Source of the DNA: Candidatus Woesearchaeota archaeon CG10_big_fil_rev_8_21_14_0_10_45_16
GTDB taxonomy: Archaea; Nanobdellota; Nanobdellia; Woesearchaeales; GW2011-AR9
DNA: 64,000 nt
Assembly (NCBI GenBank): GCA_002762785.1
Contig: PCXY01000005.1
Coordinates: 188,796 to 252,795, forward strand
Direction: 5' to 3'
Part shown: piece by piece, positions 1 through 64,000 of the stretch
Position numbering within the stretch: the first letter of the stretch is position 1
How the letters are laid out: each line of letters starts with the position of its first letter
Program-made: the position numbers and the translations under genes
The notes under the pieces: generated by a model
Database searches by the model: none
What the model saw: only the letters and a program-made list of their open reading frames with translations
What the model was told of the DNA's origin: nothing

Positions 1-4
1 TGAG

Positions 5-2896
5 ATGTACAAAGATAATCTATTTAAACCTAAAAGGATAGCTTACAGCAGTGTTGTCGGCGACCTTTTCCATTACGGTCATCTTCAGTCTCTTCAATAT
101 GCAAAATCCATATCAGATTATTTTGTTGTTGGCGTGATCACCGACGAAGGGGTTGAATCATACCGGGCCAAGCCCGTAGCTAATTTTGAAGAAAGGAAAG
201 CCGTCATCGAGAACCTACGATGTGTCGACCGGGTGATGGTGCAGAAAACGCGTGATCATACAGAAAACCTGATGAAACTCCATAGCGAGTTTCCGGATGC
301 AGAACTGATCCTGGTGCACGGAGACGATATCGCTGACATCCATGGAAAAGATTATGCTCTTCAGATAGGAGGGAGGGTCGCAGTCCACCCCTATTATAAT
401 CGTCTCTCAACATTTAAGATTATCCAGCATATACTGGAACAGAAAGACAAGATAAAGGATCTTACGACGTTCTCAAGCCTAATACAAAATGAGAGCGCAA
501 GAAAGAATATCCAAAATAAGATCATCATCTCGACGAAAGCGAACACTCTTGACGCCCTCAGGCCTCTTCTCAAACTATCAAGGATAGAAGATCTTTATTT
601 TTTTACGACCAGCGACTGGATGAACAAGAAAGAAAGGATACTAAATACGATCAAGGGAAGGTTCGGGCCGGCGAAGATTGTCATACGGAGTTCAGCGACA
701 AACGAAGACACGTTAGAGTCCGCAAATGCCGGCTGTTATGAAAGTATCCTGAACATAGATTCAACGGACGAATCAGAGATAGAAAAGGGGATTGAAGAAG
801 TTCTTGACTCATACAGGTCAAAGGATGCACAAAGCTCTTTTAATCAGGTCTTGGTACAGAAACAGACGGAAGGTATTATCATGAGCGGAGTCGTCTTCAC
901 AAGAACGCTTGAGTGGAACGCACCATATTATGTCATCAACTATGATGACGTCTCTGGCAGCACCGATTCGGTGACAGCAGGAAGAGAGAGCCAAAGTGTC
1001 TGCATTTCGCATTTCTGTGAAGATGCACCTGATAACATGAAAGATCTCATAAAAGCAGTGAAAGAGATCGAAGAGATGATCCCGGGAATACCTCTCGATA
1101 TTGAGTTCGCTGTCACGCAAAATGGTGAAGTCATTATCTTCCAAGTAAGGCCGCTGGCCACCAATATCAGGAAGAAAAAGAACGATTTTCTGGTGCGCCA
1201 GAAGATTACAGCTTTAAAAGAGAAGTTCAGATCTTTGAGCGTACCTCTGACGCATGTTGAGGGAGAAAAAACTATCTTCGCTGATATGCCGGACTGGAAT
1301 CCTGCCGAAATAATTGGAGACAGGCCAAACCACCTTGATTTTTCTCTTTATGATTACATCATCACTAATAGATCGTGGCATCTGGCCAGGACGTCGCAGG
1401 GCTATTTTGACGTCAAGAAAGCCCCTTTAGTAGAACTCTTCGGTGTCAAGCCATATATTAACGTAAGGTACTCTTTCAACTCATTCACGCCCGCTTCTTT
1501 ACCGAAAAAGACGCGAGAGAAGCTCGTCCAATTTTATCTAGAAAAACTCAAAGAGAACCGTCATCTCCAAGACAAGATAGAATTCGAGATAGCTTTCACC
1601 TGTTACGATTGCTCTTTCCCAGAGAAAATACGAGAGCTTCGAGAACACGATTTCAGTGATGAAGAGATAGAGGAGATAAGGTCTTCTATCCTTGATCTGA
1701 CAAACAGATTAGTCTCCGATGGTTTGAAAGATATCAATGATGATCTTAAGACGGTCTTCTCATTGGAGAAGAGAAGAGAAGAGATTATATCCCCAGCCCC
1801 TAATGTTCCTAATCCTTCCGAGATCATAGGATATGCAAAATTGCTTCTTGACGAATGCCATGAGAAAGGCACCATCCAGTTTTCAAGGCTAGCTCGCCTT
1901 GGATTTATCGGGAAGATCATCCTAAATAGCCTGGTATCAAAAGGAGTGATTACATCCAATCTTTATGATAAAGCTTTTTCATCCATCGAAACTGTGGCGA
2001 CGGTCTTAAGCAATGATTTTGATGGTCTTTGTTCGGGAAATATTTCCAAGAGCGATTTCCTGCGTAAGTATAAACACCTCAGGCCAGGAACCTATGACGT
2101 AACGTCGCCTCGTTATGAAAACAATGACAAGTTACTATCGACATCGGTGGTCTTCAAGGATAATCATAGGAAAGAAAATTTTGTGTTGGATGGAGATGAC
2201 AAAAAGGCTATTGACCAAGAACTTCAACAACACGGTTTTACGTTTGATAGTAGGCATCTCTTCCGTTTCTTTGAGGAAGCGACCAAGGCGCGTGAACTGG
2301 CTAAATTTGAGTTTACAAAAAATCTTTCTGATGCCCTCGAACTGGTGGCTGATGCCGGAAAACTGATGGGTTTTACACGAAAAGAAGTCGCCATGCTTGA
2401 TATCAACGACATCTTCAAGATGAAAAATCAAGATATCACGAAGATGACGGCCGATTGGCAGGATCTGATAAAAGCCAGAGAACAGAAAAGAAATATTGAT
2501 ATGATGCTTGAACTTCCAGCCGTCATAAGAGACGAAGGGGATTTTGATATCGTTACACACTACCTAGCGAAACCAAACTTCATCACCCAAAAGACCATAA
2601 CATCTCCTATCATGAACATCGCCGAGATCGATCACCAGGATGTTCCTAATTTAGCTGGAAAAGTTGTTCTTATTGAGAACGGTGACCCAGGCTACGATTG
2701 GATCTTCACCAAAAATATCGGCGGTCTTATAACTAAGTATGGTGGTGTCGCCTCGCATATGTCTATCCGCTGTGCAGAGTTCGGCGTCCCTGCCGCCATC
2801 GGCTGCGGCAACGTCTTATTCAATAAATTAGTAAAAGCTAATACAGTTACTTTAGATTGCGCGAAACAGATGATAGATATCAGAGGCTTACGATGA
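5..2896 (+). CDS. Tri-domain fusion of an N-terminal TagD-like cytidylyltransferase with a PEP-synthase/PPDK-type ATP-binding domain and a C-terminal PEP-utilising phosphohistidine swivel domain. The PEP/pyruvate TIM-barrel domain is absent.
   Basis: The HxGH motif 'FHYGHL' with 'VVGVITDEG' lies near the N-terminus. The ATP-grasp-like block 'KIVIRSSATNEDTLESANAGCYESI' follows. The C-terminal mobile His domain reads 'GGLITKYGGVASHMSIRCAEFGVPAAIGCG'. The reading frame is continuous for 963 aa. Confidence 0.7.
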   Translation: MYKDNLFKPKRIAYSSVVGDLFHYGHLQSLQYAKSISDYFVVGVITDEGVESYRAKPVANFEERKAVIENLRCVDRVMVQKTRDHTENLMKLHSEFPDAELILVHGDDIADIHGKDYALQIGGRVAVHPYYNRLSTFKIIQHILEQKDKIKDLTTFSSLIQNESARKNIQNKIIISTKANTLDALRPLLKLSRIEDLYFFTTSDWMNKKERILNTIKGRFGPAKIVIRSSATNEDTLESANAGCYESILNIDSTDESEIEKGIEEVLDSYRSKDAQSSFNQVLVQKQTEGIIMSGVVFTRTLEWNAPYYVINYDDVSGSTDSVTAGRESQSVCISHFCEDAPDNMKDLIKAVKEIEEMIPGIPLDIEFAVTQNGEVIIFQVRPLATNIRKKKNDFLVRQKITALKEKFRSLSVPLTHVEGEKTIFADMPDWNPAEIIGDRPNHLDFSLYDYIITNRSWHLARTSQGYFDVKKAPLVELFGVKPYINVRYSFNSFTPASLPKKTREKLVQFYLEKLKENRHLQDKIEFEIAFTCYDCSFPEKIRELREHDFSDEEIEEIRSSILDLTNRLVSDGLKDINDDLKTVFSLEKRREEIISPAPNVPNPSEIIGYAKLLLDECHEKGTIQFSRLARLGFIGKIILNSLVSKGVITSNLYDKAFSSIETVATVLSNDFDGLCSGNISKSDFLRKYKHLRPGTYDVTSPRYENNDKLLSTSVVFKDNHRKENFVLDGDDKKAIDQELQQHGFTFDSRHLFRFFEEATKARELAKFEFTKNLSDALELVADAGKLMGFTRKEVAMLDINDIFKMKNQDITKMTADWQDLIKAREQKRNIDMMLELPAVIRDEGDFDIVTHYLAKPNFITQKTITSPIMNIAEIDHQDVPNLAGKVVLIENGDPGYDWIFTKNIGGLITKYGGVASHMSIRCAEFGVPAAIGCGNVLFNKLVKANTVTLDCAKQMIDIRGLR

Positions 2897-3570
2897 AGAT
2901 CGCTATTTCCCAAAGACAGGACCAGAACAGACACGGAGATTGGGTAGACAGCCTAGAACAAACATATGGAGTGTATTTTCAGCAGTTTGGAATTTCACTG
3001 ATACCGATACCAAATACGACTATCGACGTTGCGTCACTTTTGGATTCTTTAGAAATTGAAGGGATAATCCTTTCCGGCGGGAATGATATCAATCCTGAAA
3101 GTTATGGAGCAGCTAGGAAGGAAGGAATATCTTTAGCCTTAGGACGGGACGAGGTCGAAAGAGAGATGCTCAAGTATGCTCTCGACAAAAATCTCCCTGT
3201 TCTGGGAATCTGTAGAGGGATGCAGTTCATTAATGTTTATTTTAAAGGAAAATTGGTGGATTTTAAAGCGACCGGTTATGAACATCTCCCAAGAATGGAT
3301 CATACAGTGATGATAAAAGAATTCACCGAGTTGAGTGGTTCTAGAGTAAATTCTTTCCATAATTATGGTATCAGAATAAATGATCTGGGGAATGGTTTGA
3401 AGCCATTTGCAATTACAGAAGATGAAAAAACAGTTGAGGGGTTCTACCATTCCTCACGACCGATAGCAGGGATCGTCTGGCATCCTGAACGGCAAAGTCC
3501 TGATCCTGTTTTCAATGAGAAGATCATGAAAGCTTTTGTTTCAGGAGAATTATTCTGGAAGAAAAAGTAA
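2893..3570 (+). CDS. Class I glutamine amidotransferase-like protein of the peptidase C26 / gamma-glutamyl hydrolase family
   Basis: The Cys nucleophile motif 'GICRGMQ' is present, with 'VWHPE' near the C-terminus. The ATG at 2893 overlaps the upstream stop as ATGA; the track start at 2857 is a TTG. Confidence 0.65.
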   Translation: MKIAISQRQDQNRHGDWVDSLEQTYGVYFQQFGISLIPIPNTTIDVASLLDSLEIEGIILSGGNDINPESYGAARKEGISLALGRDEVEREMLKYALDKNLPVLGICRGMQFINVYFKGKLVDFKATGYEHLPRMDHTVMIKEFTELSGSRVNSFHNYGIRINDLGNGLKPFAITEDEKTVEGFYHSSRPIAGIVWHPERQSPDPVFNEKIMKAFVSGELFWKKK

Positions 3571-3581
3571 AAAAAGGAAAA

Positions 3582-4568
3582 CTAACGCAAAAAGCGTAGC
3601 AGAGTTCCTGACGGGATCTCTTGTGGTGAAAGAAGTTTCATCCCGTTGTAACCATCTGTTTCTTGTCTTCTATCAAAATCCATCGTCCGGGCTATCTGCA
3701 TCCTGTCTGCAAATTTTGTTTTATCTGCATCATATTGAACTCTTACTTCAAAGAAGCCGCCTTGGTCAAAGCTGCCCTCGGCATTGGCGTAAAGATCGTT
3801 ACCGTCGTTGCCCATCGGAACACCACGGACAGCGTTGAATAAAGCTTCGATACCAAAAGTGTGGGTTGCGCCCTGCACAACTCTTTGTCGTCCCTCAGAT
3901 AACTTTGGGACCAGATATGCGAGACCTCTCTGAGCAACCTGCTCTGGAGTTTCTTGGATCCTATCGTCTCCTTGATCCATAGCCACGGTCGCTTGATAAC
4001 GGAAACTTCCTGACGGGAATCTTCCTTTGTTTTCGGGGGTGCTTGATTCCACAAACAATTGATTGCCTTCATGATCCTCTACTAACTTACCATCAACATA
4101 GGCAAAAAAAGCAGGTTCTCCTAATGCCGGATGGCCGGCTTTGTCTCCAACAAACGTCAACCTGTATGGCGCGGCAGTAGCTTTGACAGCTGGCGCCATG
4201 GCATGAACACCGTTGATCTTAGCAACCGGAACGCCCCCTTTCAAAAGCTGGGCGTTATTCATCCCGATGTTTACATTACGTATAGTCTCAACGCAACGTA
4301 CTAAAGGAGAAGCAGTATAGAAAACTGTATCCTTTGCTGGATCAAATCCTTCAGGAAGGCTTAAATCTTGAGCATTAAGCCTGATCTCCAGCATAGATTG
4401 TGGTGAGATATGTGCTTCATCATCTGGACTTACACCAGCACCAGCCCAAGCTGTATATTGGCCATCTACTGAAGAAGTCTCCTCTCCAAAATTGACGAAA
4501 TCGCGAGCGCCGTGACGAAAGACACGAAGTACTCGTTCTTCCCAACGGTTAGTATTTACATTTGCCAT
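3582..4568 (-). CDS. Hypothetical protein of 328 aa with no recognisable family, no signal peptide and no TM segment
   Basis: This is a long ORF with coding-like composition. Its GC looks slightly higher than that of its neighbours. Confidence 0.5.
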   Translation of the reverse strand: MANVNTNRWEERVLRVFRHGARDFVNFGEETSSVDGQYTAWAGAGVSPDDEAHISPQSMLEIRLNAQDLSLPEGFDPAKDTVFYTASPLVRCVETIRNVNIGMNNAQLLKGGVPVAKINGVHAMAPAVKATAAPYRLTFVGDKAGHPALGEPAFFAYVDGKLVEDHEGNQLFVESSTPENKGRFPSGSFRYQATVAMDQGDDRIQETPEQVAQRGLAYLVPKLSEGRQRVVQGATHTFGIEALFNAVRGVPMGNDGNDLYANAEGSFDQGGFFEVRVQYDADKTKFADRMQIARTMDFDRRQETDGYNGMKLLSPQEIPSGTLLRFLR

Positions 4569-4698
4569 TTTATATTCCTCCTAAACACCTACCCTCTGCT
4601 CAGCTTGAATCACGAGGAACCATTTATAAACATGATGGAACTGTGGTCTAAGATGCTTCCATAATTTATATAAACGACAGACCTTAAAATTCTCACAG

Positions 4699-5487
4699 AT
4701 GAAAGCGATAATTCTCGCAGCCGGCATGGGCACCAGATTAGGGAAATATACTGAAAGCCTGCCAAAATGCATGCTCAATTTCAACGGCAAAACCCTTATC
4801 GAGAGACAGGTGGAGACTCTTAGAAAATGCGGAATAACTGATATCACCATTGTCAAAGGATATATGCCAGAGAAGATCGATATACCCAACACTAAAACGT
4901 ACCTCAATTCTGATTATCCAAACACCAACATGGTAGAAACCCTTTTCTGCGCGGAAGCGGAAATGGATGACGACATCCTGATCTGTTACGCTGATATCAT
5001 CTATGAAGAGAAGGTTCTCCAGACGATATTAGATAGTCCATCAGATGTCGGCGTCACCGTCGATGAAGATTATTGGGAATACTGGCAGTCACGAGCGGAT
5101 AACCCCGAGGACGACATGGAAAGCCTCATCATCGAAGATGGCAGGATAGTCGATCTGGGAAATACTAAGTGCACCAGGGAAGACGCGAAAGTGCGTTATG
5201 TTGGCCTTATCAAATTATCAAAAGCCGGCGTTCAAAAGCTACGGGAAGTCTATCATCAGAACAAGATAGATCATTTTCTTAAGAACAAGCCATGGCTGCG
5301 GTCAAAGTCTTTCAAGAAAGCTTATATGACCTGCCTGATCCAGGCCCTTATCAACAGCGGACAGGAAGTGAAGCCGATCACCATCAGAAGAGGCTGGCTG
5401 GAGTTTGATACTGTTGAAGATTATGAGAGATATGTTAGCTGGGCTGATGAAGGAAATCTAGGACGTTTCCTGAGTCTCGACAACTAG
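4699..5487 (+). CDS. LicC-like nucleotidyltransferase, probably a CTP:phospho-alcohol cytidylyltransferase
   Basis: The N-terminal 'MKAIILAAGMGTRLG' motif followed by 'PKCML' is typical of the LicC / sugar-phosphate nucleotidyltransferase fold. Confidence 0.7.
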   Translation: MKAIILAAGMGTRLGKYTESLPKCMLNFNGKTLIERQVETLRKCGITDITIVKGYMPEKIDIPNTKTYLNSDYPNTNMVETLFCAEAEMDDDILICYADIIYEEKVLQTILDSPSDVGVTVDEDYWEYWQSRADNPEDDMESLIIEDGRIVDLGNTKCTREDAKVRYVGLIKLSKAGVQKLREVYHQNKIDHFLKNKPWLRSKSFKKAYMTCLIQALINSGQEVKPITIRRGWLEFDTVEDYERYVSWADEGNLGRFLSLDN

Positions 5488-6234
5488 GGCTTTCTTGTCA
5501 AGTCTCTTCAGGCCGCGGACCGTCGAGTAAAGCTTTCTTAAGAATTCTAAGAAGAACAAGGCTGAGTAGATCAGTGCTAGTTCAACAGGACGGTTGAAGA
5601 TTATCAGGAAAAACAGAAGGTTGAACGGCTGACCCCTTCGCACGATCTCCACAAAAATACGGTTGATGATACTCTTGTTACGGAAAGAGACACTTTCGCT
5701 ATAGACCTTCATGACAACTTCCCGCTTCTCATCTTTGAACCAATAAGGGTTGATGCGTATCAGTTTTTCCAACAGCCAGAAAAGGACTCCTGTCAAAGTA
5801 ATGATCAAGTAGAAGACATTTCCGTTCATTGAAAAATTAGCGATCGCCAAAGCGATAAACACGATAGGCGTGCCGAAGAACAACGCTAACTGCTCCAGGT
5901 AGGAACCAAGCATGCTGAACCGCCCTGTCATCCTGGCAAGGTTACCGTCGACATGATCACCGATGTAGGCGACGAAATTGAATAATATGAGTGCTAGGAT
6001 ATTATACCAATAATCTCCTAATGAAAACAGATATGCTGCCACCAGTTGGAGCATAATCCAAGATGAGGTCACCATGTTAGGTGTTATCGGCGTGCGGGCT
6101 AGTAGAGCTGCCGGATAAAGACTGATCTCCATCCAGAAACGTTGCGAAGGGCTCCAACATTCTTTTCGGCCTTTGGCAAGCATTTCGCCGAAAGTTTTCT
6201 TACCGGTCATCATGGTCCGCAAACGATGGATCAT
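5458..6234 (-). CDS. CDP-alcohol phosphatidyltransferase family membrane protein
   Basis: The family motif 'DHVDGNLAR...G...D' is present along with multiple hydrophobic helices. Confidence 0.7.
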   Translation of the reverse strand: MIHRLRTMMTGKKTFGEMLAKGRKECWSPSQRFWMEISLYPAALLARTPITPNMVTSSWIMLQLVAAYLFSLGDYWYNILALILFNFVAYIGDHVDGNLARMTGRFSMLGSYLEQLALFFGTPIVFIALAIANFSMNGNVFYLIITLTGVLFWLLEKLIRINPYWFKDEKREVVMKVYSESVSFRNKSIINRIFVEIVRRGQPFNLLFFLIIFNRPVELALIYSALFFLEFLRKLYSTVRGLKRLDKKALVVETQETS

Positions 6235-6248
6235 TTATATATTTAACG

Positions 6249-6296
6249 AATTAGAGAATTAGAGAATTAGAGAATTAGAGAATTAGAGAATTAGAG
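6249..6296. repeat. Perfect tandem repeat (AATTAGAG)x6 ending 4 nt before the cmk ATG, in the divergent intergenic region
   Basis: The repeat is read directly from the sequence: 'aattagag' occurs six times with no mismatch. Confidence 0.95.
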
Positions 6297-6300
6297 AGAT

Positions 6301-7083
6301 ATGGCCCAAAACAACAGCTTCTTTTCCACAAGCATTTTAAAGACATCGACAGCACAACTGAGCATGGATATCTTTGATGTCATCACGATCGACGGCTCCT
6401 CATTCACCGGAAAGTCTACCACTGCTAGAGCTCTAGCCAGGATGACCGGCTACCAGCCTTTAAATACCGGAGCGATATATCGAGCTGTAGGGTTCCTGAA
6501 ACAACGGAACAACATCCCTGATGATGATATCCAGCAGATAGTCAAGATGGTGCAGGGTCTTAAAATAAGATATTCCTATGAAAATGAAGCTCCAAAACTG
6601 ATGGTCGATGATGAGGATCTTTCATTTGTCATCAAAGACAGCTCACTGGTGCCTTTAGCGGCGCAAGTAGCCGGGATTCCGGCTGTCCGCGAAGCCCTTC
6701 TACAAATCCAGCGCGACATAGCTGCCAAAGGGAAGTATATTGTCGAGGGACGAGACACTGGAACAATCGTATTCCCTAATGCTCGGTGGAAATTTTTCAT
6801 AGATGCCGATATTGATGTCAAAGTAGCCCGCTTTTTTAAGACACTCTCGGAAGAAGAAAAAAAGAACTATACTTTTGAGCAGGTCAAGAAAATGCTGATT
6901 GAAGTAGACGAGAAAGATCGAGCTAGGAAGGTTGCTCCTCTTCGGCAGGCTGAAGATGCCATCTTTTACGACAACTCAGAGAGTCCGACGCCAGAGCAGG
7001 ATGCGGTTGTTCTTTGGTATCATATAACCCATGCAGCTGAGATCAAGAAAAATTACCCGAATATACTTTCTAGATTGAAATAG
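6301..7083 (+). CDS. cmk: Cytidylate kinase (CMP kinase)
   Basis: The P-loop 'ITIDGSSFTGKST' and overall Cmk-like layout are present. At 260 aa it is somewhat long for this family. Confidence 0.6.
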   Translation: MAQNNSFFSTSILKTSTAQLSMDIFDVITIDGSSFTGKSTTARALARMTGYQPLNTGAIYRAVGFLKQRNNIPDDDIQQIVKMVQGLKIRYSYENEAPKLMVDDEDLSFVIKDSSLVPLAAQVAGIPAVREALLQIQRDIAAKGKYIVEGRDTGTIVFPNARWKFFIDADIDVKVARFFKTLSEEEKKNYTFEQVKKMLIEVDEKDRARKVAPLRQAEDAIFYDNSESPTPEQDAVVLWYHITHAAEIKKNYPNILSRLK

Positions 7084-7141
7084 ATCAATAGCCTGCCTGC
7101 TAAATTCTTTTTGATGGTTTGGTATCCCGCCAACTATCTCT

Positions 7142-8593
7142 TCAGAACTGGAAGTAGAAGAACTGTACTGTCTGGGTCGGGCTGAAGAAGTACAGCAGCA
7201 GACACATCCCCGTGAGATAGATGGTCCATTCAAAATAACCTTTCTGGGCGACGGAAGAGACAAAACCCCTCTTGAAATAAGTCAGAGTATGTATGATCAT
7301 AAATACGATGACGAAAAATAAAGGCACCTGAAACTGCGGCAGGAGGCTGCCAAGCTGGGCTGACCATCCCGAGAAGTCAACAAAGATAAACTTCTTGACC
7401 GCATAGAGGATGTAAGAAGGATCATAGAGGCGGAAGATAAGGAGCGACAACACGAAAAGGTATAATGTGAAGAGGGTCTTGATGAGATTATGAAAACGAG
7501 GGAATGAAGATAATTTAGTCTTTACAGCCAGACGCTGGCGCCAGTCCCGGGTAGCCATGCCGATCAGCAGGAAAACTCCATGTAAAGTTCCCCAAATCAC
7601 GAAGTTCCAGCCAGCGCCGTGCCAGAGGCCGCTAGTAAAATAGACGATAAGGACAGAAATATAAAGCCTAGTCTTGGTGAAACCTTTTCTCATCAGCGGC
7701 ATAAACAGATAATCACGGAACCAGGTTGAGAGAGAGATGTGCCAGCGCTTCCAGAACTCAGCGATCGTCTTGGAGAAGAACGGCTTGTCAAAGTTAAGAG
7801 GGAAATGGAAACCCATGATCCTGGCCAGGCCGATAGCGACGTCAGAATATCCTGAAAAATCGCAATAGACCTGGATGGTGAAAGCGATAGCGCCGACGAT
7901 GATGGGAATACTTCCCGGGTAGGCTGTCGGATCGGCAAAAAAGACGTTGACAAAAGCAGCGATATTGTCAGCGATAACCATCTTCTTGACCAGACCCCAC
8001 ATCACCAAAGCCATGCCGTGCTTGAAGTTTTCTTGGGTGATGGTGATCGGCTTGTCAAGCTGCGGCAGCAGGTCAGAAGCGCGGATGATCGGACCGGCTA
8101 CCAGCTGCGGGAAAAATGAGACGTACAAGGCAAATCTCAGGAAGGAGTCTGTCGGTTTCAGCTTGCGGAAATAGATATCCAGCGTGTAACTCATGGTCTG
8201 GAAGGTGAAGAACGATATCCCGATCGGCAGGATGATGTGGGCTAACGGCAGATGGGGATCATTGCCGAACCAGGAAGCGACCATATTTGTCGTCTTTATA
8301 GCAAAGTTAGTGTACTTAAAGAAAGCCAGGACTCCCAGGTTGCCGATGAGACTGACGGCAAGATACCACTTTCTGTTCTTATCGCTTTTCGAATCATGGA
8401 TAGCTTTCCCACAGAAAAAATCCAGCAAAGAAGAAAACAACAAGAGGACGACCAAAGGGCCGCTTGAAAAATAGTAGAAAAAGTAGCTGGCGAAGAGCAA
8501 GAACAGATACTGGTACTTCCTAGTTTTTACAATCAGAAGGAATAAAAGAACAACAACAGCAAAATAGAGGAAAGGAACGCTGTTAAATAACAT
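7142..8593 (-). CDS. MBOAT family membrane O-acyltransferase of the DltB/AlgI type
   Basis: The conserved His motif 'WHISLSTWFRDYLFMPL' is present in a polytopic protein. The start was trimmed to the 'MLFNSVPFLYF' Met so that it no longer overlaps the upstream gene. Confidence 0.8.
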   Translation of the reverse strand: MLFNSVPFLYFAVVVLLFLLIVKTRKYQYLFLLFASYFFYYFSSGPLVVLLLFSSLLDFFCGKAIHDSKSDKNRKWYLAVSLIGNLGVLAFFKYTNFAIKTTNMVASWFGNDPHLPLAHIILPIGISFFTFQTMSYTLDIYFRKLKPTDSFLRFALYVSFFPQLVAGPIIRASDLLPQLDKPITITQENFKHGMALVMWGLVKKMVIADNIAAFVNVFFADPTAYPGSIPIIVGAIAFTIQVYCDFSGYSDVAIGLARIMGFHFPLNFDKPFFSKTIAEFWKRWHISLSTWFRDYLFMPLMRKGFTKTRLYISVLIVYFTSGLWHGAGWNFVIWGTLHGVFLLIGMATRDWRQRLAVKTKLSSFPRFHNLIKTLFTLYLFVLSLLIFRLYDPSYILYAVKKFIFVDFSGWSAQLGSLLPQFQVPLFFVIVFMIIHTLTYFKRGFVSSVAQKGYFEWTIYLTGMCLLLYFFSPTQTVQFFYFQF

Positions 8594-9551
8594 CGTACTC
8601 ACCCCTGGCGATACGTTCCGATAACAGGCGTGAGCCTTCACGGTTTAGGTGTGTAAGGTCGGTGAAATATTCAGCAGAAAAATCGGTTTCGATGTTGACA
8701 AGCCTGAAGCCGATGATCTCTGACAATCCTTGGATGTAATCATTATACTGCTGAAGAGAATCGGCAGGAACAACGTTAAAGGTAATAGGATTCATCGGCA
8801 TCTGGACGACGACCACTTCGATACCTTCTGCTTTTAAAGAAGCGGTGAGATACGCAAATGCTTCCCTCTCTCTTCGCGGGTGATCACCAAAACTGAATAT
8901 GCCCAAGACTTTTGGATCCTGAAGCTTTTGTTCCAGTTCTTCCGCTGATTGGATATCCTCAAACTGATGGGGATTCTTTAGGTTGTTACCAGCAGGTACA
9001 ACAGCTTCCGAGGAAGAGGACCGGTGCAGGAAACTCAGGAAGTAAGGAAGGATGAATTTTCTTTTGTAAAGAAGACGCTGGAACCTGTTCATGGAGATCA
9101 GTTCCAGTTCGTCGCTATCTAGTCTCTCCAAAAGATAGGAAGAAGGGGTGACGGATGATGACATCAACATGAAGAAATCGTCGTTCTGGTTGATGGTCTC
9201 ATCAAATGATGCAGGAGTGATGCCGATCACGACCTTGCTTGGTCTAGCAGAGATTATCAAATCTTTCTGAAGAGCTACTTGGAACGGCCTCATGCCAGCT
9301 ACGCCTAGGTTGAAGCACGGCGGAGAATCTTTGAGAAGATCCTCGATGACCGTGCAGTCGACATCTTCCCTGATCTGGCTGTCCCCTACAAATAAGATAC
9401 TCCCGTCTGGAACTTCAGCATAAAGATGAAGAACCTCCACGAAATGATTGCCCTGAGCGCCGAACTGAGAGAAATTATAAGCGAAAGAGCAGTAGAGGCC
9501 GGTACTAAGAAGGACTGCCAACAATGGAAAAAACAGATACTTCAGGTTCAT
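8583..9551 (-). CDS. SGNH-hydrolase-like protein of the DltD/AlgX type
   Basis: An N-terminal hydrophobic anchor is followed by block I 'FVGDSQ' and block V 'DLTHLN'. Confidence 0.55.
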   Translation of the reverse strand: MNLKYLFFPLLAVLLSTGLYCSFAYNFSQFGAQGNHFVEVLHLYAEVPDGSILFVGDSQIREDVDCTVIEDLLKDSPPCFNLGVAGMRPFQVALQKDLIISARPSKVVIGITPASFDETINQNDDFFMLMSSSVTPSSYLLERLDSDELELISMNRFQRLLYKRKFILPYFLSFLHRSSSSEAVVPAGNNLKNPHQFEDIQSAEELEQKLQDPKVLGIFSFGDHPRREREAFAYLTASLKAEGIEVVVVQMPMNPITFNVVPADSLQQYNDYIQGLSEIIGFRLVNIETDFSAEYFTDLTHLNREGSRLLSERIARGEYDVI

Positions 9552-9659
9552 GCACCCTCAGGAATGGGGCCGATTTAAATATTTTTAGTTTTTAAAGGTA
9601 GTAACAAAAAAGGACCTTATTTCCTAAAGTTTAAAAAGGGCTGATCAGGTAAAGACAGT

Positions 9660-10103
9660 ATGCTTTTAGACCACATCAATAATCTTAAGAATTATTTTCA
9701 ACTAAACCCCAACCTGAAAGAAGCTCTGGCTTTTCTGCAAAGAGAAGATCTGGGTTCTTTAAGTCCAGGACGGCACGAGATCATGGACGACAAAGTTTTC
9801 GCCATCGTCATCGACTGTGACCAGATGCCGAAAGAGAACACGAAACCGGAAAGACACCGCAAGTATCTTGATCTTCATTACACTATCAAAGGGAATGATC
9901 TAGTCGGCTGGAAACCACTGCATCTCTGTTCTGCCAGCACCGAGTATGATGAACAGGACGACTACCAGCTGTTCAGCAATCTTCCAGAACAGTGGATAGA
10001 TGTGCCTGAAAATCATTTTATCCTTTTCTTCCCAGAAGATGTCCATGCCCCGCTCGCCGGAACTGGTCATCTTAAGAAAGTCGTCGTCAAAGTCAAGATT
10101 TAA
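9660..10103 (+). CDS. YhcH/YjgK/YiaL family protein (DUF386)
   Basis: The 147-aa protein has a YhcH-like beta-sandwich composition with motifs 'HRKYLDLHYTIKGND' and 'FPEDVHAP'. Confidence 0.55.
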   Translation: MLLDHINNLKNYFQLNPNLKEALAFLQREDLGSLSPGRHEIMDDKVFAIVIDCDQMPKENTKPERHRKYLDLHYTIKGNDLVGWKPLHLCSASTEYDEQDDYQLFSNLPEQWIDVPENHFILFFPEDVHAPLAGTGHLKKVVVKVKI

Positions 10104-10126
10104 ATTCATTTAATTTCGATACGCTG

Positions 10127-11227
10127 ATGTCATCAAGATCCAAAAAAATTCTTGGAAACCTGGCCATCTTTATAGTTGGAATTATCATCATCTTCAGTAT
10201 CGCGGAAATCACGGTCAGGGTCTTCAAACAGGATGAACTGGCTCCGGGCCTGTGGCCGGAAGAGAACACCAGATATGTTCCTGAGCTGAAGCGCAACCTT
10301 TACGTCAACATCAGCAATCTTACCAGGTCAACTTCTGAATACAGCTACCAAGTAAGTACTAATGAACAAGGTTTTCGGGACTTTCATCCAATCCTAAAAG
10401 ACGAAGAAACAACAAGGATACTAGGTCTGGGATCTTCTCAAACATTTGGCAACACCGTGGATGCGGACGATACTTACCTCAGCCTTCTAGGTAATGAGCT
10501 AGATGTCGAGACCATTAATCTCGGCCTGGGTGGGATCGGTCTGGATGAGATGAAGATTATCTTGCAGGAGTACGGCTTTTCTTATCAGCCGGACCTTATC
10601 ATCGTTGAGACTAGCTTGGGAAACTTCCAAAGCGGATCTGATTTTGCCCATAAGTCGGAGGCTTCGAGAGAAACTAAGAACAGCGCTTTTTTCTGGCTGT
10701 ATGAACATTCAAAACTGGTGAACCATCTTTATTGGCTGTCAAAGACCACCCATTTAGGAAGCAAGGTGGTAAACACTCTGAAACTAAACGAGCATACTCA
10801 AGACAGCGTCTCTTTTGAGCTCTCTCTTCTCAGGGGTGATGATGATCCCACTTTGTATGAAGCGAAGAAGAGCGTCTTCCGCAATCTTCAGGAGATCAAG
10901 AAGCTGGCTGATGAAAAAGAGGTTCCATTGATGGTTGTTTTTGTCTCTTCATCGTATCAGGTTGAACCAAAAAGGCTTCAAGCTCTCGTTGAAAAGTTTG
11001 GTCTTGCAGAAGAAGATGTCAATCCAGAAAACGCCGAAAATTTTTTCCGTGAAAGCTGTAAAAGGCTGAACATCCCCTTTTTCGAGACCACGGCAGCGCT
11101 CCAGGATCACCAGAAGGGGACTCCAGTTATCTGGAACTTTGACAATCATCTCACGCCAAGAGGTAATCAGATATATGCTTCAGAACTCGCAAAATTTATT
11201 AAAGAACATCATCTAATCGAAAGGTGA
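10127..11227 (+). CDS. Membrane-anchored SGNH/DltD-like protein
   Basis: An N-terminal TM helix is followed by 'ILGLGSSQTFG' and 'INLGLGGIG', which resemble SGNH motifs. Confidence 0.45.
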   Translation: MSSRSKKILGNLAIFIVGIIIIFSIAEITVRVFKQDELAPGLWPEENTRYVPELKRNLYVNISNLTRSTSEYSYQVSTNEQGFRDFHPILKDEETTRILGLGSSQTFGNTVDADDTYLSLLGNELDVETINLGLGGIGLDEMKIILQEYGFSYQPDLIIVETSLGNFQSGSDFAHKSEASRETKNSAFFWLYEHSKLVNHLYWLSKTTHLGSKVVNTLKLNEHTQDSVSFELSLLRGDDDPTLYEAKKSVFRNLQEIKKLADEKEVPLMVVFVSSSYQVEPKRLQALVEKFGLAEEDVNPENAENFFRESCKRLNIPFFETTAALQDHQKGTPVIWNFDNHLTPRGNQIYASELAKFIKEHHLIER

Positions 11228-11269
11228 ACCGATGATTTAGTGTCGGCAACAGGTTTAGAAAGATTTACC

Positions 11270-12196
11270 ATGGATAAAAAAGAACTATTGGAATATACTT
11301 TTCAAAAAATAGGTTCTCACATCGCGACGAGAGCCGTTCCAGCCAGACTGAACAACGATCCTGAATTTGATCCAGAAAAAGCAGCACAGATCTGCCATTG
11401 GCTGTACCGGCTAGGGGGCTGCGACCAGGCTCTTTATGATAAAGCTGTCAATGATTTCATAGACTATTCGCTGGAATTCCTAAAATTACAGGCGGAACTC
11501 GAGAGCGCCCAAAGATATCACTTTTCATCCTATAAAAAACTGCAGGAAGAGATCTATGAAAATCCAGAAGTGATGGAAAACCGGTATCTCAACGGGTTGT
11601 ATCTTACACAGGCCTTGTGGATAAACCACCACAAGATGCTGGCATTTTTCATCAAAAAGTTCTGCTCTGGTCTTGACGTTCAGGGAAAAGCAGTAGAAGT
11701 CCCGGTCGGTACCGGTATCTATGCAGCAGAATTCGCAGCAAGAAATAAAGATTGGCTGGTAGAAGGATATGATCTCAGCCCCAGTGCGGTTGATTATTCT
11801 AAAAAGATGATACCCATAATCTCGCCAGATAAAGAAGTCGCCGTATTTGAGAAGAATGTCTTTGACCTCCCTGACGACAAGAAGTATGACCGTATCATCT
11901 GCGGAGAATTGATGGAAAATTTTGAAGATCCCCATCCACTGCTAGAAAAGCTGGGAAAACTTCTCAACGAGGAAGGAAAGATCTTTCTCACCAGCTCCGT
12001 CTGGGCGGCGGCAATCGACCACATCTATCTCTTTACCAAAGTACAAGAACTGAGGGATGTCCTTTCTTCTCACTTTAAGATAGAGGAAGAACTGGCCCTC
12101 AATGTATTCCAAAACAAGAAGCCCGAAGATGAAAAGACACCGATAAATTATGCCTGTATCCTCAGCCGCCGGTCAGAAGAGCCATCTCAAGACTAA
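11270..12196 (+). CDS. Class I SAM-dependent methyltransferase
   Basis: The SAM-binding motif 'VEVPVGTGIYAAEFA' followed by 'EGYDLS' is present. The ATG start was chosen in place of the track's GTG at 11240. Confidence 0.65.
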   Translation: MDKKELLEYTFQKIGSHIATRAVPARLNNDPEFDPEKAAQICHWLYRLGGCDQALYDKAVNDFIDYSLEFLKLQAELESAQRYHFSSYKKLQEEIYENPEVMENRYLNGLYLTQALWINHHKMLAFFIKKFCSGLDVQGKAVEVPVGTGIYAAEFAARNKDWLVEGYDLSPSAVDYSKKMIPIISPDKEVAVFEKNVFDLPDDKKYDRIICGELMENFEDPHPLLEKLGKLLNEEGKIFLTSSVWAAAIDHIYLFTKVQELRDVLSSHFKIEEELALNVFQNKKPEDEKTPINYACILSRRSEEPSQD

Positions 12197-12228
12197 AAGA
12201 AAACTTCACAAGAGTTTCATCTATCAAA

Positions 12229-13773
12229 ATGATCAGATTAATCCAAGATTATTTCCAACTGTCAGCAGAACGCTCTCCAAAGAAAGTTGCAGTCGTCTAC
12301 GGTGAAGAGAAGATAACGTACAAAGATCTGGACAAAAAGAGCAACCAGTTGGCTCATCTTATCAGGTCGATCGGCGTGAAGAGAAACGACCGAGTAGCAT
12401 TCTGCCTGCATAAGTCGATCGATGCTATCGTTTCCATCCTTGCCATCTTAAGATCCGACTGCTGTTATGTTCCGATGGACGCTAAATCGCCGGAACAGCG
12501 GCTTCGGTATATCGTTGAAGACTGCCAGCCGGCAGTTATCATCTGCAGTCCCGAGACTCACGTTTCCGTGCAATCTTTAGTAGATGGTTGGATCTCAGGA
12601 AAAAGACCAATAGTGATCGTTCTCGGATCTGAGGAGATTGAGAGACAACAGGTGAGCCTGCCTCCAATAGGAAACATCCAGGATGACCTTGCCTACATCT
12701 TCTATACTTCTGGATCTACTGGGAAGCCGAAAGGAGTGATGATAACTCATGGCAATCTTATCAATTTTGTAGAGTGGGCTGCTGATTGTTTCCAGGTCGC
12801 TGAAGATGATATCATCGCCAACCATGCGCCGCTCCACTTTGACATTTCCGGGTTTGATATCTACGCATCGTTTAAGAAAGGGGCTACTCTAGTGTTAGTG
12901 CCGCCGGAACTTAGTCTATTTCCAGCAAAGATAGTCAACCTCATCGAACAAGAGAAGATCACTATCTGGCAGTCGGTTCCCAGCATCCTGGTGCATATGG
13001 CCAAGATGGGAGCGCTTCAAGAGAACACCATGCCCAGCCTGAAGAAGATCATCTTCATCGGCGAAGTCTTTCCCACACCCTTCCTTATCCGCTGGATGAA
13101 GACCTTCCCGAAGAAAGAATTCATCAACTTTTACGGTCCGACAGAATGCACCATCGGCTGTGCATATTATCCTATCAAAGAGGTTCCAGAGGATTCGACA
13201 ACCGCTATTCCTTTAGGAAGAGCAGCTAAAAACATGGAAATGTTCGCCCTGAAAGAAGATGACAGCCTGGCTAACGTTGGAGAAATAGGTGAGTTATGCA
13301 TCCGAGGGCCGACAGTGAGTCCCGGCTACTGGAACAATAAAGAGAAGACTGAGAAAGCGTTTGTGGTAGATCCGCTATTTCCCCATCTAAATGGAAAAAT
13401 CTATAAAACAGGAGACTTGGTAGAAGCCCTTCCTGAGGAGATGTTCACATTCAGAGGAAGAAAAGACAGCCAGATCAAGTTTATGGGATACCGGATCGAG
13501 CTGGGAGAGATAGAGTCAGCGTTATACTCCCTGGGATATGTTAAAGAAGCTGCAGTCATCTACTTGTCTTCAGATGAGAAAAGTGAGATTGTCGCCTTCG
13601 TGGCTCTAAATCGTGAGAGCAGCCCCGGACAGATAAAAGATGATCTGAAGAAGAAGATCCCTTCCTACATGATCCCCCGGACAATCACTATAAAAGATGC
13701 TCTTCCCCTCAACAGTTCAGGGAAGATAGACCGGGTAAAATTAAGACAGGAGTGCGAGAACGATGGAAACTAA
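12229..13773 (+). CDS. DltA-like adenylation enzyme (AMP-binding, carrier-protein ligase)
   Basis: The adenylation-domain motifs 'YTSGSTGKPKGV', 'YGPTE', 'YKTGD', 'GRKDSQIKFMGYRIELGEIE' and 'SGKIDR' are all present. Confidence 0.8.
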   Translation: MIRLIQDYFQLSAERSPKKVAVVYGEEKITYKDLDKKSNQLAHLIRSIGVKRNDRVAFCLHKSIDAIVSILAILRSDCCYVPMDAKSPEQRLRYIVEDCQPAVIICSPETHVSVQSLVDGWISGKRPIVIVLGSEEIERQQVSLPPIGNIQDDLAYIFYTSGSTGKPKGVMITHGNLINFVEWAADCFQVAEDDIIANHAPLHFDISGFDIYASFKKGATLVLVPPELSLFPAKIVNLIEQEKITIWQSVPSILVHMAKMGALQENTMPSLKKIIFIGEVFPTPFLIRWMKTFPKKEFINFYGPTECTIGCAYYPIKEVPEDSTTAIPLGRAAKNMEMFALKEDDSLANVGEIGELCIRGPTVSPGYWNNKEKTEKAFVVDPLFPHLNGKIYKTGDLVEALPEEMFTFRGRKDSQIKFMGYRIELGEIESALYSLGYVKEAAVIYLSSDEKSEIVAFVALNRESSPGQIKDDLKKKIPSYMIPRTITIKDALPLNSSGKIDRVKLRQECENDGN

Positions 13774-14020
13774 AGAGATAATAATTGATATCATCAAAGA
13801 ATTTAAGCAGAAAGACGAAATCCTGCATCCAGAGGAACTGATCAGCAGTGGTTTCTTTGATTCGTTTGATATCTTTTCATTGATCGAAAAGATTGAGAAG
13901 AGATTTTCTTTGAAACTGGATGGAAACGACATCACTATCGAGAATTTTGAAAACATCAGCACCATCTCGGCTATCGTTGAGAGATCCCTGAAAGGCAAAA
14001 GCGATGAGCAGCAGACCTAA
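13763..14020 (+). CDS. Small DltC-like carrier protein
   Basis: The 85-aa acidic protein carries a putative phosphopantetheine-attachment Ser in 'GFFDSFD'. Its start overlaps the upstream adenylase stop by 11 nt. Confidence 0.6.
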   Translation: METKEIIIDIIKEFKQKDEILHPEELISSGFFDSFDIFSLIEKIEKRFSLKLDGNDITIENFENISTISAIVERSLKGKSDEQQT

Positions 14021-14367
14021 TTGATGACCACGACAAAAGCCATGGCATTTTCATCAGTGTGAGAGATGCTGCAGAGAATATCTTTTCTCTCTTCTCCTTT
14101 TATGAAAACAGATGGTCTGCCAGTAGCATCATTGATGACTTCTATATCCAGTAGAGGGATTTTGGAGGAGATGTTTCTTGAAATGGCTTTTAACACTGCT
14201 TCTTTCACGCAGAACTTACCGGTAAGATGGATCGCAGGATCTACTTTGCTTCGGCAATAAGTGAGTTCCCTAGGCGTAAAAAGAAGAGAGAGGAAATGGT
14301 CGTCATCCAGTTTTTCTTTGAAGCGGCTGACTTTCTCGATATCTACTCCTATGTTTTGAAAAGACAT
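14017..14367 (-). CDS. acpS: Holo-ACP synthase (4'-phosphopantetheinyl transferase, AcpS type)
   Basis: The motifs 'GVDIEKVSRF' and 'KEAVLKA' match the AcpS pattern. The protein is 116 aa. Confidence 0.65.
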   Translation of the reverse strand: MSFQNIGVDIEKVSRFKEKLDDDHFLSLLFTPRELTYCRSKVDPAIHLTGKFCVKEAVLKAISRNISSKIPLLDIEVINDATGRPSVFIKGEERKDILCSISHTDENAMAFVVVIN

Positions 14368-14450
14368 ACCGCAGATATCTATGATCCCATTATAAAGATT
14401 GTTAAAGTAGGAACAAAAAATTTAAAAGGAACTTGGCAGACATAGGCAAT

Positions 14451-14588
14451 ATGGGAGCGATATGGGATTTCCTAAAAGTACGTAAGATCTGGTGGATAAC
14501 ACCGCTGGTTATTCTGGCGATTCTCTTAGCGTTTATGTTTCTGGCCGGAGGGAGCGCGCCGGTAACTGATGTCTACGCCCCCATTTAA
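14451..14588 (+). CDS. Putative 45-aa single-TM membrane peptide
   Basis: This is an ATG-started ORF, 'MGAIWDFLKVRKIWWITPLVILAILLAFMFLAGG', that is absent from the 60-aa ORF track. It is strongly hydrophobic. Confidence 0.3.
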   Translation: MGAIWDFLKVRKIWWITPLVILAILLAFMFLAGGSAPVTDVYAPI

Positions 14589-15445
14589 CTTACTCTATTT
14601 TTCTCCTGGATGAAACCGATCTGCTGTAGGATAAAGCTCATGCCCAAGAAGAAGATGATAAGAGGCAGACGCCAGTTGGTGATGTTGGCTTTGAGGATGT
14701 TTTTTGCTGACCAGAAACGTAACCTGATAAGACCGCCAACTTTCCCCACTTTTTTCTTAAACTGGTAATTAGCCTTGCCACGTCGCAGCTGCCATTTGAC
14801 AAAAGAAGAGAAGGTTGTTCTTGCTTCATGGAAAGCATAGCCTTCAGGAACATATTTTATTGGAATATGACTCTTTTCTATCCGCCATGACAACTCAGCA
14901 TCTTCCGCTCCTGATTTCATCGATTCATCGAAAAAGCCCACCTTCTCGAATAAAGATTTTCTTAAAGCGCAGTTTCCGGCTGCCAGATGGTTGGTGAAAC
15001 CTGACTTCGACACTTTCCACATCTTGCTGAAGCCGATACTGCCGCCGCCAGGAAATCCTAACGCAGAGATGCAGTCACCGATAAGGTTTGACTTTGGTAT
15101 CCTGGTGCCGCTGGTGACGGCCAATAGTGAAAGATCCTCCTCAAGAGGTTTTATCAAAGATGAAAGCCATCTTTCATGCACCCAACAGTCGTCATCGATA
15201 AAGACGATTATATCTCCCATCGCTCTTTTGATGCCTTGGTTTCGGTTGAAAGGGATCCCTCTTTTTGGCGGGACGTTGTAGTACTTTATGGGAAGCGGCA
15301 GCTGTGGAAGTGGCAGCGGTTCAACAGCTTCATGGATGAAGATGATCTCAGTATCAGGATTGACCTGTCCTTTCATCGAGTTCAACAACCTTCTGATCTT
15401 ACTCTCCCTGAACCTGTCAAAGATCACTACGATAGAAACTTTCAT
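14585..15445 (-). CDS. Family 2 glycosyltransferase (GT-A fold)
   Basis: The DxD motif 'IIVFIDDDCW' is present with a C-terminal TM segment. Confidence 0.7.
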   Translation of the reverse strand: MKVSIVVIFDRFRESKIRRLLNSMKGQVNPDTEIIFIHEAVEPLPLPQLPLPIKYYNVPPKRGIPFNRNQGIKRAMGDIIVFIDDDCWVHERWLSSLIKPLEEDLSLLAVTSGTRIPKSNLIGDCISALGFPGGGSIGFSKMWKVSKSGFTNHLAAGNCALRKSLFEKVGFFDESMKSGAEDAELSWRIEKSHIPIKYVPEGYAFHEARTTFSSFVKWQLRRGKANYQFKKKVGKVGGLIRLRFWSAKNILKANITNWRLPLIIFFLGMSFILQQIGFIQEKNRVS

Positions 15446-16731
15446 CTCCTTCCCATCCCGTGGTATTGGAACCCTTCTTCTTTGACCAGTTCAGGTTCAT
15501 AGATGTTGCGGCCGTCAAAGATACGCTTGGTTTTCATCTTGAGTTCTGAAAGGTTGACATTCCTGAACTCGTCCCATTCTGTTATGACCAAGATACCATC
15601 GCTGTCTTGGGCGGCTTCTTCCGCCGTGGCGCAGTAAGTTATAGAATCACCAAAAAAATGCTTGGCTTCTTCTACAGCTTTGGGATCATAGGCTCTTATC
15701 CTTGCGCCGTGTTTCAACAGTTCAGAGATGATGGTGATAGCAGGGGCTTCCCTCATGTCACTGGTATTGGGCTTGAACGCTAATCCCCAGACACAGAACG
15801 TTTTTCCGGTGATGTCGTTATTGGATGCAGCCAAGACCTTTTCGACAAGAACTGATTTCTGCCGATCATTGAGAGCCATCACTTCTTCAAATAATCTCGC
15901 TCTGTAGCCGACCTCTTTAGCCGTATGGGCCAGGGCCTTGACATCTTTGGGAAAACAGGATCCGCCGTAGCCCACGCCTGGATTAAGAAATCTCGGAGAG
16001 ATGCGGTAATCCATACCTAGAGCCATGGCCACCATCTTGACGTCAGCCCCAGTGCGGTCGCAGATGTTAGCTATCTCGTTGATGAATGAGATCTTTGTAG
16101 AAAGGAAACTGTTGTTGGCATATTTTATCAGCTCGGCGGTCTCCAAATCAGTCTCTACCACAGGAAGATAGGTCCTGAGCCGGCCGGAATAGACTTTTCT
16201 CATCAGATGGAAAGCTTGATCGTTGGCTGCGCCGACAACTATTTTATCAGGATAATTGAAAGCCCTGATTGCTAACCCTTCCCGCAAGAATTCTGGATTA
16301 GAGACAATATCGATATTTGCCGCAGGATTGATCTCTTTGATCATCTGCTGACATTTCCTGGCAGTTCCGGGAGGTACGGTGCTCTTGATGACCAGCAATT
16401 TTTTGCTGTCTGACCTGGCAGCAGCCTTGACGACCGAAAAGACGTACTCCAGATTAGCTGATCCGTCATCATTGCTTGGTGTGCCGACGCAGTTGAAGAT
16501 GACCTCTCCGAACGCAACGCCTTCATCGATGTTGGAGCTGAAATGAAGACGACTTTTGTTTCTGATGGTCAGCTCTTCCAGACCCGGCTCGTAGAAAGGG
16601 ATCTGACCTTCCTGCAGCGTCTTTATCTTTGCCGTATCTATATCGATGCAGAGAACCTGGTGGCCTAAATTGGCCAGGCAGGCACCGGTGACAAGACCGA
16701 CGTAACTGGTGCCGAAGATGCTTATTTTCAT
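15442..16731 (-). CDS. ugd: UDP-glucose 6-dehydrogenase
   Basis: The N-terminal Rossmann motif 'MKISIFGTSYVGLVTGACLA', the catalytic 'GGSCFPKD' and a full-length 429-aa architecture are present. Confidence 0.85.
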   Translation of the reverse strand: MKISIFGTSYVGLVTGACLANLGHQVLCIDIDTAKIKTLQEGQIPFYEPGLEELTIRNKSRLHFSSNIDEGVAFGEVIFNCVGTPSNDDGSANLEYVFSVVKAAARSDSKKLLVIKSTVPPGTARKCQQMIKEINPAANIDIVSNPEFLREGLAIRAFNYPDKIVVGAANDQAFHLMRKVYSGRLRTYLPVVETDLETAELIKYANNSFLSTKISFINEIANICDRTGADVKMVAMALGMDYRISPRFLNPGVGYGGSCFPKDVKALAHTAKEVGYRARLFEEVMALNDRQKSVLVEKVLAASNNDITGKTFCVWGLAFKPNTSDMREAPAITIISELLKHGARIRAYDPKAVEEAKHFFGDSITYCATAEEAAQDSDGILVITEWDEFRNVNLSELKMKTKRIFDGRNIYEPELVKEEGFQYHGMGRR

Positions 16732-16793
16732 GCTGTTTACCGTTAGAAGACCCCTTAAATACTTTGTGTAACAAAAATGACCAATCTAACCTC

Positions 16794-17525
16794 TTATTTT
16801 GCGTAGAAAAGATTAGCTTTTTCTAATGATTCAATGGTGCCAATGTCAAACCAATGTTCTGTGAAGATAAAACCATGTACTTCAGACACGTTTATTAGAT
16901 AGGGGATGATGTTGCCTGGAGCATCTCCGCCCTTTTCTTTTAATAAAATATCGATCTGTGGAAGATCCCCTTTAGTGAAGATGTAGCAAGCTGTAGACCC
17001 TAAGGCACTTTTTGGTTCAGACGGTTTTTCTTCAAAATTGATTACTTTGGTACCTTCGATGATACCGACTCCCAGACGACCTCTTACGATGTTAACATCA
17101 CCAAAGTCACGGAAAGCCACAATTGAAGTATTCTTTTCGTTGTAGAACTTAACAAAATTTTGTAAAGAGAAGCCAAAGAGATTGTCACCGGCGATGACCA
17201 ATAGATCATCATTGATGTTCTCAGTCTTTATGACATGATTGATGTCGCCAACGGAGCCGAGACGAGCTTCATTAGTCTTAGTATAATCGTTGATGATCTT
17301 GATCGGTTTGTCATAGGTGTAATGTTCTAACCAGTCCATGAAGTTGCTGTAGAACTTATCATTGGTCACTACATAGATGCTTTCCACATCATCAACTGCA
17401 GCTAATTTGTCCAAGATATATTCCATGAGAGGCTTATCAGCCACTTTTAGAAGTGGTTTAGGCGTGTTTTTTGTCAATGGATATAATCTGGTGGCGTATC
17501 CGGCTGCCAGGATCAATGCTTTCAT
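16794..17525 (-). CDS. Sugar-1-phosphate nucleotidyltransferase of the short glucose-1-P thymidylyl/uridylyltransferase form
   Basis: The N-terminal motif 'MKALILAAGYATRLYPLTKNTPKPLL' is characteristic of this family. Confidence 0.75.
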   Translation of the reverse strand: MKALILAAGYATRLYPLTKNTPKPLLKVADKPLMEYILDKLAAVDDVESIYVVTNDKFYSNFMDWLEHYTYDKPIKIINDYTKTNEARLGSVGDINHVIKTENINDDLLVIAGDNLFGFSLQNFVKFYNEKNTSIVAFRDFGDVNIVRGRLGVGIIEGTKVINFEEKPSEPKSALGSTACYIFTKGDLPQIDILLKEKGGDAPGNIIPYLINVSEVHGFIFTEHWFDIGTIESLEKANLFYAK

Positions 17526-17652
17526 GATCTCTAGGACTTAGAAAATGATTTAAAAGGCTTGTGGAAGAAAGGTGTATTGTAGGAGAGGAAGTTAAGGATC
17601 ATTATTTGTAACTAAACCATCTATCGAAAGAAATAAAACCTCTCGCCATTTA

Positions 17653-18636
17653 ATGATCAAGATGAAAGCAACAAAATTCCTGATGATTACATCCTTTATC
17701 TTGATACTTGTTCTCATGACCAGCTGTTTTCAAAACCAGCCAAAACAAAAGATAAAGCCGGCAAGCATCCCAGTTAAAGAGCAATGTCAAGGTGAATTCT
17801 GTAATGATGATGTTGAGATAATATGCCAAAGCAGTAATTGTGATGCAGAACTGTCACAACAATATCTCCAATTACAGACTAAAGTTGTCAAGTGTTTAGA
17901 TAACTACTTCCAGTTCTCTGCTCCAAGAGTTTCTTATAAGATATCATCAAAAGAAAAAACTGCTTGTGAGCAAGAAGGAGGATGCTGTTGCACTACCGGA
18001 GGAATGACTGATTGGTCAGGAGTTTCACAATCTTATCTCTATGGAAATACACCCTTTGGAGCGACAGGAGTGCAAAGTCCGAAAGATATCATTGCAGAAG
18101 AACATGAAACAACACATTTCTTCTTGTTCCAGATGCTTAAAGGTCATCCTGCTTGGTTTAGTGAAGCTATCGCTATCCAGACTAATGAACGGGCAGGATG
18201 TGATGTTTCTGCGATGGATCTGGAAGGAAATGCAAAAGAGTTTGCAAAAAAAGGAGATGCTTATCTTAGAGAGACTAACCTAGATCTACAATCCTCTGGA
18301 GGAGTAAAGATGAGTGATGGATCTATTCTTGATAATGATTATTATTTGAGATTAAAAAATGGTGAAAGTTCTCTTGAGACACGAGATTCACATACCATCG
18401 GTGCATTATGGGTTATCGGATTGAAAGAAGATTATGGATGTGAACAGCAATGCATATTGAGGATCGTCAAAGAATTGCAGAAGTATACTGAATCACAATG
18501 CCGACCAGGAACTTATTGTGGAGATAATCCATTGCAATACCCAGAAATCGTTACAGATGAAGTGATCAAAGAGAAGACCGATCTAATCACTGGTCGCGAT
18601 ACTAGAGAATTATTTGAGCTGTTAGGAATCTTGTGA
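17653..18636 (+). CDS. Secreted Cys-rich protein with an HExxH motif, a putative zincin-like metalloprotein
   Basis: A signal-peptide-like N-terminus is followed by many Cys residues and the motif 'HETTHFF'. Confidence 0.45.
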   Translation: MIKMKATKFLMITSFILILVLMTSCFQNQPKQKIKPASIPVKEQCQGEFCNDDVEIICQSSNCDAELSQQYLQLQTKVVKCLDNYFQFSAPRVSYKISSKEKTACEQEGGCCCTTGGMTDWSGVSQSYLYGNTPFGATGVQSPKDIIAEEHETTHFFLFQMLKGHPAWFSEAIAIQTNERAGCDVSAMDLEGNAKEFAKKGDAYLRETNLDLQSSGGVKMSDGSILDNDYYLRLKNGESSLETRDSHTIGALWVIGLKEDYGCEQQCILRIVKELQKYTESQCRPGTYCGDNPLQYPEIVTDEVIKEKTDLITGRDTRELFELLGIL

Positions 18637-18841
18637 ATAAATCATAAAGAAAAGGTGGACAGCTTACCTGGTTTCCCACGGAATGCAGTACACCCAAGTA
18701 CGGAAGCGGTCTTAATTTCTGTGTTCGAAATGGGAACAGATGAACCCCGCCCCTATGGCCGTCCAATAGGCTCGAGAAAGCCTCCCTTTATAAAGATTTT
18801 GATTATTTTTCCACAACGATTTAAAAAGGCAGTAGAATCAG

Positions 18842-20017
18842 ATGCTTATGAAAACGGTGGTCGTATCAGGATACTTTAACCCTATCCATAGAGGTCATGT
18901 CTCTTTATTCAAAGAAGCCCGTAAATTAGGCGAAAAGTTGATCGTCATCGTCAACAATGATAAACAGGTTCTGATAAAAGGTTCTCAAGCTTTCATGGAT
19001 GAAGAAGAGAGGAAATACATCCTCGAATCCATCCGTTATGTGGATGAAGTGGTCGTTTCCATCGATGAGGACGGCACCCAATGCAGGACTTTAGAGATGC
19101 TCAAGCCCGATATCTTTGCCAACGGCGGAGACAGGAAAAATACCAGTGATATCCCGGAAGCCAAGGTCTGCGAAAGATTAGGCATCCAGATGATCTTCAA
19201 CGTCGGCGGCGACAAGACCCAGAGCAGCAGCTGGCTGTTAGGCAGTGTCAAAGGACCTTCAATTCTCGATGAATACGATCAGACCAAGCATGGTGACAAA
19301 AAAGTCCTGATCGCGGATGTGGACGAGACCATCTGCGAGACCTGTCAGGAGATATCATCGGAGATGGCGGTCGAGATAGATCGGTTGGTAAAACAAGGCT
19401 ATACCTGGGCCTTCATCAGCGGCACCAAAGTTGATGACTTGCAGAAGATGATCTCCTCCAAAGTGAAAGAAGAACATCATCTATTAGCGACGACCGGCAC
19501 CAATTATGTGAAAGTAACTCCTCAAGGAAATGATCTTATCTATCAACAATCTTTCTCCACTGAACAAAAGCAAGAGATCATGGCAGCGTTAGACAAGGTG
19601 ATCACCCATTTCGACATAAGGGCCATGACCACCAAAGAAGACCAGGTCCAAGATAGGGATTCACAGATCACCTTATCTGCTATCGGCAGAAATGCGCCTA
19701 TAGAACTAAAGAAACAATATGATCCAGATGGTGAGAAACGAAAAGTCTGGATAGGATATCTGCAAGATCTTCTTGGAGATAGATATGATTACAAGATCGG
19801 CGGTACTACCTCTTTAGACATCACCCAGAAAGGCTTAGACAAAGAATGGGGTATCAAAGAGTTTGCTAAACAGAACAACATCCTTTTGAAAGAGATTTTA
19901 TTCTTTGGTGACAAGATCTATCCCGGCGGCAACGATTACCCTGCTTCCAAGATAGTTGATTGCATCGCTGTCAAGAATCCGGAAGATACGTTAAGAGAGT
20001 TGAGGAAGATACCATGA
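18842..20017 (+). CDS. Bifunctional protein with an N-terminal RfaE-II/TagD-like nucleotidyltransferase domain (HxGH) and a C-terminal HAD-superfamily phosphatase domain
   Basis: The nucleotidyltransferase motif is 'VVSGYFNPIHRGHV'. HAD motif I is 'LIADVDETICET'. Confidence 0.6.
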   Translation: MLMKTVVVSGYFNPIHRGHVSLFKEARKLGEKLIVIVNNDKQVLIKGSQAFMDEEERKYILESIRYVDEVVVSIDEDGTQCRTLEMLKPDIFANGGDRKNTSDIPEAKVCERLGIQMIFNVGGDKTQSSSWLLGSVKGPSILDEYDQTKHGDKKVLIADVDETICETCQEISSEMAVEIDRLVKQGYTWAFISGTKVDDLQKMISSKVKEEHHLLATTGTNYVKVTPQGNDLIYQQSFSTEQKQEIMAALDKVITHFDIRAMTTKEDQVQDRDSQITLSAIGRNAPIELKKQYDPDGEKRKVWIGYLQDLLGDRYDYKIGGTTSLDITQKGLDKEWGIKEFAKQNNILLKEILFFGDKIYPGGNDYPASKIVDCIAVKNPEDTLRELRKIP

Positions 20018-20826
20018 AAGCAGGAATAGATTTTGGAAGCACCCTTGTAAAAGCCGTATGGAAAAGAGAGGGAAAATATGAATTCTTATCGACGGCTGAT
20101 GTTCCTTTGGATGAACTTGCCAGAAAGTTAAACGAAGGCGGCGTCACGCGTGTCAACCGGGCTGGAATTGGTTATTCAGACGACCTCGCTGAGCGCTTTA
20201 AAGGTTTTGAAGTAAAAACAGTAGATGGCGACCCCATAACATTAGAGAAAAGACTGCAAGTTAAAGGAGCTAAAGAATTGATGGAAGATGGCCCATCTAA
20301 CTTTGCCCTTGTATCTATCGGCACAGGAACATCATACACCTTAAGAAAATGGTGCCTTACTATCCCCATCCCGATTGGAAATTCGTTAAGCGGTGGTTTC
20401 CTTGAAGGGATAGGGAAGTCTTTAGGACTTGAAGATTACCAGGAGATGTCAAGACTAGCTTCGAAAGGGACACCTCTTAACATTTATGTTAGAGATGCAT
20501 TGCCTCATACTGAAGGCACCGTGGTTGGGGACTACGTCATCGCTCATTTCGCCAAGGCAGATAAAGACTCAACACCTCAAGATGTCCTGGCCACTGCAAT
20601 TGATGTCATCGGCGCCACCACCGTCAAAGATCTCGCTTTGCTTTCAGCCGCTTCAAGACTATTTAAGTGGACTGACGATATAGTTTATGTAGGTTCAACT
20701 ATCTCTAGATTTCCTACATTACGGGATTCATTGACCAAATATACTGCAATGCTAGGCAGGAAACCGCACTTCCCAGAGCATGGAGAATTTGCGCTGGCAA
20801 TGGGCGCTTATCATATGATGGAGTAG
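20014..20826 (+). CDS. ASKHA-fold kinase resembling type II pantothenate kinase (fumble family)
   Basis: The motifs 'MKAGIDFGSTLVKAV', 'SIGTGTSYTL' and 'GNSLSGGFLEG' resemble fumble glycine-rich motifs. The ATG overlaps the upstream stop as ATGA. Confidence 0.5.
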   Translation: MKAGIDFGSTLVKAVWKREGKYEFLSTADVPLDELARKLNEGGVTRVNRAGIGYSDDLAERFKGFEVKTVDGDPITLEKRLQVKGAKELMEDGPSNFALVSIGTGTSYTLRKWCLTIPIPIGNSLSGGFLEGIGKSLGLEDYQEMSRLASKGTPLNIYVRDALPHTEGTVVGDYVIAHFAKADKDSTPQDVLATAIDVIGATTVKDLALLSAASRLFKWTDDIVYVGSTISRFPTLRDSLTKYTAMLGRKPHFPEHGEFALAMGAYHMME

Positions 20827-20863
20827 GAGCATCTTTTTATACTATCAGTTATTCCCAAGAAGC

Positions 20864-21772
20864 ATGGACGAGGAGACTCTCAAGAAATGTATCAAAGCGG
20901 GAAAGATCGCTGCTCAGGTGCGAAGGGAAGGCGCTGAGAAGCTGGCCAAGCCAGGAACATCGTTCCTGGAAGTGATGGACCATTGCGAAAAAAGGATCCT
21001 GCAGCTAGGCGGTCAGATTGCCTGGGCCCAGATGGCTCTTAACGACGTCGCTGCTCATTTCTGCCCGGAAGAAGATGATGCTCAAGTTTCTAGAGAAGGC
21101 GACCTGATCAAGATCGACATCGGTGTCCACCAAGAGGGTTATATCGCCGATAATGCCATGACCGTGCAGGTAAAGACCAAAGAACATTCCGAACTTATCA
21201 AAGCCGCACAGAACGCCTTGAGATCGGCCGTAAAATTAGTAGAACCAGGACGACAGCTCTGGGAGTTAGGCGAAGCGCAGTATTCTGAAGCGGAAGCGTT
21301 AGGCTTTACAACAGTAAAAAACTTATCTGGCCATACCCTTGAACAGTATAAAGTTCACGCCGGCGTGTCCATCCCTGCTTTTAACACCAAAGAAAAAACC
21401 CAGCTGAAAGCAGGCTGGCAGATCGCCATCGAACCATTCGTCACGCCTGGACAAGGTCTTATCAAAGAGAAAGGAAAAGCTACTATCTTTATGGTCCATA
21501 AACAAGGCGGCGCCAGGACACCTTATGCCCGCAAGATATTGGACGAAGTGAAATCCCAGAATGGATTGCCATTTACCACTAGATGGCTCACCAGGAAATT
21601 CGGCAAAGGACCGACGGCGTTAGGCTTGCGCGAACTGGAAAGGACAGGCATCCTGCATAGTTATCCACCATTGGCAGAAGTATCTTCCGGCTTAGTATCA
21701 CAGTTTGAACATTCTATGATAGTTTCTGAGAAGACGAAAGTGTATACCAGACATGAAGACGATACGTGGTAG
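20864..21772 (+). CDS. map: Methionine aminopeptidase, type 2 (archaeal)
   Basis: The layout 'KAGKIAAQV ... DVAAHF ... IKIDIGVHQEGYIADNA ... SGHTL' matches the MAP2 fold at 302 aa. Confidence 0.85.
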   Translation: MDEETLKKCIKAGKIAAQVRREGAEKLAKPGTSFLEVMDHCEKRILQLGGQIAWAQMALNDVAAHFCPEEDDAQVSREGDLIKIDIGVHQEGYIADNAMTVQVKTKEHSELIKAAQNALRSAVKLVEPGRQLWELGEAQYSEAEALGFTTVKNLSGHTLEQYKVHAGVSIPAFNTKEKTQLKAGWQIAIEPFVTPGQGLIKEKGKATIFMVHKQGGARTPYARKILDEVKSQNGLPFTTRWLTRKFGKGPTALGLRELERTGILHSYPPLAEVSSGLVSQFEHSMIVSEKTKVYTRHEDDTW

Positions 21773-21820
21773 ACGTGAGATATATTGAGGGGTGCTTAAT
21801 GATTACCCTTCATTAAAGAA

Positions 21821-22120
21821 CTAAACAAAAATAAGTATTGATTGAATTACTTTAAAAGCATTCTTTGTATTGACGCAATCAGTAAGATAAGATTTTCCAT
21901 CAGCAGACACCAATTTCAGTTGTCCGATTTTTGCGGACAACTCAAAACCTTCATCAGTAAGTCTATTTTTAAGATCAGACCAATACTTTCGAGCTCGATC
22001 GCTTTCGGTCAATGCCCCTACAATGTCAACTACAGAAAACCACCATTCATCATTAAACCAGGTTCTCCTAATAGCTTTATCTTGGAAAACAATTAACCCC
22101 TTTTTAGATTCCTCAACCAT
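21821..22120 (-). CDS. Bro-N domain protein, a truncated paralog of the DinD-like gene at 48089-48910
   Basis: The segment 'IRRTWFNDEWWFSVVDIVGALTESDRARKYW' closely matches 'IRKTWHKGEWWFSVVDVVGILSESDDARNYW' in the N-terminus of the 273-aa gene. Confidence 0.5.
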   Translation of the reverse strand: MVEESKKGLIVFQDKAIRRTWFNDEWWFSVVDIVGALTESDRARKYWSDLKNRLTDEGFELSAKIGQLKLVSADGKSYLTDCVNTKNAFKVIQSILIFV

Positions 22121-22206
22121 CTTTTATATTAAAATGACTTTGAATTTAAATAATTAGCTTTTATCTGGAGGTGAAACCAGACCATTCAATCTTGGCAGTA
22201 CCACTC

Positions 22207-23055
22207 TCAGAAAAAGAAAAACCTCTTACGGACAGCAGGAGGGATCTCTTCCTCTACCGCCAGCTCTAAACCGCCGGAGGCATCAGAGATTTTTGAAAGG
22301 CGACCTTCAGCAGATTCCGGCGCGACATGAAGACCTTGCGAGGATCTTTTACGCTTCGCGAACGCCTCCGGCGTATGGGCTGCCAGCAGGAAACGGCCGG
22401 AGATGCTAAGGTTGATATTGCCACCGGCGTTGGACCTGTTGCTAAGATCATTGACGCAGGCCGCCAAAACTGTATCTGTTTTAACTCTTGGGGGGGCAAA
22501 AAAAACCATCAGAGCGTCTGGCTTACCGCTCTCATGCCAAGTGATGTCACGAAATTGCCGCAATAGCGCCACGTCATCCTCCAACACAGCGCGCCAACCG
22601 GCATGGTCTTCAATCTTGGCGTATGGCAACGGCTCATTATAGATCCCTTCTGAACTATCAAGTGGAATGCCATCGACGGAAGAGTAAGGGATTTCAAAAA
22701 AAAAGCCTTTAAAATGCTTCGGAATCTTTATCAATGGGATACATTCTCGGGCAAATTGAAACTTTGTGCTATTCTCCTCATACGCAAAAGCACTGCACGT
22801 ATCGAGCCAGTCACCCCATAATCTCTTACGCTCTGCCTGGCTTTTATCGTAACGTTCATAATCATCGACCTTCGCTTCAACCGTCTCTTTGAAAGTCATA
22901 GCCCTGTAGATGCTGGAACCGTTAAGCAATTGCAATCTCGGCTGAGCAGTATTTTCATCTTTTATGCACTTCTCCCGCAAAGCATGAACCCCTAGGGCAT
23001 AGGTGCCCATCCTGGGAAGGGAGGTATATTCCTTGTCAAAGTCCGGAGTAACCAT
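22207..23055 (-). CDS. Hypothetical protein that looks GC-rich relative to its neighbours, with no recognised family
   Basis: This 282-aa ORF contains T8 and C7 homopolymer runs in the coding strand that encode 'FFAPP'. Confidence 0.5.
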   Translation of the reverse strand: MVTPDFDKEYTSLPRMGTYALGVHALREKCIKDENTAQPRLQLLNGSSIYRAMTFKETVEAKVDDYERYDKSQAERKRLWGDWLDTCSAFAYEENSTKFQFARECIPLIKIPKHFKGFFFEIPYSSVDGIPLDSSEGIYNEPLPYAKIEDHAGWRAVLEDDVALLRQFRDITWHESGKPDALMVFFAPPRVKTDTVLAACVNDLSNRSNAGGNINLSISGRFLLAAHTPEAFAKRKRSSQGLHVAPESAEGRLSKISDASGGLELAVEEEIPPAVRKRFFFF

Positions 23056-23117
23056 AATGAGCTTAATAGAATAGCTACTTTATAAATTTTGCCACTATTT
23101 AGTGACACTGCTCAGAG

Positions 23118-23279
23118 TTACGGTTTCTTCAATCTTGGCAGCACCCAATAGGCAAACACGGCAGCCACCACGATCACGCTCCAGAAGACGATATCTGGAA
23201 TCAAGCGTAATGCAAAAAGGATCAGATTAGCGATAATGACGATCAAAAAAAAGATGCCGATAACTTTAGCCGGTTTCAT
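23118..23279 (-). CDS. Putative 53-aa two-TM membrane peptide translationally coupled to hisS
   Basis: Its ATG overlaps the hisS stop as ATGA. The hydrophobic sequence is 'MKPAKVIGIFFLIVIIANLILFALRLIPDIVFWSVIVVAAVFAYWVLPRLKKP'. It is absent from the ORF track because it is shorter than 60 aa. Confidence 0.3.
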   Translation of the reverse strand: MKPAKVIGIFFLIVIIANLILFALRLIPDIVFWSVIVVAAVFAYWVLPRLKKP

Positions 23280-24607
23280 CCTAGTCTCTTGATAACGTCT
23301 TTAACGCTCAACACTTGTTCAGTGCCGTCAGTCATGTTCCGGAGTACAACTTTCTTCTTCTTCAGCTCGTCTTCACCGAGGATGAGGGCATAAGGGATGC
23401 CGACAGAACCGGCATATTCCAGATTCTTGCTGACGCCTTTCCTGAAGGCAAAGTCAACATTGATACCGGCTTCCCGTAGTTCCTTCGCCATCTTTAACGA
23501 TTCAGTCATCGTATTGATAGGGATCACATACACTTGAGCTGTTGTCCTTTTCTGAAAACCTTCCTTCTCCTTCAACACTTCCATCAGTGGAACCAGACCG
23601 AAAGCGATACCTACTGCCGGTGTATCTCGGCCGGAGAACTTGCCGATCATGTCATCCCATCTGCCGCCGGCTGCCAGAGAAGAGGTGATGGAACTCTTCT
23701 TGGCAAAGGCTTCATAGACCGTACCAGTGTAATAGGCTAATCCTCTAGCAAGAGAAACATCAAACTTGACAGTTGAAACTCCCATCACTTTCAGATACGA
23801 GAACAGTTCTTCCATCTCAGCAATACCTTGCTGCGCTTCTTCATTCTTGATCTTTTTTAAAGTCTTGAGAGTAGCTTTCTCGGTAACATAGGAAAACAGC
23901 GCATCGGTCTGTTTCTTAGAATAACCACGCTGTTTCAGCTCTTCAGAAACACCGCCCTTACCGATCTTGTCTAACTTGTCGATGGCGACGATGGCCGACC
24001 CTTTATCTTTTATCCCGGCTTCCTCAAGAATACCATTTAAGATCATTCTATTATTTACCTTGATGACAACATCCATGCTCAGATCATTGAAGACCTTTTC
24101 AGCTATCGCCAGCAGTTCCGCTTCCGCCAGCATCGACTTTACGCCGATAGTGTCAGCATCACACTGCCAGAACTGCCGCACCCGGCCTTTCTTGATCGGC
24201 CCGTCTCTGAAGACCGGACCCATCTCATACCTCTTGAACGGTAATTTCAGCATCGGATTAGCAGCCATATATCTTGCTAACGGAACCGTCAGGTCGAAAC
24301 GCAATCCTAATTTCCGGTTGCCTTGATCCTTCAGCTTGAAGATCTCTTTCAGAGCGTCGGAAGATTCACCGGCAGCAAATTTAGCAGCCAGGGTTTCATA
24401 GCGTTCGATGATCGGTGTCTCCAACGGCGCGAAGCCATACGATTCAAAAGCCGATCTGATGGTGTTCACTACTTTGTTCTGCATGATCTTCTCTTCCGGC
24501 GAGATGTCTGAAACCCCCTTAGCTGTCTGAAAGTCCATTTTCCTATCCTCGATGATTGTTTTGGTGTTTATAAGGTTTTTTCCGTCAAGTTTCATTTTTA
24601 CCTCCAT
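23276..24607 (-). CDS. hisS: Histidyl-tRNA synthetase
   Basis: Class II aaRS motifs with HisRS-specific 'AAGGRWD' are present, as is a C-terminal anticodon-binding domain. An alternative start lies 4 codons in at 24595. Confidence 0.85.
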   Translation of the reverse strand: MEVKMKLDGKNLINTKTIIEDRKMDFQTAKGVSDISPEEKIMQNKVVNTIRSAFESYGFAPLETPIIERYETLAAKFAAGESSDALKEIFKLKDQGNRKLGLRFDLTVPLARYMAANPMLKLPFKRYEMGPVFRDGPIKKGRVRQFWQCDADTIGVKSMLAEAELLAIAEKVFNDLSMDVVIKVNNRMILNGILEEAGIKDKGSAIVAIDKLDKIGKGGVSEELKQRGYSKKQTDALFSYVTEKATLKTLKKIKNEEAQQGIAEMEELFSYLKVMGVSTVKFDVSLARGLAYYTGTVYEAFAKKSSITSSLAAGGRWDDMIGKFSGRDTPAVGIAFGLVPLMEVLKEKEGFQKRTTAQVYVIPINTMTESLKMAKELREAGINVDFAFRKGVSKNLEYAGSVGIPYALILGEDELKKKKVVLRNMTDGTEQVLSVKDVIKRLG

Positions 24608-24832
24608 TTATACATCTCAACTATAGAACGATAGACCGCTCTCGCTGTATCTATATCTTCAGAAGAGATTACGCCCATCTTATAGGCTCTTTCCATCTCT
24701 AATAATTTTTCTAAGTTATCTTCGATAGGACTGCTGGCGATGAACACCCTGGCTGTTCCCGCTATAGCTAGTTTGACTTCCTCTTTGTATTACATTTTTA
24801 TTTTCCATCTTTCATATCTCCCTGCTTAGAGC

Positions 24833-24895
24833 CCAGGCGGCTTTGAAGGCCTGCCGAGGAGAATTGAACTCCTGTCTCTTGAGTCACAGTCAAGA
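24833..24895. other. Three consecutive perfect stem-loops in the hisS upstream region, with unknown function
   Basis: The hairpins are 'caggc...gcctg', 'aggag aattgaa ctcct' and 'tcttga gtcacag tcaaga', with stems of 5, 5 and 6 bp. Confidence 0.3.
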
Positions 24896-25072
24896 ATCTT
24901 ACCATTAGAAGACGGCAAGCATAAGAAACGATGTGTGGGCTTTCGCCTAACGATGATGCAGAGAACTATCTATACTTTTCAAGACAGAGCAATAACTAGA
25001 AAAATCACCGACAATGAATACAATCAACTCGTGTCATAAGTATCTAAAAATAGTATTTCATTAAAAATGTTT

Positions 25073-25756
25073 CTATAGATAACTGCGAAGATGCTTGCCC
25101 AAAGTCAAGAAACCGGCAGCGCTCATACCGTAAGCCACAGTATAAAGAATGTCCGCGACCACAAGGAATCCGATGTCGTAGATAACATCTCCCAAGAGGA
25201 TGCCCAAGCTGGCGAAAAAGAAGATAGACAGAGGCTTGCTGATCGGACCAAGCTCTTTTGAAAAGATGAACGAACAGCTGGCCAGGGCTACGATCAATGA
25301 ACTGACTATCGGATAGAGATACAAGAAGAACGATTCAAGCGGACTTACGACACTGAACAAGATATAGGCAGAGATACCCAACAATACGGCAGCGATGCCA
25401 AAGATAGCCAGGATCTTCTGAAAGTTAGACGTACGCCTGAACAAAACGATCACCAAAGCCAGGAAAGAGAGGATGATGAAAAACGCTCCTGCTGTCCAGT
25501 AGACGTCGCCGATACCGACAAGACCGGTGCTGTTAAGGACGTTGATGTCCAGGAAATACGAGACTTCACCCAAGGCGTAAAGGAAATATCCTGAGACCAA
25601 GAAAAACAAGATGAAATAATTGGCGTCATCAAAAAGAGTCTTTAGCTTGTTGTTGAAAAGATGGGCCAAAGTGACAACTCCAGCTACAGCGGCCAAGCCC
25701 GCAAGAATCACTGCCAGATAAGCAAATATAGTGCTTAGATCCATCACCATGAACAT
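25073..25756 (-). CDS. Polytopic membrane protein of unknown function
   Basis: This 227-aa protein has 6 or more hydrophobic helices and matches no recognisable family. Confidence 0.45.
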   Translation of the reverse strand: MFMVMDLSTIFAYLAVILAGLAAVAGVVTLAHLFNNKLKTLFDDANYFILFFLVSGYFLYALGEVSYFLDINVLNSTGLVGIGDVYWTAGAFFIILSFLALVIVLFRRTSNFQKILAIFGIAAVLLGISAYILFSVVSPLESFFLYLYPIVSSLIVALASCSFIFSKELGPISKPLSIFFFASLGILLGDVIYDIGFLVVADILYTVAYGMSAAGFLTLGKHLRSYL

Positions 25757-25810
25757 AAAGGAAAGAAAACCAGTATTTAAAACATTCGTTTACAGGATAG
25801 AGATAAAGAG

Positions 25811-25898
25811 GGCAGCTGGGGGGAATCGAACCCCCTCCACAGGTTTGCTGCAACCTAACTCCACAGACCCGTATACTAGCCGTTATACTACAGCCGCC
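25811..25898 (-). tRNA. tRNA-His (anticodon GUG) with a genomically encoded G-1 and a 15-nt intron after position 37
   Basis: The T-arm 'GGGGG TTCGATT CCCCC' is intact and the acceptor stem GCGGCTG pairs with CAGCTGC. G-1 opposes the C73 discriminator, which is the His identity element. The anticodon loop reads 'CTGTGGA', and the 3' half 'ACCTG' pairs with 'CGGGT' after removal of 'AGTTAGGTTGCAGCA' (about 25846-25860). CCA is not encoded. Confidence 0.65.
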
Positions 25899-25943
25899 AT
25901 AGGAACATTTTTCAGATAAACTTATTTAAATCTTTCGTGGGAG

Positions 25944-27377
25944 TCAGATCACCAGCACTTTCTGCTCTCTGACCACTTTCAGGCTCAGTCTCTTAGTATA
26001 ACCAAGGAACTCGCCACCAGCCTGCAAAGGAAACGGCTTCTTGGCAGTGATCTCGATCTTCCTGCCGTGGACCAACACCAGCGGGGCTATCTTTAGACCG
26101 AAACTAGGCAGTATCAATGACCAAAGGCGCACCAGCTTGTTGGACACAGAAAGGTGAGTATTGATGCAGGCTGCCGCATAGATCTGCTTCTCAGCAGGCC
26201 GCATTCGCCCAGGATACCAACGCAGACCGAAACCGTAATAGGGATGGGTGCCCAGGATGACATTGACTACATTGTTCCAATTCTGCTTCCTGCCATCGAC
26301 CTTACAGACAAAATCATATCTCCCCGGAGCGTGCCACAAAGCTTTCCAGCTGCCACGCATGTAATCAAGGAACCCGTTCTGCGACCTTCTGACCCCGAAG
26401 CGGATGACGTCAGCATCGATGCCGATGGAAAGGAACGTCGTCTGTCTTTTGCCACGATCCCATTCGATCTCAGCGACGTTAAGAACATCTTCTTGGAACC
26501 TGAAACGAGAGCGAAGGTATTCGAAACGCTTTCCTTTATAGAAGTAAGAATAATAGGCATTTCCTGCCCCTAGAGGAAAGAAACCCAGAAAATTCTTCTG
26601 CAGCGGCTTATGGTTAAGAGCGCTTTCAAACGAACCGTCGCCGCCAGCGATGATCACATGCGGTGTCGTCTTTTTCTCAACACCTTTGAACATATCACTT
26701 TTTTTAGACAGGAACAATAAAGAAGCATTCCTTCTCCGTGAGAACAGGTAAAGAAGCCTTCTCCGATACCCGTCATGGAAACCGCGGGAACGGTTGTTGG
26801 CCAGGATCGTCAACGGCACTTTAAGAGCAACTTTTCCATGACGTCTTTGACTCAGAGCTTTACCATAACCATGAAAGTAATAGATGATCGATGAAAGAGC
26901 GACTATCAGGGCGACGATGATCACGATGTCTTGCAGCAGTATCAAAAAGGAAAGAGCCGGCCTTTGATCTTGCATCAAGTACTGGTTAAAGAAAATCAGT
27001 ATCAGTATCAAGTATTGAAAACCCACTAAAACTTTCCCATAGATCTCTCCAGGAACCTCTACATCTTCCTGGCCGGCCAGCCAGCGGATGACACCGACAA
27101 AAACGTCGCGGAAAGCGAAGAACAACAGAAAATATACTGAAAAATGTCCTAAAGCCGTGAACGTTGTCAGTAGACCGATCACCAGCAGCTTATCGGCAAA
27201 CGGATCGTAGAAAGAACCTACATCATGGGTAAAGATGAGGTTATCGATGACATCGGACAGGACGGCTAGGAGCATGATAGCCAAAGCCAGCAAAGAAGAC
27301 AGTGGCGTCTGTTGCAGCACCAGATATATCAATAAAGGCAAGGCCAGGAAACGGAATGCCGTGATGATCGATGCCAT
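25944..27377 (-). CDS. Fusion of an N-terminal divergent CDP-alcohol phosphatidyltransferase-like membrane domain with a C-terminal diacylglycerol/lipid kinase catalytic domain
   Basis: The N-terminal TM region carries 'SDVIDN...DPFADK'. The C-terminal DAGK_cat motif is 'VIIAGGDGSFESALN'. Confidence 0.55.
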   Translation of the reverse strand: MASIITAFRFLALPLLIYLVLQQTPLSSLLALAIMLLAVLSDVIDNLIFTHDVGSFYDPFADKLLVIGLLTTFTALGHFSVYFLLFFAFRDVFVGVIRWLAGQEDVEVPGEIYGKVLVGFQYLILILIFFNQYLMQDQRPALSFLILLQDIVIIVALIVALSSIIYYFHGYGKALSQRRHGKVALKVPLTILANNRSRGFHDGYRRRLLYLFSRRRNASLLFLSKKSDMFKGVEKKTTPHVIIAGGDGSFESALNHKPLQKNFLGFFPLGAGNAYYSYFYKGKRFEYLRSRFRFQEDVLNVAEIEWDRGKRQTTFLSIGIDADVIRFGVRRSQNGFLDYMRGSWKALWHAPGRYDFVCKVDGRKQNWNNVVNVILGTHPYYGFGLRWYPGRMRPAEKQIYAAACINTHLSVSNKLVRLWSLILPSFGLKIAPLVLVHGRKIEITAKKPFPLQAGGEFLGYTKRLSLKVVREQKVLVI

Positions 27378-27418
27378 GACATCTCAGAAAATAATCTTGC
27401 TTAAAAATGTTTCAGTTC

Positions 27419-29038
27419 TCACATCATGTCAGCCGGTGATCTTCTTTCCAGCTTTTTCTCAGGAGAACCGCCTAGGATGACGTCATCTATCCGCAGGATC
27501 ATCTCGGCCACGGCAGTGGCACTGGACAAAGCCTGCGTCTTTATTTTAAGAGGTTCGATGACACCAGAAAGCCAAGCGTCCATGGTCTTGCCGCTGAAGA
27601 CATCGATGCCGATCCAGCGCTGCTGCTGGTCATGGGCTGAACGGAGCATCGTCAGGACATCGATCGGATCAAGGCCGGCGTTCTCGGCCAAGGTTCTGGG
27701 GATAACTTCCACCGCTTCAGCATACGCCTGCACGGCCAACTGCTCACGGCCTTGCAATGAGGCAGCATATGACCGCAGCCCTTTAGCCAGTTCCATCTCG
27801 ACGGAACCTGCTCCGCCGACGACAAACCCGTCTTTGACAGCGGCAGCGATATCACCAAGAGCATCAGTCACGGCCCGCTTCACTTCATCAGCGACGTGTT
27901 CAGTGCCACCGCGAACCAACAAAGTGACCGCTTTAGGATTCTTGCAGCGTTTGACGAAGATCATCTCTTCATCACCGATCTTCTCTTCATAGACAGAGCC
28001 GGCAAAGCCCAGATCCAAAGATGATAACTCTTTCCAGTTGCTGACGATCCTGGCTCCAGTGGCCCGGTTCAGCTTTTCCATGTCGCTTTTCTTTACCCGA
28101 CGGACGGCAAGGATGCCTGCTTTAGAAAGAAAATGCTGGGCCATGTCGTCGATGCCCCGCTGGCAGAATACAACCTTGGCTCCGCTGGCGATAATCTTGT
28201 CTGCGATCATCTTCAATGTCCTTTCCTCCTGATCGAGAAAAGCGTTAAGCTGCGAAGGATCGGTGATCTGGATCTTGGCATCGATCTCTGTATTGCGGAT
28301 CTCCAACGGACAATCCAATAAAGCGATGCCTGCATCATTGACAGTTTCCGGCATGGAAGGATGGACCCGTTCCTTGTCCAAGACAATTCCGTCGACAAGC
28401 TCGCTCTTGTCAGAACTTTCACCGACGATCCGCTCTACTTTGATATCAGCCAGGTCGACGATGATCTTACCATCTTTCCGTTCAGCGATACTGCTGACGG
28501 CTTTTACAGCGAGAGAAGCAAGATGATCCCGATTTGCTTCTGCTCCTTTGCCAGTCATGGCGGTGACTGCGATACTGTTCAATAAGTCAGGCTGATCCAA
28601 TGAAACTTTTTCAGCGATGTTCTTAAGGATCCTTTGAGCTTCCGCTTCGGCTAACCTGTATCCTTTGGCCAGCACCGTCGGATGGATCTCCTGATCAAGA
28701 AGATCCTCAGCTTTCTTCAGAAGTTCGCCGGCCAGGACTACAGCAGTCGTCGTGCCGTCACCGACAGCCGCTTCCTGCGTCTTTGCTATCTCTACCACCA
28801 TCTTGGCAGCAGGATGCTCGATCTGCATCTCTTCCAGGATGGTCACGCCGTCGTTGGTCACGATGACATCACCGCTTTGATCGACGATCATCTTGTCCAT
28901 GCCCTTTGGCCCCAGAGTTGTACGTACGGTCTGAGCCACCGCTTTCGCCGCGGCGATGTTGTTGCGCTGAGCATCCCTTCCAGTAGTTCTCTTGGTATCT
29001 TCCGGCAGAATGTATATAGGTTGGACGTTATTAGACAT
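27419..29038 (-). CDS. ths: Thermosome subunit (group II chaperonin)
   Basis: The 'GPKGMDKM' and 'NDGVTIL' motifs and the full chaperonin architecture are present. The ATG start at 29038 is preceded by GGTGGGGG, whereas the track start at 29050 is a GTG. Confidence 0.9.
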
Positions 29039-29087
29039 ATTTACCCCCACCTCCTCCGGGAGAAAACGATTTTATAAAGATTATGGT

Positions 29088-29109
29088 GATTAAGACTTTG
29101 TAGAAAAAG
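29088..29109. repeat. Direct repeat copy A, 'gattaagactttgtagaaaaag'
   Basis: This 22-nt copy is identical to the one at 29262-29283. Confidence 0.9.
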
Positions 29110-29111
29110 AA

Positions 29112-29235
29112 GGGTCACCGCCTCTGTGCAAGCGGTACCGACAATTTGTGGGGGTAGTTTGCGACAGGGGGAGCGCCCCTAGGGGGATGTCGCATTCTTA
29201 TCGCATCAACTCAAGAGCGAGCTGGCTGTGACCCC
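29112..29235. other. GC-rich structured non-coding element with terminal inverted repeats GGGTCAC and GTGACCC, which could be an ncRNA or a MITE-like insertion
   Basis: It contains nested perfect stems ('ccgc...gcgg', 'gcgaca...tgtcgc', 'gggg agcg cccc'). Its GC content is much higher than that of the flanking AT-rich intergenic DNA. Confidence 0.4.
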
Positions 29236-29261
29236 TCGAAGAGATTTTCTACAGAATCGGC

Positions 29262-29283
29262 GATTAAGACTTTGTAGAAAAAG
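29262..29283. repeat. Direct repeat copy B, 'gattaagactttgtagaaaaag'
   Basis: This copy is a perfect 22/22 match to copy A, which lies 174 nt upstream. Confidence 0.9.
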
Positions 29284-29370
29284 CCAGCACCGTCATCTGT
29301 TGCAGAATGGAATCTCACTATCCCACCACAACAATCTTTATTAAGAAAAATTCTCCAGACAACCGTATCC

Positions 29371-30174
29371 ATGGTGGCCATCACATTCTTAGGGACAGCC
29401 GGAACATCTGCTGTTGTCAGCAAGCAGTTCCGCAGCTCTGGCGGGATCGTCCTCCAGCAAGGCGATTTCCAGCTCCATCTTGATCCAGGTCCAGGCTCAT
29501 TGAACAGGGCTAAGGAGTTCGGCATCAACGTCCATCATACTACCGCCATATTAGTCAGCAATAATACTCTTCTTTCCTGCAACGATCTTAACGTGATGAT
29601 CGATGCCATGACCCACGGCGGCATCGAACAGCGCGGCTTGGTCCTAGGCAGCAAGACTGTCTTGCAGGGAGCAGGGGAGATTCCATCGTATCTGACTCCA
29701 TATCATAGAAAACTGGTGGAACGCATCATCCCGTTCGACAAAAGCCATAAGCTCGGCCTTGATTCGGTAGAGATCAGCGCGCTTCCAGCCAAGCATGCTG
29801 ATGCTAATGCTACTGGGTTTAAGATCCAGTTCCCTCGTGTGACCGTCAGCTATACCGGCGACACCGCGCTTTCAGAAGAGCTGCTGGAAAACCTAGGCGG
29901 TTCTGACGTTATCGTCCTTAGTGTACCATTTCCCGGCAATAAAGGGCAGGGCTCTCATCTTGATACGGAAACAGCCATCAAGATAATCTCCAGAACCCAG
30001 CCCAAACTGGTGATTATCAGTAATTTCGGTATGGAGATGTTGAAAGCCGACCCGATCCAGGAAGCAAGAGAGATACAAAGGATCACCGGCATCCAGACTA
30101 TCGCGGCCTACGACGGATTGAAAGTAGCATCAGACGGCTTCGGCATGCATCAAAGTCCGGTCAAAGGGTTTTGA
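29371..30174 (+). CDS. Metallo-beta-lactamase-fold hydrolase
   Basis: 'FLGTAGT', an 'HxHxDH'-like segment 'HLDPGPG' and downstream His/Asp residues are present in a 267-aa protein. Confidence 0.55.
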   Translation: MVAITFLGTAGTSAVVSKQFRSSGGIVLQQGDFQLHLDPGPGSLNRAKEFGINVHHTTAILVSNNTLLSCNDLNVMIDAMTHGGIEQRGLVLGSKTVLQGAGEIPSYLTPYHRKLVERIIPFDKSHKLGLDSVEISALPAKHADANATGFKIQFPRVTVSYTGDTALSEELLENLGGSDVIVLSVPFPGNKGQGSHLDTETAIKIISRTQPKLVIISNFGMEMLKADPIQEAREIQRITGIQTIAAYDGLKVASDGFGMHQSPVKGF

Positions 30175-30205
30175 GAACTTTTCTTATCAGCTTCTATAAA
30201 ATTTC

Positions 30206-31099
30206 CTATAGAAGATACTGCACCAGCCAGATCACGCCCAATCCTACGAAACAGCCGGCACCGATGAACGGCATCGCCGGATAGAACTTGTCTTTTTCTC
30301 CCAACCACAACAAGTAGGCTAGACCAGCCATAGCAAAGAAAGGTAACACCAAACTCTGCCAAAGCCCCATCTCTTTCAACAAGACACCGGCGAAGATCAA
30401 AGGAAATCCGATATCGCCGCCGCCCAGGATGGCCGTGCGGACCTTGATCGGAGCTGGCGTCTTGGTCCGGGACGTTTTCTTTACTTTCGAGACCGTCTTT
30501 TTGGGAAGCTCGTAGGGGATGACCAAGCCGGCAAAGACTTTGGCTTTGGTCTGTTCTTGAGCAAGTGTGATCATGTGTTTTGATTTCCAGACGGCATAAG
30601 CGTCGTAGATAGCGATCAGTACGAGCAGGATGCTTACCGACAATACGTTGAGCAAAGGGACCATGATGGCCGCAAGACCGCCATAGATGAACAGTTCTGT
30701 CAGGTTCTGCACCCAGAAATTCGGCCTAAATATTTTCCAGAAACCGAAAAAGACAGCGCCGATACCCGCAAAGAGCACCGGGATGAAAGCTCCGAAAGCC
30801 ACTGTCAGGGAAAGGACCACGGCCAGCAAGAACCAGACCTTCCAGAGGATCATGAAACGATGTTTCATCAGGAACAGCATCAGGATCGTGCCGACGATGA
30901 TGGTGATGATGATCGGGATGTATGATGTTTTTTCTTCCAACGGCGGCCGTTCGCCGATAGGCAGATCACGGAACTCCGTCTGCCCGGTCTCTTCCGACTT
31001 ACTTACGTCAATATAATTGTAGATGATAGCCAGGCCGATGAACTGGGCCAGCATAAAGAATAATAACAGCAGACCGGTGACTTTGTAAGAATGTTTCAT
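30206..31099 (-). CDS. Presenilin/signal-peptide-peptidase-like intramembrane aspartyl protease (A22 family)
   Basis: The YD motif 'IAIYDAYAV', the GxGD motif 'LGGGDIGFP' and a PAL-like 'PAMP' occur in a polytopic protein. Confidence 0.55.
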   Translation of the reverse strand: MKHSYKVTGLLLLFFMLAQFIGLAIIYNYIDVSKSEETGQTEFRDLPIGERPPLEEKTSYIPIIITIIVGTILMLFLMKHRFMILWKVWFLLAVVLSLTVAFGAFIPVLFAGIGAVFFGFWKIFRPNFWVQNLTELFIYGGLAAIMVPLLNVLSVSILLVLIAIYDAYAVWKSKHMITLAQEQTKAKVFAGLVIPYELPKKTVSKVKKTSRTKTPAPIKVRTAILGGGDIGFPLIFAGVLLKEMGLWQSLVLPFFAMAGLAYLLWLGEKDKFYPAMPFIGAGCFVGLGVIWLVQYLL

Positions 31100-31144
31100 G
31101 ATCTATCTTATTTCATCGATCGTTTTAAAATATCCTCACCACTT

Positions 31145-32656
31145 CTAAGAGAGAAAACTATCATCCATGGTGTAAGTCTCTTTCTGGACTTTAGCAAAAT
31201 CTTTGAACAAAGGTACTTTGATCGGCACGGCTAGTCTGGTGAATGTCGATGTGACCAAAGCTTCTCCTTTGTCTAACGAAGCGATAGTGCGGCTGTCCTG
31301 GCTTAAATCTTGAGGAGAGGATTCGATGACAGCCAATCGTTCCGAATTCATCTCCATACCCAGTAGGATCTTAGTGTTCATGTTAGCAAGGATATTCTTC
31401 GGTATCTCTGAAGGTAATTGAGTTATAGCGATAAGGCCGATCTTGAACTTACGGCCTTCTCTGGCGATCGAATCAAAGACGTTGCTGCCTTGTTCCAGCA
31501 CTTTCTTTCCCAATACCCGGGGGGCTTCTTCCAGGACGATAGAAATTACTGGTTTCTCTTCCAGCTGGCCTAGCCTTTTGTAATATTTATACAATGAAAA
31601 CATTTCAGTGGTGATGATACTGCCGATCATGATCTCTAAAGCTCCTGAGAAATAGCTGGTGTCGATGATGACAGTCTTGCTTCTTTCTAACTCCTGACAG
31701 ATCTCGCTGATGGTATTCTCGCCGGCAACATTGTCAAAGATGCCTTTGCAGTTGATCTCCGAACCTTCCAGCTCCAGGTCCAGCAAAGAGATCAGTTTCC
31801 GCTTGACGACGGCGATGGTATCTTCATGGAAATGAACTCCTTCGATCTTTTTTTCTTCCAATAGGAATCTTATCCAATTATTTTTAAATTTCTTGTAATA
31901 AACATGAAGACACTGACGTTGCGGATCAGATAAAGAGACCGCTCCTTGAAAATGTTCAGGTTTTAGTTTGGTGAGGTTGATCTTCATAGTCCTGGCTCCC
32001 GGCGGCGGGTTGTGGGGCGTGTAATAGACAACTTTATTTTTTTGAGGATGGTCTTTCAACCCCAATCCGGAACGGCCGTAGTATTCGTCGTGAGGATCGA
32101 GAACTAACATGCCGGCATAATCTTTCTCGGTGATGTCCCAGAGGATGCAGGACATCAAGTTACTTTTCCCTTTTCCGGTACTGGCTGGGATAAGCACGTG
32201 GTGAGATAAGACATCTTTTCCCGGCAGGAAGACGTTGAAATCAAGGACTTGGCTGCCGCTCCTGACGTTTCCTAAGAATAAAGGGGTGCTCGGTTTGGTG
32301 ATGAAGAATAGGTCTTCCTTTTGGATGGCTCTTACTTTGGTGAAGAATGAAGGCAGTTTTTTACAAGTCTTACTGCTGTCGGTGATAGTCAAGATTGGCT
32401 TTAAGAAAGCCAATTGATAATTTCGTAAAGATTCGTCCATGATCTGGAAACTGCCTTCCTCCAGGTTCATCCCGGAGACCATCTCTAGGTTCTGCTGCGA
32501 GATCTGGCTGCCGTAAGTGAGATCATAGACCTGCAGGATGAACTTCTCTTGCGCATCTTCGATGACCATCAGCTCGCCTAGTTCCACCTGCTGATCGGCT
32601 TTAATCCGCATGACAATCTTGCCAAAATCTCCGGAGACGACTTGTCCTTTTAACAT
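31145..32656 (-). CDS. HerA/FtsK-superfamily ATPase (DUF87-like)
   Basis: The Walker A motif '[11 protein letters not shown]' is present. The start was moved to 'MLKGQVV', because the upstream 114 codons of the track ORF look non-coding. Confidence 0.6.
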
Positions 32657-32756
32657 GAGAAGAAAAAGAGAGGTTTCTTTTTTAATTATTCTCGTGCTTG
32701 AAGATACAGGAGATTGAATGAAATATTTATATATCAGTGTATGTTTATGTTTAAAC

Positions 32757-33011
32757 ATGGTTACCAAAACGATTACCGTTACAGAAGAAGCATATAATTC
32801 ACTGAAAGGACTTAAAGGAGAAAACGAAAGTTTCAGTGATGTTTTATTAAGAATAGGAAAGAAGAGATCCACCGTAAGTAATTTCTTAGGAATTCTGAAA
32901 GGAGGAGATATCAGCGAAGCCAGAAGAGCTCTTAAGAGATCACGAGATGATTTTTCAAGAGATGCTGAAAAAAGATACAATGCACTGTTTGGACACAAGC
33001 GCAGTACTTGA
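32757..33011 (+). CDS. vapB: VapB-type antitoxin
   Basis: '[33 protein letters not shown]' matches the archaeal small antitoxin pattern. A TATA-like 'aaatatttatatat' lies about 25 nt upstream. Confidence 0.55.
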
Positions 33012-33351
33012 GATGCTCTATGAAACTGAGAAAGGTAAAGAAATAGAGAGTATTACAAAAGGTGGGCAGATCAGGATAACATCTCTCACTATCCAGGAAC
33101 TTCTTATAGGAATGAAAGAAAAAGAAGTCAAGATGCTAGAAGCATTTTTTGGTGAAGTTCTTGTAACTGATTTTTCTAAAGAGTGTGCCACCCATAGTGC
33201 TGTATTAGAAAGATATCTCAGAAAAAGTGGTAAGCTGATAAATAAAGTAGATATTCTTATAGCCGGTATCTGTTTCAATCATAACTACCACCTGATTACT
33301 TGTGATAGAGATTTTGAAAAGATAAAAGGACTTAGAATTACCATCCTATAG
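32962..33351 (+). CDS. vapC: PIN-domain toxin VapC
   Basis: The conserved acidic residues of a PIN fold appear in 'CLDTSAV' and 'ITCDRDF'. The start is ambiguous, with candidate Met codons at 32962 and 32980, and the gene overlaps vapB. Confidence 0.6.
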
Positions 33352-33360
33352 CCGATATCT

Positions 33361-33370
33361 TTATAAATAA
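33361..33370 (+). promoter_or_regulatory. TATA box about 25 nt upstream of the rpl35ae ATG, implying a leaderless transcript
   Basis: The sequence is 'ttataaataa'. Confidence 0.4.
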
Positions 33371-33390
33371 CCACCTGTTCGAAGCATTCT

Positions 33391-33645
33391 ATGGAAGCAA
33401 CAGTCATGCATTTCCGCCAAGGACGGCATCATCAGAACACCGGACAGATGATCATCAAGGTAGCTGATACCGCTGACGCTGCTGCTAAAGTTATCGGCAA
33501 AGAAGTCGTCTGGACCTCTCCTGCCGGTGCTGAGATCAAAGGCAAGATTTCTGCTCTGCATGGCCGTAAAGGTAATGTTCGGGCTATTTTCGCTGAGAAA
33601 GGATTACCTGGGCAGAGTTTAGGCCAGAAGATTAAGGTTAAATAA
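33391..33645 (+). CDS. rpl35ae: Ribosomal protein L35Ae
   Basis: The 84-aa protein carries an 'RQGRHHQNTGQMIIKV' pattern typical of L35Ae. Confidence 0.7.
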   Translation: MEATVMHFRQGRHHQNTGQMIIKVADTADAAAKVIGKEVVWTSPAGAEIKGKISALHGRKGNVRAIFAEKGLPGQSLGQKIKVK

Positions 33646-33675
33646 GAGATTTAAGTTAATAATTCTAAGAATTAG

Positions 33676-34965
33676 TTAATTAACTGGAATTTTCTGTTCT
33701 AAGGCTAATAGACCATTAAGATCTTTTTGTATCTCCTGAACAATAATCAGAGCGGCATTGAACTTATTTTCTAAGATTTGCCACTCGGCAGAATCGGCAG
33801 GAGCTACATTTTTGTAAATTTTACCAAGGGTTGGCGTAATGGTACTATTCAATCTCTTGAAAAGGACAAGAACATTCTTCGACAAAGTCTCCATTTGATT
33901 AATTACAGCAGGATTTACGGGAAGAGGATTAATATTTCTCAATTCTCCTACCAAATTATCTACTATCCCAAGATAACCTCCAATCTCGGACTGAAGCAAA
34001 TCTACCTCGCGAAGTTTTTTAATATTCTTTTTATCAACCATCGCCGACCAAAGTTCGCCTGAAGCTAGTGTTCCATACTCGCTTAGAACACCAGCAATGG
34101 TTTTCAATCGAGGAAGCAGTCCGCGACGCCCACCCCGACGCCAAATACTTCCACCGATGGCATTTCTCAGATTGTTCCGTAAATTTTTAGCTCGTTTAGC
34201 CGTGTCTGCTGTCTCTTCAGCTGCTAGGACTCCAGGTTTTGCAGCAGCTTTTTGGCTTCTTAGATCCATCTTATTTCTGGTTTTCAGAGCTTTCTCTGTA
34301 AATTTTCCCTGGATATCCCGCTGCCTATCTGCCTCCTGTTGTGCTGTAAGAGCCACCTTAGGTTTTCTCCTGAGACTATACGTAGTCACAAAACTGAATA
34401 ATTCCCATATCAGGAAACCGGCACATAACCACAAACCAGCTGTTATGAACCAGCCGAAAAGACCTAACTTATCAGTCCAGTCAGGAACGATGAAATCAAT
34501 GATGAAATAAAGAGCGACGTAAACGAGAGGAATCAAGAAAGGCATAGCACGACTAGGGCCGCCTTGCTTCCAAGCTAACATCACCAATAACCCTATCACT
34601 ACACAAAAAATGAAGACCGCAATAATTTTTGCGCCGAAATTCTCAGAGAAACTTTTGATGGTATAATCAGACACCCATACCGCCCACGCTGCTGATAACC
34701 CTAAGATCAGAGAGAGTACCAATCGTCCGTTACGGGTCTTTCCTTCATCCCACCCGAGAGCAGCAGTAGCTTTTATCGACCCAAACCAGAAAGCGATGGT
34801 GGCCACAAACCAGACCACTAAAGCAGTAGCCATCTTCGGTTCTGATGTCACAAAGTCGAGGATTCCTTTAAAAAAAGCTTTAGCGTCATCTCCCGTAGCG
34901 CCTAAAGCCATAGGTACAACAAACAGGCTCAGCACAAATAATAAGAGTAACAGCTTCTTCCTCAA
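33676..34965 (-). CDS. Membrane protein with a signal peptide, 4-5 TM helices and a Lys/Arg-rich cytoplasmic coiled segment; function unknown
   Basis: The assignment rests on composition and hydropathy, and no family was recognised. Confidence 0.45.
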   Translation of the reverse strand: MRKKLLLLLFVLSLFVVPMALGATGDDAKAFFKGILDFVTSEPKMATALVVWFVATIAFWFGSIKATAALGWDEGKTRNGRLVLSLILGLSAAWAVWVSDYTIKSFSENFGAKIIAVFIFCVVIGLLVMLAWKQGGPSRAMPFLIPLVYVALYFIIDFIVPDWTDKLGLFGWFITAGLWLCAGFLIWELFSFVTTYSLRRKPKVALTAQQEADRQRDIQGKFTEKALKTRNKMDLRSQKAAAKPGVLAAEETADTAKRAKNLRNNLRNAIGGSIWRRGGRRGLLPRLKTIAGVLSEYGTLASGELWSAMVDKKNIKKLREVDLLQSEIGGYLGIVDNLVGELRNINPLPVNPAVINQMETLSKNVLVLFKRLNSTITPTLGKIYKNVAPADSAEWQILENKFNAALIIVQEIQKDLNGLLALEQKIPVN

Positions 34966-35068
34966 ATCAGATCACCTTTTTATATCCAGAAAATACCACC
35001 ACGATATATAAAGATTTCTTATTTGCAATCTCAGGAAAGGAAGCGTTCTCCCTCTTCCCAACAATAAA

Positions 35069-35080
35069 CTTTATAAATAG
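35069..35080 (+). promoter_or_regulatory. TATA box for the rps19e-rpl39e-rpl31e operon (leaderless)
   Basis: 'ctttataaatag' is centred about 25 nt upstream of the ATG at 35100. Confidence 0.5.
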
Positions 35081-35099
35081 GCCGTCATCCCATGCCCCT

Positions 35100-35531
35100 A
35101 TGACGCATATCTTACGTGTAAATCCTAATGAACTGGTCAACCAGGCAGCTGGAGAACTTAAGAAACAAAACCTGGTCAAGCCGACCGAATGGTCCAAGTT
35201 CGTCAAGACCGGCCATCACAAGCAGCGCCTGCCTGACGATGCTGACTGGTGGTATCACCGATCCGCAGCTATCTTACGGAGCATCGCTAAACTAGGTCCG
35301 GTCGGTACTGAAAAATTACGCACCAAATACGGCGGCAAGAAGAACCGCGGCCATAAACCTGAAAAATTCTATCCTGCATCAGGATCCATCATCAGAAAAA
35401 TATTACAACAGCTGGAAAAAGCAGAACTTATCAAACAGGCTGAGAAAGGCGTCCACAAAGGAAGGATCTTAACTCCAAAAGGAATATCCTTCTTAGACAA
35501 GATCGCTGTACAGCTGGCAAAACAGAGATAA
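35100..35531 (+). CDS. rps19e: Ribosomal protein S19e
   Basis: 'VKTGHHKQRLPDDADWWYHRSAAILR' is typical of S19e. Confidence 0.85.
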   Translation: MTHILRVNPNELVNQAAGELKKQNLVKPTEWSKFVKTGHHKQRLPDDADWWYHRSAAILRSIAKLGPVGTEKLRTKYGGKKNRGHKPEKFYPASGSIIRKILQQLEKAELIKQAEKGVHKGRILTPKGISFLDKIAVQLAKQR

Positions 35532-35532
35532 A

Positions 35533-35706
35533 ATGGCTACCAATAAACACCCATCACGAAAGAAAAGGCTTATCAAACTGAACGGACAGACCAAATGGGC
35601 TCCATTCTGGACAGTCTTCAAGATCTATGGAAAAGGGAGAAGAGTTCATCCATCCAGGCATACGGAAGTAAAACGTAACTGGCGGAGAACCAAGACAAAA
35701 GCATGA
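35533..35706 (+). CDS. rpl39e: Ribosomal protein L39e
   Basis: The 57-aa basic protein 'MATNKHPSRKKRLIKLNGQTKWAPFWTVFKIYGKGRRVHPSRHTEVKRNWRRTKTKA' matches L39e. It is absent from the 60-aa ORF track. It starts 2 nt after the S19e stop and overlaps the L31e start as ATGA. Confidence 0.7.
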   Translation: MATNKHPSRKKRLIKLNGQTKWAPFWTVFKIYGKGRRVHPSRHTEVKRNWRRTKTKA

Positions 35707-36005
35707 GCACTGAAAGAACCTATAACGTCCCATTGAGGAGAGAATATCAGAAAGTTCCTCGTTGGAGAAGGACCAAGAAAGCCGTCAAGGCGTTGAAAGA
35801 GTTCCTCCAGAAGCACATGAAATCTGAAGATGTCAAGCTCAGCAAAGATCTTAACGAAGAGATCTGGAAGCACGGCATCAGGAACCCGCCGCATCACGTC
35901 AAAGTAACTGTCACCAAAGATGATAAAGGTGTCGTGACCGCTGACCTGTTCGGCAAGAAAGAAGTTGCTCCAAAGCCAGCTAAGAAGACCAAAGCAAAAG
36001 CATAA
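35703..36005 (+). CDS. rpl31e: Ribosomal protein L31e
   Basis: 'YNVPLRREYQKVPRWRRTKKAVKALKEF' is typical of L31e. Confidence 0.85.
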   Translation: MSTERTYNVPLRREYQKVPRWRRTKKAVKALKEFLQKHMKSEDVKLSKDLNEEIWKHGIRNPPHHVKVTVTKDDKGVVTADLFGKKEVAPKPAKKTKAKA

Positions 36006-36058
36006 TTTTTCTTATTCTATAGAAAACCTTTTATTATAACCCCCTTAGCAGTCATCTT

Positions 36059-36991
36059 ATGAACAAACAGATCTTCATCAAGAGGGAAGCCCAAGGAGAG
36101 TTCGGAAAGGCGCCGGAAGAACGGACGGCCGAAGAACGCATCCAGTTCGGCATCATCAACATCGACAAACCGAAAGGGCCGACGTCGCATCAGGTTTCTG
36201 ATTATGTCAAGAAGATACTGAAAGTCAGTAAGGCCGGACATTCCGGCACTTTGGATCCGCAGGTTTCGGGCGTCCAGCCGGTGGCCGTCGGCAACGCTAC
36301 CAGGATCACTTTATTTCTATTGACTGCTCCTAAAGAATACGTCTGCCTGATGCATCTCCATAAAGATATCAGCCAAGAAGAACTGCTGGAGAAGAGCAAG
36401 GAATTTATCGGCAAGATCAGGCAGCTGCCTCCTGTAAAAAGCGCCGTCAAACGTGAAGAACGAACACGAGAGATCTATGAACTTGAAATAATCGAGAAGA
36501 AAGATCGAGAAGTTCTTTTCCGAGTAAAATGTCAAGCCGGGACTTATATCAGAAAACTTTGCCATGATCTTGGACAAGCCCTGGGAACAGGAGCGCATAT
36601 GGCCGAATTACGGCGAACCCAAGCCGGACCATTTAGAGAAGAAGATAATCTAGTCACTTTAAACGATCTGCAGGATGCTCTTAAGTTCCATGAAGAAGGT
36701 AATGACAAATTTTTACTGCATTGCATCCAACCAGTGGAGAATGCTTTGAAATACCTCTCAAAATGCTGGATCCTTGACAATAGCATCCAGAGCCTCACTC
36801 ACGGAAGAGACTTAGCCATACCCGGTATCAGCAAACTGGAAAATTTCCGTAAAGGCGAAATTGTCGCTATCCTTACCTTGAAAGGAGAGCTGGTGGCTGT
36901 CGGTGAAGCTGCTATGTCTGCCGTGGAGATAAATACAAAAGAAAAAGGGATAGCCGTAACGGTATCCAAAGTATTCATGCCGGCAGTCTAA
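36059..36991 (+). CDS. cbf5: tRNA/rRNA pseudouridine synthase Cbf5 (H/ACA RNP catalytic subunit)
   Basis: The TruB catalytic motif 'GHSGTLD' and a C-terminal PUA domain are present in a 310-aa protein. Confidence 0.85.
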   Translation: MNKQIFIKREAQGEFGKAPEERTAEERIQFGIINIDKPKGPTSHQVSDYVKKILKVSKAGHSGTLDPQVSGVQPVAVGNATRITLFLLTAPKEYVCLMHLHKDISQEELLEKSKEFIGKIRQLPPVKSAVKREERTREIYELEIIEKKDREVLFRVKCQAGTYIRKLCHDLGQALGTGAHMAELRRTQAGPFREEDNLVTLNDLQDALKFHEEGNDKFLLHCIQPVENALKYLSKCWILDNSIQSLTHGRDLAIPGISKLENFRKGEIVAILTLKGELVAVGEAAMSAVEINTKEKGIAVTVSKVFMPAV

Positions 36992-37761
36992 TCTTGTTTC
37001 TCGTATCCTACTGGAAGAGTCGTCTCTGACTTCTTGGTGTTGGCGGCGGAAAACTGTCCGAAGATAAACTCTTTAAGTACCAGCTCATCACCGTCATTGA
37101 CCTCAAAGATCGTATGTTTAAGGGGCATGCCGTAAAACTGGTCGACCCAGATTCGCTCCTCATTACCGTCGCTGTCGGTAAACCTCAAGACGGACGACTT
37201 CCTGTTCTGGAAGACACCCTGCTGTTCGATCTCAGCACTGGACAGGACAGATTCTTTGACGGTGAACGGAGTGATCCGCAGCCGTTCGAAGTTGTATTCG
37301 ACCTTGTACGCTTTATTTTCTAAACCAGTACATTTTATACTTCTTGCGGTACAGATGCCGTAAGCAGTCATCGCATCGCTGTCCAAGAATACTTCATTAT
37401 AATGGATGTTGTCGCGTAGTTTCTGAGGAGCAGCATAGACCTTCTTGATGTTGTTGCCGTTGACATAGACTGAGAACGCAGCAGTGTCATAGTTCTCAAA
37501 CTGGTTCCTGACCCTTGAACTGTAAGCGTAACCGTAGCTGTCGATCTCATCGCTCTTGGCCAGCAAGGAAGCGATCTCCGGATCTAAAGGCTGCTGTTTA
37601 ACCTGCGGCTCTTCGGGCTGCGTCTCTACCGGCGCTGAAGGGACTGCTGCCGGTTCTACTGCCGGCTGTTGGACAGGTTCAGGCTGCGGTAACTCTTCTG
37701 CAGGAGAGCAGGATACCAACAGCATCGTAGCGATCAATAATACGATTATAACGGTTTTCAT
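36988..37761 (-). CDS. Secreted or lipid-anchored protein with a Pro/Gln-rich linker; function unknown
   Basis: A signal peptide with 'LLVSCSP' is followed by 'PQPEPVQQPAVEPAAVP' and then a globular domain. Confidence 0.45.
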   Translation of the reverse strand: MKTVIIVLLIATMLLVSCSPAEELPQPEPVQQPAVEPAAVPSAPVETQPEEPQVKQQPLDPEIASLLAKSDEIDSYGYAYSSRVRNQFENYDTAAFSVYVNGNNIKKVYAAPQKLRDNIHYNEVFLDSDAMTAYGICTARSIKCTGLENKAYKVEYNFERLRITPFTVKESVLSSAEIEQQGVFQNRKSSVLRFTDSDGNEERIWVDQFYGMPLKHTIFEVNDGDELVLKEFIFGQFSAANTKKSETTLPVGYEKQD

Positions 37762-37798
37762 AACAGTAAGAAAGAATTTATGATATAAAAAGGTTGCC

Positions 37799-38398
37799 TC
37801 ATTTCAGTTCTACAACCTTCCCTTCCCAGCCCGGGTTGATCAGCAGCATCTTGCCGATCTTCTGGCTTTGGCCGGCCGTCTCATGGAGGTGGCCGCATAA
37901 CACCAGCTTCGGTTCGACCCGTTCGATAAACTTCTGATAGTCTTTGTTGCCGACGTGTTTCTCATGCAACAGGTCAAGATTACAGCCAAACGGCGGACCA
38001 TGGGTCAGCAGGACAATCTTCTTACCTTTGTGGCGGCCGTACCAGTCTCTCGCAACCTTTCTGAACATCTTATCTTCCTGTGCGAAACCGCCGCCCCCAT
38101 AACCGAGGAAGACATAGCTGCCTACTTCTTTATCTTTACAATGAAGATTTTCAACATGAGAAAAAGGTTTGACGGCGTCATCAAGCATTGTCCCCGATTC
38201 TTCGTGGTTGCCAGGAATAACATAGAACGGCTTGCCGACCTTATTGAAAGCGTTCAGGACATTTTTCAGTCCACGGCCAAAATTAGAGATGTCACCCAGA
38301 GAGATGACAAAATCAACATCATCTTTTTCCGCCCTTGAGACCAGCTCTTTAAGCTGTTTCTTGTTCTCATGCAGGTCCGTAAACACCAAAAATTTCAT
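37799..38398 (-). CDS. Calcineurin-like metallophosphoesterase
   Basis: 'FTDLHEN', 'GDISNFG', 'GNHE' and 'GHLH' are all present. Confidence 0.7.
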   Translation of the reverse strand: MKFLVFTDLHENKKQLKELVSRAEKDDVDFVISLGDISNFGRGLKNVLNAFNKVGKPFYVIPGNHEESGTMLDDAVKPFSHVENLHCKDKEVGSYVFLGYGGGGFAQEDKMFRKVARDWYGRHKGKKIVLLTHGPPFGCNLDLLHEKHVGNKDYQKFIERVEPKLVLCGHLHETAGQSQKIGKMLLINPGWEGKVVELK

Positions 38399-38419
38399 GG
38401 GAAAAGGAAAAAGAAAAAT

Positions 38420-39139
38420 TTAATCCTCTTGAGGCTCTTCGTCAGAATCTTCGTCTTCTGCATCCTGATCTTCTTCAGAGGATTCTTCAACGGAAGCTTC
38501 TTCTTCAGCCATCTCCGGTTCTTCTTCCATCACTTCTTCATCAGTAGATGACGGAGACTCGCCCTGAAGCTTGACCACACGGACGGAAACTTCTTTCACG
38601 GGAAAGATCTTGTGCAGCCCTTTCTTGAAGGTGCCCTGAACCTTTCTGGTGACGATGGCATTGACAAGGCTTTCAAAAGAATTTCTACTCAGTTCTTCCT
38701 GCATCAGTTCACGCAATTTTTCGCGCAGAGCCGTACGGACAGACCGCTGGGACCGATAACGGGTGACGATGAACGTCTTGACGACAGCTTTCTTGCCGTC
38801 TTTGGTCGTTCCCAGGACGTAATCATCGATCCTGGCCGTGTTCTTCCTGACAGCCCTCTTGACATAAGAAGCAGACAGCTCGTAGCCGGTGGTGTAAGTC
38901 CTCAAGACGCTGCCGTCTGCCGTTCCGATACGGAAGAAGACGTTGGCGTTCTGATCCTTGATGTTGCCGGTGATATCTTTCAGGTTCGCTTTCATAGACC
39001 GGCCTAGAGCGCTTTCGGGCGAAGTCAAGTATGCTTCGCCGACTTCTCGCTGACCAAAGATCTTAGGAGCGGTGATAGTGTACCATAATTTTTTCTTGGA
39101 TTTTATCCTGCTAACTTGTTTTTTTTCGGTTTTTGCCAT
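38420..39139 (-). CDS. rps3ae: Ribosomal protein S3Ae (S1e) with an acidic C-terminal extension
   Basis: The N-terminal 'KKKLWYTITAPKIFG' is typical of S3Ae. The last ~40 residues are a Glu/Asp/Ser-rich tail. Confidence 0.85.
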   Translation of the reverse strand: MAKTEKKQVSRIKSKKKLWYTITAPKIFGQREVGEAYLTSPESALGRSMKANLKDITGNIKDQNANVFFRIGTADGSVLRTYTTGYELSASYVKRAVRKNTARIDDYVLGTTKDGKKAVVKTFIVTRYRSQRSVRTALREKLRELMQEELSRNSFESLVNAIVTRKVQGTFKKGLHKIFPVKEVSVRVVKLQGESPSSTDEEVMEEEPEMAEEEASVEESSEEDQDAEDEDSDEEPQED

Positions 39140-39359
39140 TGTGCTAGGGTTTTTTATAAGCCCGGAGTTTGTTTTTAGATACCCGAATACCTCTGGAGAA
39201 GGGGGTTATTTAAAAATGTTTTGGGAAGATAAGAAAGAAATTGCCAGTAAAATGCAGGCAGGAACAGAGAATTATCTCTTCAATCTTGATATGAAGCCCA
39301 AAAAAGAAGTTATTAAAGACTAGAAATGAATTTAAGCAAATGAAAATGCCCAGAACACT

Positions 39360-40661
39360 ATGGACATCCAACCAGGACAGGTAGCCCGATACATTGCCGA
39401 GCATGATCAAATTTTGGACCCTCATGGGACCAGAGTCCCTAAGATCCCACTTACTCCTTATTTCATAGAGCAGCCTTTTCTGGAAGAAGTGGCCGTGATG
39501 GTTGGAGCTTTCACCAGGCTTCATGAACATGTCGCCCAAAAGTACGGCACCTTCCGAGAGATCCTAGGGTATGAAGAATACCTGGACCGACTATTACAAG
39601 GTTCACCAACGTTTGCACTCAATACGGCGCTGACACGCCTTGATGTTTTTCCTACAGACGAAGGTCTCAAAGTGGTTGAGGTCAATTGCCAATCGCCTGG
39701 CGGCAACGAGGATTCAGCTGCTTTAGAGACACTCTTCAAGAAGCATTTTGCAATAGAAGGCGAACAGCTTCCTGACAGGATAGGCACAGCTCTTGACGCT
39801 ATTGTAGGTTGCTACCATGAACAGATTTCTTTGAAAGGAGGAGCGGAAATAGATAAACCCTCCATAGCCCTGATAGAAAAGAGGAAAGACATCAGCAGCC
39901 TGATGGGGCGTTTTGCCGTATTTATAGACAGGGCGCGGGAATTAGGACACCCCTGCGAGATCGCCGCTCCCGAAGATCTGACGTTTCACGGCAAGGAAGT
40001 CCGTCTTGACGGAAAAGCAGTCGATATTATCTACAATCGCCTGATAACCGACGAGATCGCCCACGAACCAAAGGTGGGCGGTTACGACTTCGCCAGGCGG
40101 CTGAATGACAGCGAAGCAGCAGTAGTGCTGCCCTTCAGCGCAAAACGCGCAGATTCCAAGAGGATGTTGACCTTCCTATCTGACCCCAGATACCGCTCCC
40201 TCTTCCCGACGGAGCTGCAAAAAGATCTGCACATCACCAGCAAATATATCCCAGAGACAGTGATTTTAGCAACGCCAGATGATGCAGACGGATTGATTAG
40301 AAGATTAAAAAGAGAACAAGACGGATGGGTATTGAAAGCAGCTAATTCCGTAGCGAGCCAGGCCGTCTACCTCGGGAGCGACATGACACCAGCAGACTGG
40401 CAACTGGCCATCGACAGAGCTGTCGGAAAGGATTGGGTCGCCCAGAGAAGGATCCCCTTGCCAAGGATGCCCGTAACTTTCTACGATCAGAGAACCAAAT
40501 CACAAAGAACGACGCAGATGGTCTACAACGTCTGCCCATTCACTTTTGGTGGCAAGTTTACAGGAGCATTTTATGTCCGTGCTTCCCAAGATAACCTGAC
40601 TTCAGCCAAGAGCGGCACTGCTTACACCATACTTCCCTGCTTTGAAAAGAGAAAGGATTAA
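39360..40661 (+). CDS. ATP-grasp-type amide ligase, glutathionylspermidine-synthase-like or circularly-permuted ATP-grasp
   Basis: The protein is 433 aa. The C-terminal 'KAANSVASQAVYLG...VYNVCPFTFGGKF' resembles the GspS/YgiC synthetase region. Confidence 0.45.
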   Translation: MDIQPGQVARYIAEHDQILDPHGTRVPKIPLTPYFIEQPFLEEVAVMVGAFTRLHEHVAQKYGTFREILGYEEYLDRLLQGSPTFALNTALTRLDVFPTDEGLKVVEVNCQSPGGNEDSAALETLFKKHFAIEGEQLPDRIGTALDAIVGCYHEQISLKGGAEIDKPSIALIEKRKDISSLMGRFAVFIDRARELGHPCEIAAPEDLTFHGKEVRLDGKAVDIIYNRLITDEIAHEPKVGGYDFARRLNDSEAAVVLPFSAKRADSKRMLTFLSDPRYRSLFPTELQKDLHITSKYIPETVILATPDDADGLIRRLKREQDGWVLKAANSVASQAVYLGSDMTPADWQLAIDRAVGKDWVAQRRIPLPRMPVTFYDQRTKSQRTTQMVYNVCPFTFGGKFTGAFYVRASQDNLTSAKSGTAYTILPCFEKRKD

Positions 40662-40686
40662 ATCAACATTCCAACATCCACAGAAC

Positions 40687-41286
40687 ATGGAGCCACATTT
40701 CCAGAGCACACCGTTCACTACCGCTGCTTCTAGTCTCCTTGCCGTGTTGCATCACTTCAAGCCGGAGATCGCATTGTCCAGGGAAAATGAATTTGACATC
40801 TGGCAGAAGACAGCCACCTTGCCGACGAGAGCCTCATCAATCTATGCTTTGGCCACCTACGCAGCAGCGAGAGGCATAAAACCTAAAGTTGTCGTCGAGA
40901 AAAAAGAGTATGATTTCCCAGATTATCGTTTCTACAGATACACTAAAAAGGACATCGAACATGCCGCGTTCACATCCAATTTGCACTTGCAAGCCGCAGA
41001 ACGAGATTGCGTGGAAATCGTCGAAGAAGAGATCACGTTCAAGAGGATAAAAAAAGAGCTTGGCGATGGAAAGATCCTCATCGCCCGGCTAAATACAAAA
41101 CCATTCCGCAATGATAAGAGGAATACTTCTAATTTCCTGGTTCTTCATGGTTTTTCAGAAGGATATTTTCACATCATTGATCCGGCTTTCAGGGCTTACT
41201 CCATTCCGGAAAAAATCCTGGAGGATTCTTTTGAATCATTAGAAACAAGGAAATTCAGAGACCACCGGGTCTTGATATTCTATTAA
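40687..41286 (+). CDS. Hypothetical protein of about 200 aa, co-operonic with the ligases
   Basis: The start was set at 'MEPHFQ' to avoid overlapping the upstream gene. The 'HxxxxxG'-type motif 'FLVLHGFSEGYFHIIDP' is present but no catalytic Cys was found, so the family is unclear. Confidence 0.4.
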   Translation: MEPHFQSTPFTTAASSLLAVLHHFKPEIALSRENEFDIWQKTATLPTRASSIYALATYAAARGIKPKVVVEKKEYDFPDYRFYRYTKKDIEHAAFTSNLHLQAAERDCVEIVEEEITFKRIKKELGDGKILIARLNTKPFRNDKRNTSNFLVLHGFSEGYFHIIDPAFRAYSIPEKILEDSFESLETRKFRDHRVLIFY

Positions 41287-41491
41287 ATTAGCTTATTTTC
41301 CATAAAAAGACCAATATCTTGCTTTTTTTCTTGAATGATTACATTTTATTCATTCTCTTTTCGAATATGCACCAACAAAACACCCAAAATTGACTAAAAA
41401 GGCAAATATAGTTTATAGAATCAAAATATTTATATATAGGTGCCACCTTTGAAAATATACAAAAAATGACCGTAGTATACAAAAGAGGCAA

Positions 41492-42841
41492 ATGGTGTCG
41501 AAAATTGGTAATGAATATGAATTCCTACTTCTGGATAAAGAGGGTTATGTCGCCAACCAAGCTGACAGAATTTTAAATGATCCCCGAAATCTGAGACTGG
41601 CAGAACCGATAGTGCCAGAGATCAGTCTGGCGCAAGTAGAGATCAACTCTAAACCTGTCGAGACAATTGCGGAACTTCATCACGATCTTTTGCCGCGCCT
41701 CGCTCTTTTGGAGGATATCTGCCAAGATCATGGCCTTTTGGCAACACCTATCAGCGAGTTAGGTGCGGGAAGAGGCGAGCGACGCAATGGGAAGGCCAGA
41801 TACGAATTATACACTGACATCCTTAGTGCAAGAGGAAATGATCTATTACATAGGATTACCGGAATCCACGCCCATCTTGATCAAGAGCCAGATAGAATTC
41901 TTGACCAGCTAAGACTCATCGTCGCTTTAGACCCTTTGAGTGCGGCAGTGACTGCAAATAGTCCCATAACTCCTGGATATTTAGCCACCCCCGAATCGCC
42001 TCTCAGAGAAGGCGGATTCAATTCGGCTAACAACTGGCGCATCGTCAACATGAGAACATTTATGTTCGCAGAATATCCACTGCATGCCCAGCTCTTGGGA
42101 TATCCTTCTTCCTTACAAGAGATTGGTCAGCAGAACCAGCAGCGCTGGGAGGAATGGCTTGACGTAGCCAGGAAAAAAGGTAAAGAAGATGAATATAGGG
42201 CCGGCTTCCAACCAGATAACACCGGATTTTTGCCATACCGTCTCCGGCCTTTCGGACCAAAAGGGACTATAGAGATCAGGGCATTTGGATCCGTGCCGCT
42301 GGATATAGATCTCGCCACATTAGCTTTTCTCAAAGGCAGCAACGACAGGATGATCGAACGTAATATACCAGTCAGGATCAGTGAGGTCGATGGAGAGTAT
42401 TCGTTTACCGACAAAGAGATAGTACTACCTCCTTTCAGGACAGTCCAGAGATTTGCCAAACTACAAGCCAATTACGGATTGGAAAAAAAGCCCTCCCCAC
42501 AACTTGCTGAGTATCTTTCTCAGGTTTTGACTTTCGCTGAAGAAGGTCTGCCACAAGAAGACAGACCATACCAGCAACCTCTCTGGGAGATGGCAGCAAC
42601 AGGAAAAAATCATTCCAGCCTAATCCTAGAATATCTCCACCAACAGAGAAAAGAAAGACAGTTTGAAGGCCCGATCTATGCCGAAGGCAGGATTCCCCAG
42701 ATTACAGCATCGAATATTCACCGCTTCAGCGAACCAGAAGTTGCTCAAGCCCAGCTCTTCGCCCGCAAGCTTTATGTAGATAGCCTTTCTCTCCCTATCG
42801 GTGGAAGGCAGCCTTATGAGCCTCTCCAACTTGCCAGTTGA
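41492..42841 (+). CDS. Glutamate-cysteine ligase family 2 carboxylate-amine ligase (YbdK/EgtA-like)
   Basis: 'NEYEFLLLD', 'LAQVEINSKP' and 'ITGIHAHLD' match GCS2 motifs. The RBS 'aagagg' lies 4 nt upstream of the ATG. Confidence 0.75.
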   Translation: MVSKIGNEYEFLLLDKEGYVANQADRILNDPRNLRLAEPIVPEISLAQVEINSKPVETIAELHHDLLPRLALLEDICQDHGLLATPISELGAGRGERRNGKARYELYTDILSARGNDLLHRITGIHAHLDQEPDRILDQLRLIVALDPLSAAVTANSPITPGYLATPESPLREGGFNSANNWRIVNMRTFMFAEYPLHAQLLGYPSSLQEIGQQNQQRWEEWLDVARKKGKEDEYRAGFQPDNTGFLPYRLRPFGPKGTIEIRAFGSVPLDIDLATLAFLKGSNDRMIERNIPVRISEVDGEYSFTDKEIVLPPFRTVQRFAKLQANYGLEKKPSPQLAEYLSQVLTFAEEGLPQEDRPYQQPLWEMAATGKNHSSLILEYLHQQRKERQFEGPIYAEGRIPQITASNIHRFSEPEVAQAQLFARKLYVDSLSLPIGGRQPYEPLQLAS

Positions 42842-42843
42842 AA

Positions 42844-43542
42844 ATGTGTCGGATGTTAGCAGCTGCGGGGAATCTTGACCTCAAGAGATTGCTAGCAGGC
42901 GCTGTGTGTATGGCCAAGGACGAAAACGAACGCCACGAAAGGAACGCGGCGGAAGTCTGGCGCCATGATGGCGGCTGGGGCATCGCCTATCTTCAAGACG
43001 GGGAATGGCAGATATACAGATCAGTAAAACCGATATTTGAAGATAATCTTAGCAAATTTGACGGTGTCAAGACTTCTGTCGCTATCATCCATGCCCGAAA
43101 GGTTACCAAAGGCGAGATCGCCTTGAAAAACACCCATCCTTTCAGCAAAAGAGATTATGTTTTCTGCCATAACGGCACCGTCTTTGACAACATCTCTTTT
43201 TCACAGGATTTTAAAGTGAAAGGCAATACTGATTCAGAGCAGATATTTTATTCATTACTTACAGATCACAAAGATGAGATGAGTTCTACCATCAGAAACA
43301 ACATGAAAAAGTATAAAGATTTTACTGGAATAAATATAATCCTAGCGAATCCTAAAAAAACTTTTGTAAGTATCCACCATAACGAATGCCCGCTGTATTA
43401 CACCATGAAAATGCTGAAAAGCAAAGATGCCGTCGTCATCAGTTCTGAGAAACTGCCGCAGCTCGAAGGAGAATGGCAGGAGATCAGCATGGGCAAGATC
43501 GTTGAAATCGATAATGAGAAGCTGGATGTAATGGTTGTGTAG
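42844..43542 (+). CDS. Class II (Ntn-type) glutamine amidotransferase-like hydrolase (EgtC-like)
   Basis: The N-terminal 'MCRMLA' leaves Cys1 after Met removal. 'HARKVTKGEIALKNTHPF' is also present. The gene starts 2 nt after the GCS2 stop. Confidence 0.7.
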   Translation: MCRMLAAAGNLDLKRLLAGAVCMAKDENERHERNAAEVWRHDGGWGIAYLQDGEWQIYRSVKPIFEDNLSKFDGVKTSVAIIHARKVTKGEIALKNTHPFSKRDYVFCHNGTVFDNISFSQDFKVKGNTDSEQIFYSLLTDHKDEMSSTIRNNMKKYKDFTGINIILANPKKTFVSIHHNECPLYYTMKMLKSKDAVVISSEKLPQLEGEWQEISMGKIVEIDNEKLDVMVV

Positions 43543-43566
43543 GGAAGACTTGCTTACGCAGTAACA

Positions 43567-44658
43567 TCACTCTACCTTAAACCCTTTCGCGGTCAATATC
43601 TTCCTTACTGAAGCGTCGATCTGCTCTTCAGATATCTCTCCCCGTTCGACCGCAGCCGAAACTACCTGGATCATCCGGTAGATCTCCAAAGGATCTTCAT
43701 CGAAATTGATGATCAGGTCATTGCCTGCCCTGAATACAGCGACATACAGCTCATCCACCGAATCATAGAAGTTACGTAGTCCCAGCATCATCGTGTCATC
43801 TGATATTATCAGACCACCATACTGTTCCTTCAGATTCCCAACTACCGGAAGAGAGACTACAGAAGGGACACCGGAAGAATCTACCGCACCAGAGACGATG
43901 ATGTGGCTAACCATAATACTGCCGACATCTTCTCCAGGGATCAGCTGTTCATACGGCAGGAGATCCTGAGATGATATTTCGGCGGAAACTAAGACCTTGT
44001 GAGGATCGTTCACCACTAAAGTCTTTCCTGGATAATGTTTAGCGGTGGCCAGGATCCCTTCACCCTGCAACCCTTCCGAATATGAACGGGCTAGTTCAGT
44101 GATGTGTTCAGCATTTCCAGGAAAAGAACGACAGCGCCAGATCTGGTCATCAAGATCGACTACCGGTGCAAAGTTAAGGCTAAATCCTAACTCTTTGAGG
44201 AAAGCGCCGTCGGTCTTGCCTTTCTCAAAAGCCTGTTCAATGGTGCTGATGGACCTGGCTGCCGGCGAAGAAAAGAAGTTAGAGAATGGATTGAGACAAC
44301 CTTCAAGATCTGACGAGACGAAGAACGGGATCTGCATATCTGTTTGAAACTGATTTATTGTGTCTTTATACAATTCGCCGTCCTGCAAAGCAAAGAGATG
44401 GATACCGCCGATCTGCATCGACTTAAAAGCCTCTTTATTATACAAGCCGCCATGCACAATAACCATTTGAGCAATTTTTTGCTCCAAAGTAAGATCAGCT
44501 AAATGAATTACATTATTTTCAATCGCCAACGCAGGCTGTTCCGGGATCAGCAACCCTTTAGCTTTAGCGATATTCAGGCTGCCTAATACTAAGACGAGAA
44601 CTGCCAACACTACAAAGACTCGCTGTTGTACACTTCTTTTTTTCTGTTTTCGTCTCAT
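43567..44658 (-). CDS. Glycoside hydrolase family 3 N-terminal domain protein (NagZ/beta-hexosaminidase-like), membrane-anchored
   Basis: 'KHYPGKTLVVNDPHKV' is the GH3 KHFPG/DSH signature. An N-terminal hydrophobic segment is also present. Confidence 0.65.
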   Translation of the reverse strand: MRRKQKKRSVQQRVFVVLAVLVLVLGSLNIAKAKGLLIPEQPALAIENNVIHLADLTLEQKIAQMVIVHGGLYNKEAFKSMQIGGIHLFALQDGELYKDTINQFQTDMQIPFFVSSDLEGCLNPFSNFFSSPAARSISTIEQAFEKGKTDGAFLKELGFSLNFAPVVDLDDQIWRCRSFPGNAEHITELARSYSEGLQGEGILATAKHYPGKTLVVNDPHKVLVSAEISSQDLLPYEQLIPGEDVGSIMVSHIIVSGAVDSSGVPSVVSLPVVGNLKEQYGGLIISDDTMMLGLRNFYDSVDELYVAVFRAGNDLIINFDEDPLEIYRMIQVVSAAVERGEISEEQIDASVRKILTAKGFKVE

Positions 44659-44984
44659 GGCCAGAATGATTGTCGTTGACAGTAGCGGTAAGCTTTATCG
44701 TTCAAAACATAATGGACAGTATCGGAACCGGCACCGCAGTCCCATCCGCCAACTTCAGGCTCGCAGGATAATTGTTTCCTGGCTTGCAGGCAGCAGCTGT
44801 CCAGATCGTACCATTGCGTCTGTTCACCTTGCCAGTCTACCAGGCAGCTAGGTTCTTCCGTATCGAAGAAAGACTGAGCCTGACCGACACTGGGAAGATG
44901 GATATTGAACAGGTTTAACGCCAACAAGACGGCTGCCAGGATCAAGGCGACGTTGAAGATCGCATACCTTCTCTCTGAGAACAT
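44655..44984 (-). CDS. Small secreted Cys-rich protein
   Basis: An N-terminal TM/signal segment and 8 Cys residues are present. The gene overlaps the GH3 start as ATGA. Confidence 0.4.
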   Translation of the reverse strand: MFSERRYAIFNVALILAAVLLALNLFNIHLPSVGQAQSFFDTEEPSCLVDWQGEQTQWYDLDSCCLQARKQLSCEPEVGGWDCGAGSDTVHYVLNDKAYRYCQRQSFWP

Positions 44985-45036
44985 GAGTAAAAATAAAGAA
45001 AAAGTATATATAAACCTATCTTTTTAACAGCTTAAC

Positions 45037-45264
45037 ATGAACATTATCATCTATACCAGCCCCTCTGACCAATGGTCAGCTGAACTAAAAACTTTCCTCA
45101 AGAAGAAAAAGCTCCAATTTGAAGAGAGGGAAGTCATGGAAGAACATCCTTTCTGGGGCGAAGTTTTGCAGAAGACCGACCAGTTAAGCACCCCGGTCAT
45201 CGATATTGACGGCACCATCATCGTCGGCTTCGATAAAGAACGGATTGAGAAAGCCCTTAGTTGA
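45037..45264 (+). CDS. Glutaredoxin-fold protein lacking the CxxC active site
   Basis: 'IIIYTSPSDQWS' sits where a CPxC motif is expected, and the thioredoxin-fold spacing with 'TPVIDIDG' is retained. A TATA box 'aaagtatatataaac' lies about 25 nt upstream. Confidence 0.5.
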   Translation: MNIIIYTSPSDQWSAELKTFLKKKKLQFEEREVMEEHPFWGEVLQKTDQLSTPVIDIDGTIIVGFDKERIEKALS

Positions 45265-46147
45265 AAGCTCTTCCCGTCTTCTGGATACGTAGAGTCCGCT
45301 GTTCCGTCACTTCATAATCGTATTCTAACTCTACCGACAGTGGTGTCAGGAACGAAGCTCTGGAACGAAGATCAGACAAACAGATGACAGTAGTATCTTT
45401 CTTATCGGCCTCAAAGACCATCTGCTTCGCTCCTGGATCTTCTGAATCAGGAAGGATGCAGTTCAGCTCATCATTTCCCAACTTAGATTTTAGCAATCGC
45501 AGATTCTTGATGATACCCTTCCCGCGGTTGCTTACCTGCATCCGAAATTCCATGCGAGGATTATCAAAACCGAGGGAGACAGCCTCCAGTTTACTGATAG
45601 CCACTGGCGCCCCCTGCCCCGAATACGACAGCGAACCAGTCGGGACCTTACAGCCGCCGTCCTCTACCTCCAGGTACAGACCGCCAACACAGACCGTCGG
45701 ATCGAAGATGACCGACGAAGTATAGGTAAGATGGACACGATAGTTCAGATCCTGTGAATCTGCTCCAGAACGCAGCAGATGTAATTTTCCTTCAAACGGC
45801 ACGTCAGCGATAGCCGGAGCTGGATTGAACTGGTCTAGGGCAGGCATCTGGTTGCCGCTGAAATCACGGCATGGTTCCTGCGACTGCGTATTGTACAATT
45901 CTACGAACGCCGGATCGATAAGCAGGTCCATCTTGCAGTTTTTCACCGGATACGCAGCTTTGTTCGACAACTGCAGTGGCAGGTAGAAATCGCTGCCCTC
46001 GTATAAAGCCGGACTGCTAGGCGGCATGGTGATAGATAACTCTTTGATACCAGTGTGATAATTTATCGGACCTTGGTCTTTAGGAGTACCGCAAGCGACC
46101 AAAAAGACGCAGATCAGCAGCAGGACTAATACTTTTTTCTGTATCAT
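45257..46147 (-). CDS. Secreted lipoprotein-like protein of unknown function
   Basis: A lipobox-like 'FLVACGTP' is present. The C-terminal beta-rich domain resembles the C-terminus of the next gene. Confidence 0.45.
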   Translation of the reverse strand: MIQKKVLVLLLICVFLVACGTPKDQGPINYHTGIKELSITMPPSSPALYEGSDFYLPLQLSNKAAYPVKNCKMDLLIDPAFVELYNTQSQEPCRDFSGNQMPALDQFNPAPAIADVPFEGKLHLLRSGADSQDLNYRVHLTYTSSVIFDPTVCVGGLYLEVEDGGCKVPTGSLSYSGQGAPVAISKLEAVSLGFDNPRMEFRMQVSNRGKGIIKNLRLLKSKLGNDELNCILPDSEDPGAKQMVFEADKKDTTVICLSDLRSRASFLTPLSVELEYDYEVTEQRTLRIQKTGRAFN

Positions 46148-48042
46148 GAGAACACCGCCAACAATTTAACCTCGACTTTGGTCTTCTCTTCCAATACATA
46201 ATCATAGTTCAATGTTGCAAAGAAGGTCTCGACTTTATATGATCCCTCAAATGAAGTATAATCAAACGGCAGATCAAGAAGACAAGTCTGAGTATAGATC
46301 TTCTCCGTCTTACGCTGGGCTTTATCAGCCGGAAGGAGTATGTTCTCATCACCAAGGCAGCGGTCGTTGCCGGCGCGTACTGAAAAGCCGTTCTCATCGA
46401 GAGTATCCATGTAAAAAGAGTTGATCTTGCTTACCTTGCCGCCCTGCCGATTTTCCACGGAAACGGTCAGTAAAGCATTATCACTTGACAAGATGAACGG
46501 ATCTTTTGAAGCCCGGCCAAACTCGAAATTAAGGCGGGCGAACTCCTCCGGAGATTGCGATAAAATATCCGCCTGTGAACGGAAATTATCCTGCTTGACG
46601 TCATCCTGCCAGCGTTCCAGGTCAAGCTCGTCCTTGAAGAAAGCTCTTTTCAACGTCGTGGTGGACTGCAAGTTGCCGATACCGGCTTTTAGGTTAAGAT
46701 CATAGACGCCTTCCAGATCTCCCGGGAAATTGCATAAGACTCTTATCAACTCATCTTTCTTGACGACAAAGCTAGGGTATTCCGGCCCGAGGATGATATG
46801 TGATGACGGCGGGGCTGAGGTAAGGCCGATCACCGTATCCCCTTTGATCTCCTGCGACCCTTTCTTGAGAGTACAGCCGATCTGCACGTCCAGTTCCTGG
46901 TTACGAGGATTTTTCAGGTCCAGGACAGCCGAAACGACAACCTTATCGCCTATCGAAGGAGATTTTTGGATATCGATAAATTTAGCTGAAGTAACCTCAT
47001 CAAAATTGCGGGCAACGCCGCCGGAAGCAGCCAGCTTCTCTTCCTGCTTGCGTTTTTTCTCAGCATCAAAACAGACCGCCTCATCAGAATACTGCCCTTG
47101 TTGTATCAGCTCATCGCAAAGATTACGGATCTCCGAATCCTCCTGCTGCTGAGAGACACAGTTTTCAACATCAGTAGGAGCTGAGAGGACACACTTCAAG
47201 TTTGACCAGACCGGGTTCTCTCTTTTGACCGACTGCTGCAGCCGCTGCTGAGCCTGCTCAAACTCAGCCGCCACTGGAGAAGAGACCTTCTCATAACCCA
47301 GATTCGGTACGACAGGAACTAGAAAGACAAAAACGATATAGACGATGCCGGCAATCTTCATAAGCCCGACGATGTTGCTTAATGTAGGACTTTCTATCTC
47401 CGGGATCAGGTATAAGCCAAAGAGAGCCCACCAGGGCATGAACACGACCATGTTCTCCAGCAGCGGCGTGATGTTCCACTGCACTTTCTCCAGCAGCCAC
47501 GGCAGCATGCCGATGTCCAGAAACAGGAAGATGACCGGAATGAAGCCCAGCATCTGCGCCTGCAGGCTTTCCCCTTTGGTGTAAAACATAGGAAGGACAA
47601 AGACTGCTGCAAATATAGATAAGAAACGCACTAGGAAACTGGCTGAATAATTGCCTTCAAAGACGAAATACCACAAGACAAAAGCCAGCATCGGCACCAG
47701 GATCAATAACCTATCTTTCTCTAATTTCTGAGCAAGAGCATAGCCGGATATGACGAAGAGGATCAGTGATAGAGTAAACGTAAATTCCGGCGCAGCCAAC
47801 GACCGCCGTAGAAAGTATTGGATGATCCCGCCGATGACGACCATGAAACTTAATGATTTCATCAGACGGATGGACGCTTCGGGAGATACCTTTGGCAGAG
47901 AGCGTTCCTTGGTCATGGCTTCCTTGACCACCGTAATCTGCTGCTGGCTGCGTTCTTTATCGTACGTTGTAGCCCAGTTCCAGATCGAGCCGGCAGCCCT
48001 GCGAACCTTTCCCGGCTTTTTATCTACTTCATCCTCTGCCAT
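46144..48042 (-). CDS. Polytopic membrane protein with a large extracytoplasmic C-terminal domain
   Basis: Six or more TM helices are followed by a ~380-aa soluble domain. The C-terminal 'LNYDYVLEEKTKVEV' resembles 'LEYDYEVTEQRTLRI' in the 45257 gene. Confidence 0.5.
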   Translation of the reverse strand: MAEDEVDKKPGKVRRAAGSIWNWATTYDKERSQQQITVVKEAMTKERSLPKVSPEASIRLMKSLSFMVVIGGIIQYFLRRSLAAPEFTFTLSLILFVISGYALAQKLEKDRLLILVPMLAFVLWYFVFEGNYSASFLVRFLSIFAAVFVLPMFYTKGESLQAQMLGFIPVIFLFLDIGMLPWLLEKVQWNITPLLENMVVFMPWWALFGLYLIPEIESPTLSNIVGLMKIAGIVYIVFVFLVPVVPNLGYEKVSSPVAAEFEQAQQRLQQSVKRENPVWSNLKCVLSAPTDVENCVSQQQEDSEIRNLCDELIQQGQYSDEAVCFDAEKKRKQEEKLAASGGVARNFDEVTSAKFIDIQKSPSIGDKVVVSAVLDLKNPRNQELDVQIGCTLKKGSQEIKGDTVIGLTSAPPSSHIILGPEYPSFVVKKDELIRVLCNFPGDLEGVYDLNLKAGIGNLQSTTTLKRAFFKDELDLERWQDDVKQDNFRSQADILSQSPEEFARLNFEFGRASKDPFILSSDNALLTVSVENRQGGKVSKINSFYMDTLDENGFSVRAGNDRCLGDENILLPADKAQRKTEKIYTQTCLLDLPFDYTSFEGSYKVETFFATLNYDYVLEEKTKVEVKLLAVFS

Positions 48043-48088
48043 TATCGCCTCTTTTTAAGAAAATAGAATACGCTGGTATATAAAAAGC

Positions 48089-48910
48089 TTACTTAAGGAG
48101 TCTACTTCTTTTAAGATGTAAATAATTTTTGCCGGAAACTACTTTTTCGCCCGTTTCTGCTTCGAGCTGCTTCCTAGCGACGCCAGCAACAGCCCCACCT
48201 TTTCGTGCAGCATCTCGATTCTCAGAAAAACCTTGCGCATCATTTTTACGGGCTATCTTTGTCGTTGAAGCCTCGCCCAGCATCGTGAATATCAATTCTA
48301 GATCATCCATGTGGTCGCGCAGATTCTCATGTTGAAGATTCTTAATTTCTTTATGTTCTCGAGGACTAAGATCAAAAGTAGCTTTAGATATTTCTGATGT
48401 TAGGATGGCAAATTCCTTTTTCCTTTCCACGCCCCTCTTATCCCATTCATCCGTCAATTCGTCTCTGATGGCGATGCCTCTCACCCTTCTTTCGATCCAA
48501 TCGTTGGGGTAACCTTTAGCTTTGTAGAGCTCTTTCATCCGTTTTTGAGCTAGTTCAGGATTTTCAATCTCTTTGACACGTTCGTAACCCACTTTAGCCA
48601 GCCACAACTTAAATGGCTCCGCTTTCTTGGAGGGGATAGACTGGATTAACCTAAAAGCGCCTTCAGTGTTGATGCAGTCTGTTAACCTCATCTTACTGTC
48701 GTTGGCCACCATCTTCAACCGGTTACAATTTGTAACCGTTTCAACCGATCCCTCCTGAAGAAGCCTATGCTTCAAAACTTTCCAGTAATTCCGAGCATCA
48801 TCACTTTCAGACAAGATACCAACGACATCAACGACAGAAAACCACCACTCTCCCTTATGCCAAGTCTTCCGTATGCTCTTACCTTCAAAGACAGCGATCG
48901 TGTTTTCCAT
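48089..48910 (-). CDS. DinD-like protein (Bro-N domain plus a DNA-damage-inducible protein D-like C-terminal domain)
   Basis: The N-terminal Bro-N segment is 'KTWHKGEWWFSVVDVVGIL'. The C-terminal 'HKEIKNLQHENLRDHMDDLELIFTMLGEASTTKIA' resembles DinD/KilA-C. Confidence 0.6.
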   Translation of the reverse strand: MENTIAVFEGKSIRKTWHKGEWWFSVVDVVGILSESDDARNYWKVLKHRLLQEGSVETVTNCNRLKMVANDSKMRLTDCINTEGAFRLIQSIPSKKAEPFKLWLAKVGYERVKEIENPELAQKRMKELYKAKGYPNDWIERRVRGIAIRDELTDEWDKRGVERKKEFAILTSEISKATFDLSPREHKEIKNLQHENLRDHMDDLELIFTMLGEASTTKIARKNDAQGFSENRDAARKGGAVAGVARKQLEAETGEKVVSGKNYLHLKRSRLLK

Positions 48911-49031
48911 GGGATTGATTATTGATTTGCCACTATATAAAGCCTACCCCAACTTGACCAGTGCGTCCAGTGCTTTATAAATAACCGTCTGAAACTAAAG
49001 AATTTGGAAGATAGAAGCCCTCTAGCACTGG

Positions 49032-50234
49032 TCACTTCAACAGCTCTATCTTCAGCTCACGGACTTCCATCGTCCTTTTGGGCTTGATCTTGATAGCATT
49101 GTTACCGCGGACGATATCATCACTGATGTCCATGGTATAAGAAACTTCTTTGGTATCAAACTGGTTGATATGGCCATTGACCAGCACGTCAGCTTCTTTA
49201 TCCGCAGTGACATCAACAAAGTCCAAGCGCAGACGCACTCTCCTGCGGTCACTGGTAACATCAAGATAATCCTCATGTGATATCTCAAAATAGAATGTCG
49301 GGAAATCAACTTCACGCAGTTTCGATTCCGCTACTACGTGGCTTAAGAGATAAGTGCCACTCTCGGCTCTGAAAGTGATGCGGTTCTCGCCTTTATTGAC
49401 AATCTCTGAAGAGAATTCGATCGGCACTGTCTCCAGTCCGCAGTCAGGAATCGCTTTGTAGATCTCGTTGCCGTTGACAGTCACGGTCAGAAGGCCGACT
49501 TGTCCATACTGGCAGTCAGGCTGGAACTTTAATGTGACCTTCTCCAGATTGTCTTTCTCAGTCTCTGATACCAGGAAGACGTTACGCGACACTTGCGCAT
49601 CCAGGTTCTGGACATCGCCGACAACTTTGACATTCTGAAGGATCGCTTCATTGGTGCGCCAGAAAGCCAGGCCGGGAGAAGAGACACTGAATACTACCGT
49701 GTTGTCTTCCGTAAGCATGTTCTTAGGCACACGGATGGGTTCTACAGCTCCGCCGGTGGCTGAACCTCTGAACAACTCTTGACCGTTAAGGGTGACGAAT
49801 AATTCTCCGACAAGCGATTCCACGTTGAAGCTGAGGAGAACATCGTCAGTGTTAGGAAGATCAGCGACAGGGAAACGGAACTCACTGGTCTGATCAGTAA
49901 AGACCGCCCGTTTGACTGAAACAACACTCTTCTCTGCTAAAATTTTGCTTTCGGTTGTGGTAAAGATGTTGACGACCGGCAGAGGATGTTCAATCTCCCT
50001 CTGGGCGAGATAATCTATACGGCCCGGTGATGTTTCCAGCAATACTTCCACTGACTTATCAACGGTAGAAGATCTGGTTCCTGAAGAGGTTCCAGACGTA
50101 TAATTTTGATCTAGTAATTCCGCACGTTCCTGCGGTGGCAGAAGGATGATAAATAATACCATGAGGCCTGCAATGATCAATAATAATACGGCTGCGCCCG
50201 CAGCTGCTCCTTGCTGACCTCTTTTTGAATCCAT
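49032..50234 (-). CDS. Single-pass membrane-anchored protein with a large beta-rich ectodomain; function unknown
   Basis: The start was trimmed to 'MDSKRGQQ' and followed by a TM helix. The track's 5' extension looks non-coding. Confidence 0.5.
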   Translation of the reverse strand: MDSKRGQQGAAAGAAVLLLIIAGLMVLFIILLPPQERAELLDQNYTSGTSSGTRSSTVDKSVEVLLETSPGRIDYLAQREIEHPLPVVNIFTTTESKILAEKSVVSVKRAVFTDQTSEFRFPVADLPNTDDVLLSFNVESLVGELFVTLNGQELFRGSATGGAVEPIRVPKNMLTEDNTVVFSVSSPGLAFWRTNEAILQNVKVVGDVQNLDAQVSRNVFLVSETEKDNLEKVTLKFQPDCQYGQVGLLTVTVNGNEIYKAIPDCGLETVPIEFSSEIVNKGENRITFRAESGTYLLSHVVAESKLREVDFPTFYFEISHEDYLDVTSDRRRVRLRLDFVDVTADKEADVLVNGHINQFDTKEVSYTMDISDDIVRGNNAIKIKPKRTMEVRELKIELLK

Positions 50235-50290
50235 CTCTTTCTTACAAAATATTGTTATATATAAAATATTCTGTTTTCGTGAAGACAAAT

Positions 50291-50298
50291 TTTTATAG
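50291..50298 (+). promoter_or_regulatory. TATA box for pelota (leaderless)
   Basis: 'ttttatag' is centred about 25 nt upstream of the ATG at 50320. Confidence 0.45.
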
Positions 50299-50319
50299 TC
50301 TGCTCTTTTCAGTCTAGAT

Positions 50320-51372
50320 ATGGACCTCATAAAACATAATTTCAAGACCGGCATCGTGCAGCTGCGGGTGACCGACCTGGACGACCTCTGGTATCTGCGG
50401 CAGATCATCGACCCCGGCGACTTGATAACTGGCAAGACTACCCGGAAGGTCAAGATCGGCGATAGTGAGAACGCCAAAGTTGTCAAAAAGACCCTTACCC
50501 TTAAGGTTGAAGCAGAGACCATCGAGTTTGGGGAAGACAATTCCAGCCTCCGCGTCAACGGCCGTATCCGGGAAGGGCCTGAAGACATTCCCCGAGACAG
50601 TTATCATGCTATTACTTTAAGCGAAGGGACTGAGTTCACGATACAGAAGACACAATGGCTTTCCTATCAGCGGCAAAAGCTCGAAGAAGCAGCAGAGAAA
50701 AGGTTCAGCTACTTGTTATGCCTTTTCGACAGGGAAGAAGCTTTATTTGCTCTTACAAAAAAATACGGATTTGAAGTCTTGGTCAAGATCAAAGGTGAAG
50801 TGCCTAAGAAAGACAAAGCGCAGCAGATCACCAAAGACTTTCAGCAAGAGATCATCAAAGCCCTGGATGTCTACGCCGGCCGCTATAACCCAGAACATAT
50901 CATCCTGGCTTCTCCCGCGTTCTATAAAGAAGATCTGGTAAAGAAGATAAAAGATAAAGAACTGCTGAAGAAGATAGTCCTTGGCGTCTGTTCAGAAGTA
51001 GACGAAAGCGCGTTAAATGAAGTCATGCGCCGGCCGGAACTGGCAGCAACCTTAAAAGATAGTAAAGCCCGGGAAGAACAGTTATTAGTAGAAGAGCTGC
51101 TTACCGAGATAAATAAACAAGGTAAAGCAGTCTACGGCTGGCAGGACGTGAAAAATGCAGCCGCATCTGGAGCCATCCAAAGTCTGCTGATAACGGATGC
51201 GTTTATCCAGAAAAAAAGAGAAGAAGGAAAGTTTGCCGAAGTGGACGAACTATTGAAAGTGATAGATACTTTGCAGGCGCCGATCCACATAATATCCACG
51301 GAACACGACGGCGGACAGAGGTTGTCAGGCCTCTCGGGCATCGCCGCTCTTCTTCGCTACAAGCTCTCTTGA
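50320..51372 (+). CDS. pelA: Pelota (Dom34) mRNA surveillance factor
   Basis: An eRF1-like three-domain layout and 'LLITD' are present in a 350-aa protein. Confidence 0.85.
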   Translation: MDLIKHNFKTGIVQLRVTDLDDLWYLRQIIDPGDLITGKTTRKVKIGDSENAKVVKKTLTLKVEAETIEFGEDNSSLRVNGRIREGPEDIPRDSYHAITLSEGTEFTIQKTQWLSYQRQKLEEAAEKRFSYLLCLFDREEALFALTKKYGFEVLVKIKGEVPKKDKAQQITKDFQQEIIKALDVYAGRYNPEHIILASPAFYKEDLVKKIKDKELLKKIVLGVCSEVDESALNEVMRRPELAATLKDSKAREEQLLVEELLTEINKQGKAVYGWQDVKNAAASGAIQSLLITDAFIQKKREEGKFAEVDELLKVIDTLQAPIHIISTEHDGGQRLSGLSGIAALLRYKLS

Positions 51373-51472
51373 AACGCTATCGTTGTAAAACCACAACCTT
51401 TTAATAGTAGTTTGTTTTACTGATGGACAAGTAACAAAAAAAGAGTTTGTGAAAAAAGGAGGGGTTTTGAAA

Positions 51473-52267
51473 ATGATCGTTAAAGACGAATTATTAGGTA
51501 CACTTCGGCGCCATTTTGATCTTAATCTTTACGAAGTGAAATTGTGGACAGCACTGCTGAGCCGCGGCGTTTCCACCGCTGGTGAATTATCTGACATCGC
51601 TGATGTTCCAAGAAGCAGAAGTTATGATGTTCTTGAATCATTGGAGAAAAAAGGTTTTGTAGTCATGAAGTTAGGAAAACCTATCAAGTATATCGCAATC
51701 CCGCCGGGAGAAGTTGTCGATAGAGTGAGAAAAAACATGAACGTGGAAGCGCAGGAAAAAGTAAAGCGCTTAGAGAGTGTCAAAGGCTCCACATTGATGG
51801 AAGAACTGGAAACCCTTCATACCCAAGGTATCGCTTTGATCGATCCAGCAGAGATGAGCGGCTGCCTGCGCGGCAGGAACAACCTCTATAACCATCTTGA
51901 TCTTCTTATCAAAGATGCCAAGAAGAGTGTTAACATCATGACTTCTGACACCGGTTTCATGCGAAAAGCAGAGGGTCTGCGCCCTAGTTTAGAGAAAGCA
52001 AAGAAGCGCGGCGTCGCGGTCAAGATCATGGCTCCGATCACCAAAGAAAACAAAATGGTGGCTGACAGTCTTAAAGCGATAGCCCAGATCAAGCATACTG
52101 ACAAAATAAAATCGCGGTTTGTCACTGTCGACAGTAAAGACATGGTCTTCATGACTCTAGACGACAAGCAAGTACATCCCTCCTATGATCTGGGAGTATG
52201 GGTAAAGACGCCTTACTTCACGACGGCGATGGACCAGATGTTCAACAGCTTGTGGATGCAGAAGTAA
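51473..52267 (+). CDS. TrmB-family transcriptional regulator
   Basis: An N-terminal wHTH 'ELSDIADVPRSRSYDVLESLEKKGFV' is present. A GGAGG RBS lies 7 nt upstream of the ATG, whereas the track start is a GTG. Confidence 0.65.
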   Translation: MIVKDELLGTLRRHFDLNLYEVKLWTALLSRGVSTAGELSDIADVPRSRSYDVLESLEKKGFVVMKLGKPIKYIAIPPGEVVDRVRKNMNVEAQEKVKRLESVKGSTLMEELETLHTQGIALIDPAEMSGCLRGRNNLYNHLDLLIKDAKKSVNIMTSDTGFMRKAEGLRPSLEKAKKRGVAVKIMAPITKENKMVADSLKAIAQIKHTDKIKSRFVTVDSKDMVFMTLDDKQVHPSYDLGVWVKTPYFTTAMDQMFNSLWMQK

Positions 52268-52344
52268 TTTTTTATCTCTCTTTTTTTCTCTGTTTTAGTT
52301 TGATATGGGAAACTTTTATAATCATCGATGGGATTGATAGATTG

Positions 52345-52746
52345 ATGGAAAATAAAGACCTGAATAAAGTGATAAAGTCAAGCCCAGTAGTAATCCATAA
52401 GGGAAGATACGCTTATCTTAAGAGTAAAGAGAAAGGCTTGAATGACCATTTTCTGATAAGTCAGGATAAAGATGAGATAACGATCGTGACAGAAGAGGGA
52501 AATCTTCATTCTTTAAGATATGAAGAGGAAGTGAAATGGTTCAAACTATTTGAATTTAAAGTGTCGATGCCGTTCCTTGCTCCTGGATTCCTGGCTAAGA
52601 TTACGGAAACAGTCGCTGACAAAGGATTGAATATCTTGATCGTGTCTACATTTTCTAAAGATTACGCTTTGATCAAAGAAGAAAACTTTAAGACGGCGAT
52701 GGAAGCTCTTGAAACTGTCGGTTTTAAGATTGAAGTTGAAAAATGA
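52345..52746 (+). CDS. Small conserved hypothetical protein with a possible ACT-like regulatory domain
   Basis: The 133-aa protein starts at the 'MENKD' ATG. The track's 5' extension overlaps trmB and is unlikely to be real. Confidence 0.4.
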   Translation: MENKDLNKVIKSSPVVIHKGRYAYLKSKEKGLNDHFLISQDKDEITIVTEEGNLHSLRYEEEVKWFKLFEFKVSMPFLAPGFLAKITETVADKGLNILIVSTFSKDYALIKEENFKTAMEALETVGFKIEVEK

Positions 52747-52763
52747 TCTTATTTCGTCTTCAA

Positions 52764-54986
52764 CTATTTCACTTTCAACTTATTCTTAAATTCTTCTAAA
52801 GAAGCATAACCCTTCTGTTTCATGATCTCTTGCAGTTCTTTGACGATCCTCTCAAATGCCGGCGTGTCTTCCTGCATGAACACCGTCCCGAGCTGCACCG
52901 CATCCGCCCCTGCCAAAATATACTCAAAGACATCTTTGCCGGAAGTGATGCCGCCGACACCGATAACCTGGATCTCTGGTCTCAACAATTCTCTAAACTT
53001 GCGGACGTTGGAAAGGCCGAACGGCTTTATGGAAGTTCCGCCGACACCGCCGAAGCCGCCTTTGGGCTTGATGACCGCTTCTTCCGTCTCTGGATCGATA
53101 ACCAGACCGTTTCCGAGACTGTTGACACAGGTGACGAAACTGACGCTGCTTTGGTTAAGGATGTCAGCCATCTCCTGGAAATGAGCAAAGTCAAAATACG
53201 GCGGCAGCTTGACACCAAATGGTTTGGTACAGACTTCGGAAACTTGTTTAAGAACTTCTTTTGACTGTTCAAAGTCGTAGCCAACCTGCGGTTTGCCGAT
53301 GACGTTGGGACAAGAAAGGTTAAGTTCGATGAGATCGATCTCTTCCACGGCAGACAGTTCTTTCAGCATCACCAGGTTATCAGCAAGAGAAAGGCCGGAG
53401 ACGCTGACGATGCAAGGTTTTCCATGCTGCTTCAATCCAGGGATGGTCTCGGCATATCTCTGGTAGCCAAGGTTGCACAAGCCGTTGGAGTTGATTGAGT
53501 TTTGAGAAAAATCATGATACCGTGGTTCAGGATTACCATCCCTCGGTTCCAGAGTGCAGGACTTGGTCATGATCGCCGATGAGACTGAGGCTCCCAAGAG
53601 TTCTAATTCTTCCTCCGTCGTGCATCTGGGACCAGCCGCATTGAAGATAGGATGCTGGAAAGGGACGCCTCCTATCATGGTAGAAAGATCAAGGTTCTGC
53701 GCGAAATGTACTTCTTGTCCTTTGGCCTCTTCATAGATCCGGCCTCTTTCAAAAGCTACTTGTCCGTTGACGATAGTCATCACCGGCCAGCCTTTGATGG
53801 TCATGCCATGAAATGGCGTCCAGCCGCACTTAGAGAACTGCGCCTCGTCAGAGATTATGCCTTCCCGTTCCAGGTCGATGACGCAGATATCAGCGTGATA
53901 GCCTTCTTTCAGTTCGCCGCGGTTTTCGATGTAGAATATCCTGGCGGGATTGGTCGAAGTCAGTCTTATGACATCAAGAAGCGTCAGCTTATTCTCATGG
54001 ACAGCATTCAGAAGGAGAGGCAGCATCGTCTGCACGCCAGGGACACCGCACGGCGCCTGCTGGAATTCACGGTTCTTTTCCTCTTTGGTATGTGGAGCGT
54101 GATCAGTCGCTATCATGTCCACGACACCGTCACGGATACCAGTCCAGAGGGCTTCCTGATCTTCCACATAGCGAAGAGGGGGATTCATCTTGCCCAAATT
54201 TTTTTTCTGAATGAAGAAAGCCTCAGTTAAGAACAGATGATGCGGACAGACTTCGCAAGTCACTTTAGTTGTCTTGTTCTTCTGCAGGAATTCCATCTCT
54301 GCTTTGGTGCTGCAATGAGCGATATGGAGCGGTCTGTCAAGATACGAGGAGATGGTTATCGCTTCGGCCAGGCTAGTTACTGCGCAGAGAGCGTCCCGCA
54401 TCTTGTGGTGAAGCTGTGAGTTTCCATGAAGATGATTGAAGTGACGGATGAGCTGTTCGTTCTCAGCGTGGACGACCACAGGTCTTCTGGAATTTTGTAG
54501 AATTTCCGCAAAGACGCCAAGATCATCAGTCAGATAGTTTCCGGTGCTGCTGCCCAGATATACTTTGATACCGGCGATATTCTTCTGGCGGAGATTATCT
54601 TTGTTTTCGACACAGCCCAGCAGATAAAAACCGTAATTGACAATGCTCTTCATGGCCAGCTCTCTTTTTTCTTTAAGCTGTTCTTCGAAGACTGTGGGAG
54701 GGTTATTGTTAGGCATGTCCAGGATAGTCGTGACGCCGCCGGCAGCAGCCGCTTTCGAACCGGAAAGGAAATCTTCTTTATGGGTCGCACCCGGCTCACG
54801 GAAATGGACATGCGCGTCGATGAGGCCAGGGATGACATGCTTGCCGGCACAGTCGACGACAGTCTCATATTGCTCTGGAAGAAGATTAGGCTTGATCTCA
54901 GCGATAAGACCGTCTTTGATGCGAAGGTCGGCGGCGATGAAACCACCTTTCTCTACAGAATGGACCTTGCCGTTTTTAAGAAGCAT
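52764..54986 (-). CDS. Fusion protein with an N-terminal dihydroorotase and a C-terminal class 1A dihydroorotate dehydrogenase
   Basis: The N-terminal 'IDAHVHFREPG' is the cyclic amidohydrolase motif. The C-terminal half aligns along its length with L. lactis PyrDa-type DHODH, including 'NLSCPN' with the catalytic Cys and 'GGFGGVGG'. The frame is continuous for 740 aa. Confidence 0.75.
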   Translation of the reverse strand: MLLKNGKVHSVEKGGFIAADLRIKDGLIAEIKPNLLPEQYETVVDCAGKHVIPGLIDAHVHFREPGATHKEDFLSGSKAAAAGGVTTILDMPNNNPPTVFEEQLKEKRELAMKSIVNYGFYLLGCVENKDNLRQKNIAGIKVYLGSSTGNYLTDDLGVFAEILQNSRRPVVVHAENEQLIRHFNHLHGNSQLHHKMRDALCAVTSLAEAITISSYLDRPLHIAHCSTKAEMEFLQKNKTTKVTCEVCPHHLFLTEAFFIQKKNLGKMNPPLRYVEDQEALWTGIRDGVVDMIATDHAPHTKEEKNREFQQAPCGVPGVQTMLPLLLNAVHENKLTLLDVIRLTSTNPARIFYIENRGELKEGYHADICVIDLEREGIISDEAQFSKCGWTPFHGMTIKGWPVMTIVNGQVAFERGRIYEEAKGQEVHFAQNLDLSTMIGGVPFQHPIFNAAGPRCTTEEELELLGASVSSAIMTKSCTLEPRDGNPEPRYHDFSQNSINSNGLCNLGYQRYAETIPGLKQHGKPCIVSVSGLSLADNLVMLKELSAVEEIDLIELNLSCPNVIGKPQVGYDFEQSKEVLKQVSEVCTKPFGVKLPPYFDFAHFQEMADILNQSSVSFVTCVNSLGNGLVIDPETEEAVIKPKGGFGGVGGTSIKPFGLSNVRKFRELLRPEIQVIGVGGITSGKDVFEYILAGADAVQLGTVFMQEDTPAFERIVKELQEIMKQKGYASLEEFKNKLKVK

Positions 54987-55068
54987 GATTGTTTTCTATG
55001 ACGATCGTATAAAAAGATTTGGATGGTGGAAGAGATAGGCTCTTTAGTTATTGTCCACTTCCCATAAA

Positions 55069-55080
55069 TTTATATAAAAA
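55069..55080 (+). promoter_or_regulatory. TATA box for pyrE
   Basis: 'tttatataaaaa' is centred about 25 nt upstream of the ATG at 55099. Confidence 0.4.
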
Positions 55081-55098
55081 ATGTTTCTACTCAAAACC

Positions 55099-55740
55099 AT
55101 GGATTACAAAGAGGCGATAGCATTGGAGCTGTTGAGCATAAAAGCTGTTTCTTTGCGCACCAATCCGCCGTATACCTGGACTTCAGGTATCAAGGCGCCG
55201 ATCTATACTGACAATAGATTGATAATCTCTTTCCCTGATGTGCGGGAGAAAGTCATCGATGGTTTCAAAAGGATGATAAAAGATAATGATCTAGAGTTTG
55301 ATGTGATCGCCGGCACGGCTACGGCAGCGGTGCCGTTCGCCAGTTTTCTAGCCTGGGAATTGAAGAAGCCGCTGGTGTACATCCGCCATAAAGCCAAAGA
55401 GTATGGCGCCAGCAAACAGATCGAAGGGACGATGCCGGAAGGGGCGAGGGTACTTATTGTAGAAGACCTGATCTCCACCGGAGGCAGTGCCATCAGGTCG
55501 GTGGAAGCCTGCCGTAACGAGTATAAAGCAGATGTGGTCGGCGTGATAGCCGTGTTCAACTATCAGATGCATGAAGCTGTGAGCAATTTCTCAAAAGCTG
55601 AATGTTCTCTTCATACTTTAAGCAACTTTTCAACATTGGTGGAAGTCGCTGCCGAGCAGAACTATTTACGGACTGAAGATAAAGAGAAGGTCCTGCAATG
55701 GGCGGCTGATCCGGAAGGCTGGTATAATGCAACCTACTGA
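55099..55740 (+). CDS. pyrE: Orotate phosphoribosyltransferase
   Basis: The PRPP-binding motif 'VLIVEDLISTGGS' is present. The start was moved to the second ATG because the first abuts the TATA box. Confidence 0.8.
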   Translation: MDYKEAIALELLSIKAVSLRTNPPYTWTSGIKAPIYTDNRLIISFPDVREKVIDGFKRMIKDNDLEFDVIAGTATAAVPFASFLAWELKKPLVYIRHKAKEYGASKQIEGTMPEGARVLIVEDLISTGGSAIRSVEACRNEYKADVVGVIAVFNYQMHEAVSNFSKAECSLHTLSNFSTLVEVAAEQNYLRTEDKEKVLQWAADPEGWYNATY

Positions 55741-55747
55741 AAAAGAG

Positions 55748-56473
55748 ATGGAAGCGAGGAAGAGGCTGTGCTTGCCTTTAGATAATCTAGATTCATTAGA
55801 TACTGTAAAAGAGAGAGTTGAAGAATTATCCCCTTATGTAGGTTTATTTAAAGTTGGGAAAGGGTCGTATACGCGATTCGGACCATCAGTCGTAGATTTA
55901 GTGCACGAATCTGGAAGCAGCGTCTTTCTTGATCTTAAATATCACGATATTCCTGCCACCGTCAGAGATGCCTGCAAAGCAGCAGCTTCATTAGGTGTCT
56001 ATATGCTTAATGTCCATGCTTCCGGCGGTATGGAGATGATGAAAGCGGCCATGGCGGGAGCTGTAGAAGGGACGCTTCCCGGCTATCAGCGACCGAAGGT
56101 CATCGCCGTCACGGTATTGACAAGTATTGATGAAGAAACTCTTAATGGAGAATTGAATGTTCCCGGAAAACTAGAAGAGCACGTGTTACGTCTAGCCACT
56201 TTAGCACAGAAAGCTGGATTGGACGGCATCGTCTGTTCCGCTAATGATCTTGGTTACATCAAGCCGCATCTTCCAGAAGATTTTATGTACGTGACACCTG
56301 GTATCAAAGGAGTTACGAGTGAGGCTGGTTCAGATCAGGCCCGGGTGAGTTCTCCTAGTGGTGCTATGGCAGCTGGTTCTTCTATATTAGTTGTTGGGAG
56401 AGCAATTACTGGTGCTCCCGATCGAAAGGAAGCTGCGTATGAAATATTGCAGGATATGGCGAAGGGTTTATGA
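55748..56473 (+). CDS. pyrF: Orotidine-5'-phosphate decarboxylase
   Basis: 'LDLKYHDIPATV' and 'VVGRAI' are present. The ATG lies just after the pyrE stop. Confidence 0.8.
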   Translation: MEARKRLCLPLDNLDSLDTVKERVEELSPYVGLFKVGKGSYTRFGPSVVDLVHESGSSVFLDLKYHDIPATVRDACKAAASLGVYMLNVHASGGMEMMKAAMAGAVEGTLPGYQRPKVIAVTVLTSIDEETLNGELNVPGKLEEHVLRLATLAQKAGLDGIVCSANDLGYIKPHLPEDFMYVTPGIKGVTSEAGSDQARVSSPSGAMAAGSSILVVGRAITGAPDRKEAAYEILQDMAKGL

Positions 56474-57688
56474 TAACCTGCCGTAAGATTTCCGCAGTTC
56501 TGCTTCAAGTTTAGGCCAGTCCTGTGGAGAAGTTATGTTTCTGTTCGCAGTCAGGATAGCCTGAAATTGTTCTTCGTTGATTTCCGATGGAGCCGGTGGA
56601 ACGTCTGAAATTTTCGGCGCCGCGCTCAGCGCCTCTCCCTGCCGTACCCCACGAAGGCGGTCATGACTGTAGACGTCGTAACCACCGGCGGAGAAGCTGG
56701 AACTGTCGAAATTACCCAGCAAAGACGCCCGCCAGAGACTCTGGCCGCGCTGCGTGTTCTCTCGTACGTAATCAGGATGAAGAACGAGGATTCTAGTCTC
56801 TTTAATGTTGCTGTCACGCAGCAGTTGAAGGTACTCAGGGGTAAAGCCTAACCGATCTATGGCTCTGTGTTCATCCTCGTTTGCTTCCTGAAAGCCATCG
56901 GCAGTTGCAATGTATCCATCAGCTGTCCGGATCACCAGAGAACGGTATTCCGCTCCATCGCCGGATAAGCGAAGATTTTTCAGAGGGATGACGACGGAAC
57001 TGGCAGCGTTCCTGGCAGCTTCGGCTTCTTCAACAGCCGGCCGGAAATTGTGAGTCTGGATCAATTGGCCAAATGAATTGTTCTCGGGACCATACAGATG
57101 TCGCAGGACAAGGTTCTCTGGCTGTCTGGTGATGATCCATTCAACATTATCATTTTCTCTTCTCAAATAACCATGGCCGTCAGCAGTGTAGAACATACTG
57201 CCTCGGGATCCCTTATCCACCAATCGATGTTGGGTCAATTCATCGACATGGCAAAATGTGCCTGGTCCCAGTTTATTATAATCTAAGAGAGTGCCGGTGA
57301 TGTCTTCCAGGACGGTGAAGGGATGATCTATTCCAACTTGCGCCATCATTTCACCGAGATCAGTAACAAGAGAATGGAATCTTTCCCGTTTCTTAGGATT
57401 CCTCAACAGAACCTCAGCAGGAAGACCCATCCGCTGTCGGAGGATAGTAGCGCCGTATTTCTTTCTCAGTACCTTGGCGAGATCCCGTTGGCATCGGGCG
57501 CTGGCTTCATACAATGAGCCATCGTCGGAACCAGGATGCATGAAACGAGATTGAAAAACTATCGCTTCACCGAAAAGGCCATAGATACCGCCGGCTGCCT
57601 GCATCCCATCAGCGGCGATTACATATTCTTCAACTGCGCCCCCGTCTATCCCACGATAATCCCTAGCTACCCGGTCTATAAGTTTCAT
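56468..57688 (-). CDS. Hypothetical protein of 406 aa that looks GC-rich and has no recognised family
   Basis: This long ORF has coding composition. It sits between pyrF and pheS with converging orientation. Confidence 0.5.
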   Translation of the reverse strand: MKLIDRVARDYRGIDGGAVEEYVIAADGMQAAGGIYGLFGEAIVFQSRFMHPGSDDGSLYEASARCQRDLAKVLRKKYGATILRQRMGLPAEVLLRNPKKRERFHSLVTDLGEMMAQVGIDHPFTVLEDITGTLLDYNKLGPGTFCHVDELTQHRLVDKGSRGSMFYTADGHGYLRRENDNVEWIITRQPENLVLRHLYGPENNSFGQLIQTHNFRPAVEEAEAARNAASSVVIPLKNLRLSGDGAEYRSLVIRTADGYIATADGFQEANEDEHRAIDRLGFTPEYLQLLRDSNIKETRILVLHPDYVRENTQRGQSLWRASLLGNFDSSSFSAGGYDVYSHDRLRGVRQGEALSAAPKISDVPPAPSEINEEQFQAILTANRNITSPQDWPKLEAELRKSYGRLS

Positions 57689-57783
57689 CAGAACTATCGA
57701 AAATGACGGGTTTTTATAAACCTTGTGGAAGTTTAGTTACTGTTTAGTGACAATCATTTGGTGTCCAGGCAGGTGTAATTAAC

Positions 57784-57792
57784 TTTATAAAG
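57784..57792 (+). promoter_or_regulatory. TATA box for pheS (leaderless)
   Basis: 'tttataaag' is centred about 25 nt upstream of the ATG at 57814. Confidence 0.45.
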
Positions 57793-57813
57793 AACAGCCC
57801 TCTCAAACTGAGT

Positions 57814-59328
57814 ATGGACCTGCAGCCCTTGATCGCAAAATTGCACCCATTAGAAAGGCAAGTTCTTCCAGCTTTGAAGACAGAAACCGAACTTACGGCT
57901 ATCTGCAAGAAAGCCGGGATGCAGGAAGTGGAAGTCATCCGTTCTCTGCAATGGTTAGAGAACAAAGAAGTTCTCAAGATCAACAGTAAGAAGATACGGA
58001 TCATCTCACTAGACAAAGACGGAAAGACCTACAAGGAACACGGTCTGCCGGAAAAGATATTCCTTTCTACTTTAACGGAAGAGTTCAAAGGATTGAACAT
58101 CATCACCAAAAAATCCAAGCTCAGCCGAGCAGAAGTCAACGCCTGCATCGGCCTGCTGAAAAGAAAAGAAGCCATCGACATCCAGAAAGAGAAAGACGAG
58201 CTTTCCATAAAGATAAACGATAAAGGAAAAGAACTTCTTAAAGCTGCCTCACCTGAAGAAGATTTTCTTAAGCTTGATTTCCCCTTGGAAGAAAGTGAGA
58301 TCAAAGATCGCACCCTCATAAGAGACCTCAGCAAGAGAGGCATCCTCAAAATTGAAGAAAGAAAGATCATCACTGTCGGACTGACGCCATTAGGACATGA
58401 ACTGGTCGCCAAAGATATTGTCGGAGAGGTTGTCAACAGGCTTACTTCAAAGATGCTCAAAGACGGTTCCTGGAAGAAGAAAGAGTTCCGCTCATACGAC
58501 GTAGAGATCAACGTCCCTAAAGTCTATCCAGGAAAGAAACATTTCGTCAATGAAGCTGTCGAATACATCCGCAGCATCTGGCTGGAGATGGGTTTCAAAG
58601 AGATGACCGGCAACTATGTGCAGTCTGCTTTCTGGGATCTTGATGCGTTATTCGTACCGCAGGATCATCCCGCAAGGGAGATGCAGGATACGTTCTATCT
58701 AAAAGGGAAAGCAGAATTGCCTGAACTGTGGAAGAAAGTGAAAGCCGCCCATGAGAATGGTGGTGACACCGGCAGTAAAGGCTGGCAGTATACATTCTCA
58801 GAAGATGAAACTAAAAAAATATTGCTGCGGACGCACACCACCGTCTTGTCAGCGCAGACCATCTCCCACTTAAAGAAAGAGGATCTGCCGGCCAAGTTTT
58901 TCGCTGTCGGCAAAGTTTTTAGAAACGAAGCATTAGACTGGAAACATCTGTTTGAATTTTACCAGGTGGAAGGCATCGTCATTGACCCTGATGCCAACCT
59001 CAAACACCTCAAAGGCTATCTCACGCAATTTTATAAGAAGATGGGGTACAGCAAGGTCAGGATGCGGCCCGCCCATTTCCCCTACACGGAGCCATCTTTA
59101 GAAGTAGACGTCTTCCACCCAGTGAAGAAAGAATGGATCGAACTAGGCGGCGCGGGAATCTTCCGCCCGGAAGTGATCAAACCATTACTTGGCTTTGATT
59201 GTCCGGTCCTGGCCTGGGGACAAGGTATGGGAAGAATAATTTCAGAATACTGGAAGATCACCGATATCAGAGATCTCTACAAGAACGACCTGAAACAATT
59301 GAGAGAAGCGAAAACGTGGTTACGATAA
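57814..59328 (+). CDS. pheS: Phenylalanyl-tRNA synthetase alpha subunit (archaeal type)
   Basis: N-terminal wHTH repeats are followed by class II motifs 'FRNEALDWKHLFEFYQVEG' and 'GAGIFRPEV'. Confidence 0.85.
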   Translation: MDLQPLIAKLHPLERQVLPALKTETELTAICKKAGMQEVEVIRSLQWLENKEVLKINSKKIRIISLDKDGKTYKEHGLPEKIFLSTLTEEFKGLNIITKKSKLSRAEVNACIGLLKRKEAIDIQKEKDELSIKINDKGKELLKAASPEEDFLKLDFPLEESEIKDRTLIRDLSKRGILKIEERKIITVGLTPLGHELVAKDIVGEVVNRLTSKMLKDGSWKKKEFRSYDVEINVPKVYPGKKHFVNEAVEYIRSIWLEMGFKEMTGNYVQSAFWDLDALFVPQDHPAREMQDTFYLKGKAELPELWKKVKAAHENGGDTGSKGWQYTFSEDETKKILLRTHTTVLSAQTISHLKKEDLPAKFFAVGKVFRNEALDWKHLFEFYQVEGIVIDPDANLKHLKGYLTQFYKKMGYSKVRMRPAHFPYTEPSLEVDVFHPVKKEWIELGGAGIFRPEVIKPLLGFDCPVLAWGQGMGRIISEYWKITDIRDLYKNDLKQLREAKTWLR

Positions 59329-59329
59329 G

Positions 59330-60970
59330 ATGCCGACAATAACACTAAACAAGACCGTATTCGAGAAACTGGTGGGCAAAGAATTGCCGTTAGAACAGCT
59401 GAAAGACCGTATCAGCATGCTCGGGACGGATCTAGAGAAAATTGAAGGTAACGAGATCCACGTAGAGATCTTCCCTAACCGGCCTGATCTTCTTTCAGAG
59501 CAGGGCTTTGCCAGGGCTTTCAGCAGTTTCATCGGTGTCAAGACCGGATTACGGAAATATGAAGTAAAGAAGAGCGGGGAAAAGATCATCGTCGATCCTT
59601 CCGTCAGCATGCGCCCTTATACTGCCTGCGCTATCGTCAAGAACCTGACCTTCTCAGAAGAGAGGATCAAAGAGATCATGCAAGTTCAGGAAAAACTAGC
59701 CGTCACCTTTGGCCGGAACCGTAAGAAATCGGCGTATGGCATCTATCCAATCGATAAGATAACTTTCCCCGTAACCTATATCGCCAAAGATCCTTCTACC
59801 GTAACTTTCTGGCCGTTGGGTATGGAAGGAAATATGAACGCTTCAGAAGTACTGGAGAAACATCCTAAAGGTCAAACCTATAAGCATCTTACAGAAAGCT
59901 GGAAGAAATATCCGTTCTTCATCGACGCCAAACAGAAAGTCATGTGTATGCTGCCGTTCACCAATTCACATGATACAGGAAAAGTTGACGACGATACTAA
60001 AGATGTTTTCGTCGAATGCACCGGTAATGATCTGCAAAATGTCCAGCTGGCCCTTAACATTATCACAACGGTCTTGGCTGACATGGGCGGGCAGATCTAC
60101 AGCCTTGACATCGAGTACCCTGACAAGACCATCACCACTCCTGATCTTACGCCGAAGAAGATGGATCTTGATCTATCGTACATCAACAAGCTTCTGGGAT
60201 TGAAACTAGGTGAGAACAAAGTTAAAGATCTTCTGGAAAAGATGGGTTTCGGCTATGAGAAAGGCGAAGTGTTGATTCCAGCATACCGGGCTGATATCCT
60301 CCATCAGGCTGATCTTGTTGAAGATATCGCCATCGCCTACGGTTATGAGAACTTTGAAGAAGAGATACCGAACGTAGCAACGATCGGTGAAGAATCTCAG
60401 CTAGAGAAATTAAGCCGGAAGATCCGTGATATTCTCATCGGCCTGCGCCTGTTAGAAGTTAAGAACTACCATCTTACGACAAGGGAAGATCTCAATGAGA
60501 AATTGAACGTTGAGGAAGACGTCATCCCTTTGCAGAACGCTCTTGGAGAGCATAACCATCTGCGGAACAAGATATTATCAAGTCTCTTGAAGAATCTTGC
60601 CGATAACCAGCACCATGAATATCCACAGAACCTCTTTGAGATCGGCCGGGTGTTCACTTCCGGGAAATCAGAGACAGGAATCGTCGAAAAAGAACACCTA
60701 GCGGTAGTCTTATGTCATGAGAAAACTGATTTCACAGAAGTGAAACAAGTCTTGGATACGCTGATGCAGTCCTTCGGGATCGAATATGAAGTCAAGGAAA
60801 GTTCTCATCCCAGTTATATTAAAGGAAGGGTCGGCGAAATCATCCTCGATGGAAAGAAAGTCGGTGTGATCGGCGAACTTCATCCGACTGTGATAGAGAA
60901 GTGGGGGATGCTGATGCCTATCGTCTGTCTGGAGATGGATGTTGATTTACTTCTTAAAGTTACTCTTTAA
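59330..60970 (+). CDS. pheT: Phenylalanyl-tRNA synthetase beta subunit (archaeal type)
   Basis: The 546-aa protein has B3/B4 and B5 domains. Its start lies 2 nt after the pheS stop. Confidence 0.85.
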   Translation: MPTITLNKTVFEKLVGKELPLEQLKDRISMLGTDLEKIEGNEIHVEIFPNRPDLLSEQGFARAFSSFIGVKTGLRKYEVKKSGEKIIVDPSVSMRPYTACAIVKNLTFSEERIKEIMQVQEKLAVTFGRNRKKSAYGIYPIDKITFPVTYIAKDPSTVTFWPLGMEGNMNASEVLEKHPKGQTYKHLTESWKKYPFFIDAKQKVMCMLPFTNSHDTGKVDDDTKDVFVECTGNDLQNVQLALNIITTVLADMGGQIYSLDIEYPDKTITTPDLTPKKMDLDLSYINKLLGLKLGENKVKDLLEKMGFGYEKGEVLIPAYRADILHQADLVEDIAIAYGYENFEEEIPNVATIGEESQLEKLSRKIRDILIGLRLLEVKNYHLTTREDLNEKLNVEEDVIPLQNALGEHNHLRNKILSSLLKNLADNQHHEYPQNLFEIGRVFTSGKSETGIVEKEHLAVVLCHEKTDFTEVKQVLDTLMQSFGIEYEVKESSHPSYIKGRVGEIILDGKKVGVIGELHPTVIEKWGMLMPIVCLEMDVDLLLKVTL

Positions 60971-62297
60971 AATATAGGATCTCATCTAATCTGTCTTCAG
61001 CTTTTAACTTTGAATAGATGCGGCTGTTGGGCAGTCCCGCTTCACTCCAGATCTTGGAGATCGTTCTTCTTGGCTTCCCTAATCCTTTTGCTGCGGTTAC
61101 AGCATTACCTTCAAAATGTTTGTGGAAGACGACGATCCAGTCTCGTTCGTATTGAGTGTACCCGCGAAAGTCAGGGATGGCTTCATCCAGCTGGCCGTAT
61201 CGCAGCAGAGCACGATGAAGGGAAGGGTCGATCTTTTTTAGTTCCCTTCTAGTCAGTCCTTCCCAAGAACCATATACTTTTGTATAGAATGCCGAAGGGT
61301 TTTCAGCATAATCCCGGTTATGGCCTTCTTTAGCGACTTTAAATCCCTGATTCCGCCAGATCCCAGAAAGAAAAGAATCCGGCAAGTTTAAGCGGCGAGA
61401 TGCATCTAAGATGGTCTGAATGTCACCCACATCAATTCTGCCTATATCCGGCGCATTGGACTTCTTGCGGTGTTTCCTTGTTCTTGGTCTCAAATTATTA
61501 TTGTTCCAAAAGTTCCAAACTTTCCGCCACGGAAGAGACATAGCAGCAGCAGCAGTAGTCACGTCTCCTTGACAGAGATAATAAGAACCGATGATAGTCA
61601 TCCGTTCTTCATCTGTATGTCCAAATCTTTGCGGGATAGCTGTTGAAATGAGACCGGCATCGTATAAAGCATCATGCAGACCACGATCATGTTGCCGAAG
61701 CCGATATCGTGAATCAACTCCATTAGGATATTTCTCATGGAAGAAAGTCAAAGGATCAGGAGCATATTTGGTCGAAAACTGAATATCAAACCCACTTTCC
61801 AGGGGAGTGATAGAAACTATCTTCCGGGGAATGACTACTTTTCCATCATACGTAAGAGCCTCCATCAGCCGCCGGACATTATCTTCTGCTGTTGCATCAG
61901 CAGGTAAGCCACGTAGAGCGTCAATGATTGTCGGGGAAGCTCTGGAGATCAATCTTTCCACGAATTCCTGTAATTTTTTATCCGAGAAAGTGGGCAACGC
62001 ATCTGTAAGGTGAACTGATTCTTCTGGAGCACTAAGAGTATCTCCTAAAAACAGAGGTTTTCCGTCAGCAGAGCCTATAACCCTTTCAAGGGAAGTTCTT
62101 CTTTTGGGATTGATCTGCTCAAGAGCATAGAACTGGAGCAGTGCCCTCTCTTCGTCAATAGCAGCTAGAGCTAAAATCATCCGTTGATGATACGGAGTAA
62201 GATCAGACGCTTCCAGAAGATAATCTATCGCTCTCCTCTCTAGACCCTCTGTCTCTTTTACCAGCCGAGCAAGATTGAAATCAGTCATAATAATCAT
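60960..62297 (-). CDS. Protein with an internally duplicated HTH-like module, possibly derived from a mobile element
   Basis: The repeat segments are 'GDVTTAAAAMSLPWRKVWNFW' and 'GNAVTAAKGLGKPRRTISKIWSEAG'. The start was trimmed to 'MIIMTD' (62297) to avoid overlapping the L14e stop. Confidence 0.45.
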   Translation of the reverse strand: MIIMTDFNLARLVKETEGLERRAIDYLLEASDLTPYHQRMILALAAIDEERALLQFYALEQINPKRRTSLERVIGSADGKPLFLGDTLSAPEESVHLTDALPTFSDKKLQEFVERLISRASPTIIDALRGLPADATAEDNVRRLMEALTYDGKVVIPRKIVSITPLESGFDIQFSTKYAPDPLTFFHEKYPNGVDSRYRLRQHDRGLHDALYDAGLISTAIPQRFGHTDEERMTIIGSYYLCQGDVTTAAAAMSLPWRKVWNFWNNNNLRPRTRKHRKKSNAPDIGRIDVGDIQTILDASRRLNLPDSFLSGIWRNQGFKVAKEGHNRDYAENPSAFYTKVYGSWEGLTRRELKKIDPSLHRALLRYGQLDEAIPDFRGYTQYERDWIVVFHKHFEGNAVTAAKGLGKPRRTISKIWSEAGLPNSRIYSKLKAEDRLDEILYFKE

Positions 62298-62319
62298 CAA
62301 AAAAAGTAATAAAAAAAAA

Positions 62320-62739
62320 TTATTGAGCAGCTGCTTCGACTTTAACCGGTTCTTTCTCAACAGGAGCTTCTTTCTTAGCCGGTTCTTCAGCAGTCGATTT
62401 CTTTTCAGCTTTTGGAGCTTTCTTCTTAGCTTCTTTCACTGGCTTTGCTGCTTTCTTCTTCTGCTTCTTAGGTCTCTCAGCCGTTTTTCTTGGCTTGCTT
62501 TCTTTTACAGCGACACCGAGTTTGCTGAAAGCGGCTTTGACCTCAGCCGAAGATGCTTTCTCTTTGATATCAAGCGTCTGAGCCAGCGGTTCCAGGTGGC
62601 GGACATTAACTTTCTTCCTTCTGGTAGCCCCATCGACAACAACGAACCGTTCATCAACAGCTTCGACGACAACACATTTCTTCCCAGCATCTCTTCCTGC
62701 CAGCTTCACACAGACCTTTCCTACGTGATAGATACTCAT
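62320..62739 (-). CDS. rpl14e: Ribosomal protein L14e with a Lys/Ala-rich C-terminal extension
   Basis: The KOW-like 'GKVCVKLAGRDAGKKCVVV' is followed by a ~60-aa KKxAxK tail. Confidence 0.8.
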   Translation of the reverse strand: MSIYHVGKVCVKLAGRDAGKKCVVVEAVDERFVVVDGATRRKKVNVRHLEPLAQTLDIKEKASSAEVKAAFSKLGVAVKESKPRKTAERPKKQKKKAAKPVKEAKKKAPKAEKKSTAEEPAKKEAPVEKEPVKVEAAAQ

Positions 62740-63026
62740 TGTGACTCACCTCGGGCTTTTTGCTGTAAGAGTTTCCTGGTACAGGCTGAGCACAAGACTC
62801 CTCCGTACGGTCTCTCCGGTCTCCTGGCAGTCTTCGGCATCTTCCCTAAGATAGCCGGACGTTCTCTAGGAACGCCTAGAAGCGGTTTCTTACAAGTACC
62901 GCAGACAGCTTTGCTTGGCTTCCGCTCTCGTAGATGGACTTTCGTATCTCCACCAGGTGTCTTGACGAACACTTTTCGGAAACGTCCTGATTTTTCTCTT
63001 CCTTTTGGCATTGTTTTTTCCTCCAA
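62736..63026 (-). CDS. rpl34e: Ribosomal protein L34e
   Basis: Zn-ribbon Cys pairs 'CGTC...CSAC' occur in a basic 96-aa protein. The gene overlaps L14e as ATGA. Confidence 0.8.
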   Translation of the reverse strand: MEEKTMPKGREKSGRFRKVFVKTPGGDTKVHLRERKPSKAVCGTCKKPLLGVPRERPAILGKMPKTARRPERPYGGVLCSACTRKLLQQKARGESQ

Positions 63027-63131
63027 AGGAACCCGATAGAAGTAGAATGATTCTACGACCCGAGTTGCCTCAATTGGTCACCCATGTAGGGTATTCGTAA
63101 CTAATTATGAGGGTGATTTATAAAAGTTTGC

Positions 63132-63902
63132 TCAATAAACTTTCATCAGCTTCCTTAGGATCAGACTAAACACTAATGAAGCGATGACATAGATGCCCAG
63201 CCAGCCGGGCTGCCAGCCGAAGATGGAAGTCGTCCCCAACGGCTTTAACTTGTTATAGTTTATCTGGATATTGCTGATAGCAGAACCTTTTTCATATTGG
63301 GCAACTGGTTCTTCATAGCGAAGATCTTTAGTGATCAAAACATTCTTAGACTGCTGTTCTTCAGCAGCTTCAACAACTACAGTATGGCTGCCTTCCGTGC
63401 TTTTAAGACGCCAGGTGAGAGCGCCAGTTATCGATTGCGTGGCATCGCTGAGGAGTTCCGTCCCTTCATCTACCGCCAGCATAGCATCGCCGGTAACACC
63501 TTCAGAGAATGAAGCAGTGATGGTATAAACTTCTCCCGGATAGATCGGCTCATAGGCTAGAGAACCGGCCATCCAGCCGAAAATCAATAAAGCAGGCAGC
63601 ATGGTTGCCAGCATCACTTTCGGCTTGAAAGAAGCGTTCATCATGTAATCCTTGTTGACGCTCATGGCTTCCTTCTGGACCTTCATCATCTCTTCTGGAT
63701 TGGAACGTAATTCTTTCATCCGTCTCTGAAACTCTTTCTGCTTGCTCTTGATCTCTTTCAGCTTCGGCTGGTCGGTCATCTTCTTATAGACGAAGGTGGC
63801 GTAAAGAGCATAGGCTAAAGAGATGATAACGATAGCCAGAAAAGGGCTTAGGTCGATCAACGGACGCAGTACAGGCCCCAACACTGGTTCTAAAAATGCC
63901 AT
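63132..63902 (-). CDS. DUF106-family membrane protein (archaeal YidC/Oxa1/EMC3-like insertase) with a C-terminal extension
   Basis: 'LEPVLGPVL', a TM helix, the coiled 'KEIKSKQKEFQRRMKELR' and a second TM helix match the DUF106 layout. Confidence 0.6.
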   Translation of the reverse strand: MAFLEPVLGPVLRPLIDLSPFLAIVIISLAYALYATFVYKKMTDQPKLKEIKSKQKEFQRRMKELRSNPEEMMKVQKEAMSVNKDYMMNASFKPKVMLATMLPALLIFGWMAGSLAYEPIYPGEVYTITASFSEGVTGDAMLAVDEGTELLSDATQSITGALTWRLKSTEGSHTVVVEAAEEQQSKNVLITKDLRYEEPVAQYEKGSAISNIQINYNKLKPLGTTSIFGWQPGWLGIYVIASLVFSLILRKLMKVY

Positions 63903-64000
63903 GGTAAAGAGATTTTATCAATGGTTTAAAAAGGTTGTGCTCAAATGTCACGCCATTTGAAAGGCGGGCGTATTACTCACTAAAGATCGTAATACACTAA

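What the first reader, a model, noticed from the sequence alone, without database searches (positions are those of the whole stretch)
5..17525. CDP-alcohol (teichoic-acid-like) envelope polymer locus in an archaeon
About 17 kb of this archaeal window encodes chemistry typical of bacterial teichoic-acid or phosphocholine decoration. There are two cytidylyltransferases (5-2896 and 4699-5487), a CDP-alcohol phosphotransferase (5458-6234) and CMP kinase. UDP-glucose dehydrogenase, a GT2, a sugar-1-P nucleotidyltransferase and a Dlt-like esterification module are also present. Archaea are not known to make teichoic acids, so a polyol-phosphate or phospho-alcohol surface polymer with ester decoration here would be a previously undescribed envelope system. 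A second possible source is horizontal transfer from bacteria.
Basis: partly seen in the sequence, partly recalled or inferred. Interest (0 to 1): 0.8.

Follow-up and report, generated by a model that had tools for sequence, protein, structure and literature searches.

The report
Archaeal surface-sugar decoration island, phosphoramidate genes
This stretch of a tiny groundwater archaeon (a Woesearchaeote) is not a teichoic-acid locus but a cluster of genes for decorating surface sugars, including close counterparts of the rare Campylobacter pathway that makes a phosphorus-nitrogen (phosphoramidate) group and a Dlt-like machine for adding amino-acid esters.

Summary
The genes are real and the contig is archaeal: a Candidatus Woesearchaeota MAG with thermosome, archaeal PheRS and Cbf5 in the same window.

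The key gene was misread. ORF 5-2896 is only about 15% cytidylyltransferase. The rest is a PRK05849 (NF004508) ATP-grasp/swivel-His kinase that JGI names "glutamine kinase".

Together with the overlapping amidotransferase-type hydrolase (2893-3570) and the NTP_transf_3 gene (4699-5487), it forms a three-gene cassette. In the best 80 of at least 596 related genomes, the partners appear in 73 and 68 loci, in the order kinase, hydrolase, nucleotidyltransferase, sometimes followed by an APS-kinase-like gene. That is the order of C. jejuni Cj1418-1417-1416-1415, which makes the CDP-amidate donor of O-methyl phosphoramidate.

No teichoic-acid polymerase, linkage or export genes are present.

The CDP-alcohol-phosphotransferase-family gene (5458-6234) lacks two of the four signature aspartates, yet it is a recurrent neighbour of the cassette (17/80 loci). 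It may be the transferase; this is inferred.

The Dlt-like module (A domain, carrier, AcpS, MBOAT, two SGNH/DltD-like proteins, methyltransferase) is genuine. It recurs in three other DPANN contigs, in one with a different activating enzyme. It is independent of the cassette.

Verdict: a composite glycan-decoration island, and a new variant of known systems.

The parts
5..2896 (+). ORF1, 963 aa. N-terminal PF01467 cytidylyltransferase-like domain (HxGH = H23-G25-H26), fused to a PRK05849 L-glutamine-kinase-type enzyme (ATP-grasp plus PEP-utilizer swivel domain; invariant His918 in GGVASHM).
   Evidence: Pfam and NCBIfam: NF004508 at 858 bits, above the 501 cutoff. Homologues are named 'glutamine kinase' by JGI. 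Invariant residues come from alignment A1. At least 596 genomes encode relatives.
2893..3570 (+). ORF2, class-I glutamine-amidotransferase-fold hydrolase. Candidate gamma-glutamyl-CDP-amidate hydrolase (Cj1417-like). Start codon overlaps the ORF1 stop.
   Evidence: Peptidase_C26, 101.8 bits. Best NCBIfam hit is NF045546 at 112 bits, below the 250 cutoff. Bacterial and archaeal cassette partners fall in a similar range, 61-131 bits. GICRG nucleophile elbow and HPE are present. A homologue sits next to the kinase in 73/80 loci. Called gene and ATGA overlap.
3582..4568 (-). ORF3, 328 aa, divergent histidine-phosphatase-superfamily protein inserted inside the cassette. Role unknown.
   Evidence: No Pfam hit. 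Only 11 clusters match among 1.84 billion representatives. The gene lies in the same position inside the cassette in L165, L006, L013 and L018. AF2 model: pLDDT 92, pTM 0.90. All top 50 Foldseek PDB hits are histidine phosphatases, E = 1e-7 to 3e-5. Profile against PDB hits Sts-1 at E = 0.0016. R18, H19, R22, R91, T95 and H236 are invariant; E94 is nearly so.
4699..5487 (+). ORF4, NTP_transf_3 nucleotidyltransferase. Third conserved cassette gene, candidate CTP:phosphoglutamine cytidylyltransferase (Cj1416 position).
   Evidence: PF12804, 58 bits. A homologue is present in 68/80 loci, almost always directly after the hydrolase on the same strand. It is the only nucleotidyltransferase in the 44 unfused loci.
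5458..6234 (-). ORF5, polytopic membrane protein of the CDP-alcohol phosphotransferase family with a degenerate signature (DxxDGxxAR..G..E..L). Candidate transferase for the CDP-activated group.
   Evidence: PF01066, 35.5 bits. Best PDB hit is AF2299. Motif alignment. An HMM of the same subfamily hits 17/80 cassette loci and 0/80 control loci. It lies next to the cassette in L165, and a 59% orthologue lies beside a CT-PEP-mutase gene in L166.
6301..7083 (+). ORF6, bacterial-type (d)CMP kinase. Possibly recycles CMP, but it is not a conserved partner.
   Evidence: TIGR00017, 164 bits, above the 135.55 cutoff. 0 hits in the 80 cassette loci and in L165-L168.
7142..8641 (-). ORF7, MBOAT (DltB/AlgI-like) transmembrane O-acyltransferase.
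   Evidence: PF03062, 91.5 bits. TIGR04091 DltB, 172.7 bits, below the 375 cutoff. The WHI His motif lies in the peptide EFWKRWHI. Closest relatives are DPANN.
8583..9551 (-). ORF8, membrane-anchored DltD-like SGNH protein (GDS ... DxxH).
   Evidence: PF04914, 25.9 bits. N-terminal TM segment and sequence. Paired with the MBOAT in L165, L166, L167 and L169-L171.
9660..10103 (+). ORF9, DUF386 (YhcH/YjgK/YiaL) cupin. Not a conserved module member.
   Evidence: PF04074, 145.8 bits. Absent from L165, L166 and L169.
10127..11227 (+). ORF10, second membrane-anchored SGNH/AlgX-like protein.
   Evidence: Weak Lipase_GDSL_2/ALGX hits. N-terminal TM segment. 46-48% orthologues in L165 and L166, and a 371-aa gene in the same position in L169.
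11240..12196 (+). ORF11, class-I SAM methyltransferase. A conserved member of the Dlt-like module (called gene 11270-12196).
   Evidence: 51% orthologues in the same position in L165 and L166, and also present in L169.
12229..13773 (+). ORF12, stand-alone NRPS/DltA-type amino-acid adenylation enzyme.
   Evidence: TIGR01733, 390 bits, above the 317 cutoff. DltA subfamily NF003417, 358 bits, below the 476 cutoff. PDB best hits are LgrA, prolyl-carrier ligase and DltA. Asp205 (FD motif) and Lys499 are kept. Specificity code is DIFQIIFIG+K.
13763..14020 (+). ORF13, 85-aa carrier protein (GFFDSF serine motif), overlapping the end of ORF12.
   Evidence: PP-binding, 18.9 bits, below the 20.8 cutoff. 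DltC model, 24 bits, below the 68 cutoff. Sequence. Same position in L165 and L169.
14017..14367 (-). ORF14, AcpS-type 4'-phosphopantetheinyl transferase.
   Evidence: PF01648, 65.3 bits. TIGR00556, 77 bits, above the 45 cutoff. Conserved in L165, L166 and L169.
14433..14588 (+). Small 51-aa membrane ORF (DUF5989) next to the GT2.
   Evidence: Called in L002 and L165 with PF19451. ORF in the window.
14585..15445 (-). ORF15, GT2 glycosyltransferase.
   Evidence: PF00535, 57.5 bits. 62% orthologue in L165.
15442..16731 (-). ORF16, UDP-glucose 6-dehydrogenase.
   Evidence: TIGR03026, 439 bits, above the 190 cutoff.
16794..17525 (-). ORF17, sugar-1-phosphate nucleotidyltransferase.
   Evidence: PF00483, 115.6 bits.

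Best explanation
The region is the right-hand part of a surface-glycan synthesis and decoration island of at least 27 kb in a Woesearchaeote (DPANN archaeon). It is built from independent modules.

**Module 1 (5-5487): homologue of the C. jejuni phosphoramidate-donor pathway.**
- ORF4 (NTP_transf_3) condenses the product with CTP to give CDP-L-glutamine.
- ORF2 (Cys-His-Glu amidotransferase fold) hydrolyses this to cytidine diphosphoramidate plus glutamate.
- Two lineage-specific additions have unknown roles: the PF01467 cytidylyltransferase-like domain fused to the kinase, and the histidine-phosphatase-fold ORF3.

**Module 2 (5458-6234, inferred).** A divergent CDP-alcohol-phosphotransferase-family membrane protein transfers the CDP-activated phosphoryl group to a hydroxyl of a membrane-bound acceptor and releases CMP.

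**Module 3 (7142-14367): a Dlt-like machine.**
- The A domain (ORF12) loads an amino acid onto the carrier ORF13.
- ORF13 is primed by the AcpS-type PPTase ORF14.
- The MBOAT ORF7 passes the acyl group across the membrane.
- The anchored SGNH/DltD-like proteins ORF8 and ORF10 esterify an extracytoplasmic glycan.
- A conserved methyltransferase (ORF11) belongs to this module.

**Module 4 (14585-17525).** Supplies UDP-glucuronate and a GT2.

A PAPS sulfation module, a flippase and a GT1 lie just upstream of the window.

**Shown versus inferred.** Family memberships, catalytic motifs, synteny and distribution are shown. All substrates, products and acceptors are inferred.
For: **Cassette identity.**
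- NF004508 scores 858 bits, and JGI names homologues 'glutamine kinase'.
- NF045546 (gamma-glutamyl-CDP-amidate hydrolase) is the top model for ORF2 and for cassette partners from Vibrio, Leptospira, Cohnella, Pseudomonas, Nitrosopumilus and a Woesearchaeote. For the Haloferax partner it ranks third, at 61 bits.
- The HxGH motif, His918 and the GICRG/HPE motifs are conserved.

**Synteny.**
- The ORF2 homologue is present in 73/80 loci and the ORF4 homologue in 68/80, in the order kinase, hydrolase, NTP_transf_3.
- In several loci an APS-kinase-like gene follows directly (for example L047, L058, L077, L084). This is the order of Cj1418-1417-1416-1415 (pathway as summarised in PMC11800397).

**Fusions and parallels.**
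- Triple fusions with an APS-kinase domain exist (P0083, P0091).
- In the phosphonate field, PEP mutase is fused to PF12804, PF01467 or both (PMC6697681).
- The best PDB hit of ORF1's N-terminal domain is the Fom1 cytidylyltransferase domain (5x3d).

**ORF5.**
- An HMM of its subfamily hits 17/80 cassette loci and 0/80 control loci. Hits usually lie within about 2.5 kb of the cassette.
- In L166 a 59% orthologue sits beside a CT-PEP-mutase gene.

**Dlt-like module.**
- All parts are present and carry their motifs.
- The same gene set recurs in L165 and L169, and in L166 with a different, larger activating enzyme.

**Archaeal origin.**
Against: - I could not obtain the C. jejuni sequences for a direct comparison. 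ORF2 is below the curated equivalog cutoff (112 versus 250 bits), and no curated model exists for Cj1416.
- No Cj1415-type kinase lies inside the window. The nearest APS kinase (upstream, fused to CysQ) sits with an ATP sulfurylase and two sulfotransferases, and is most simply a PAPS enzyme.
- No counterpart of the Cj1421/Cj1422 transferases could be tested.
- ORF5 lacks the fourth (catalytic-base) aspartate of its family, and only about 20% of cassettes have such a neighbour.
- The extra PF01467 domain could change the product.
- The amino acid activated by ORF12 is unknown, and its specificity code is not shared by the 54% orthologue in L165.
- The MBOAT/A-domain module is absent from all 80 cassette loci, so the modules need not act on one polymer.
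- There is no chemical evidence for any product.
Confidence: 0.7

Rival explanations
1. The phosphoramidate donor is made as above but is used as in C. jejuni. An APS-kinase-family enzyme (the APS-kinase/CysQ fusion about 1.2 kb upstream of the window) adds a 3'-phosphate. A soluble PAPS-type (sulfotransferase-fold) enzyme encoded next to ORF1 transfers the group. CysQ and cmk recycle the nucleotide. ORF5 is then an unrelated lipid head-group or phospho-alcohol transferase.
For: - APS-kinase-like genes are recurrent cassette members (16/80 loci), and triple fusions exist.
- In L069 a CysQ-like gene and an APS-kinase-like gene follow the cassette directly.
- A sulfotransferase-family gene lies divergently next to ORF1, and a 53% orthologue lies near the cassette in L165.
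Against: - In the loci where the sulfotransferase and APS kinase recur (L008, L013, L048), an ATP sulfurylase is there too. An ordinary sulfation module explains them.
- The upstream kinase passes the apsK equivalog-domain cutoff.
- I found no evidence that sulfotransferase-fold enzymes transfer phosphoramidate.
Confidence: 0.2
2. In the PF01467-fused archaeal form the cassette makes a different CDP/CMP-linked product. Examples are a group that retains glutamine, or a second cytidylylated phospho-compound. The final decoration is then not a phosphoramidate.
For: - 36/80 loci carry the extra cytidylyltransferase-like domain with an intact HxGH motif, while also keeping the NTP_transf_3 gene.
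- Relatives of this domain cytidylylate small phosphonates (Fom1, PMC6697681).
- ORF3 is an added phosphatase-fold enzyme.
Against: - The hydrolase partner with an intact catalytic triad is kept in fused loci. This argues that glutamate is still removed.
- Fused and unfused forms intermix within the DPANN clade.
Confidence: 0.15
3. One reading: a teichoic-acid-like poly(polyol-phosphate) or phosphocholine-type polymer, made from CDP-alcohols and esterified by a Dlt system.
For: - A CDP-OH_P_transf-family gene, PF01467 and NTP_transf_3 nucleotidyltransferases and a Dlt-like module are all present.
- ORF1's N-terminal domain and the protein at 18842-20017 weakly match the TagD model, at 40 and 71 bits against a cutoff of 165.
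Against: - No PF04464 polymerase and no TagO/A/B, TagGH, LtaS, LicA/LicD or polyol-phosphate dehydrogenase lie in the island or in the 10 kb upstream.
- Both nucleotidyltransferases are accounted for by the conserved kinase-hydrolase-nucleotidyltransferase cassette.
- The Dlt-like module occurs in DPANN genomes without that cassette.
Confidence: 0.07
4. Bacterial contamination or a recent bacterial transfer accounts for the 'bacterial-looking' genes.
For: - cmk, AcpS and the A domain are typically bacterial families.
- cmk is of the bacterial type.
Against: - The island is on one 568-kb archaeal contig and was assembled independently in two other data sets.
- Archaeal markers and a 5S rRNA flank it.
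- GC content is uniform.
- The nearest relatives of ORF1 and of the MBOAT are DPANN archaea.
Confidence: 0.02

Closest known systems
O-methyl phosphoramidate (MeOPN) donor pathway of Campylobacter jejuni capsule: Cj1418 L-glutamine kinase, Cj1416 CTP:phosphoglutamine cytidylyltransferase, Cj1417 gamma-glutamyl-CDP-amidate hydrolase, Cj1415 CDP-amidate 3'-kinase
   Same: - The same three enzyme families in the same gene order.
- A PEP-utilizer-type kinase with a swivel His.
- An amidotransferase-fold hydrolase with a Cys-His-Glu triad.
- Embedded in a glycan locus with UDP-glucose dehydrogenase and glycosyltransferases (PMC11800397).
   Different: - Archaeal host.
- An extra PF01467 domain fused to the kinase.
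- A histidine-phosphatase-fold gene inserted on the opposite strand.
- No 3'-kinase inside the cassette.
- No identified Cj1421/1422-type transferase.
- A CDP-alcohol-phosphotransferase-family membrane protein next door.
- No proof of O-methylation or of any P-N product.
Dlt system (DltA, DltC, DltB, DltD) for D-alanylation of teichoic acids in Firmicutes
   Same: - Stand-alone A domain.
- Small carrier protein.
- MBOAT.
- Membrane-anchored DltD-like SGNH protein.
- AcpS-type priming.
   Different: - All parts score below the DltA/B/C equivalog cutoffs.
- The module has a second SGNH protein and a conserved methyltransferase.
- Sister loci add a 2-oxoacid_dh-type acyltransferase.
- The PPTase is encoded within the module.
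- The amino acid is unknown and probably varies between orthologues.
- No teichoic acid acceptor exists.
- DltX was not looked for.
Phosphonate tailoring by nucleotidyl activation (Fom1 CyTase-PEP mutase, PntC/LicC-type cytidylyltransferases)
   Same: - A P-X-forming enzyme fused to a PF01467 domain, accompanied by a PF12804 nucleotidyltransferase.
- A cell-surface glycan context.
- In L166 the ORF5 orthologue sits beside a CT-PEP-mutase gene (PMC6697681).
   Different: Here the P-X-forming enzyme is a glutamine-kinase homologue (P-N), not a PEP mutase (P-C). No Ppm, Ppd or AEP transaminase lies in the window.
CDP-alcohol phosphotransferases (AF2299, IPCT-DIPPS, archaetidylinositol-phosphate synthase)
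   Same: - Pfam PF01066 membership.
- Polytopic membrane protein.
- The DxxDGxxAR...G part of the signature.
- Best PDB hit is AF2299.
   Different: - The third aspartate is Glu.
- The fourth (proposed catalytic base; this role is recalled from knowledge of the family) is Leu.
- The fourth aspartate is missing in most members of this cassette-linked subfamily.
- Scores to named synthases are far below cutoffs (37 versus 180 bits).
Wall and lipoteichoic acid synthesis (Tag/Tar, LtaS)
   Same: Use of cytidylyltransferases, and a Dlt-like decoration step.
   Different: No polymerase, linkage-unit, export or LtaS genes.

Membership tests
C. jejuni-type phosphoramidate (CDP-amidate) donor pathway | L-glutamine kinase: ATP-grasp plus substrate domain plus swivel phospho-His domain (Cj1418 family) | tested here: met
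   NF004508/PRK05849, 858 bits, above the 501 cutoff, over residues 171-958. PPDK_N and PEP-utilizers domains are present. His918 is invariant in 24 homologues. JGI names homologues 'glutamine kinase'. That Cj1418 itself belongs to PRK05849 is recalled from memory, not verified.
C. jejuni-type phosphoramidate (CDP-amidate) donor pathway | gamma-glutamyl-CDP-amidate hydrolase (Cj1417) adjacent to the kinase | tested here: inconclusive
   NF045546 is the best model (112 bits) but is below its 250 cutoff. The same holds for the bacterial and archaeal cassette partners tested (61-131 bits). The catalytic Cys (GICRG) and His-Glu (HPE) are present. The gene is adjacent in 73/80 loci.
C. jejuni-type phosphoramidate (CDP-amidate) donor pathway | CTP:phosphoglutamine cytidylyltransferase (Cj1416) | tested here: inconclusive
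   No curated model is available. ORF4 (NTP_transf_3) occupies the conserved third position in 68/80 loci and is the only nucleotidyltransferase in the 44 unfused loci. Cj1416 is listed as a 'nucleotidyltransferase' in PMC3546167. Its fold family is recalled from memory.
C. jejuni-type phosphoramidate (CDP-amidate) donor pathway | CDP-amidate 3'-kinase of the APS-kinase family (Cj1415) | tested here: inconclusive
   None in the window. An APS-kinase/CysQ fusion lies about 1.2 kb upstream but sits with an ATP sulfurylase and sulfotransferases. APS-kinase-like genes occur in 16/80 cassette loci.
C. jejuni-type phosphoramidate (CDP-amidate) donor pathway | Phosphoramidate transferases (Cj1421/Cj1422) and O-methylation | not testable with these tools
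   Reference sequences could not be retrieved. The only methyltransferase in the region (ORF11) belongs to the Dlt-like module.
C. jejuni-type phosphoramidate (CDP-amidate) donor pathway | A P-N-bonded product on a glycan | not testable with these tools
   Needs 31P NMR or mass spectrometry.
Teichoic acid synthesis (Tag/Tar/LtaS) | Poly(glycerol/ribitol-phosphate) polymerase (PF04464 Glyphos_transf) or LtaS | tested here: not met
   No such hit among the ORFs of 1-20.8 kb or among the called genes of the 10 kb upstream.
Teichoic acid synthesis (Tag/Tar/LtaS) | CDP-glycerol or CDP-ribitol synthesis (TagD, TarI/TarJ) | tested here: not met
   TagD model TIGR01518 scores 40 bits (ORF1 N-terminus) and 71 bits (18842-20017), against a cutoff of 165. 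There is no polyol-phosphate dehydrogenase.
Teichoic acid synthesis (Tag/Tar/LtaS) | Linkage-unit enzymes and ABC exporter (TagO/A/B, TagGH) | tested here: not met
   None found. The only export-type gene nearby is a Wzx-like flippase upstream.
Dlt D-alanylation system | DltA-type carrier-protein ligase | tested here: inconclusive
   It is an amino-acid adenylation domain (TIGR01733, 390 bits, above the 317 cutoff). It is below the DltA cutoffs: NF003417, 358 versus 476; TIGR01734, 334 versus 560. The alpha-amino-binding Asp and the A10 Lys are kept.
Dlt D-alanylation system | DltC carrier protein with phosphopantetheinylated Ser | tested here: inconclusive
   PP-binding, 18.9 bits (cutoff 20.8). 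DltC model, 24 bits (cutoff 68). A DSF serine motif is present. The gene overlaps the end of the A-domain gene, and an AcpS gene is adjacent.
Dlt D-alanylation system | DltB MBOAT and DltD | tested here: inconclusive
   MBOAT Pfam is met (91.5 bits), but the DltB equivalog scores 172.7 versus 375. DltD Pfam is met marginally (25.9 versus 22.7) over the C-terminal 80 residues. GDS and DxxH motifs and an N-terminal anchor are present.
Dlt D-alanylation system | D-alanine as substrate and teichoic acid as acceptor | not testable with these tools
   The specificity code DIFQIIFIG+K matches no code I can assign, and the L165 orthologue differs (DLWLFTMVE). No teichoic acid genes are present.
CDP-alcohol phosphotransferase family | Signature D-x2-D-G-x2-A-R-x8-G-x3-D-x3-D with all four aspartates | tested here: not met
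   ORF5 reads D-HV-D-G-NL-A-R-x8-G-SYL-E-QLA-L. The fourth position is non-acidic in most of the 20 subfamily members aligned. The Pfam domain score itself passes.

The most novel reading that the evidence does not exclude
DPANN archaea, and many other archaea and bacteria that carry the cassette, decorate their surface glycans with phosphoramidate (P-N) groups. In this lineage the group would be installed directly from cytidine diphosphoramidate by a divergent CDP-alcohol-phosphotransferase-family membrane enzyme. That would be a transfer route different from the 3'-phospho-CDP-amidate route of Campylobacter. The same glycans would be sulfated and aminoacyl-esterified by an archaeal Dlt-like, carrier-protein-dependent machine.
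Probability: 0.2. Interest if true: 0.8.

Novelty: new variant of a known kind. Interest (0 to 1): 0.55.

Why it matters
**Phosphoramidate chemistry may be widespread.**
- Phosphoramidate decoration of glycans is described in the literature held here as a Campylobacter peculiarity: 'C. jejuni-specific glutamine kinase' (PMC9561416) and 'only identified in Campylobacter sp.' (PMC6429109).
- The only archaeal mention I found is a structure-based prediction for Methanoperedens Borgs (bioRxiv 10.1101/2024.11.05.622173).
- This window, and the scan it prompted, show the kinase-hydrolase-nucleotidyltransferase cassette in at least 596 species-level genomes.
- These include many DPANN archaea, Nitrosopumilus, and culturable haloarchaea (Haloferax elongans, Natrarchaeobius).
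- P-N glycan chemistry in archaea is therefore directly testable.

**Possible biological role.** In Campylobacter this group is a phage receptor and is phase-variable. For host-attached DPANN cells, such decorations could matter for host or virus recognition.

**Carrier-protein chemistry in reduced archaea.** The Dlt-like module with its own PPTase shows that carrier-protein-dependent esterification of extracellular polymers occurs in archaea with reduced genomes. It occurs there independently of teichoic acids.

Tried and rejected
1. The Raushel-laboratory papers on Cj1415-1418 (PMC5629633, PMC5938751, PMC5938747, PMC6643271) are not held. I could not retrieve C. jejuni sequences for a direct comparison, and the one genome-contig scan kept only the 80 best loci.
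2. A metagenome scan with the MBOAT returned only distant AlgI-like relatives (35-47% identity) without A domains. It served only as a control set.
3. An AF2 model of ORF3 from 4 sequences failed (pLDDT 40). A 10-sequence alignment worked.
4. I considered whether cmk is part of the system. I rejected it as a conserved member because it has 0 hits in the related loci.
5. I considered whether the neighbouring sulfotransferase-fold protein is the phosphoramidate transferase. It is kept only as a rival, because ATP sulfurylase co-occurs with it.
6. I tried to predict ORF12's substrate from its specificity code. The GrsA numbering was verified against 1amu. The code DIFQIIFIG+K shares only 5 of 10 positions with the glycine code as I remember it. 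The L165 orthologue differs, so no call is made.
7. I tested whether the PF01467 fusion predicts the presence of the ORF5-like gene. It is present in 11/36 fused and 5/44 unfused loci, which is a weak trend only.
8. ORF18 (17653-18636) and DUF386 are not conserved with either module.

Full report
**Observation**

Pfam and NCBIfam searches confirm these assignments:

| Coordinates | Assignment |
|---|---|
| 4699-5487 | NTP_transf_3 |
| 5458-6234 | CDP-OH_P_transf |
| 6301-7083 | bacterial-type cmk |
| 7142-8641 | MBOAT |
| 8583-9551 | DltD-like |
| 9660-10103 | DUF386 |
| 10127-11227 | SGNH-like |
| 11240-12196 | methyltransferase |
| 12229-13773 | amino-acid adenylation domain |
| 13763-14020 | small carrier protein |
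| 14017-14367 | AcpS-type PPTase |
| 14585-15445 | GT2 |
| 15442-16731 | UDP-glucose dehydrogenase |
| 16794-17525 | sugar-1-P nucleotidyltransferase |

**The contig is archaeal**

- ORF1 is identical to a protein of a Candidatus Woesearchaeota MAG (CG10_big_fil_rev) on a 568-kb contig.
- The same island was assembled independently in a Logan run and a JGI metagenome.
- The window also carries a thermosome (792 bits), archaeal PheRS alpha and beta, Cbf5 and a 5S rRNA.
- GC content is uniform.

ORF 5-2896 (963 aa) has the cytidylyltransferase-like PF01467 domain only at residues ~10-145. Residues 171-958 match NCBIfam NF004508 (PRK05849) at 858 bits against a cutoff of 501. They contain PPDK_N (ATP-grasp) and PEP-utilizer swivel domains. 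JGI names several homologues 'glutamine kinase'.

The next gene (2893-3570) overlaps the ORF1 stop with its ATG. It is a class-I amidotransferase-fold protein. Its best NCBIfam model is gamma-glutamyl-CDP-amidate hydrolase, the Cj1417 function (112 bits, below the 250 cutoff). Its nucleophile elbow GICRG and its HPE motif are intact.

These two functions, followed by a nucleotidyltransferase and an APS-kinase-like enzyme, make up the pathway by which C. jejuni produces the donor for its O-methyl phosphoramidate capsule decoration. Cj1418 is the L-glutamine kinase, Cj1416 makes CDP-L-glutamine, Cj1417 hydrolyses it to cytidine diphosphoramidate, and Cj1415 adds the 3'-phosphate (summarised in PMC11800397, PMC6429109 and PMC10971088).

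**Test by comparative genomics**

A scan of one genome per species found at least 596 genomes that encode a relative of ORF1. Results for the best 80 loci:

| Feature | Result |
|---|---|
| ORF2 homologue present | 73/80 loci |
| ORF4 (NTP_transf_3) homologue present | 68/80 loci |
| Gene order | nearly always kinase, hydrolase, nucleotidyltransferase on one strand |
| APS-kinase-like gene nearby | 16 loci; directly after the cassette in e.g. L047 (Ekhidna), L058 (Haloferax elongans), L077 and L084 |
| Triple fusions with an APS-kinase domain | exist (P0083, P0091) |
| Best NCBIfam model for cassette hydrolases | NF045546 for Vibrio, Leptospira, Cohnella, Pseudomonas, Nitrosopumilus and a Woesearchaeote (91-131 bits); third-ranked at 61 bits for Haloferax |

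This gene order is the Cj1418-1417-1416-1415 order.

The 'second cytidylyltransferase' at 4699-5487 is therefore the third member of this cassette. It is not the partner of the CDP-alcohol phosphotransferase.

Hosts of the cassette include:
- DPANN archaea: Woese-, Pace-, Nano-, Altiarchaeales, Iainarchaeum and Micrarchaeia;
- Nitrosopumilus;
- haloarchaea;
- many bacteria.

In an NJ tree of the kinase domain the window lies in a clade of 24 archaeal sequences. Recent bacterial transfer is therefore not indicated.

**Lineage-specific features of the cassette**

1. *The PF01467 fusion.* It is present in 36 of the 80 loci. The other 44 have no PF01467 gene nearby. The domain keeps HxGH. Its best solved relative is the Fom1 cytidylyltransferase domain (5x3d). 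Phosphonate pathways show the same pattern of a P-X-forming enzyme fused to PF01467, PF12804 or both (PMC6697681). Its substrate here is unknown.

2. *ORF3 (3582-4568, opposite strand).*
   - It has no Pfam match, and it belongs to a family of only 11 clusters among 1.84 billion representatives.
   - The gene lies inside the cassette in four other Woesearchaeota loci.
   - An AF2 model from a 10-sequence alignment is confident (pLDDT 92).
   - All of its top 50 Foldseek PDB matches are histidine phosphatases.
   - A sequence profile finds Sts-1 at E = 0.0016.
   - R18, H19, R91 and H236 are invariant, and E94 is nearly so.
   - It is most likely a phosphohydrolase or mutase that serves this pathway. 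Which step it serves is not known.

**The CDP-alcohol phosphotransferase gene (5458-6234)**

- It passes the Pfam threshold, and its best solved relative is AF2299.
- Its signature has Glu in place of the third aspartate and Leu in place of the fourth. Most members of its subfamily also lack the fourth.
- An HMM of this subfamily hits 17 of the 80 cassette loci (1.47 Mb) and none of 80 MBOAT-centred control loci (0.76 Mb). The HMM was trained on the first set, so this control is rough.
- The gene is usually within about 2.5 kb of the cassette, in archaea and in bacteria.
- In L165 it lies beside the fused kinase. In L166 a 59% orthologue lies beside a cytidylyltransferase-PEP-mutase gene.

I infer that it transfers a small CDP/CMP-activated phosphoryl group (phosphoramidate here, phosphonate there) to a membrane-bound acceptor and releases CMP. 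This is a hypothesis; I put it at about 0.3 on its own. The main rival is the Campylobacter-like route through a 3'-phosphorylated donor.

cmk is genuine but is not conserved with the cassette.

**The Dlt-like module**

| Part | Evidence |
|---|---|
| ORF12 | NRPS/DltA-type adenylation enzyme; keeps the alpha-amino-binding Asp and the A10 Lys |
| ORF13 | carries a DSF serine motif |
| ORF14 | AcpS-type PPTase |
| ORF7 | has the MBOAT His motif |
| ORF8, ORF10 | N-terminal anchors and SGNH motifs |

- The gene set (SGNH, methyltransferase, A domain, carrier, PPTase, DltD-like, MBOAT) recurs in DPANN contigs L165 and L169. It also recurs in L166 with a different, larger activating enzyme. A 2-oxoacid_dh-type acyltransferase is usually added.
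- More distant archaeal relatives keep only the DltD-like protein and the MBOAT.
- The module is absent from all 80 cassette loci, so the two modules are independent neighbours.
- All parts score below the curated Dlt equivalog cutoffs.
- The specificity code is DIFQIIFIG+K. The GrsA numbering used to derive it was verified against 1amu. The code cannot be assigned to an amino acid, and it differs in the L165 orthologue.

**Context**

Upstream of the window the same contig encodes:
- a Wzx-like flippase;
- a GT1;
- two sulfotransferases;
- a pyruvate-kinase/ATP-sulfurylase fusion;
- an APS-kinase/CysQ fusion;
- SerB-like phosphatases.

No teichoic-acid polymerase, linkage or export gene occurs anywhere in this 30 kb.

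**Conclusion**

The region is a composite glycan-decoration island. Its 'CDP chemistry' is best explained as the phosphoramidate-donor pathway known from Campylobacter, in a modified archaeal form. A Dlt-like aminoacylation module that is independent of teichoic acids lies next to it.

The literature held here treats the glutamine kinase and MeOPN as Campylobacter-specific (PMC9561416, PMC6429109). The only archaeal mention is a prediction for Borg elements (10.1101/2024.11.05.622173).

All substrates and products remain inferred. I could not compare directly with the C. jejuni sequences.

Noticed in passing
L003 1-9881 (the 10 kb upstream of window position 5 on the same contig): A complete sulfation module and more glycan genes. 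These are a Wzx-like flippase, a GT1, two sulfotransferase-family proteins, a pyruvate-kinase-like/ATP-sulfurylase fusion (750 aa), an APS-kinase/CysQ fusion (440 aa) and two SerB-like HAD proteins. The island therefore starts well before the window.
   Followed up: partly
L058 (Haloferax elongans ATCC BAA-1513), L065 (Natrarchaeobius oligotrophus), L039/L045 (Nitrosopumilus): Culturable or well-studied archaea carry the kinase-hydrolase-NTP_transf_3 cassette. In Haloferax elongans an APS-kinase-like gene follows it directly. In Natrarchaeobius an ORF5-like gene is adjacent. These organisms would allow the chemistry to be tested.
   Followed up: partly
L166 11512-16142: In a related Woesearchaeote the closest ORF5 orthologue (59%) follows the MBOAT. 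It sits beside a flippase, a 308-aa unknown, a PF01467-PEP-mutase fusion and a phosphonate ABC transporter. This looks like a phosphonate variant of the same island.
   Followed up: partly
L057 8017-9974, and 13 other loci (e.g. L011, L040, L063, L077, L083): A formyltransferase-like gene (14/80 loci) and a 218-aa protein with no Pfam match (8/80 loci) recur just upstream of the kinase in bacteria and in DPANN. A sulfatase-family gene recurs in 14/80 loci and mostly does not overlap with the ORF5-like gene. None of these is in the window.
   Followed up: no
window 17653-18636 (+): A 327-aa Cys-rich protein with an N-terminal hydrophobic segment and an HETTH (HExxH) motif. It has no Pfam or NCBIfam match and may be a secreted metallopeptidase.
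   Followed up: no
window 18654-18766 (-): A lone 5S rRNA gene sits between the island and the next genes, with no 16S or 23S in the window.
   Followed up: no
window 18842-20826 (+): A PF01467 nucleotidyltransferase fused to a HAD-IIB/phosphomannomutase-like domain (391 aa). It is followed by a weak type II pantothenate-kinase-like protein (91 bits, cutoff 234). The latter is a possible link to CoA supply for the PPTase, which I did not test.
   Followed up: no
window 25944-27377 (-): A second CDP-OH_P_transf protein with a stronger Pfam score (58 bits), fused to a weak diacylglycerol-kinase catalytic-domain match (477 aa). It is a likelier lipid head-group enzyme than ORF5.
   Followed up: no
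window 24848-24919 and 25810-25897 (-): Two tRNA-His(GTG) genes lie 0.9 kb apart. The second is 88 nt long and may contain an intron.
   Followed up: no
window 52764-54986 (-): A 740-aa fusion of dihydroorotase and dihydroorotate dehydrogenase/oxidase.
   Followed up: no
record titles (e.g. L005, L008, L009, L013): Several MAGs whose cassette proteins are the closest relatives of the Woesearchaeote protein are labelled 'uncultured Methanosarcinales archaeon'. The labels look doubtful, given the DPANN-like gene content.
   Followed up: no

What the first reader, a model, noticed from the sequence alone, without database searches (positions are those of the whole stretch)
5..2896. Unusual fusion of a cytidylyltransferase with a PEP-synthase-like ATP-binding domain and a phosphohistidine swivel domain
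The N-terminal ~140 aa form a TagD-like HxGH cytidylyltransferase. The remainder has the PPDK/PEP-synthase N-terminal nucleotide-binding domain and the C-terminal mobile His domain ('GGVASHMSIRCAEFGVPAAIGCG'), but it lacks the PEP/pyruvate TIM barrel. That arrangement is seen in rifampin-phosphotransferase-like small-molecule kinases. A single polypeptide could therefore phosphorylate an alcohol by ATP -> His -> substrate and then cytidylylate it to a CDP-alcohol. That would be a one-enzyme route to the donor for the adjacent CDP-alcohol phosphotransferase. I have not seen this architecture described.
Basis: partly seen in the sequence, partly recalled or inferred. Interest (0 to 1): 0.7.

Follow-up and report, generated by a model that had tools for sequence, protein, structure and literature searches.

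The report
Glutamine kinase fused to a cytidylyltransferase
The 963-residue protein is real, but it is most likely not an alcohol kinase: it looks like the glutamine kinase that starts the rare phosphorus-nitrogen (phosphoramidate) sugar-decoration pathway known from Campylobacter, here in a tiny DPANN archaeon and carrying an extra, unexplained nucleotide-transferase domain.

Summary
ORF 5..2896 (+) is an uninterrupted 963-aa protein. It has an HxGH cytidylyltransferase-fold domain (aa ~9-132), a poorly conserved, low-confidence linker (133-175), and a PPDK_N/ATP-grasp + central + phosphohistidine-swivel kinase body (171-958) with no TIM barrel.

The interpretation needs changing. The kinase body matches NCBIfam PRK05849 end to end (858 bits, cutoff 501), and IMG names fused homologues 'glutamine kinase'. 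The next gene overlaps by ATGA and best matches the Cj1417 gamma-glutamyl-CDP-amidate hydrolase model. A canonical COG1213 (Cj1416-type) nucleotidyltransferase follows. This order (kinase, GATase, NTase) holds in 21/21 loci with the fusion and mirrors cj1418>cj1417>cj1416. In other lineages the kinase is fused to each of the other pathway enzyme families.

So the protein most likely N-phosphorylates L-glutamine via His918 to feed cytidine diphosphoramidate synthesis. The fused HxGH domain is a conserved extra component, not a replacement for the Cj1416-type enzyme, and its substrate is unresolved. The CDP-alcohol phosphotransferase link is weak (5/21 loci, and the signature motif is incomplete here).

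I class it as a new variant of a known kind. The fusion is common in databases but I found no description of it in the literature I could search.

The parts
5..2896 (+). Whole ORF, 963 aa: HxGH nucleotidyltransferase domain + linker + glutamine-kinase-family body
29..400 (+). N-terminal HxGH cytidylyltransferase-fold domain (aa ~9-132); HYGH at nt 71-82
   Evidence: Pfam PF01467 47.2 bits. PDB 5x3d Fom1 CyTase E 3.2e-14 and TM 0.86. In 143 homologues: H23 99%, G25 100%, H26 95%, R64 100%, D75 99%.
401..529 (+). Linker (aa 133-175), low model confidence and low conservation; its first part holds the weak 'LS' remnant of the second cytidylyltransferase motif (S135 96%)
   Evidence: pLDDT below 50 at 133-156 and 159-175. 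Mean conservation 0.36, against 0.54 for the CT domain and 0.50 for the kinase.
515..2878 (+). Kinase body (aa 171-958): ATP-grasp/PPDK_N part, central helical substrate domain, C-terminal swivel domain; full-length match to NCBIfam PRK05849
   Evidence: NF004508 858.4 bits, cutoff 501, model positions 7-786 of 789. Foldseek rifampin phosphotransferase E 2.7e-20. Motifs VRSSAxxED, DMPDWNPAEIIG, HLRPGTYD, REx2KFEFTK are invariant in both fused (A1) and unfused (A2) members.
2657..2866 (+). Phosphohistidine swivel domain (aa 885-954); predicted phospho-acceptor His918 at nt 2756-2758
   Evidence: Pfam PF00391 45.9 bits. GGVASHM is present in 142/143 homologues and S-H-M is invariant in unfused kinases.
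2893..3570 (+). Class-I glutamine amidotransferase / Peptidase_C26 gene (225 aa), start overlapping the kinase stop by ATGA; predicted gamma-glutamyl-CDP-amidate hydrolase (Cj1417-like); triad C107/H197/E199
   Evidence: (NF045546 111.9 bits, E 4e-32; next best family E 3e-13; below cutoff 250). Directly downstream in 21/21 fusion loci.
4699..5487 (+). COG1213/LicC-type nucleotidyltransferase (262 aa) with canonical AAGMGTRL...PK loop; positional and family counterpart of Cj1416 (CTP:phosphoglutamine cytidylyltransferase)
   Evidence: LicC 1jyk E 1.4e-14; 21/21 loci; one orthologue group across classes; canonical loop 22/22. Cj1416 = COG1213 per PMC12275187.
3582..4568 (-). 328-aa protein of no known family, between GATase and NTase on the opposite strand; has an RHG motif ('RVFRHGARD'); membership of the system uncertain
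   Evidence: no Pfam/NCBIfam hit. A homologue sits at the same position in L038.
5458..6234 (-). CDP-OH_P_transf-like membrane protein with incomplete signature (DxxDGxxARx8Gx3E x3 L); possible transferase, not a conserved partner
   Evidence: Pfam 35.5 bits. Present in 5/21 fusion loci. Motif check.

Best explanation
The ORF encodes an L-glutamine kinase of the Cj1418 family with an extra N-terminal HxGH nucleotidyltransferase domain. With the next gene (Cj1417-like amidohydrolase, translationally coupled) and the COG1213 nucleotidyltransferase at 4699-5487 (Cj1416-like), it forms the conserved three-gene core that makes cytidine diphosphoramidate, the donor of phosphoramidate (P-N) groups for decorating surface glycans. 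The mechanism is inferred from the characterised Campylobacter enzymes. The ATP-grasp part transfers phosphate from ATP to His918 on the swivel domain. [quoted passage not shown] A cytidylyltransferase joins this to CMP from CTP, giving CDP-L-glutamine. The amidohydrolase (Cys107) releases glutamate and leaves CDP-amidate. The fused HxGH domain is an accessory fifth component, not the Cj1416 replacement. It is under purifying selection with its NTP-binding HxGH motif intact. I think it most likely carries out a second, distinct CTP- (or ATP-) dependent nucleotidyl transfer in the same decoration pathway. This would resemble HldE or Fom1, where a fused HxGH domain acts on a later intermediate rather than on the partner domain's direct product. 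Shown here: architecture, family membership, synteny, motif conservation. Inferred: all chemistry. Rough split: kinase and pathway assignment about 0.8; 'distinct second nucleotidyl transfer' for the CT domain about 0.45.
For: Kinase identity: NF004508/PRK05849 equivalog 858 bits vs cutoff 501, full length. IMG names fused homologues P0026, P0030, P0047, P0056 and P0060 'glutamine kinase'. Fold is ATP-grasp + swivel His without barrel. His918 is present in 142/143 homologues. Central-domain motifs are identical in fused and unfused members.

Pathway: the GATase overlaps by ATGA, and its only strong NCBIfam hit is the Cj1417-based model (E 4e-32). Its 112 bits falls in the same 86-134-bit range as GATases of every class. 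The order kinase > GATase > COG1213 NTase holds in 21/21 CT-fusion loci, 20/21 NTase-like-fusion loci and 28/42 unfused loci, with an APS-kinase-like gene in 21/42 unfused loci. That equals cj1418>cj1417>cj1416>cj1415 (PMC3907429; pathway summarised in PMC11800397; Cj1416 = COG1213 in PMC12275187).

Rosetta-stone network: the kinase is fused elsewhere to a COG1213-like domain (54 proteins), an APS-kinase-like domain (2), a GATase (2), and APS-kinase + CT (2).

CT domain is accessory, not a replacement: stand-alone NTases keep the canonical G-loop in 22/22 CT loci and form one orthologue group tracking the kinase tree. Close relatives L011, L021 and L023 lack the CT but keep everything else. 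The CT domain is as conserved as the kinase (0.54 vs 0.50), with H23 99%, G25 100%, H26 95%.
Against: No direct alignment to Cj1418, Cj1417 or Cj1416 could be made, because Campylobacter was not among the 80 loci returned and the primary papers are not held. The GATase is below the curated equivalog cutoff (112 vs 250). No Cj1415-type kinase lies near the window: the upstream APS kinase-CysQ fusion is a canonical CysC type. No homologues of the Campylobacter transferases or methyltransferases Cj1419-1422 were sought or found. No phosphoramidate has been reported chemically from any archaeon, as far as the searchable literature shows. For the CT domain, fusion partners often catalyse consecutive steps, which favours phosphoglutamine as its substrate. 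The second cytidylyltransferase motif (RTxGISTT) is reduced to 'LS' and lies in a low-confidence region. The positionally equivalent NTase-like add-on of another class has lost its NTP loop (0/20), which hints at a non-catalytic role.
Confidence: 0.6

Rival explanations
1. One-polypeptide route to CDP-L-glutamine: the fused HxGH domain is itself the phosphoglutamine cytidylyltransferase and takes the labile N5-phosphoglutamine directly from the kinase. The neighbouring COG1213 enzyme has drifted to another substrate or is redundant.
For: The domains are fused in 143 homologues with an intact HxGH motif. From general knowledge, fused metabolic domains commonly catalyse consecutive steps. Phosphoglutamine is the only known product of this kinase family, and its only known consumer is a cytidylyltransferase (PMC11800397). 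Triple APS-kinase-CT-kinase fusions would then hold three of the four pathway steps.
Against: A catalytically canonical COG1213 NTase is retained next to the fusion in 21/21 loci. It belongs to the same orthologue group as in unfused, Campylobacter-like operons, where it is the only NTase. Retention of a redundant enzyme in every locus is unexpected. Relatives that lost the CT domain keep the rest unchanged (L011, L021, L023).
Confidence: 0.2
2. The N-terminal domain is a nucleotide-sensing or scaffolding module: it binds CTP or CDP-amidate and gates the kinase, or docks the next enzyme, and does no chemistry of its own.
For: A second, unrelated nucleotide-binding fold (COG1213-like) has been recruited to the same N-terminal position in another large class, and there it has lost the NTP-binding Gly loop in 0/20 cases retained or is truncated (Vibrio plasmid). 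The CT domain's second catalytic motif is degenerate. The domain is dispensable in close relatives.
Against: Both HxGH histidines, R64 and D75 are 95-100% conserved, and the domain is more conserved than the kinase body. That is what is expected of an active site, although binding alone could also demand it.
Confidence: 0.15
3. One reading: a rifampin-phosphotransferase-like kinase phosphorylates an alcohol (glycerol, ribitol, choline), the fused domain makes the CDP-alcohol, and the adjacent CDP-alcohol phosphotransferase uses it.
For: The overall fold is closest to rifampin phosphotransferase among solved structures. The CT domain resembles TagD, ECT and Fom1 CyTase. A CDP-OH_P_transf-like gene lies 2.5 kb downstream, and a Dlt-like gene set nearby could suggest a teichoic-acid-like polymer.
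Against: The kinase body is a full-length member of the PRK05849 / 'glutamine kinase' family, not RPH (RPH equivalog 24.9 bits vs cutoff 999). The invariant partners are an amidohydrolase and a COG1213 NTase, which an alcohol route does not need. CDP-OH_P_transf is present in only 5/21 fusion loci, and the window's copy lacks the fourth signature Asp. The TagD equivalog scores 40 bits vs cutoff 165.
Confidence: 0.05

Closest known systems
[quoted passage not shown]
   Same: PPDK_N/ATP-grasp + central + swivel-His architecture without TIM barrel. Full-length match to the PRK05849 family model. Followed by a Cj1417-like GATase and a Cj1416-type COG1213 NTase in the same gene order (PMC3907429, PMC11800397).
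   Different: Carries an extra ~165-aa N-terminal HxGH nucleotidyltransferase domain. Found in a DPANN archaeon. No Cj1415-type kinase and no recognised Cj1419-1422 counterparts nearby. Identity to Cj1418 itself was not measured.
Cj1416, CTP:phosphoglutamine cytidylyltransferase (COG1213/LicC family)
   Same: It performs the reaction one might assign to the fused domain. Its family counterpart is the separate gene at 4699-5487.
   Different: The fused domain has a different fold family (HxGH, PF01467), so at most it would be a non-orthologous analogue. The real family counterpart is retained alongside it (PMC12275187).
Fom1 of Streptomyces wedmorensis (CyTase domain fused to PEP mutase; PDB 5x3d)
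   Same: Closest solved relative of the N-domain (55 bits, 31% identity, TM 0.86). It is likewise an HxGH cytidylyltransferase fused N-terminally to a phosphoryl-transfer enzyme of an unusual phosphorus pathway. From my own knowledge, it acts on a later intermediate (hydroxyethylphosphonate), not on its partner domain's direct product.
   Different: The partner domain is a PEP mutase (C-P bond), not a swivel-His kinase (P-N bond). Substrate identity here is unknown.
HldE/RfaE (heptose kinase fused to HxGH heptose-1-phosphate adenylyltransferase)
   Same: A kinase + HxGH nucleotidyltransferase fusion. The best NCBIfam domain-level hit of the N-domain is rfaE_dom_II (62.5 bits). From my own knowledge, the two HldE domains catalyse non-consecutive steps separated by a phosphatase.
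   Different: Score is below the equivalog cutoff (181.5). The HldE kinase is a ribokinase-fold enzyme and the domain order is reversed.
Rifampin phosphotransferase (RPH-Lm, PDB 5hv1/5fbs)
   Same: Best whole-chain structural match (E 2.7e-20). Same ATP-grasp + substrate domain + swivel His logic, ATP to His to substrate.
   Different: Only 13-14% identity. The NCBIfam RPH equivalogs score 16-25 bits against cutoffs of 999-1700. The genomic context is glycan decoration, not antibiotic resistance.
Predicted MeOPN-type cluster of Borg elements (bioRxiv 10.1101/2024.11.05.622173)
   Same: An archaeal-associated set of glutamine kinase, CDP-glutamine hydrolase and two nucleotidyltransferases, inferred in silico.
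   Different: The kinase there is a separate gene. The second NTase is fused to PEP mutase, not to the kinase, and is of the COG1213 type as described.

Membership tests
L-glutamine kinase family (Cj1418; NCBIfam NF004508/PRK05849) | Full-length match above the curated family cutoff | tested here: met
   858.4 bits vs 501; aa 171-958 on model positions 7-786 of 789
L-glutamine kinase family (Cj1418; NCBIfam NF004508/PRK05849) | ATP-grasp (PPDK_N) + central domain + C-terminal phosphohistidine swivel domain, no PEP/pyruvate TIM barrel | tested here: met
   Pfam hits and absence of PEP-utilizers_C; AF2 model and Foldseek
L-glutamine kinase family (Cj1418; NCBIfam NF004508/PRK05849) | Conserved phospho-acceptor His in the GGxxSH motif | tested here: met
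   His918; present in 142/143 fused homologues and invariant in 24 unfused ones
L-glutamine kinase family (Cj1418; NCBIfam NF004508/PRK05849) | Operon with Cj1417-type amidohydrolase and Cj1416-type COG1213 NTase, in that order | tested here: met
   Window genes 2893-3570 and 4699-5487; 21/21 fusion loci; order in Campylobacter from PMC3907429
L-glutamine kinase family (Cj1418; NCBIfam NF004508/PRK05849) | Direct sequence similarity to the characterised Cj1418 protein | not tested
Indirect link only, through the IMG product name 'glutamine kinase' on fused homologues.
L-glutamine kinase family (Cj1418; NCBIfam NF004508/PRK05849) | [quoted passage not shown] | not testable with these tools
   Needs an enzyme assay
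Complete Campylobacter-type MeOPN donor pathway (Cj1415-Cj1418) | Dedicated APS-kinase-like cytidine diphosphoramidate 3'-kinase (Cj1415 type) in the locus | tested here: not met
   The only nearby APS kinase (L001:7442-8764, fused to CysQ) is a canonical CysC type: TIGR00455 189.5 > 138.7, PRK05541 106.6 < 127. None is in the window.
gamma-glutamyl-CDP-amidate hydrolase (Cj1417; NCBIfam NF045546) - neighbour gene | Score above equivalog cutoff; Cys-His-Glu triad | tested here: inconclusive
   111.9 bits < 250, but it is the sole strong hit (E 4e-32) over model positions 3-194 of 198. All syntenic GATases of every class score 86-134 bits. Triad C107/H197/E199 is present.
HxGH cytidylyltransferase superfamily (Pfam PF01467; TagD/ECT/CCT/Fom1 CyTase) | Pfam match above gathering score, HxGH motif, Rossmann-like fold | tested here: met
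   47.2 bits vs 21; HYGH at aa 23-26; TM 0.86 to 5x3d
HxGH cytidylyltransferase superfamily (Pfam PF01467; TagD/ECT/CCT/Fom1 CyTase) | Second signature motif RTxGISTT | tested here: inconclusive
   Only 'YYxxLS' remains (Y131 94%, L134 95%, S135 96%), and the region has pLDDT below 50. Fom1 aligns 'PYTPGISS' to this stretch.
Glycerol-3-phosphate cytidylyltransferase TagD (TIGR01518) / RfaE domain II (TIGR02199) | Equivalog cutoff | tested here: not met
   40.4 vs 165.4 and 62.5 vs 181.5 bits
Rifampin phosphotransferase (NF041857 / NF000283) | Equivalog cutoff | tested here: not met
   24.9 vs 999 and 15.6 vs 1700 bits. There is fold resemblance only.
PEP synthase / PPDK | C-terminal PEP/pyruvate-binding TIM barrel | tested here: not met
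   No PEP-utilizers_C hit. PEP synthase models match only the swivel domain, at 50-58 bits against cutoffs of 598-883.
CDP-alcohol phosphatidyltransferase (PF01066) - neighbour 5458-6234 | Signature D-x2-D-G-x2-A-R-x8-G-x3-D-x3-D | tested here: not met
   The window protein reads DHVDGNLAR-x8-G-x3-E-x3-L. Only 4 of 11 related proteins have the full motif. Pfam 35.5 bits > 22.

The most novel reading that the evidence does not exclude
The fused HxGH domain marks a fifth, uncharacterised enzymatic step in a phosphoramidate-donor pathway that is far more widespread than thought (matches in at least 588 species-representative genomes, bacterial and archaeal). In the large clade that carries it (DPANN and other archaea, Lachnospiraceae, Bacteroidales, Gastranaerophilales, Synergistaceae), dedicated Cj1415-type 3'-kinases are rarely nearby. 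The domain may therefore create an alternative activated P-N donor or a second CDP-linked head group, giving these organisms a chemically new P-N-containing surface decoration.
Probability: 0.3. Interest if true: 0.75.

Novelty: new variant of a known kind. Interest (0 to 1): 0.55.

Why it matters
Biological P-N bonds are rare, and a 2022 review still calls the glutamine kinase 'C. jejuni-specific' (PMC9561416). This window shows the same three-gene core in a genome-reduced DPANN archaeon. The follow-up shows it in hundreds of species across many phyla, under generic database names such as 'PEP-utilizing enzyme'. Phosphoramidate decoration of cell surfaces may therefore be a common but overlooked trait, relevant to host-symbiont recognition in DPANN and to gut Firmicutes and Bacteroidota. 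The set of fusions (kinase joined to each other pathway enzyme family) gives independent genomic support for the Campylobacter pathway. It also singles out the HxGH domain, and a formyltransferase-like gene pair, as candidate missing components. The steps after CDP-amidate are still unassigned even in Campylobacter (PMC11800397). The fused enzyme is a compact, expressible target for testing how the P-N donor is made and used.

Tried and rejected
1. The primary Raushel-lab papers (PMC5629633, PMC5938751, PMC6643271, PMC5938747) are not held. I used later open-access summaries instead.

2. I tried to fetch the Campylobacter locus for direct alignment with a kinase-only profile scan of genome contigs.

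3. A literature search for PRK05849/NF004508 found nothing.

4. PDB sequence searches found no solved Cj1416, Cj1417 or Cj1418 relatives closer than generic family members.

5. The apparent stand-alone HxGH CT genes next to unfused kinases (L012, L017, L034) turned out to be the same fusion split by a frameshift or an N-gap. I rejected them as evidence for a free-standing CT.

6. I considered that the CT domain substitutes for the APS-kinase step. APS-kinase-like genes are rarer near the add-on classes. However, triple APS-kinase-CT-kinase fusions and L012 carry both, so they are not simple alternatives.

7. Blast single-linkage clustering merged APS kinases with a formyltransferase-like family through multidomain proteins. 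I separated them by hand.

8. I searched the window for APS-kinase-like or formyltransferase-like genes and found none.

9. I considered the bacterial-type cmk at 6301-7083 as a Cj1415 substitute. It passes the cmk equivalog cutoff (164 > 135.6), so I treat it as a CMP kinase, possibly recycling CMP.


Full report
**Observation.** The window holds an uninterrupted ORF at 5..2896 on the + strand, 963 aa long. An identical protein is recorded from an NCBI MAG of a Candidatus Woesearchaeota archaeon (COV20_03995), a JGI metagenome and an independent Logan assembly. The fusion is therefore not an assembly artefact.

Pfam finds three domains, all above their gathering scores, and no PEP/pyruvate TIM barrel:
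- CTP_transf_like, aa 20-111
- PPDK_N
- PEP-utilizers, aa 885-954

HYGH lies at aa 23-26.

An AlphaFold2 model built on 29 homologues is confident (pLDDT 83.8, pTM 0.75), except for aa 133-175 between the two parts. Against the PDB, the kinase body best matches rifampin phosphotransferase (E 2.7e-20). The N-domain matches the cytidylyltransferase domain of Fom1 (TM 0.86, rmsd 2.1 A, 31% identity) (sequence-level match).

**What the kinase is.** NCBIfam places aa 171-958 in the PRK05849 equivalog over its whole length (858 bits, cutoff 501). Rifampin phosphotransferase and PEP synthase models match only the swivel domain, at a few tens of bits. IMG labels several fused homologues 'glutamine kinase'.

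The characterised glutamine kinase is Cj1418 of Campylobacter jejuni. With Cj1416, Cj1417 and Cj1415 it makes CDP-phosphoramidate 3'-phosphate from glutamine, ATP and CTP (PMC11800397; PMC6429109). [quoted passage not shown]

The neighbours fit that pathway:
- **Next gene (2893-3570).** It overlaps the kinase stop by ATGA. It is a class-I amidotransferase with an intact Cys-His-Glu triad. Its only strong NCBIfam hit is the Cj1417-based gamma-glutamyl-CDP-amidate hydrolase model (E 4e-32). The score is below the narrow curated cutoff, but it lies in the same 86-134-bit range as the syntenic amidotransferases of every class I sampled.
- **Gene at 4699-5487.** It is a COG1213/LicC-type nucleotidyltransferase with a canonical NTP loop. 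This is the family to which Cj1416 belongs (PMC12275187).

**Comparative evidence.** A whole-library search with the kinase part finds 1,547 cluster representatives at E <= 1e-30. A profile scan of species-representative genomes finds at least 588 matches in many bacterial and archaeal phyla. I called ORFs in 86 non-redundant loci and searched them with family HMMs built from the window's genes.

| Kinase class | Loci | GATase directly downstream | Separate COG1213 NTase | APS-kinase-like gene within 6 kb |
|---|---|---|---|---|
| HxGH-CT fusion | 21 | 21/21 | 21/21 | 2/20, plus 1 fused |
| COG1213-like add-on fusion | 21 | 21/21 | 20/21 | 3/21 |
| Unfused | 42 | 31/42 | 28/42 | 21/42 |

The operon-linked APS-kinase-like genes that I scanned mostly fall in the PRK05541 subfamily. 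The order kinase, GATase, NTase, APS-kinase equals cj1418, cj1417, cj1416, cj1415 (PMC3907429).

Among the 150 best representatives, the kinase is also found fused to a COG1213-like domain (54), an APS-kinase-like domain (2) and a GATase (2). Two further proteins, from the homologue search, have the order APS-kinase, CT, kinase. These fusions tie the family to exactly the enzyme families of the Campylobacter pathway. The central-domain motifs are invariant in both fused and unfused members, which argues for the same substrate throughout.

**The fused HxGH domain.** It is not the Cj1416 counterpart, because it belongs to a different fold family. It has not displaced that enzyme either:
- The stand-alone NTase is retained with a canonical catalytic loop in 22/22 fusion loci.
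- The stand-alone NTases of all classes form one group that tracks the kinase tree.
- The CT-fused kinases cluster together in the kinase tree, mixing archaea (Woesearchaeota, Altiarchaeales, Methanosarcinales-labelled MAGs) with bacteria (Lachnospiraceae, Bacteroidales, Gastranaerophilales, Clostridia, Synergistaceae). A few secondarily unfused members (L011, L021, L023) sit among them. This pattern fits a single origin followed by horizontal spread.

Across 143 fused proteins the domain is at least as conserved as the kinase (0.54 vs 0.50, linker 0.36). H23 is present in 99%, G25 in 100%, H26 in 95%, R64 in 100% and D75 in 99%. The second classical motif is reduced to 'LS'.

I therefore read the domain as a selected, probably catalytic, accessory component. 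Three readings remain:
- **A distinct second nucleotidyl transfer in the same decoration pathway (favoured).** From my own knowledge, HldE and Fom1 are precedents in which a fused HxGH domain acts on a later intermediate.
- **Direct cytidylylation of phosphoglutamine.** This is disfavoured by the universal retention of the intact Cj1416-type enzyme.
- **A nucleotide sensor or scaffold.** This is suggested by the other class, where the positionally equivalent COG1213-like add-on has lost its NTP loop in all 20 cases (0/20 retain it).

Dedicated Cj1415-type kinases are rare near the add-on classes. The APS kinases near L001, L017 and L038 are canonical CysC enzymes linked to sulfate activation. 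Triple fusions and L012 carry both an APS-kinase-like part and the CT, so the CT is not a simple substitute.

The idea of an alcohol kinase feeding a CDP-alcohol to the adjacent CDP-alcohol phosphotransferase is not supported. That gene is within 6 kb in only 5/21 fusion loci. In the window it lacks the fourth Asp of the family signature.

A weaker form survives as speculation. CDP-amidate has CMP as a leaving group, so CDP-X-type transferases could pass on the phosphoramidate directly. Candidates are this CDP-OH_P_transf-like protein, or the TagF-like gene that follows the core on a Vibrio alfacsensis plasmid.

**Novelty.** I found no paper that describes the fusion. The nearest is a preprint that infers separate MeOPN-type genes on Borg elements. 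Curated annotation calls the family only 'PEP-utilizing enzyme' or 'PEP/pyruvate-binding domain-containing protein'. The architecture is common in databases, so it is not a rarity. It is a new variant of a known system with one unexplained part, and it points to a much wider distribution of the P-N pathway than the literature states (PMC9561416).

**Limits.** No direct alignment to the Campylobacter proteins was possible. All chemistry is inferred. Neighbourhood statistics cover only +-6 kb (up to +-10 kb for the first loci). The 80 scanned genomes are those most similar to the kinase-only profile query, not a random sample.

Noticed in passing
window 7142-9551 (-), 12229-14020 (+): A Dlt-like gene set in a DPANN archaeon: MBOAT (DltB-like, 7142-8641), DltD-like (8583-9551), an amino-acid adenylation enzyme closest to DltA (12229-13773; 358 bits, below the 476 cutoff) and an 85-aa ORF (13763-14020) that could be a carrier protein but has no family hit. 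It suggests aminoacylation of a surface polymer.
   Followed up: partly
window 18842-20017 (+): A second unusual HxGH fusion in the same window: a cytidylyl/adenylyltransferase domain (rfaE_dom_II 75.6 bits, TagD model 71.5 bits) fused to a PMM/HAD-IIB phosphatase-like domain (391 aa).
   Followed up: partly
window 3582-4568 (-): A 328-aa protein with no Pfam or NCBIfam hit, an RHG motif ('RVFRHGARD') reminiscent of histidine phosphatases, and an Ala/Gly/Arg-rich composition unlike its neighbours. A homologue sits at the same position (between GATase and NTase, opposite strand) in L038.
   Followed up: partly
L006:14374-15794, L007:16239-17668, L032:4669-5945, L064, L065, L072; fused in L011:4152-5477, L019, L021, L056, L086: A recurrent tandem pair (or ~445-aa fusion) of ~200-240-aa proteins with an 'HVHPGxLPxYRG' motif and only faint similarity to the formyltransferase N-domain (E 0.0055). 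It often lies beside the APS-kinase-like gene in glutamine-kinase loci of all classes. It is a candidate unrecognised pathway component and is absent from the window.
   Followed up: partly
L001:2395-4647 (upstream of the window on the source contig) and L038:10630-12873: A ~750-aa fusion of a pyruvate-kinase barrel domain with PUA_2 + ATP-sulfurylase. It lies next to sulfotransferases and an APS kinase-CysQ fusion (L001:7442-8764). Sulfate-activation genes (Sat or CysDN) accompany the glutamine-kinase core in several loci (L001, L006, L007, L009, L011, L092).
   Followed up: partly
window 6301-7083 (+): A bacterial-type CMP kinase (TIGR00017 164 bits > 135.6 cutoff; the archaeal cmk model scores only 22.6) with a 26-aa N-terminal extension, sitting inside the CDP-dependent cluster of an archaeon. 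It may recycle the CMP released by CDP-X transferases.
   Followed up: no
L036, L039, L040, L043, L044, L047, L048, L058 (mostly Lachnospiraceae and other gut Clostridia MAGs): A group of unfused kinases (~785-810 aa), sister to the bacterial CT-fused group, that lack the GATase and NTase neighbours. They share a different conserved neighbourhood (blast clusters 19-37) and may have a different substrate or role.
   Followed up: no
MT837632.1 (hit H15), human faecal 'Bacteriophage sp.' contig of 9.5 kb: It encodes a full-length relative of the kinase (37.7% identity, 99% coverage). The record is unannotated, so it is unclear whether it is truly viral.
   Followed up: no
L092 (Vibrio alfacsensis plasmid pYa108, NZ_AP024168.1) 5461-11036: A plasmid-borne core in a cultured bacterium: add-on-kinase (NTase-like domain lacking its Gly loop), GATase, NTase, then a TagF-like 'CDP-glycerol glycerophosphotransferase family protein', with cysDN upstream. 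It is a tractable system for testing whether CDP-amidate is used directly by a TagF-like transferase.
   Followed up: partly

Follow-up and report, generated by a model that had tools for sequence, protein, structure and literature searches.

A perfect octanucleotide microsatellite between two divergent, predicted leaderless promoters in an envelope-type gene cluster of a Woesearchaeota archaeon

That repeats can drive phase variation is firmly established for host-associated bacteria. At the lic1 locus of Haemophilus, CAAT repeats lie inside the licA reading frame and act by translational frameshift. In the hifA/hifB pair of Haemophilus influenzae, a (TA)n tract separates the -35 and -10 elements of overlapping promoters, and its length sets promoter strength. 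The TAAA tract of Neisseria meningitidis nadA and the 7-bp repeats of H. influenzae hmw1A/hmw2A are found upstream of, or outside, the core promoter and grade expression; the promoters concerned are of the sigma-70 type, their regulator sites are known (IHF/NadR), and the changes in expression have been measured. Simple sequence repeats (SSRs) with units of 6-9 nt have rarely been studied, the heptamer repeats of Xanthomonas and Nostoc being generic intergenic SSRs with long units (PMC4692102). With regard to archaea, a 2010 survey inferred the effects of homopolymeric tracts computationally in 18 genomes (PMC2831843), and a 2025 review placed the distribution of phase-variable loci among archaea under future work (PMC11868660).

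Here, we describe an octanucleotide microsatellite of 48 bp, (AATTAGAG)x6, situated between a (d)CMP kinase gene (cmk) and a divergently transcribed CDP-alcohol phosphotransferase gene in a 64-kb stretch of archaeal DNA (64,000 nucleotides in total; hereafter the window). The initial annotation of this stretch had reported a perfect six-copy array, and this was confirmed by the sequence at 6249-6296 and by TRF, which returned an array at 6248-6297 with a period of 8, 6.2 copies, 100% matches and a score of 100; the second-best array of the window scored 54. The longest period-8 self-match run in the window was 42 bases, compared to 7.9 on average and 10 at most in 100 shuffles that preserved dinucleotides, and none of the other periods from 4 to 12 yielded a run longer than 14. 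The array is far beyond chance and is the sole long SSR of the window. On the strand of the CDP-alcohol phosphotransferase gene it reads (CTCTAATT)x6 and, with six units at 100% matches, it is a slippage-prone perfect tract of the kind known from promoter-spacer SSR phase variation. Two further octamer sites were found in the window, both intragenic, against 3.6 expected by chance, which ruled out a dispersed regulatory motif or operator. A search for repeats and inverted repeats around the locus did not reveal operator-like palindromes, and folding of the array as a single strand (-1.5 kcal/mol, centroid unfolded) revealed no meaningful structure.

A coding repeat was ruled out, TAG or TAA codons closing all six frames through the array, which lies outside both open reading frames (ORFs). 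The parallel to Haemophilus lic1 drawn in the initial annotation thus does not extend to mechanism, since a lic1-type tract is a repeat whose unit is not a multiple of 3 and which sits in the 5' part of an ORF. What the two loci have in common is a LicC-like cytidylyltransferase nearby and the theme of phospho-alcohol decoration of the envelope; they differ in that there is no licA/licB/licD set here, the transfer role being taken by the CDP-alcohol phosphotransferase.

The archaeal nature of the host, as originally proposed, was borne out by the presence in the window of genes for a group II chaperonin (thermosome), Cbf5 (DKCLD, TruB and PUA domains), an archaeal PheRS-beta and HerA; the source is named as Candidatus Woesearchaeota archaeon CG10_big_fil_rev_8_21_14_0_10_45_16, a metagenome-assembled genome (MAG) from Crystal Geyser groundwater (DPANN). 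Other features of the window include a stand-alone 5S rRNA gene (18654-18766, minus strand), the 64-kb window being without a 16S or 23S gene, and two tRNA-His(GTG) genes (24848-24919, 72 nt; 25810-25897, 88 nt and possibly intron-bearing) that bracket a 227-aa ORF and adjoin the histidyl-tRNA synthetase gene (23276-25897, minus strand). A 740-aa protein encoded at 52764-54986 on the minus strand is a fusion of an amidohydrolase (dihydroorotase-like) with dihydroorotate dehydrogenase, two enzymes of consecutive pyrimidine-synthesis steps.

The two genes on either side of the array correspond to PIN73370.1 (cmk) and PIN73369.1 (CDP-alcohol phosphotransferase, annotated as 'hypothetical'). As annotated (6301-7083, plus strand), the cmk product scored 164.4 bits with TIGR00017 (cutoff 135.55) and is predicted on that basis to be a bacterial-type (d)CMP kinase; its alignment with homologues (alignment A1) displayed invariant G37, K38, S39, R130 and D152 residues, among others. 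The product of the opposite gene (5458-6234 as annotated, minus strand) scored 35.5 bits with PF01066, the CDP-OH_P_transf family (cutoff 22), and matched AF2299 in the PDB (E 3.6e-6). Compared to the canonical PF01066 signature, D-x2-D-G-x2-A-R-x8-G-x3-D-x3-D, its motif DHVDGNLAR-x8-G-SYL-E-QLA-L, or D-x2-DG-x2-AR-x8-G-x3-E-x3-L as a pattern (residues 86-111 of the 251-aa form), has Glu in place of the third Asp and Leu in place of the fourth. The CDP-OH_P_transf proteins of relatives carry Glu and His at the last two signature Asp positions, and the altered signature may denote either a divergent subfamily or a changed activity.

The LicC-like cytidylyltransferase noted earlier next to these genes was recovered at 4699-5487, with pneumococcal LicC (1JYK, E 1.4e-14) as its best PDB match. 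Its gene overlaps the 3' end of the CDP-alcohol gene in convergent orientation, and an MBOAT gene (7142-8641) converges on cmk. Each of the two genes flanking the array is followed by a convergent gene, and both are monocistronic. The neighbourhood is a CDP-alcohol/cytidylyltransferase cluster of envelope type, in agreement with the envelope locus originally described. The MBOAT protein (499 aa) is paired with a DltD-like protein (322 aa; 7142-9551, minus strand for the pair), recalling the DltB/DltD or AlgI/AlgJ pairs of O-acylation. The head of the cluster (5-2896, plus strand) encodes a 963-aa fusion of unusual architecture: a cytidylyltransferase-like domain (PF01467) at the N-terminus and a PEP-utilising mobile domain at the C-terminus are combined with a PPDK_N ATP-grasp segment. 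The window also encodes a further CDP-OH_P_transf protein (477 aa; 25944-27377, minus strand), which harbors a C-terminal extension of ~300 aa with no Pfam match at E<=1e-5.

To locate promoters, octamers resembling TTTAWATA were scored in the sequence preceding the first in-frame ATG for each of 50 ORFs of the window. An octamer matching at 7 or more of the 8 positions started at -34 to -28 in 16 of the 50 genes, with a mode at -30, when a background of 0.0013 per position would yield ~0.45 such octamers in this interval. Given this enrichment of TATA elements ~30 nt before the ATG, the genome is predominantly leaderless, a statistical model in which transcript starts are predicted. Since longest-ORF calls swallow promoters in a leaderless genome, the annotated starts of both genes flanking the array, 6301 for cmk and 6234 for the CDP-alcohol gene, are probably over-extended; ~30 nt upstream of either ATG, repeat units only and no TATA-like octamer were found. 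Over-extended starts were also noted elsewhere in the window, at 55081 (probably codon 7, 55099), 18842 (codon 3) and 25756 (codon 3).

In the case of cmk, Met22 is the probable start. All 14 aligned homologues (35-52% identity, several of them from named Nanoarchaeota MAGs) start at or within a few residues of this position (alignment A1), the 21-aa N-terminal extension is absent from every one of them, the Pfam domain begins at aa 28, and one gene caller chose Met22 (P0001). The predicted core promoter upstream of Met22 consists of TTCCACAAG followed by the TATA-like TTTAAAGA, and the stretch TTTTCCACAAGCATTTTAAAG within it is nearly identical to CTTCCACAAGCCTTTTAAATC in the promoter of the gene at 17525 on the minus strand. 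The leaderless arrangement of TATA element and ATG is also seen at the locus of a relative (L235), where TTTATAAA is located at -31 from an ATG. Exact matches to TTCCACAAS occur four times in the window, each time upstream of a TATA element ~30 nt before an ATG, and this motif could represent either an extended form of the BRE or an operator shared by a small regulon. The four sites (6324-6332, plus strand; 17558-17566, minus strand; 18809-18817, plus strand; 57722-57730, minus strand), all 1-3 nt upstream of the TATA element, belong respectively to cmk, a 243-aa ORF (16794-17525), a cytidylyltransferase-phosphomannomutase fusion (18842-20017) and a 406-aa ORF (56468-57688), with looser versions at three further promoters.

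With regard to the CDP-alcohol gene, the orthologues of two relatives start at the equivalent of residue ~12 (alignment A2), other gene callers yielded a protein of 251 or 250 aa, and an exact look-up of the annotated 258-aa protein found no record. The TATA-like stretch that had been seen beside the array is present (TTTATATATTTAA at 6234-6246, the element extending to 6247), but its distance fits this opposite gene, read from Met8 or Met9: the stretch is offset by -34 to -28 from Met8 and by -37 to -31 from Met9, with the minus-strand octamers GTTAAATA and TATATAAA at -34 and -31, respectively. We infer from these offsets that the element serves the CDP-alcohol gene, although its plus strand reads TTTATATA (8/8, 6234-6241) and it could act both ways. 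Both genes would thus possess the BRE/TATA arrangement of archaeal leaderless transcription at their predicted starts, at -28 from Met22 of cmk and at -34 and -31 for Met8/9 of the CDP-alcohol gene.

Table 1. Features of the spacer and of the two genes that flank it (window coordinates).
Feature	Position	Strand	Basis or remark
CDP-alcohol phosphotransferase gene, probable start Met8 (6213) or Met9 (6210)	5458..6213	-	PF01066, alignment A2, TATA offsets
TATA element, putative leaderless promoter of the CDP-alcohol gene	6234..6247	-	Offsets from Met8/9; 1 nt from the array
Perfect microsatellite (AATTAGAG)x6	6249..6296	.	TRF, period-8 run; five copies in L003 and L004
Unique spacer from array to cmk promoter, with probably spurious ATG 6301	6297..6323	.	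Sequence, homologue N-termini
Predicted cmk core promoter, TTCCACAAG (6324-6332) then TATA-like TTTAAAGA (6336-6343)	6324..6343	+	28 nt before ATG 6364
cmk gene, probable start Met22	6364..7083	+	TIGR00017, Pfam, homologue N-termini, P0001

The spacer between the corrected start codons measures 150 bp (6214-6363) and holds, from left to right, the leftward TATA element, one base, the array, 27 bp of unique sequence and the cmk promoter [Table 1]. Relative to the predicted starts, the array occupies positions -36 to -83 of the CDP-alcohol gene and -68 to -115 of cmk; it is upstream of both predicted core promoters and outside the TATA-to-start intervals, UTRs and ORFs. That the array fills the intergenic space and ends 4 nt from the cmk ATG, as the initial annotation had it, is true of the annotated starts but not of the corrected ones, the former being probably wrong. 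The proposal that slippage changes promoter-to-start spacing was not upheld: with the array upstream of both core promoters, slippage would alter the distance between promoters instead. Compared to six other divergent pairs in the window, whose spacers are 108-134 bp long, this spacer would measure 102 bp without the array, 142 bp with five units and 150 bp with six.

Set against the described systems, the array resembles the hifA/hifB tract in being located in a spacer common to two divergent genes and differs from it in lying between two core promoters and within neither; a tract inside a core promoter, as in promoter-spacer SSR phase variation, is not what the predicted starts indicate here. 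The nearest functional analogues, judged from position and repeat type, would be the nadA TAAA and hmw 7-bp tracts, with which the array shares a perfect short tandem repeat of longish unit, a location outside the core promoter, a surface-related gene, apparent variation by whole units and an expected effect that would be graded and not on/off. The difference is that the present locus has a predicted archaeal BRE/TATA leaderless pair, and that the copy numbers seen are 5 and 6.

Against this geometry stands the 8/8 plus-strand TATA consensus TTTATATA, from which rightward transcription could begin ~30 nt on, inside the array (~6264). The repeats would then form the 5' leader of cmk, lengthened by 8 nt per unit, and translation would proceed from 6301 and/or 6364, the ORF being open from 6301, the start annotated by both NCBI and JGI. 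We hold such a leadered cmk to be very unlikely, in view of the extension missing from all homologues, of the complete promoter of its own that Met22 possesses and that matches others in the window, and of leadered transcripts being a minority in this genome. Furthermore, 6301 is preceded by AGAGAGAT only and not by a Shine-Dalgarno sequence of the GGAGG type; a Shine-Dalgarno role for the terminal GAGAGA was rejected, such sequences being GGAGG-type in this host where present (e.g. at the thermosome gene). Even with a rightward start, the TATA-to-transcript-start spacing would stay constant with copy number.

The nearest relatives of cmk are ~52% identical, and none was found between 53% and 100% identity; there are thus no sister strains or species in which conservation of the array could be assessed. 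A protein-based cmk scan of GTDB species genomes, among which the source species is absent, gave 59 pattern matches and no confirmed one. In the relatives (Nanoarchaeota/Woesearchaeota; L234, 2769-4220; L235, 3501-4971; L236, 2826-4296), a bacterial-type cmk and a CDP-OH_P_transf gene of 240-242 aa are adjacent, co-directional and ~10 bp apart, with genes for an Fe-ADH, a TPP-enzyme (of a size like that of phosphonopyruvate decarboxylase) and a glycosyltransferase (GT2) as neighbours. The presence of cmk beside CDP-OH_P_transf in relatives indicates that the gene pairing is conserved, and it is plausible that CMP set free by the CDP-alcohol transferase is recycled by the kinase, which would couple CMP recycling to head-group transfer. 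The repeat array is absent from the relatives' cmk/CDP-OH loci, and both the divergent arrangement and the array appear from this comparison to be recent and lineage-specific.

Exact-protein look-ups located the locus, with identical flanks, in five other public assemblies, and the look-ups with the 251- and 250-aa forms of the CDP-alcohol protein matched only contigs of those same assemblies. Since the array is present in all five, it is not an assembly artefact of the present record, and an assembly chimera was ruled out. Two JGI contigs, L003 (3300025850) and L004 (3300004209), span the array with 5 units compared to 6 in the window, an 8-bp gap being the sole difference and no mismatch occurring over 1.78 kb. 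The remaining contigs show 100% identity to the window across 3.8-4.6 kb, but they terminate within the array. Thus, the comparison of copy number across assemblies proposed in the initial annotation did disclose a difference, five versus six with no mismatch in the flanks, but one to which assembly collapse may have contributed.

Were the five-copy allele an artefact of de Bruijn collapse, the array would be fixed and static at six copies. At the breaks of the Logan contigs there are exactly 30 periodic bases, a number that we take to be k-1 for k=31 and to be expected of any longer periodic stretch; the two contigs of JGI 3300004210 (31 kb and 13.6 kb) have exactly 42 periodic bases at the break on each side, as fits k=43, and skipping one loop at k=43 gives exactly 5 copies. 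In addition, the ends of L003 and L004 nearly coincide, so that the two may come from the same reads and not be independent. The usual metagenome assemblers have a final k, and typical reads a length, exceeding 50 bp, however, and the periodic stretch of 50 bp is shorter than both; orthologous arrays of the octamer, moreover, clearly vary in other organisms. We therefore rate collapse as an appreciable but minority possibility, and regard the difference between 5 and 6 copies as probably real. The breaks in JGI 3300004210 fall exactly where a 5-copy and a longer allele would diverge, but as they fit k=43 just as well they were not counted as evidence.

In scans of metagenome and genome collections for three units, (AATTAGAG)x3, more than 100 loci were retrieved from each, in unrelated bacteria; the present locus was not among the matches listed in the metagenome scan. 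Arrays of (AATTAGAG)n were found in Elusimicrobiota, Anaerolineales and Bacteroidales, and bacterial arrays that are orthologous had 5 vs 11 (L024/L132 vs L111), 4 vs 13 (L050 vs L098), 4 vs 5, 7 vs 14 (L227 vs L228) and 15 vs 11 (L155 vs L211) copies, with identical flanks in the four comparisons labelled by contig, a spread indicating that the octamer slips readily in bacteria. In the Elusimicrobiota MAG SO_2017_GW3_47, the array is found within a dispersed intergenic element with more than 15 copies, some of which sit in the spacers of the ribosomal-protein operon. With octamer arrays beside ribosomal-protein genes, a location upstream of a gene says little in favour of a switch or contingency locus. 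The Elusimicrobiota element reads AGAATTGGTGAATTGGAAAAAAATCTAATT(CTCTAATT)3-4CTCTGGTGTTAATATG, in the same orientation to the downstream gene as the array described here (contigs L201, 4100-6400, L134, L136, L143, L161, L194, L196 and L206). Many Prevotella/Bacteroidales contigs share the junction TTTATCAAG(AATTAGAG)3AAT, suggestive of a conserved element (L017, L020, L049, L060, L084, L088, L089, L147, L149 and others). Like the heptamers of Xanthomonas and Nostoc, these bacterial arrays resemble the one in the window in having perfect intergenic units of 7-8 nt and lengths that vary between close relatives, with no necessary tie to contingency genes; the genomes with generic SSRs carry many copies, whereas the window has a single array.

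Taken together, these observations lead us to favour, as the probable account, a young, slippage-prone and mostly neutral microsatellite in the spacer of two divergent leaderless promoters. At 6 of 8 positions the left flank, TTAACGAA, agrees with TTAGAGAA, the unit register that follows it, which suggests that the array nucleated from native promoter-flanking sequence; it probably did so next to the TATA box, from TTAACGAA then TTAGAGAA, and would gain or lose units by replication slippage. Transcription of the CDP-alcohol gene would run to the left, driven by the TATA element at 6234-6247 and starting at Met8/9, and that of cmk to the right from the TTCCACAAG/TATA promoter at 6324-6343, starting at Met22. 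Each unit would shift the distance between the promoters by 8 bp and their rotational phase by ~274 degrees, leaving promoter geometry, leader and frame unchanged, and the spacer would stay near the range of the other divergent pairs (142-150 vs 108-134 bp). The effect on expression would most likely be nil, or small and graded, and not on/off. Weighing against a neutral microsatellite are the statistical nature of the leaderless model and the predicted starts on which it relies, the gap of just 1 nt between the array and the BRE/TATA element of the CDP-alcohol gene, where archaeal upstream regulators act and the array may affect that promoter, and the pattern of a contingency locus that is formed by six undecayed copies, the only long SSR in 64 kb, beside an envelope-decoration gene. 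Its hypermutable aspect would also be weakened if the 5-copy allele reflected assembly collapse.

These same features could be read as those of a rheostat or phase-variation-like element, in which one or both promoters become more or less active with the number of units, either because an upstream regulator site is moved or because the two initiation complexes change in helical phase relative to each other, with population heterogeneity in the envelope decoration of an episymbiotic archaeon as the outcome. Such an element would account for an undecayed perfect array that is the only long SSR of the window and has 5 vs 6 copies in an otherwise identical population, for its abutting the CDP-alcohol TATA/BRE near the LicC-like cytidylyltransferase and the MBOAT/DltD-like pair, and for a spacer that, the flanking genes being monocistronic, controls exactly this pair; the JGI 3300004210 contigs ending where alleles of 5 and more copies would part are compatible with it. 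We nevertheless consider it unlikely, as the array is outside both TATA-to-start intervals, the spacer is near normal length, the lack of an array in relatives means that it is not a conserved regulatory device, arrays of the octamer adjoin housekeeping genes elsewhere, and the copy variation could be neutral or artefactual. There is a small chance that the array has a graded regulatory role.

Preferring, then, a mostly neutral tract, we conclude that the array is an intergenic microsatellite of a known sort and a modest candidate for something rarer. The probably over-extended starts change the interpretation of every upstream feature of this genome. As a candidate, the locus is concrete and testable, in that single reads can span the array, the flanking genes are single-gene units and public time-series metagenomes of the same Crystal Geyser population exist. 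As DPANN archaea live attached to hosts, stochastic surface variation would be biologically meaningful to them. An archaeal contingency locus, in which a hypermutable tract abutting the BRE/TATA element of the CDP-alcohol gene, and shared with the divergent gene of a CMP-recycling kinase, tunes the phospho-alcohol decoration of the envelope in a DPANN episymbiont, is in our estimation a long shot; if true, it would provide a clonal groundwater population with heritable and reversible surface heterogeneity, and archaeal-type transcription would have its first described case of a promoter-associated SSR switch or rheostat.
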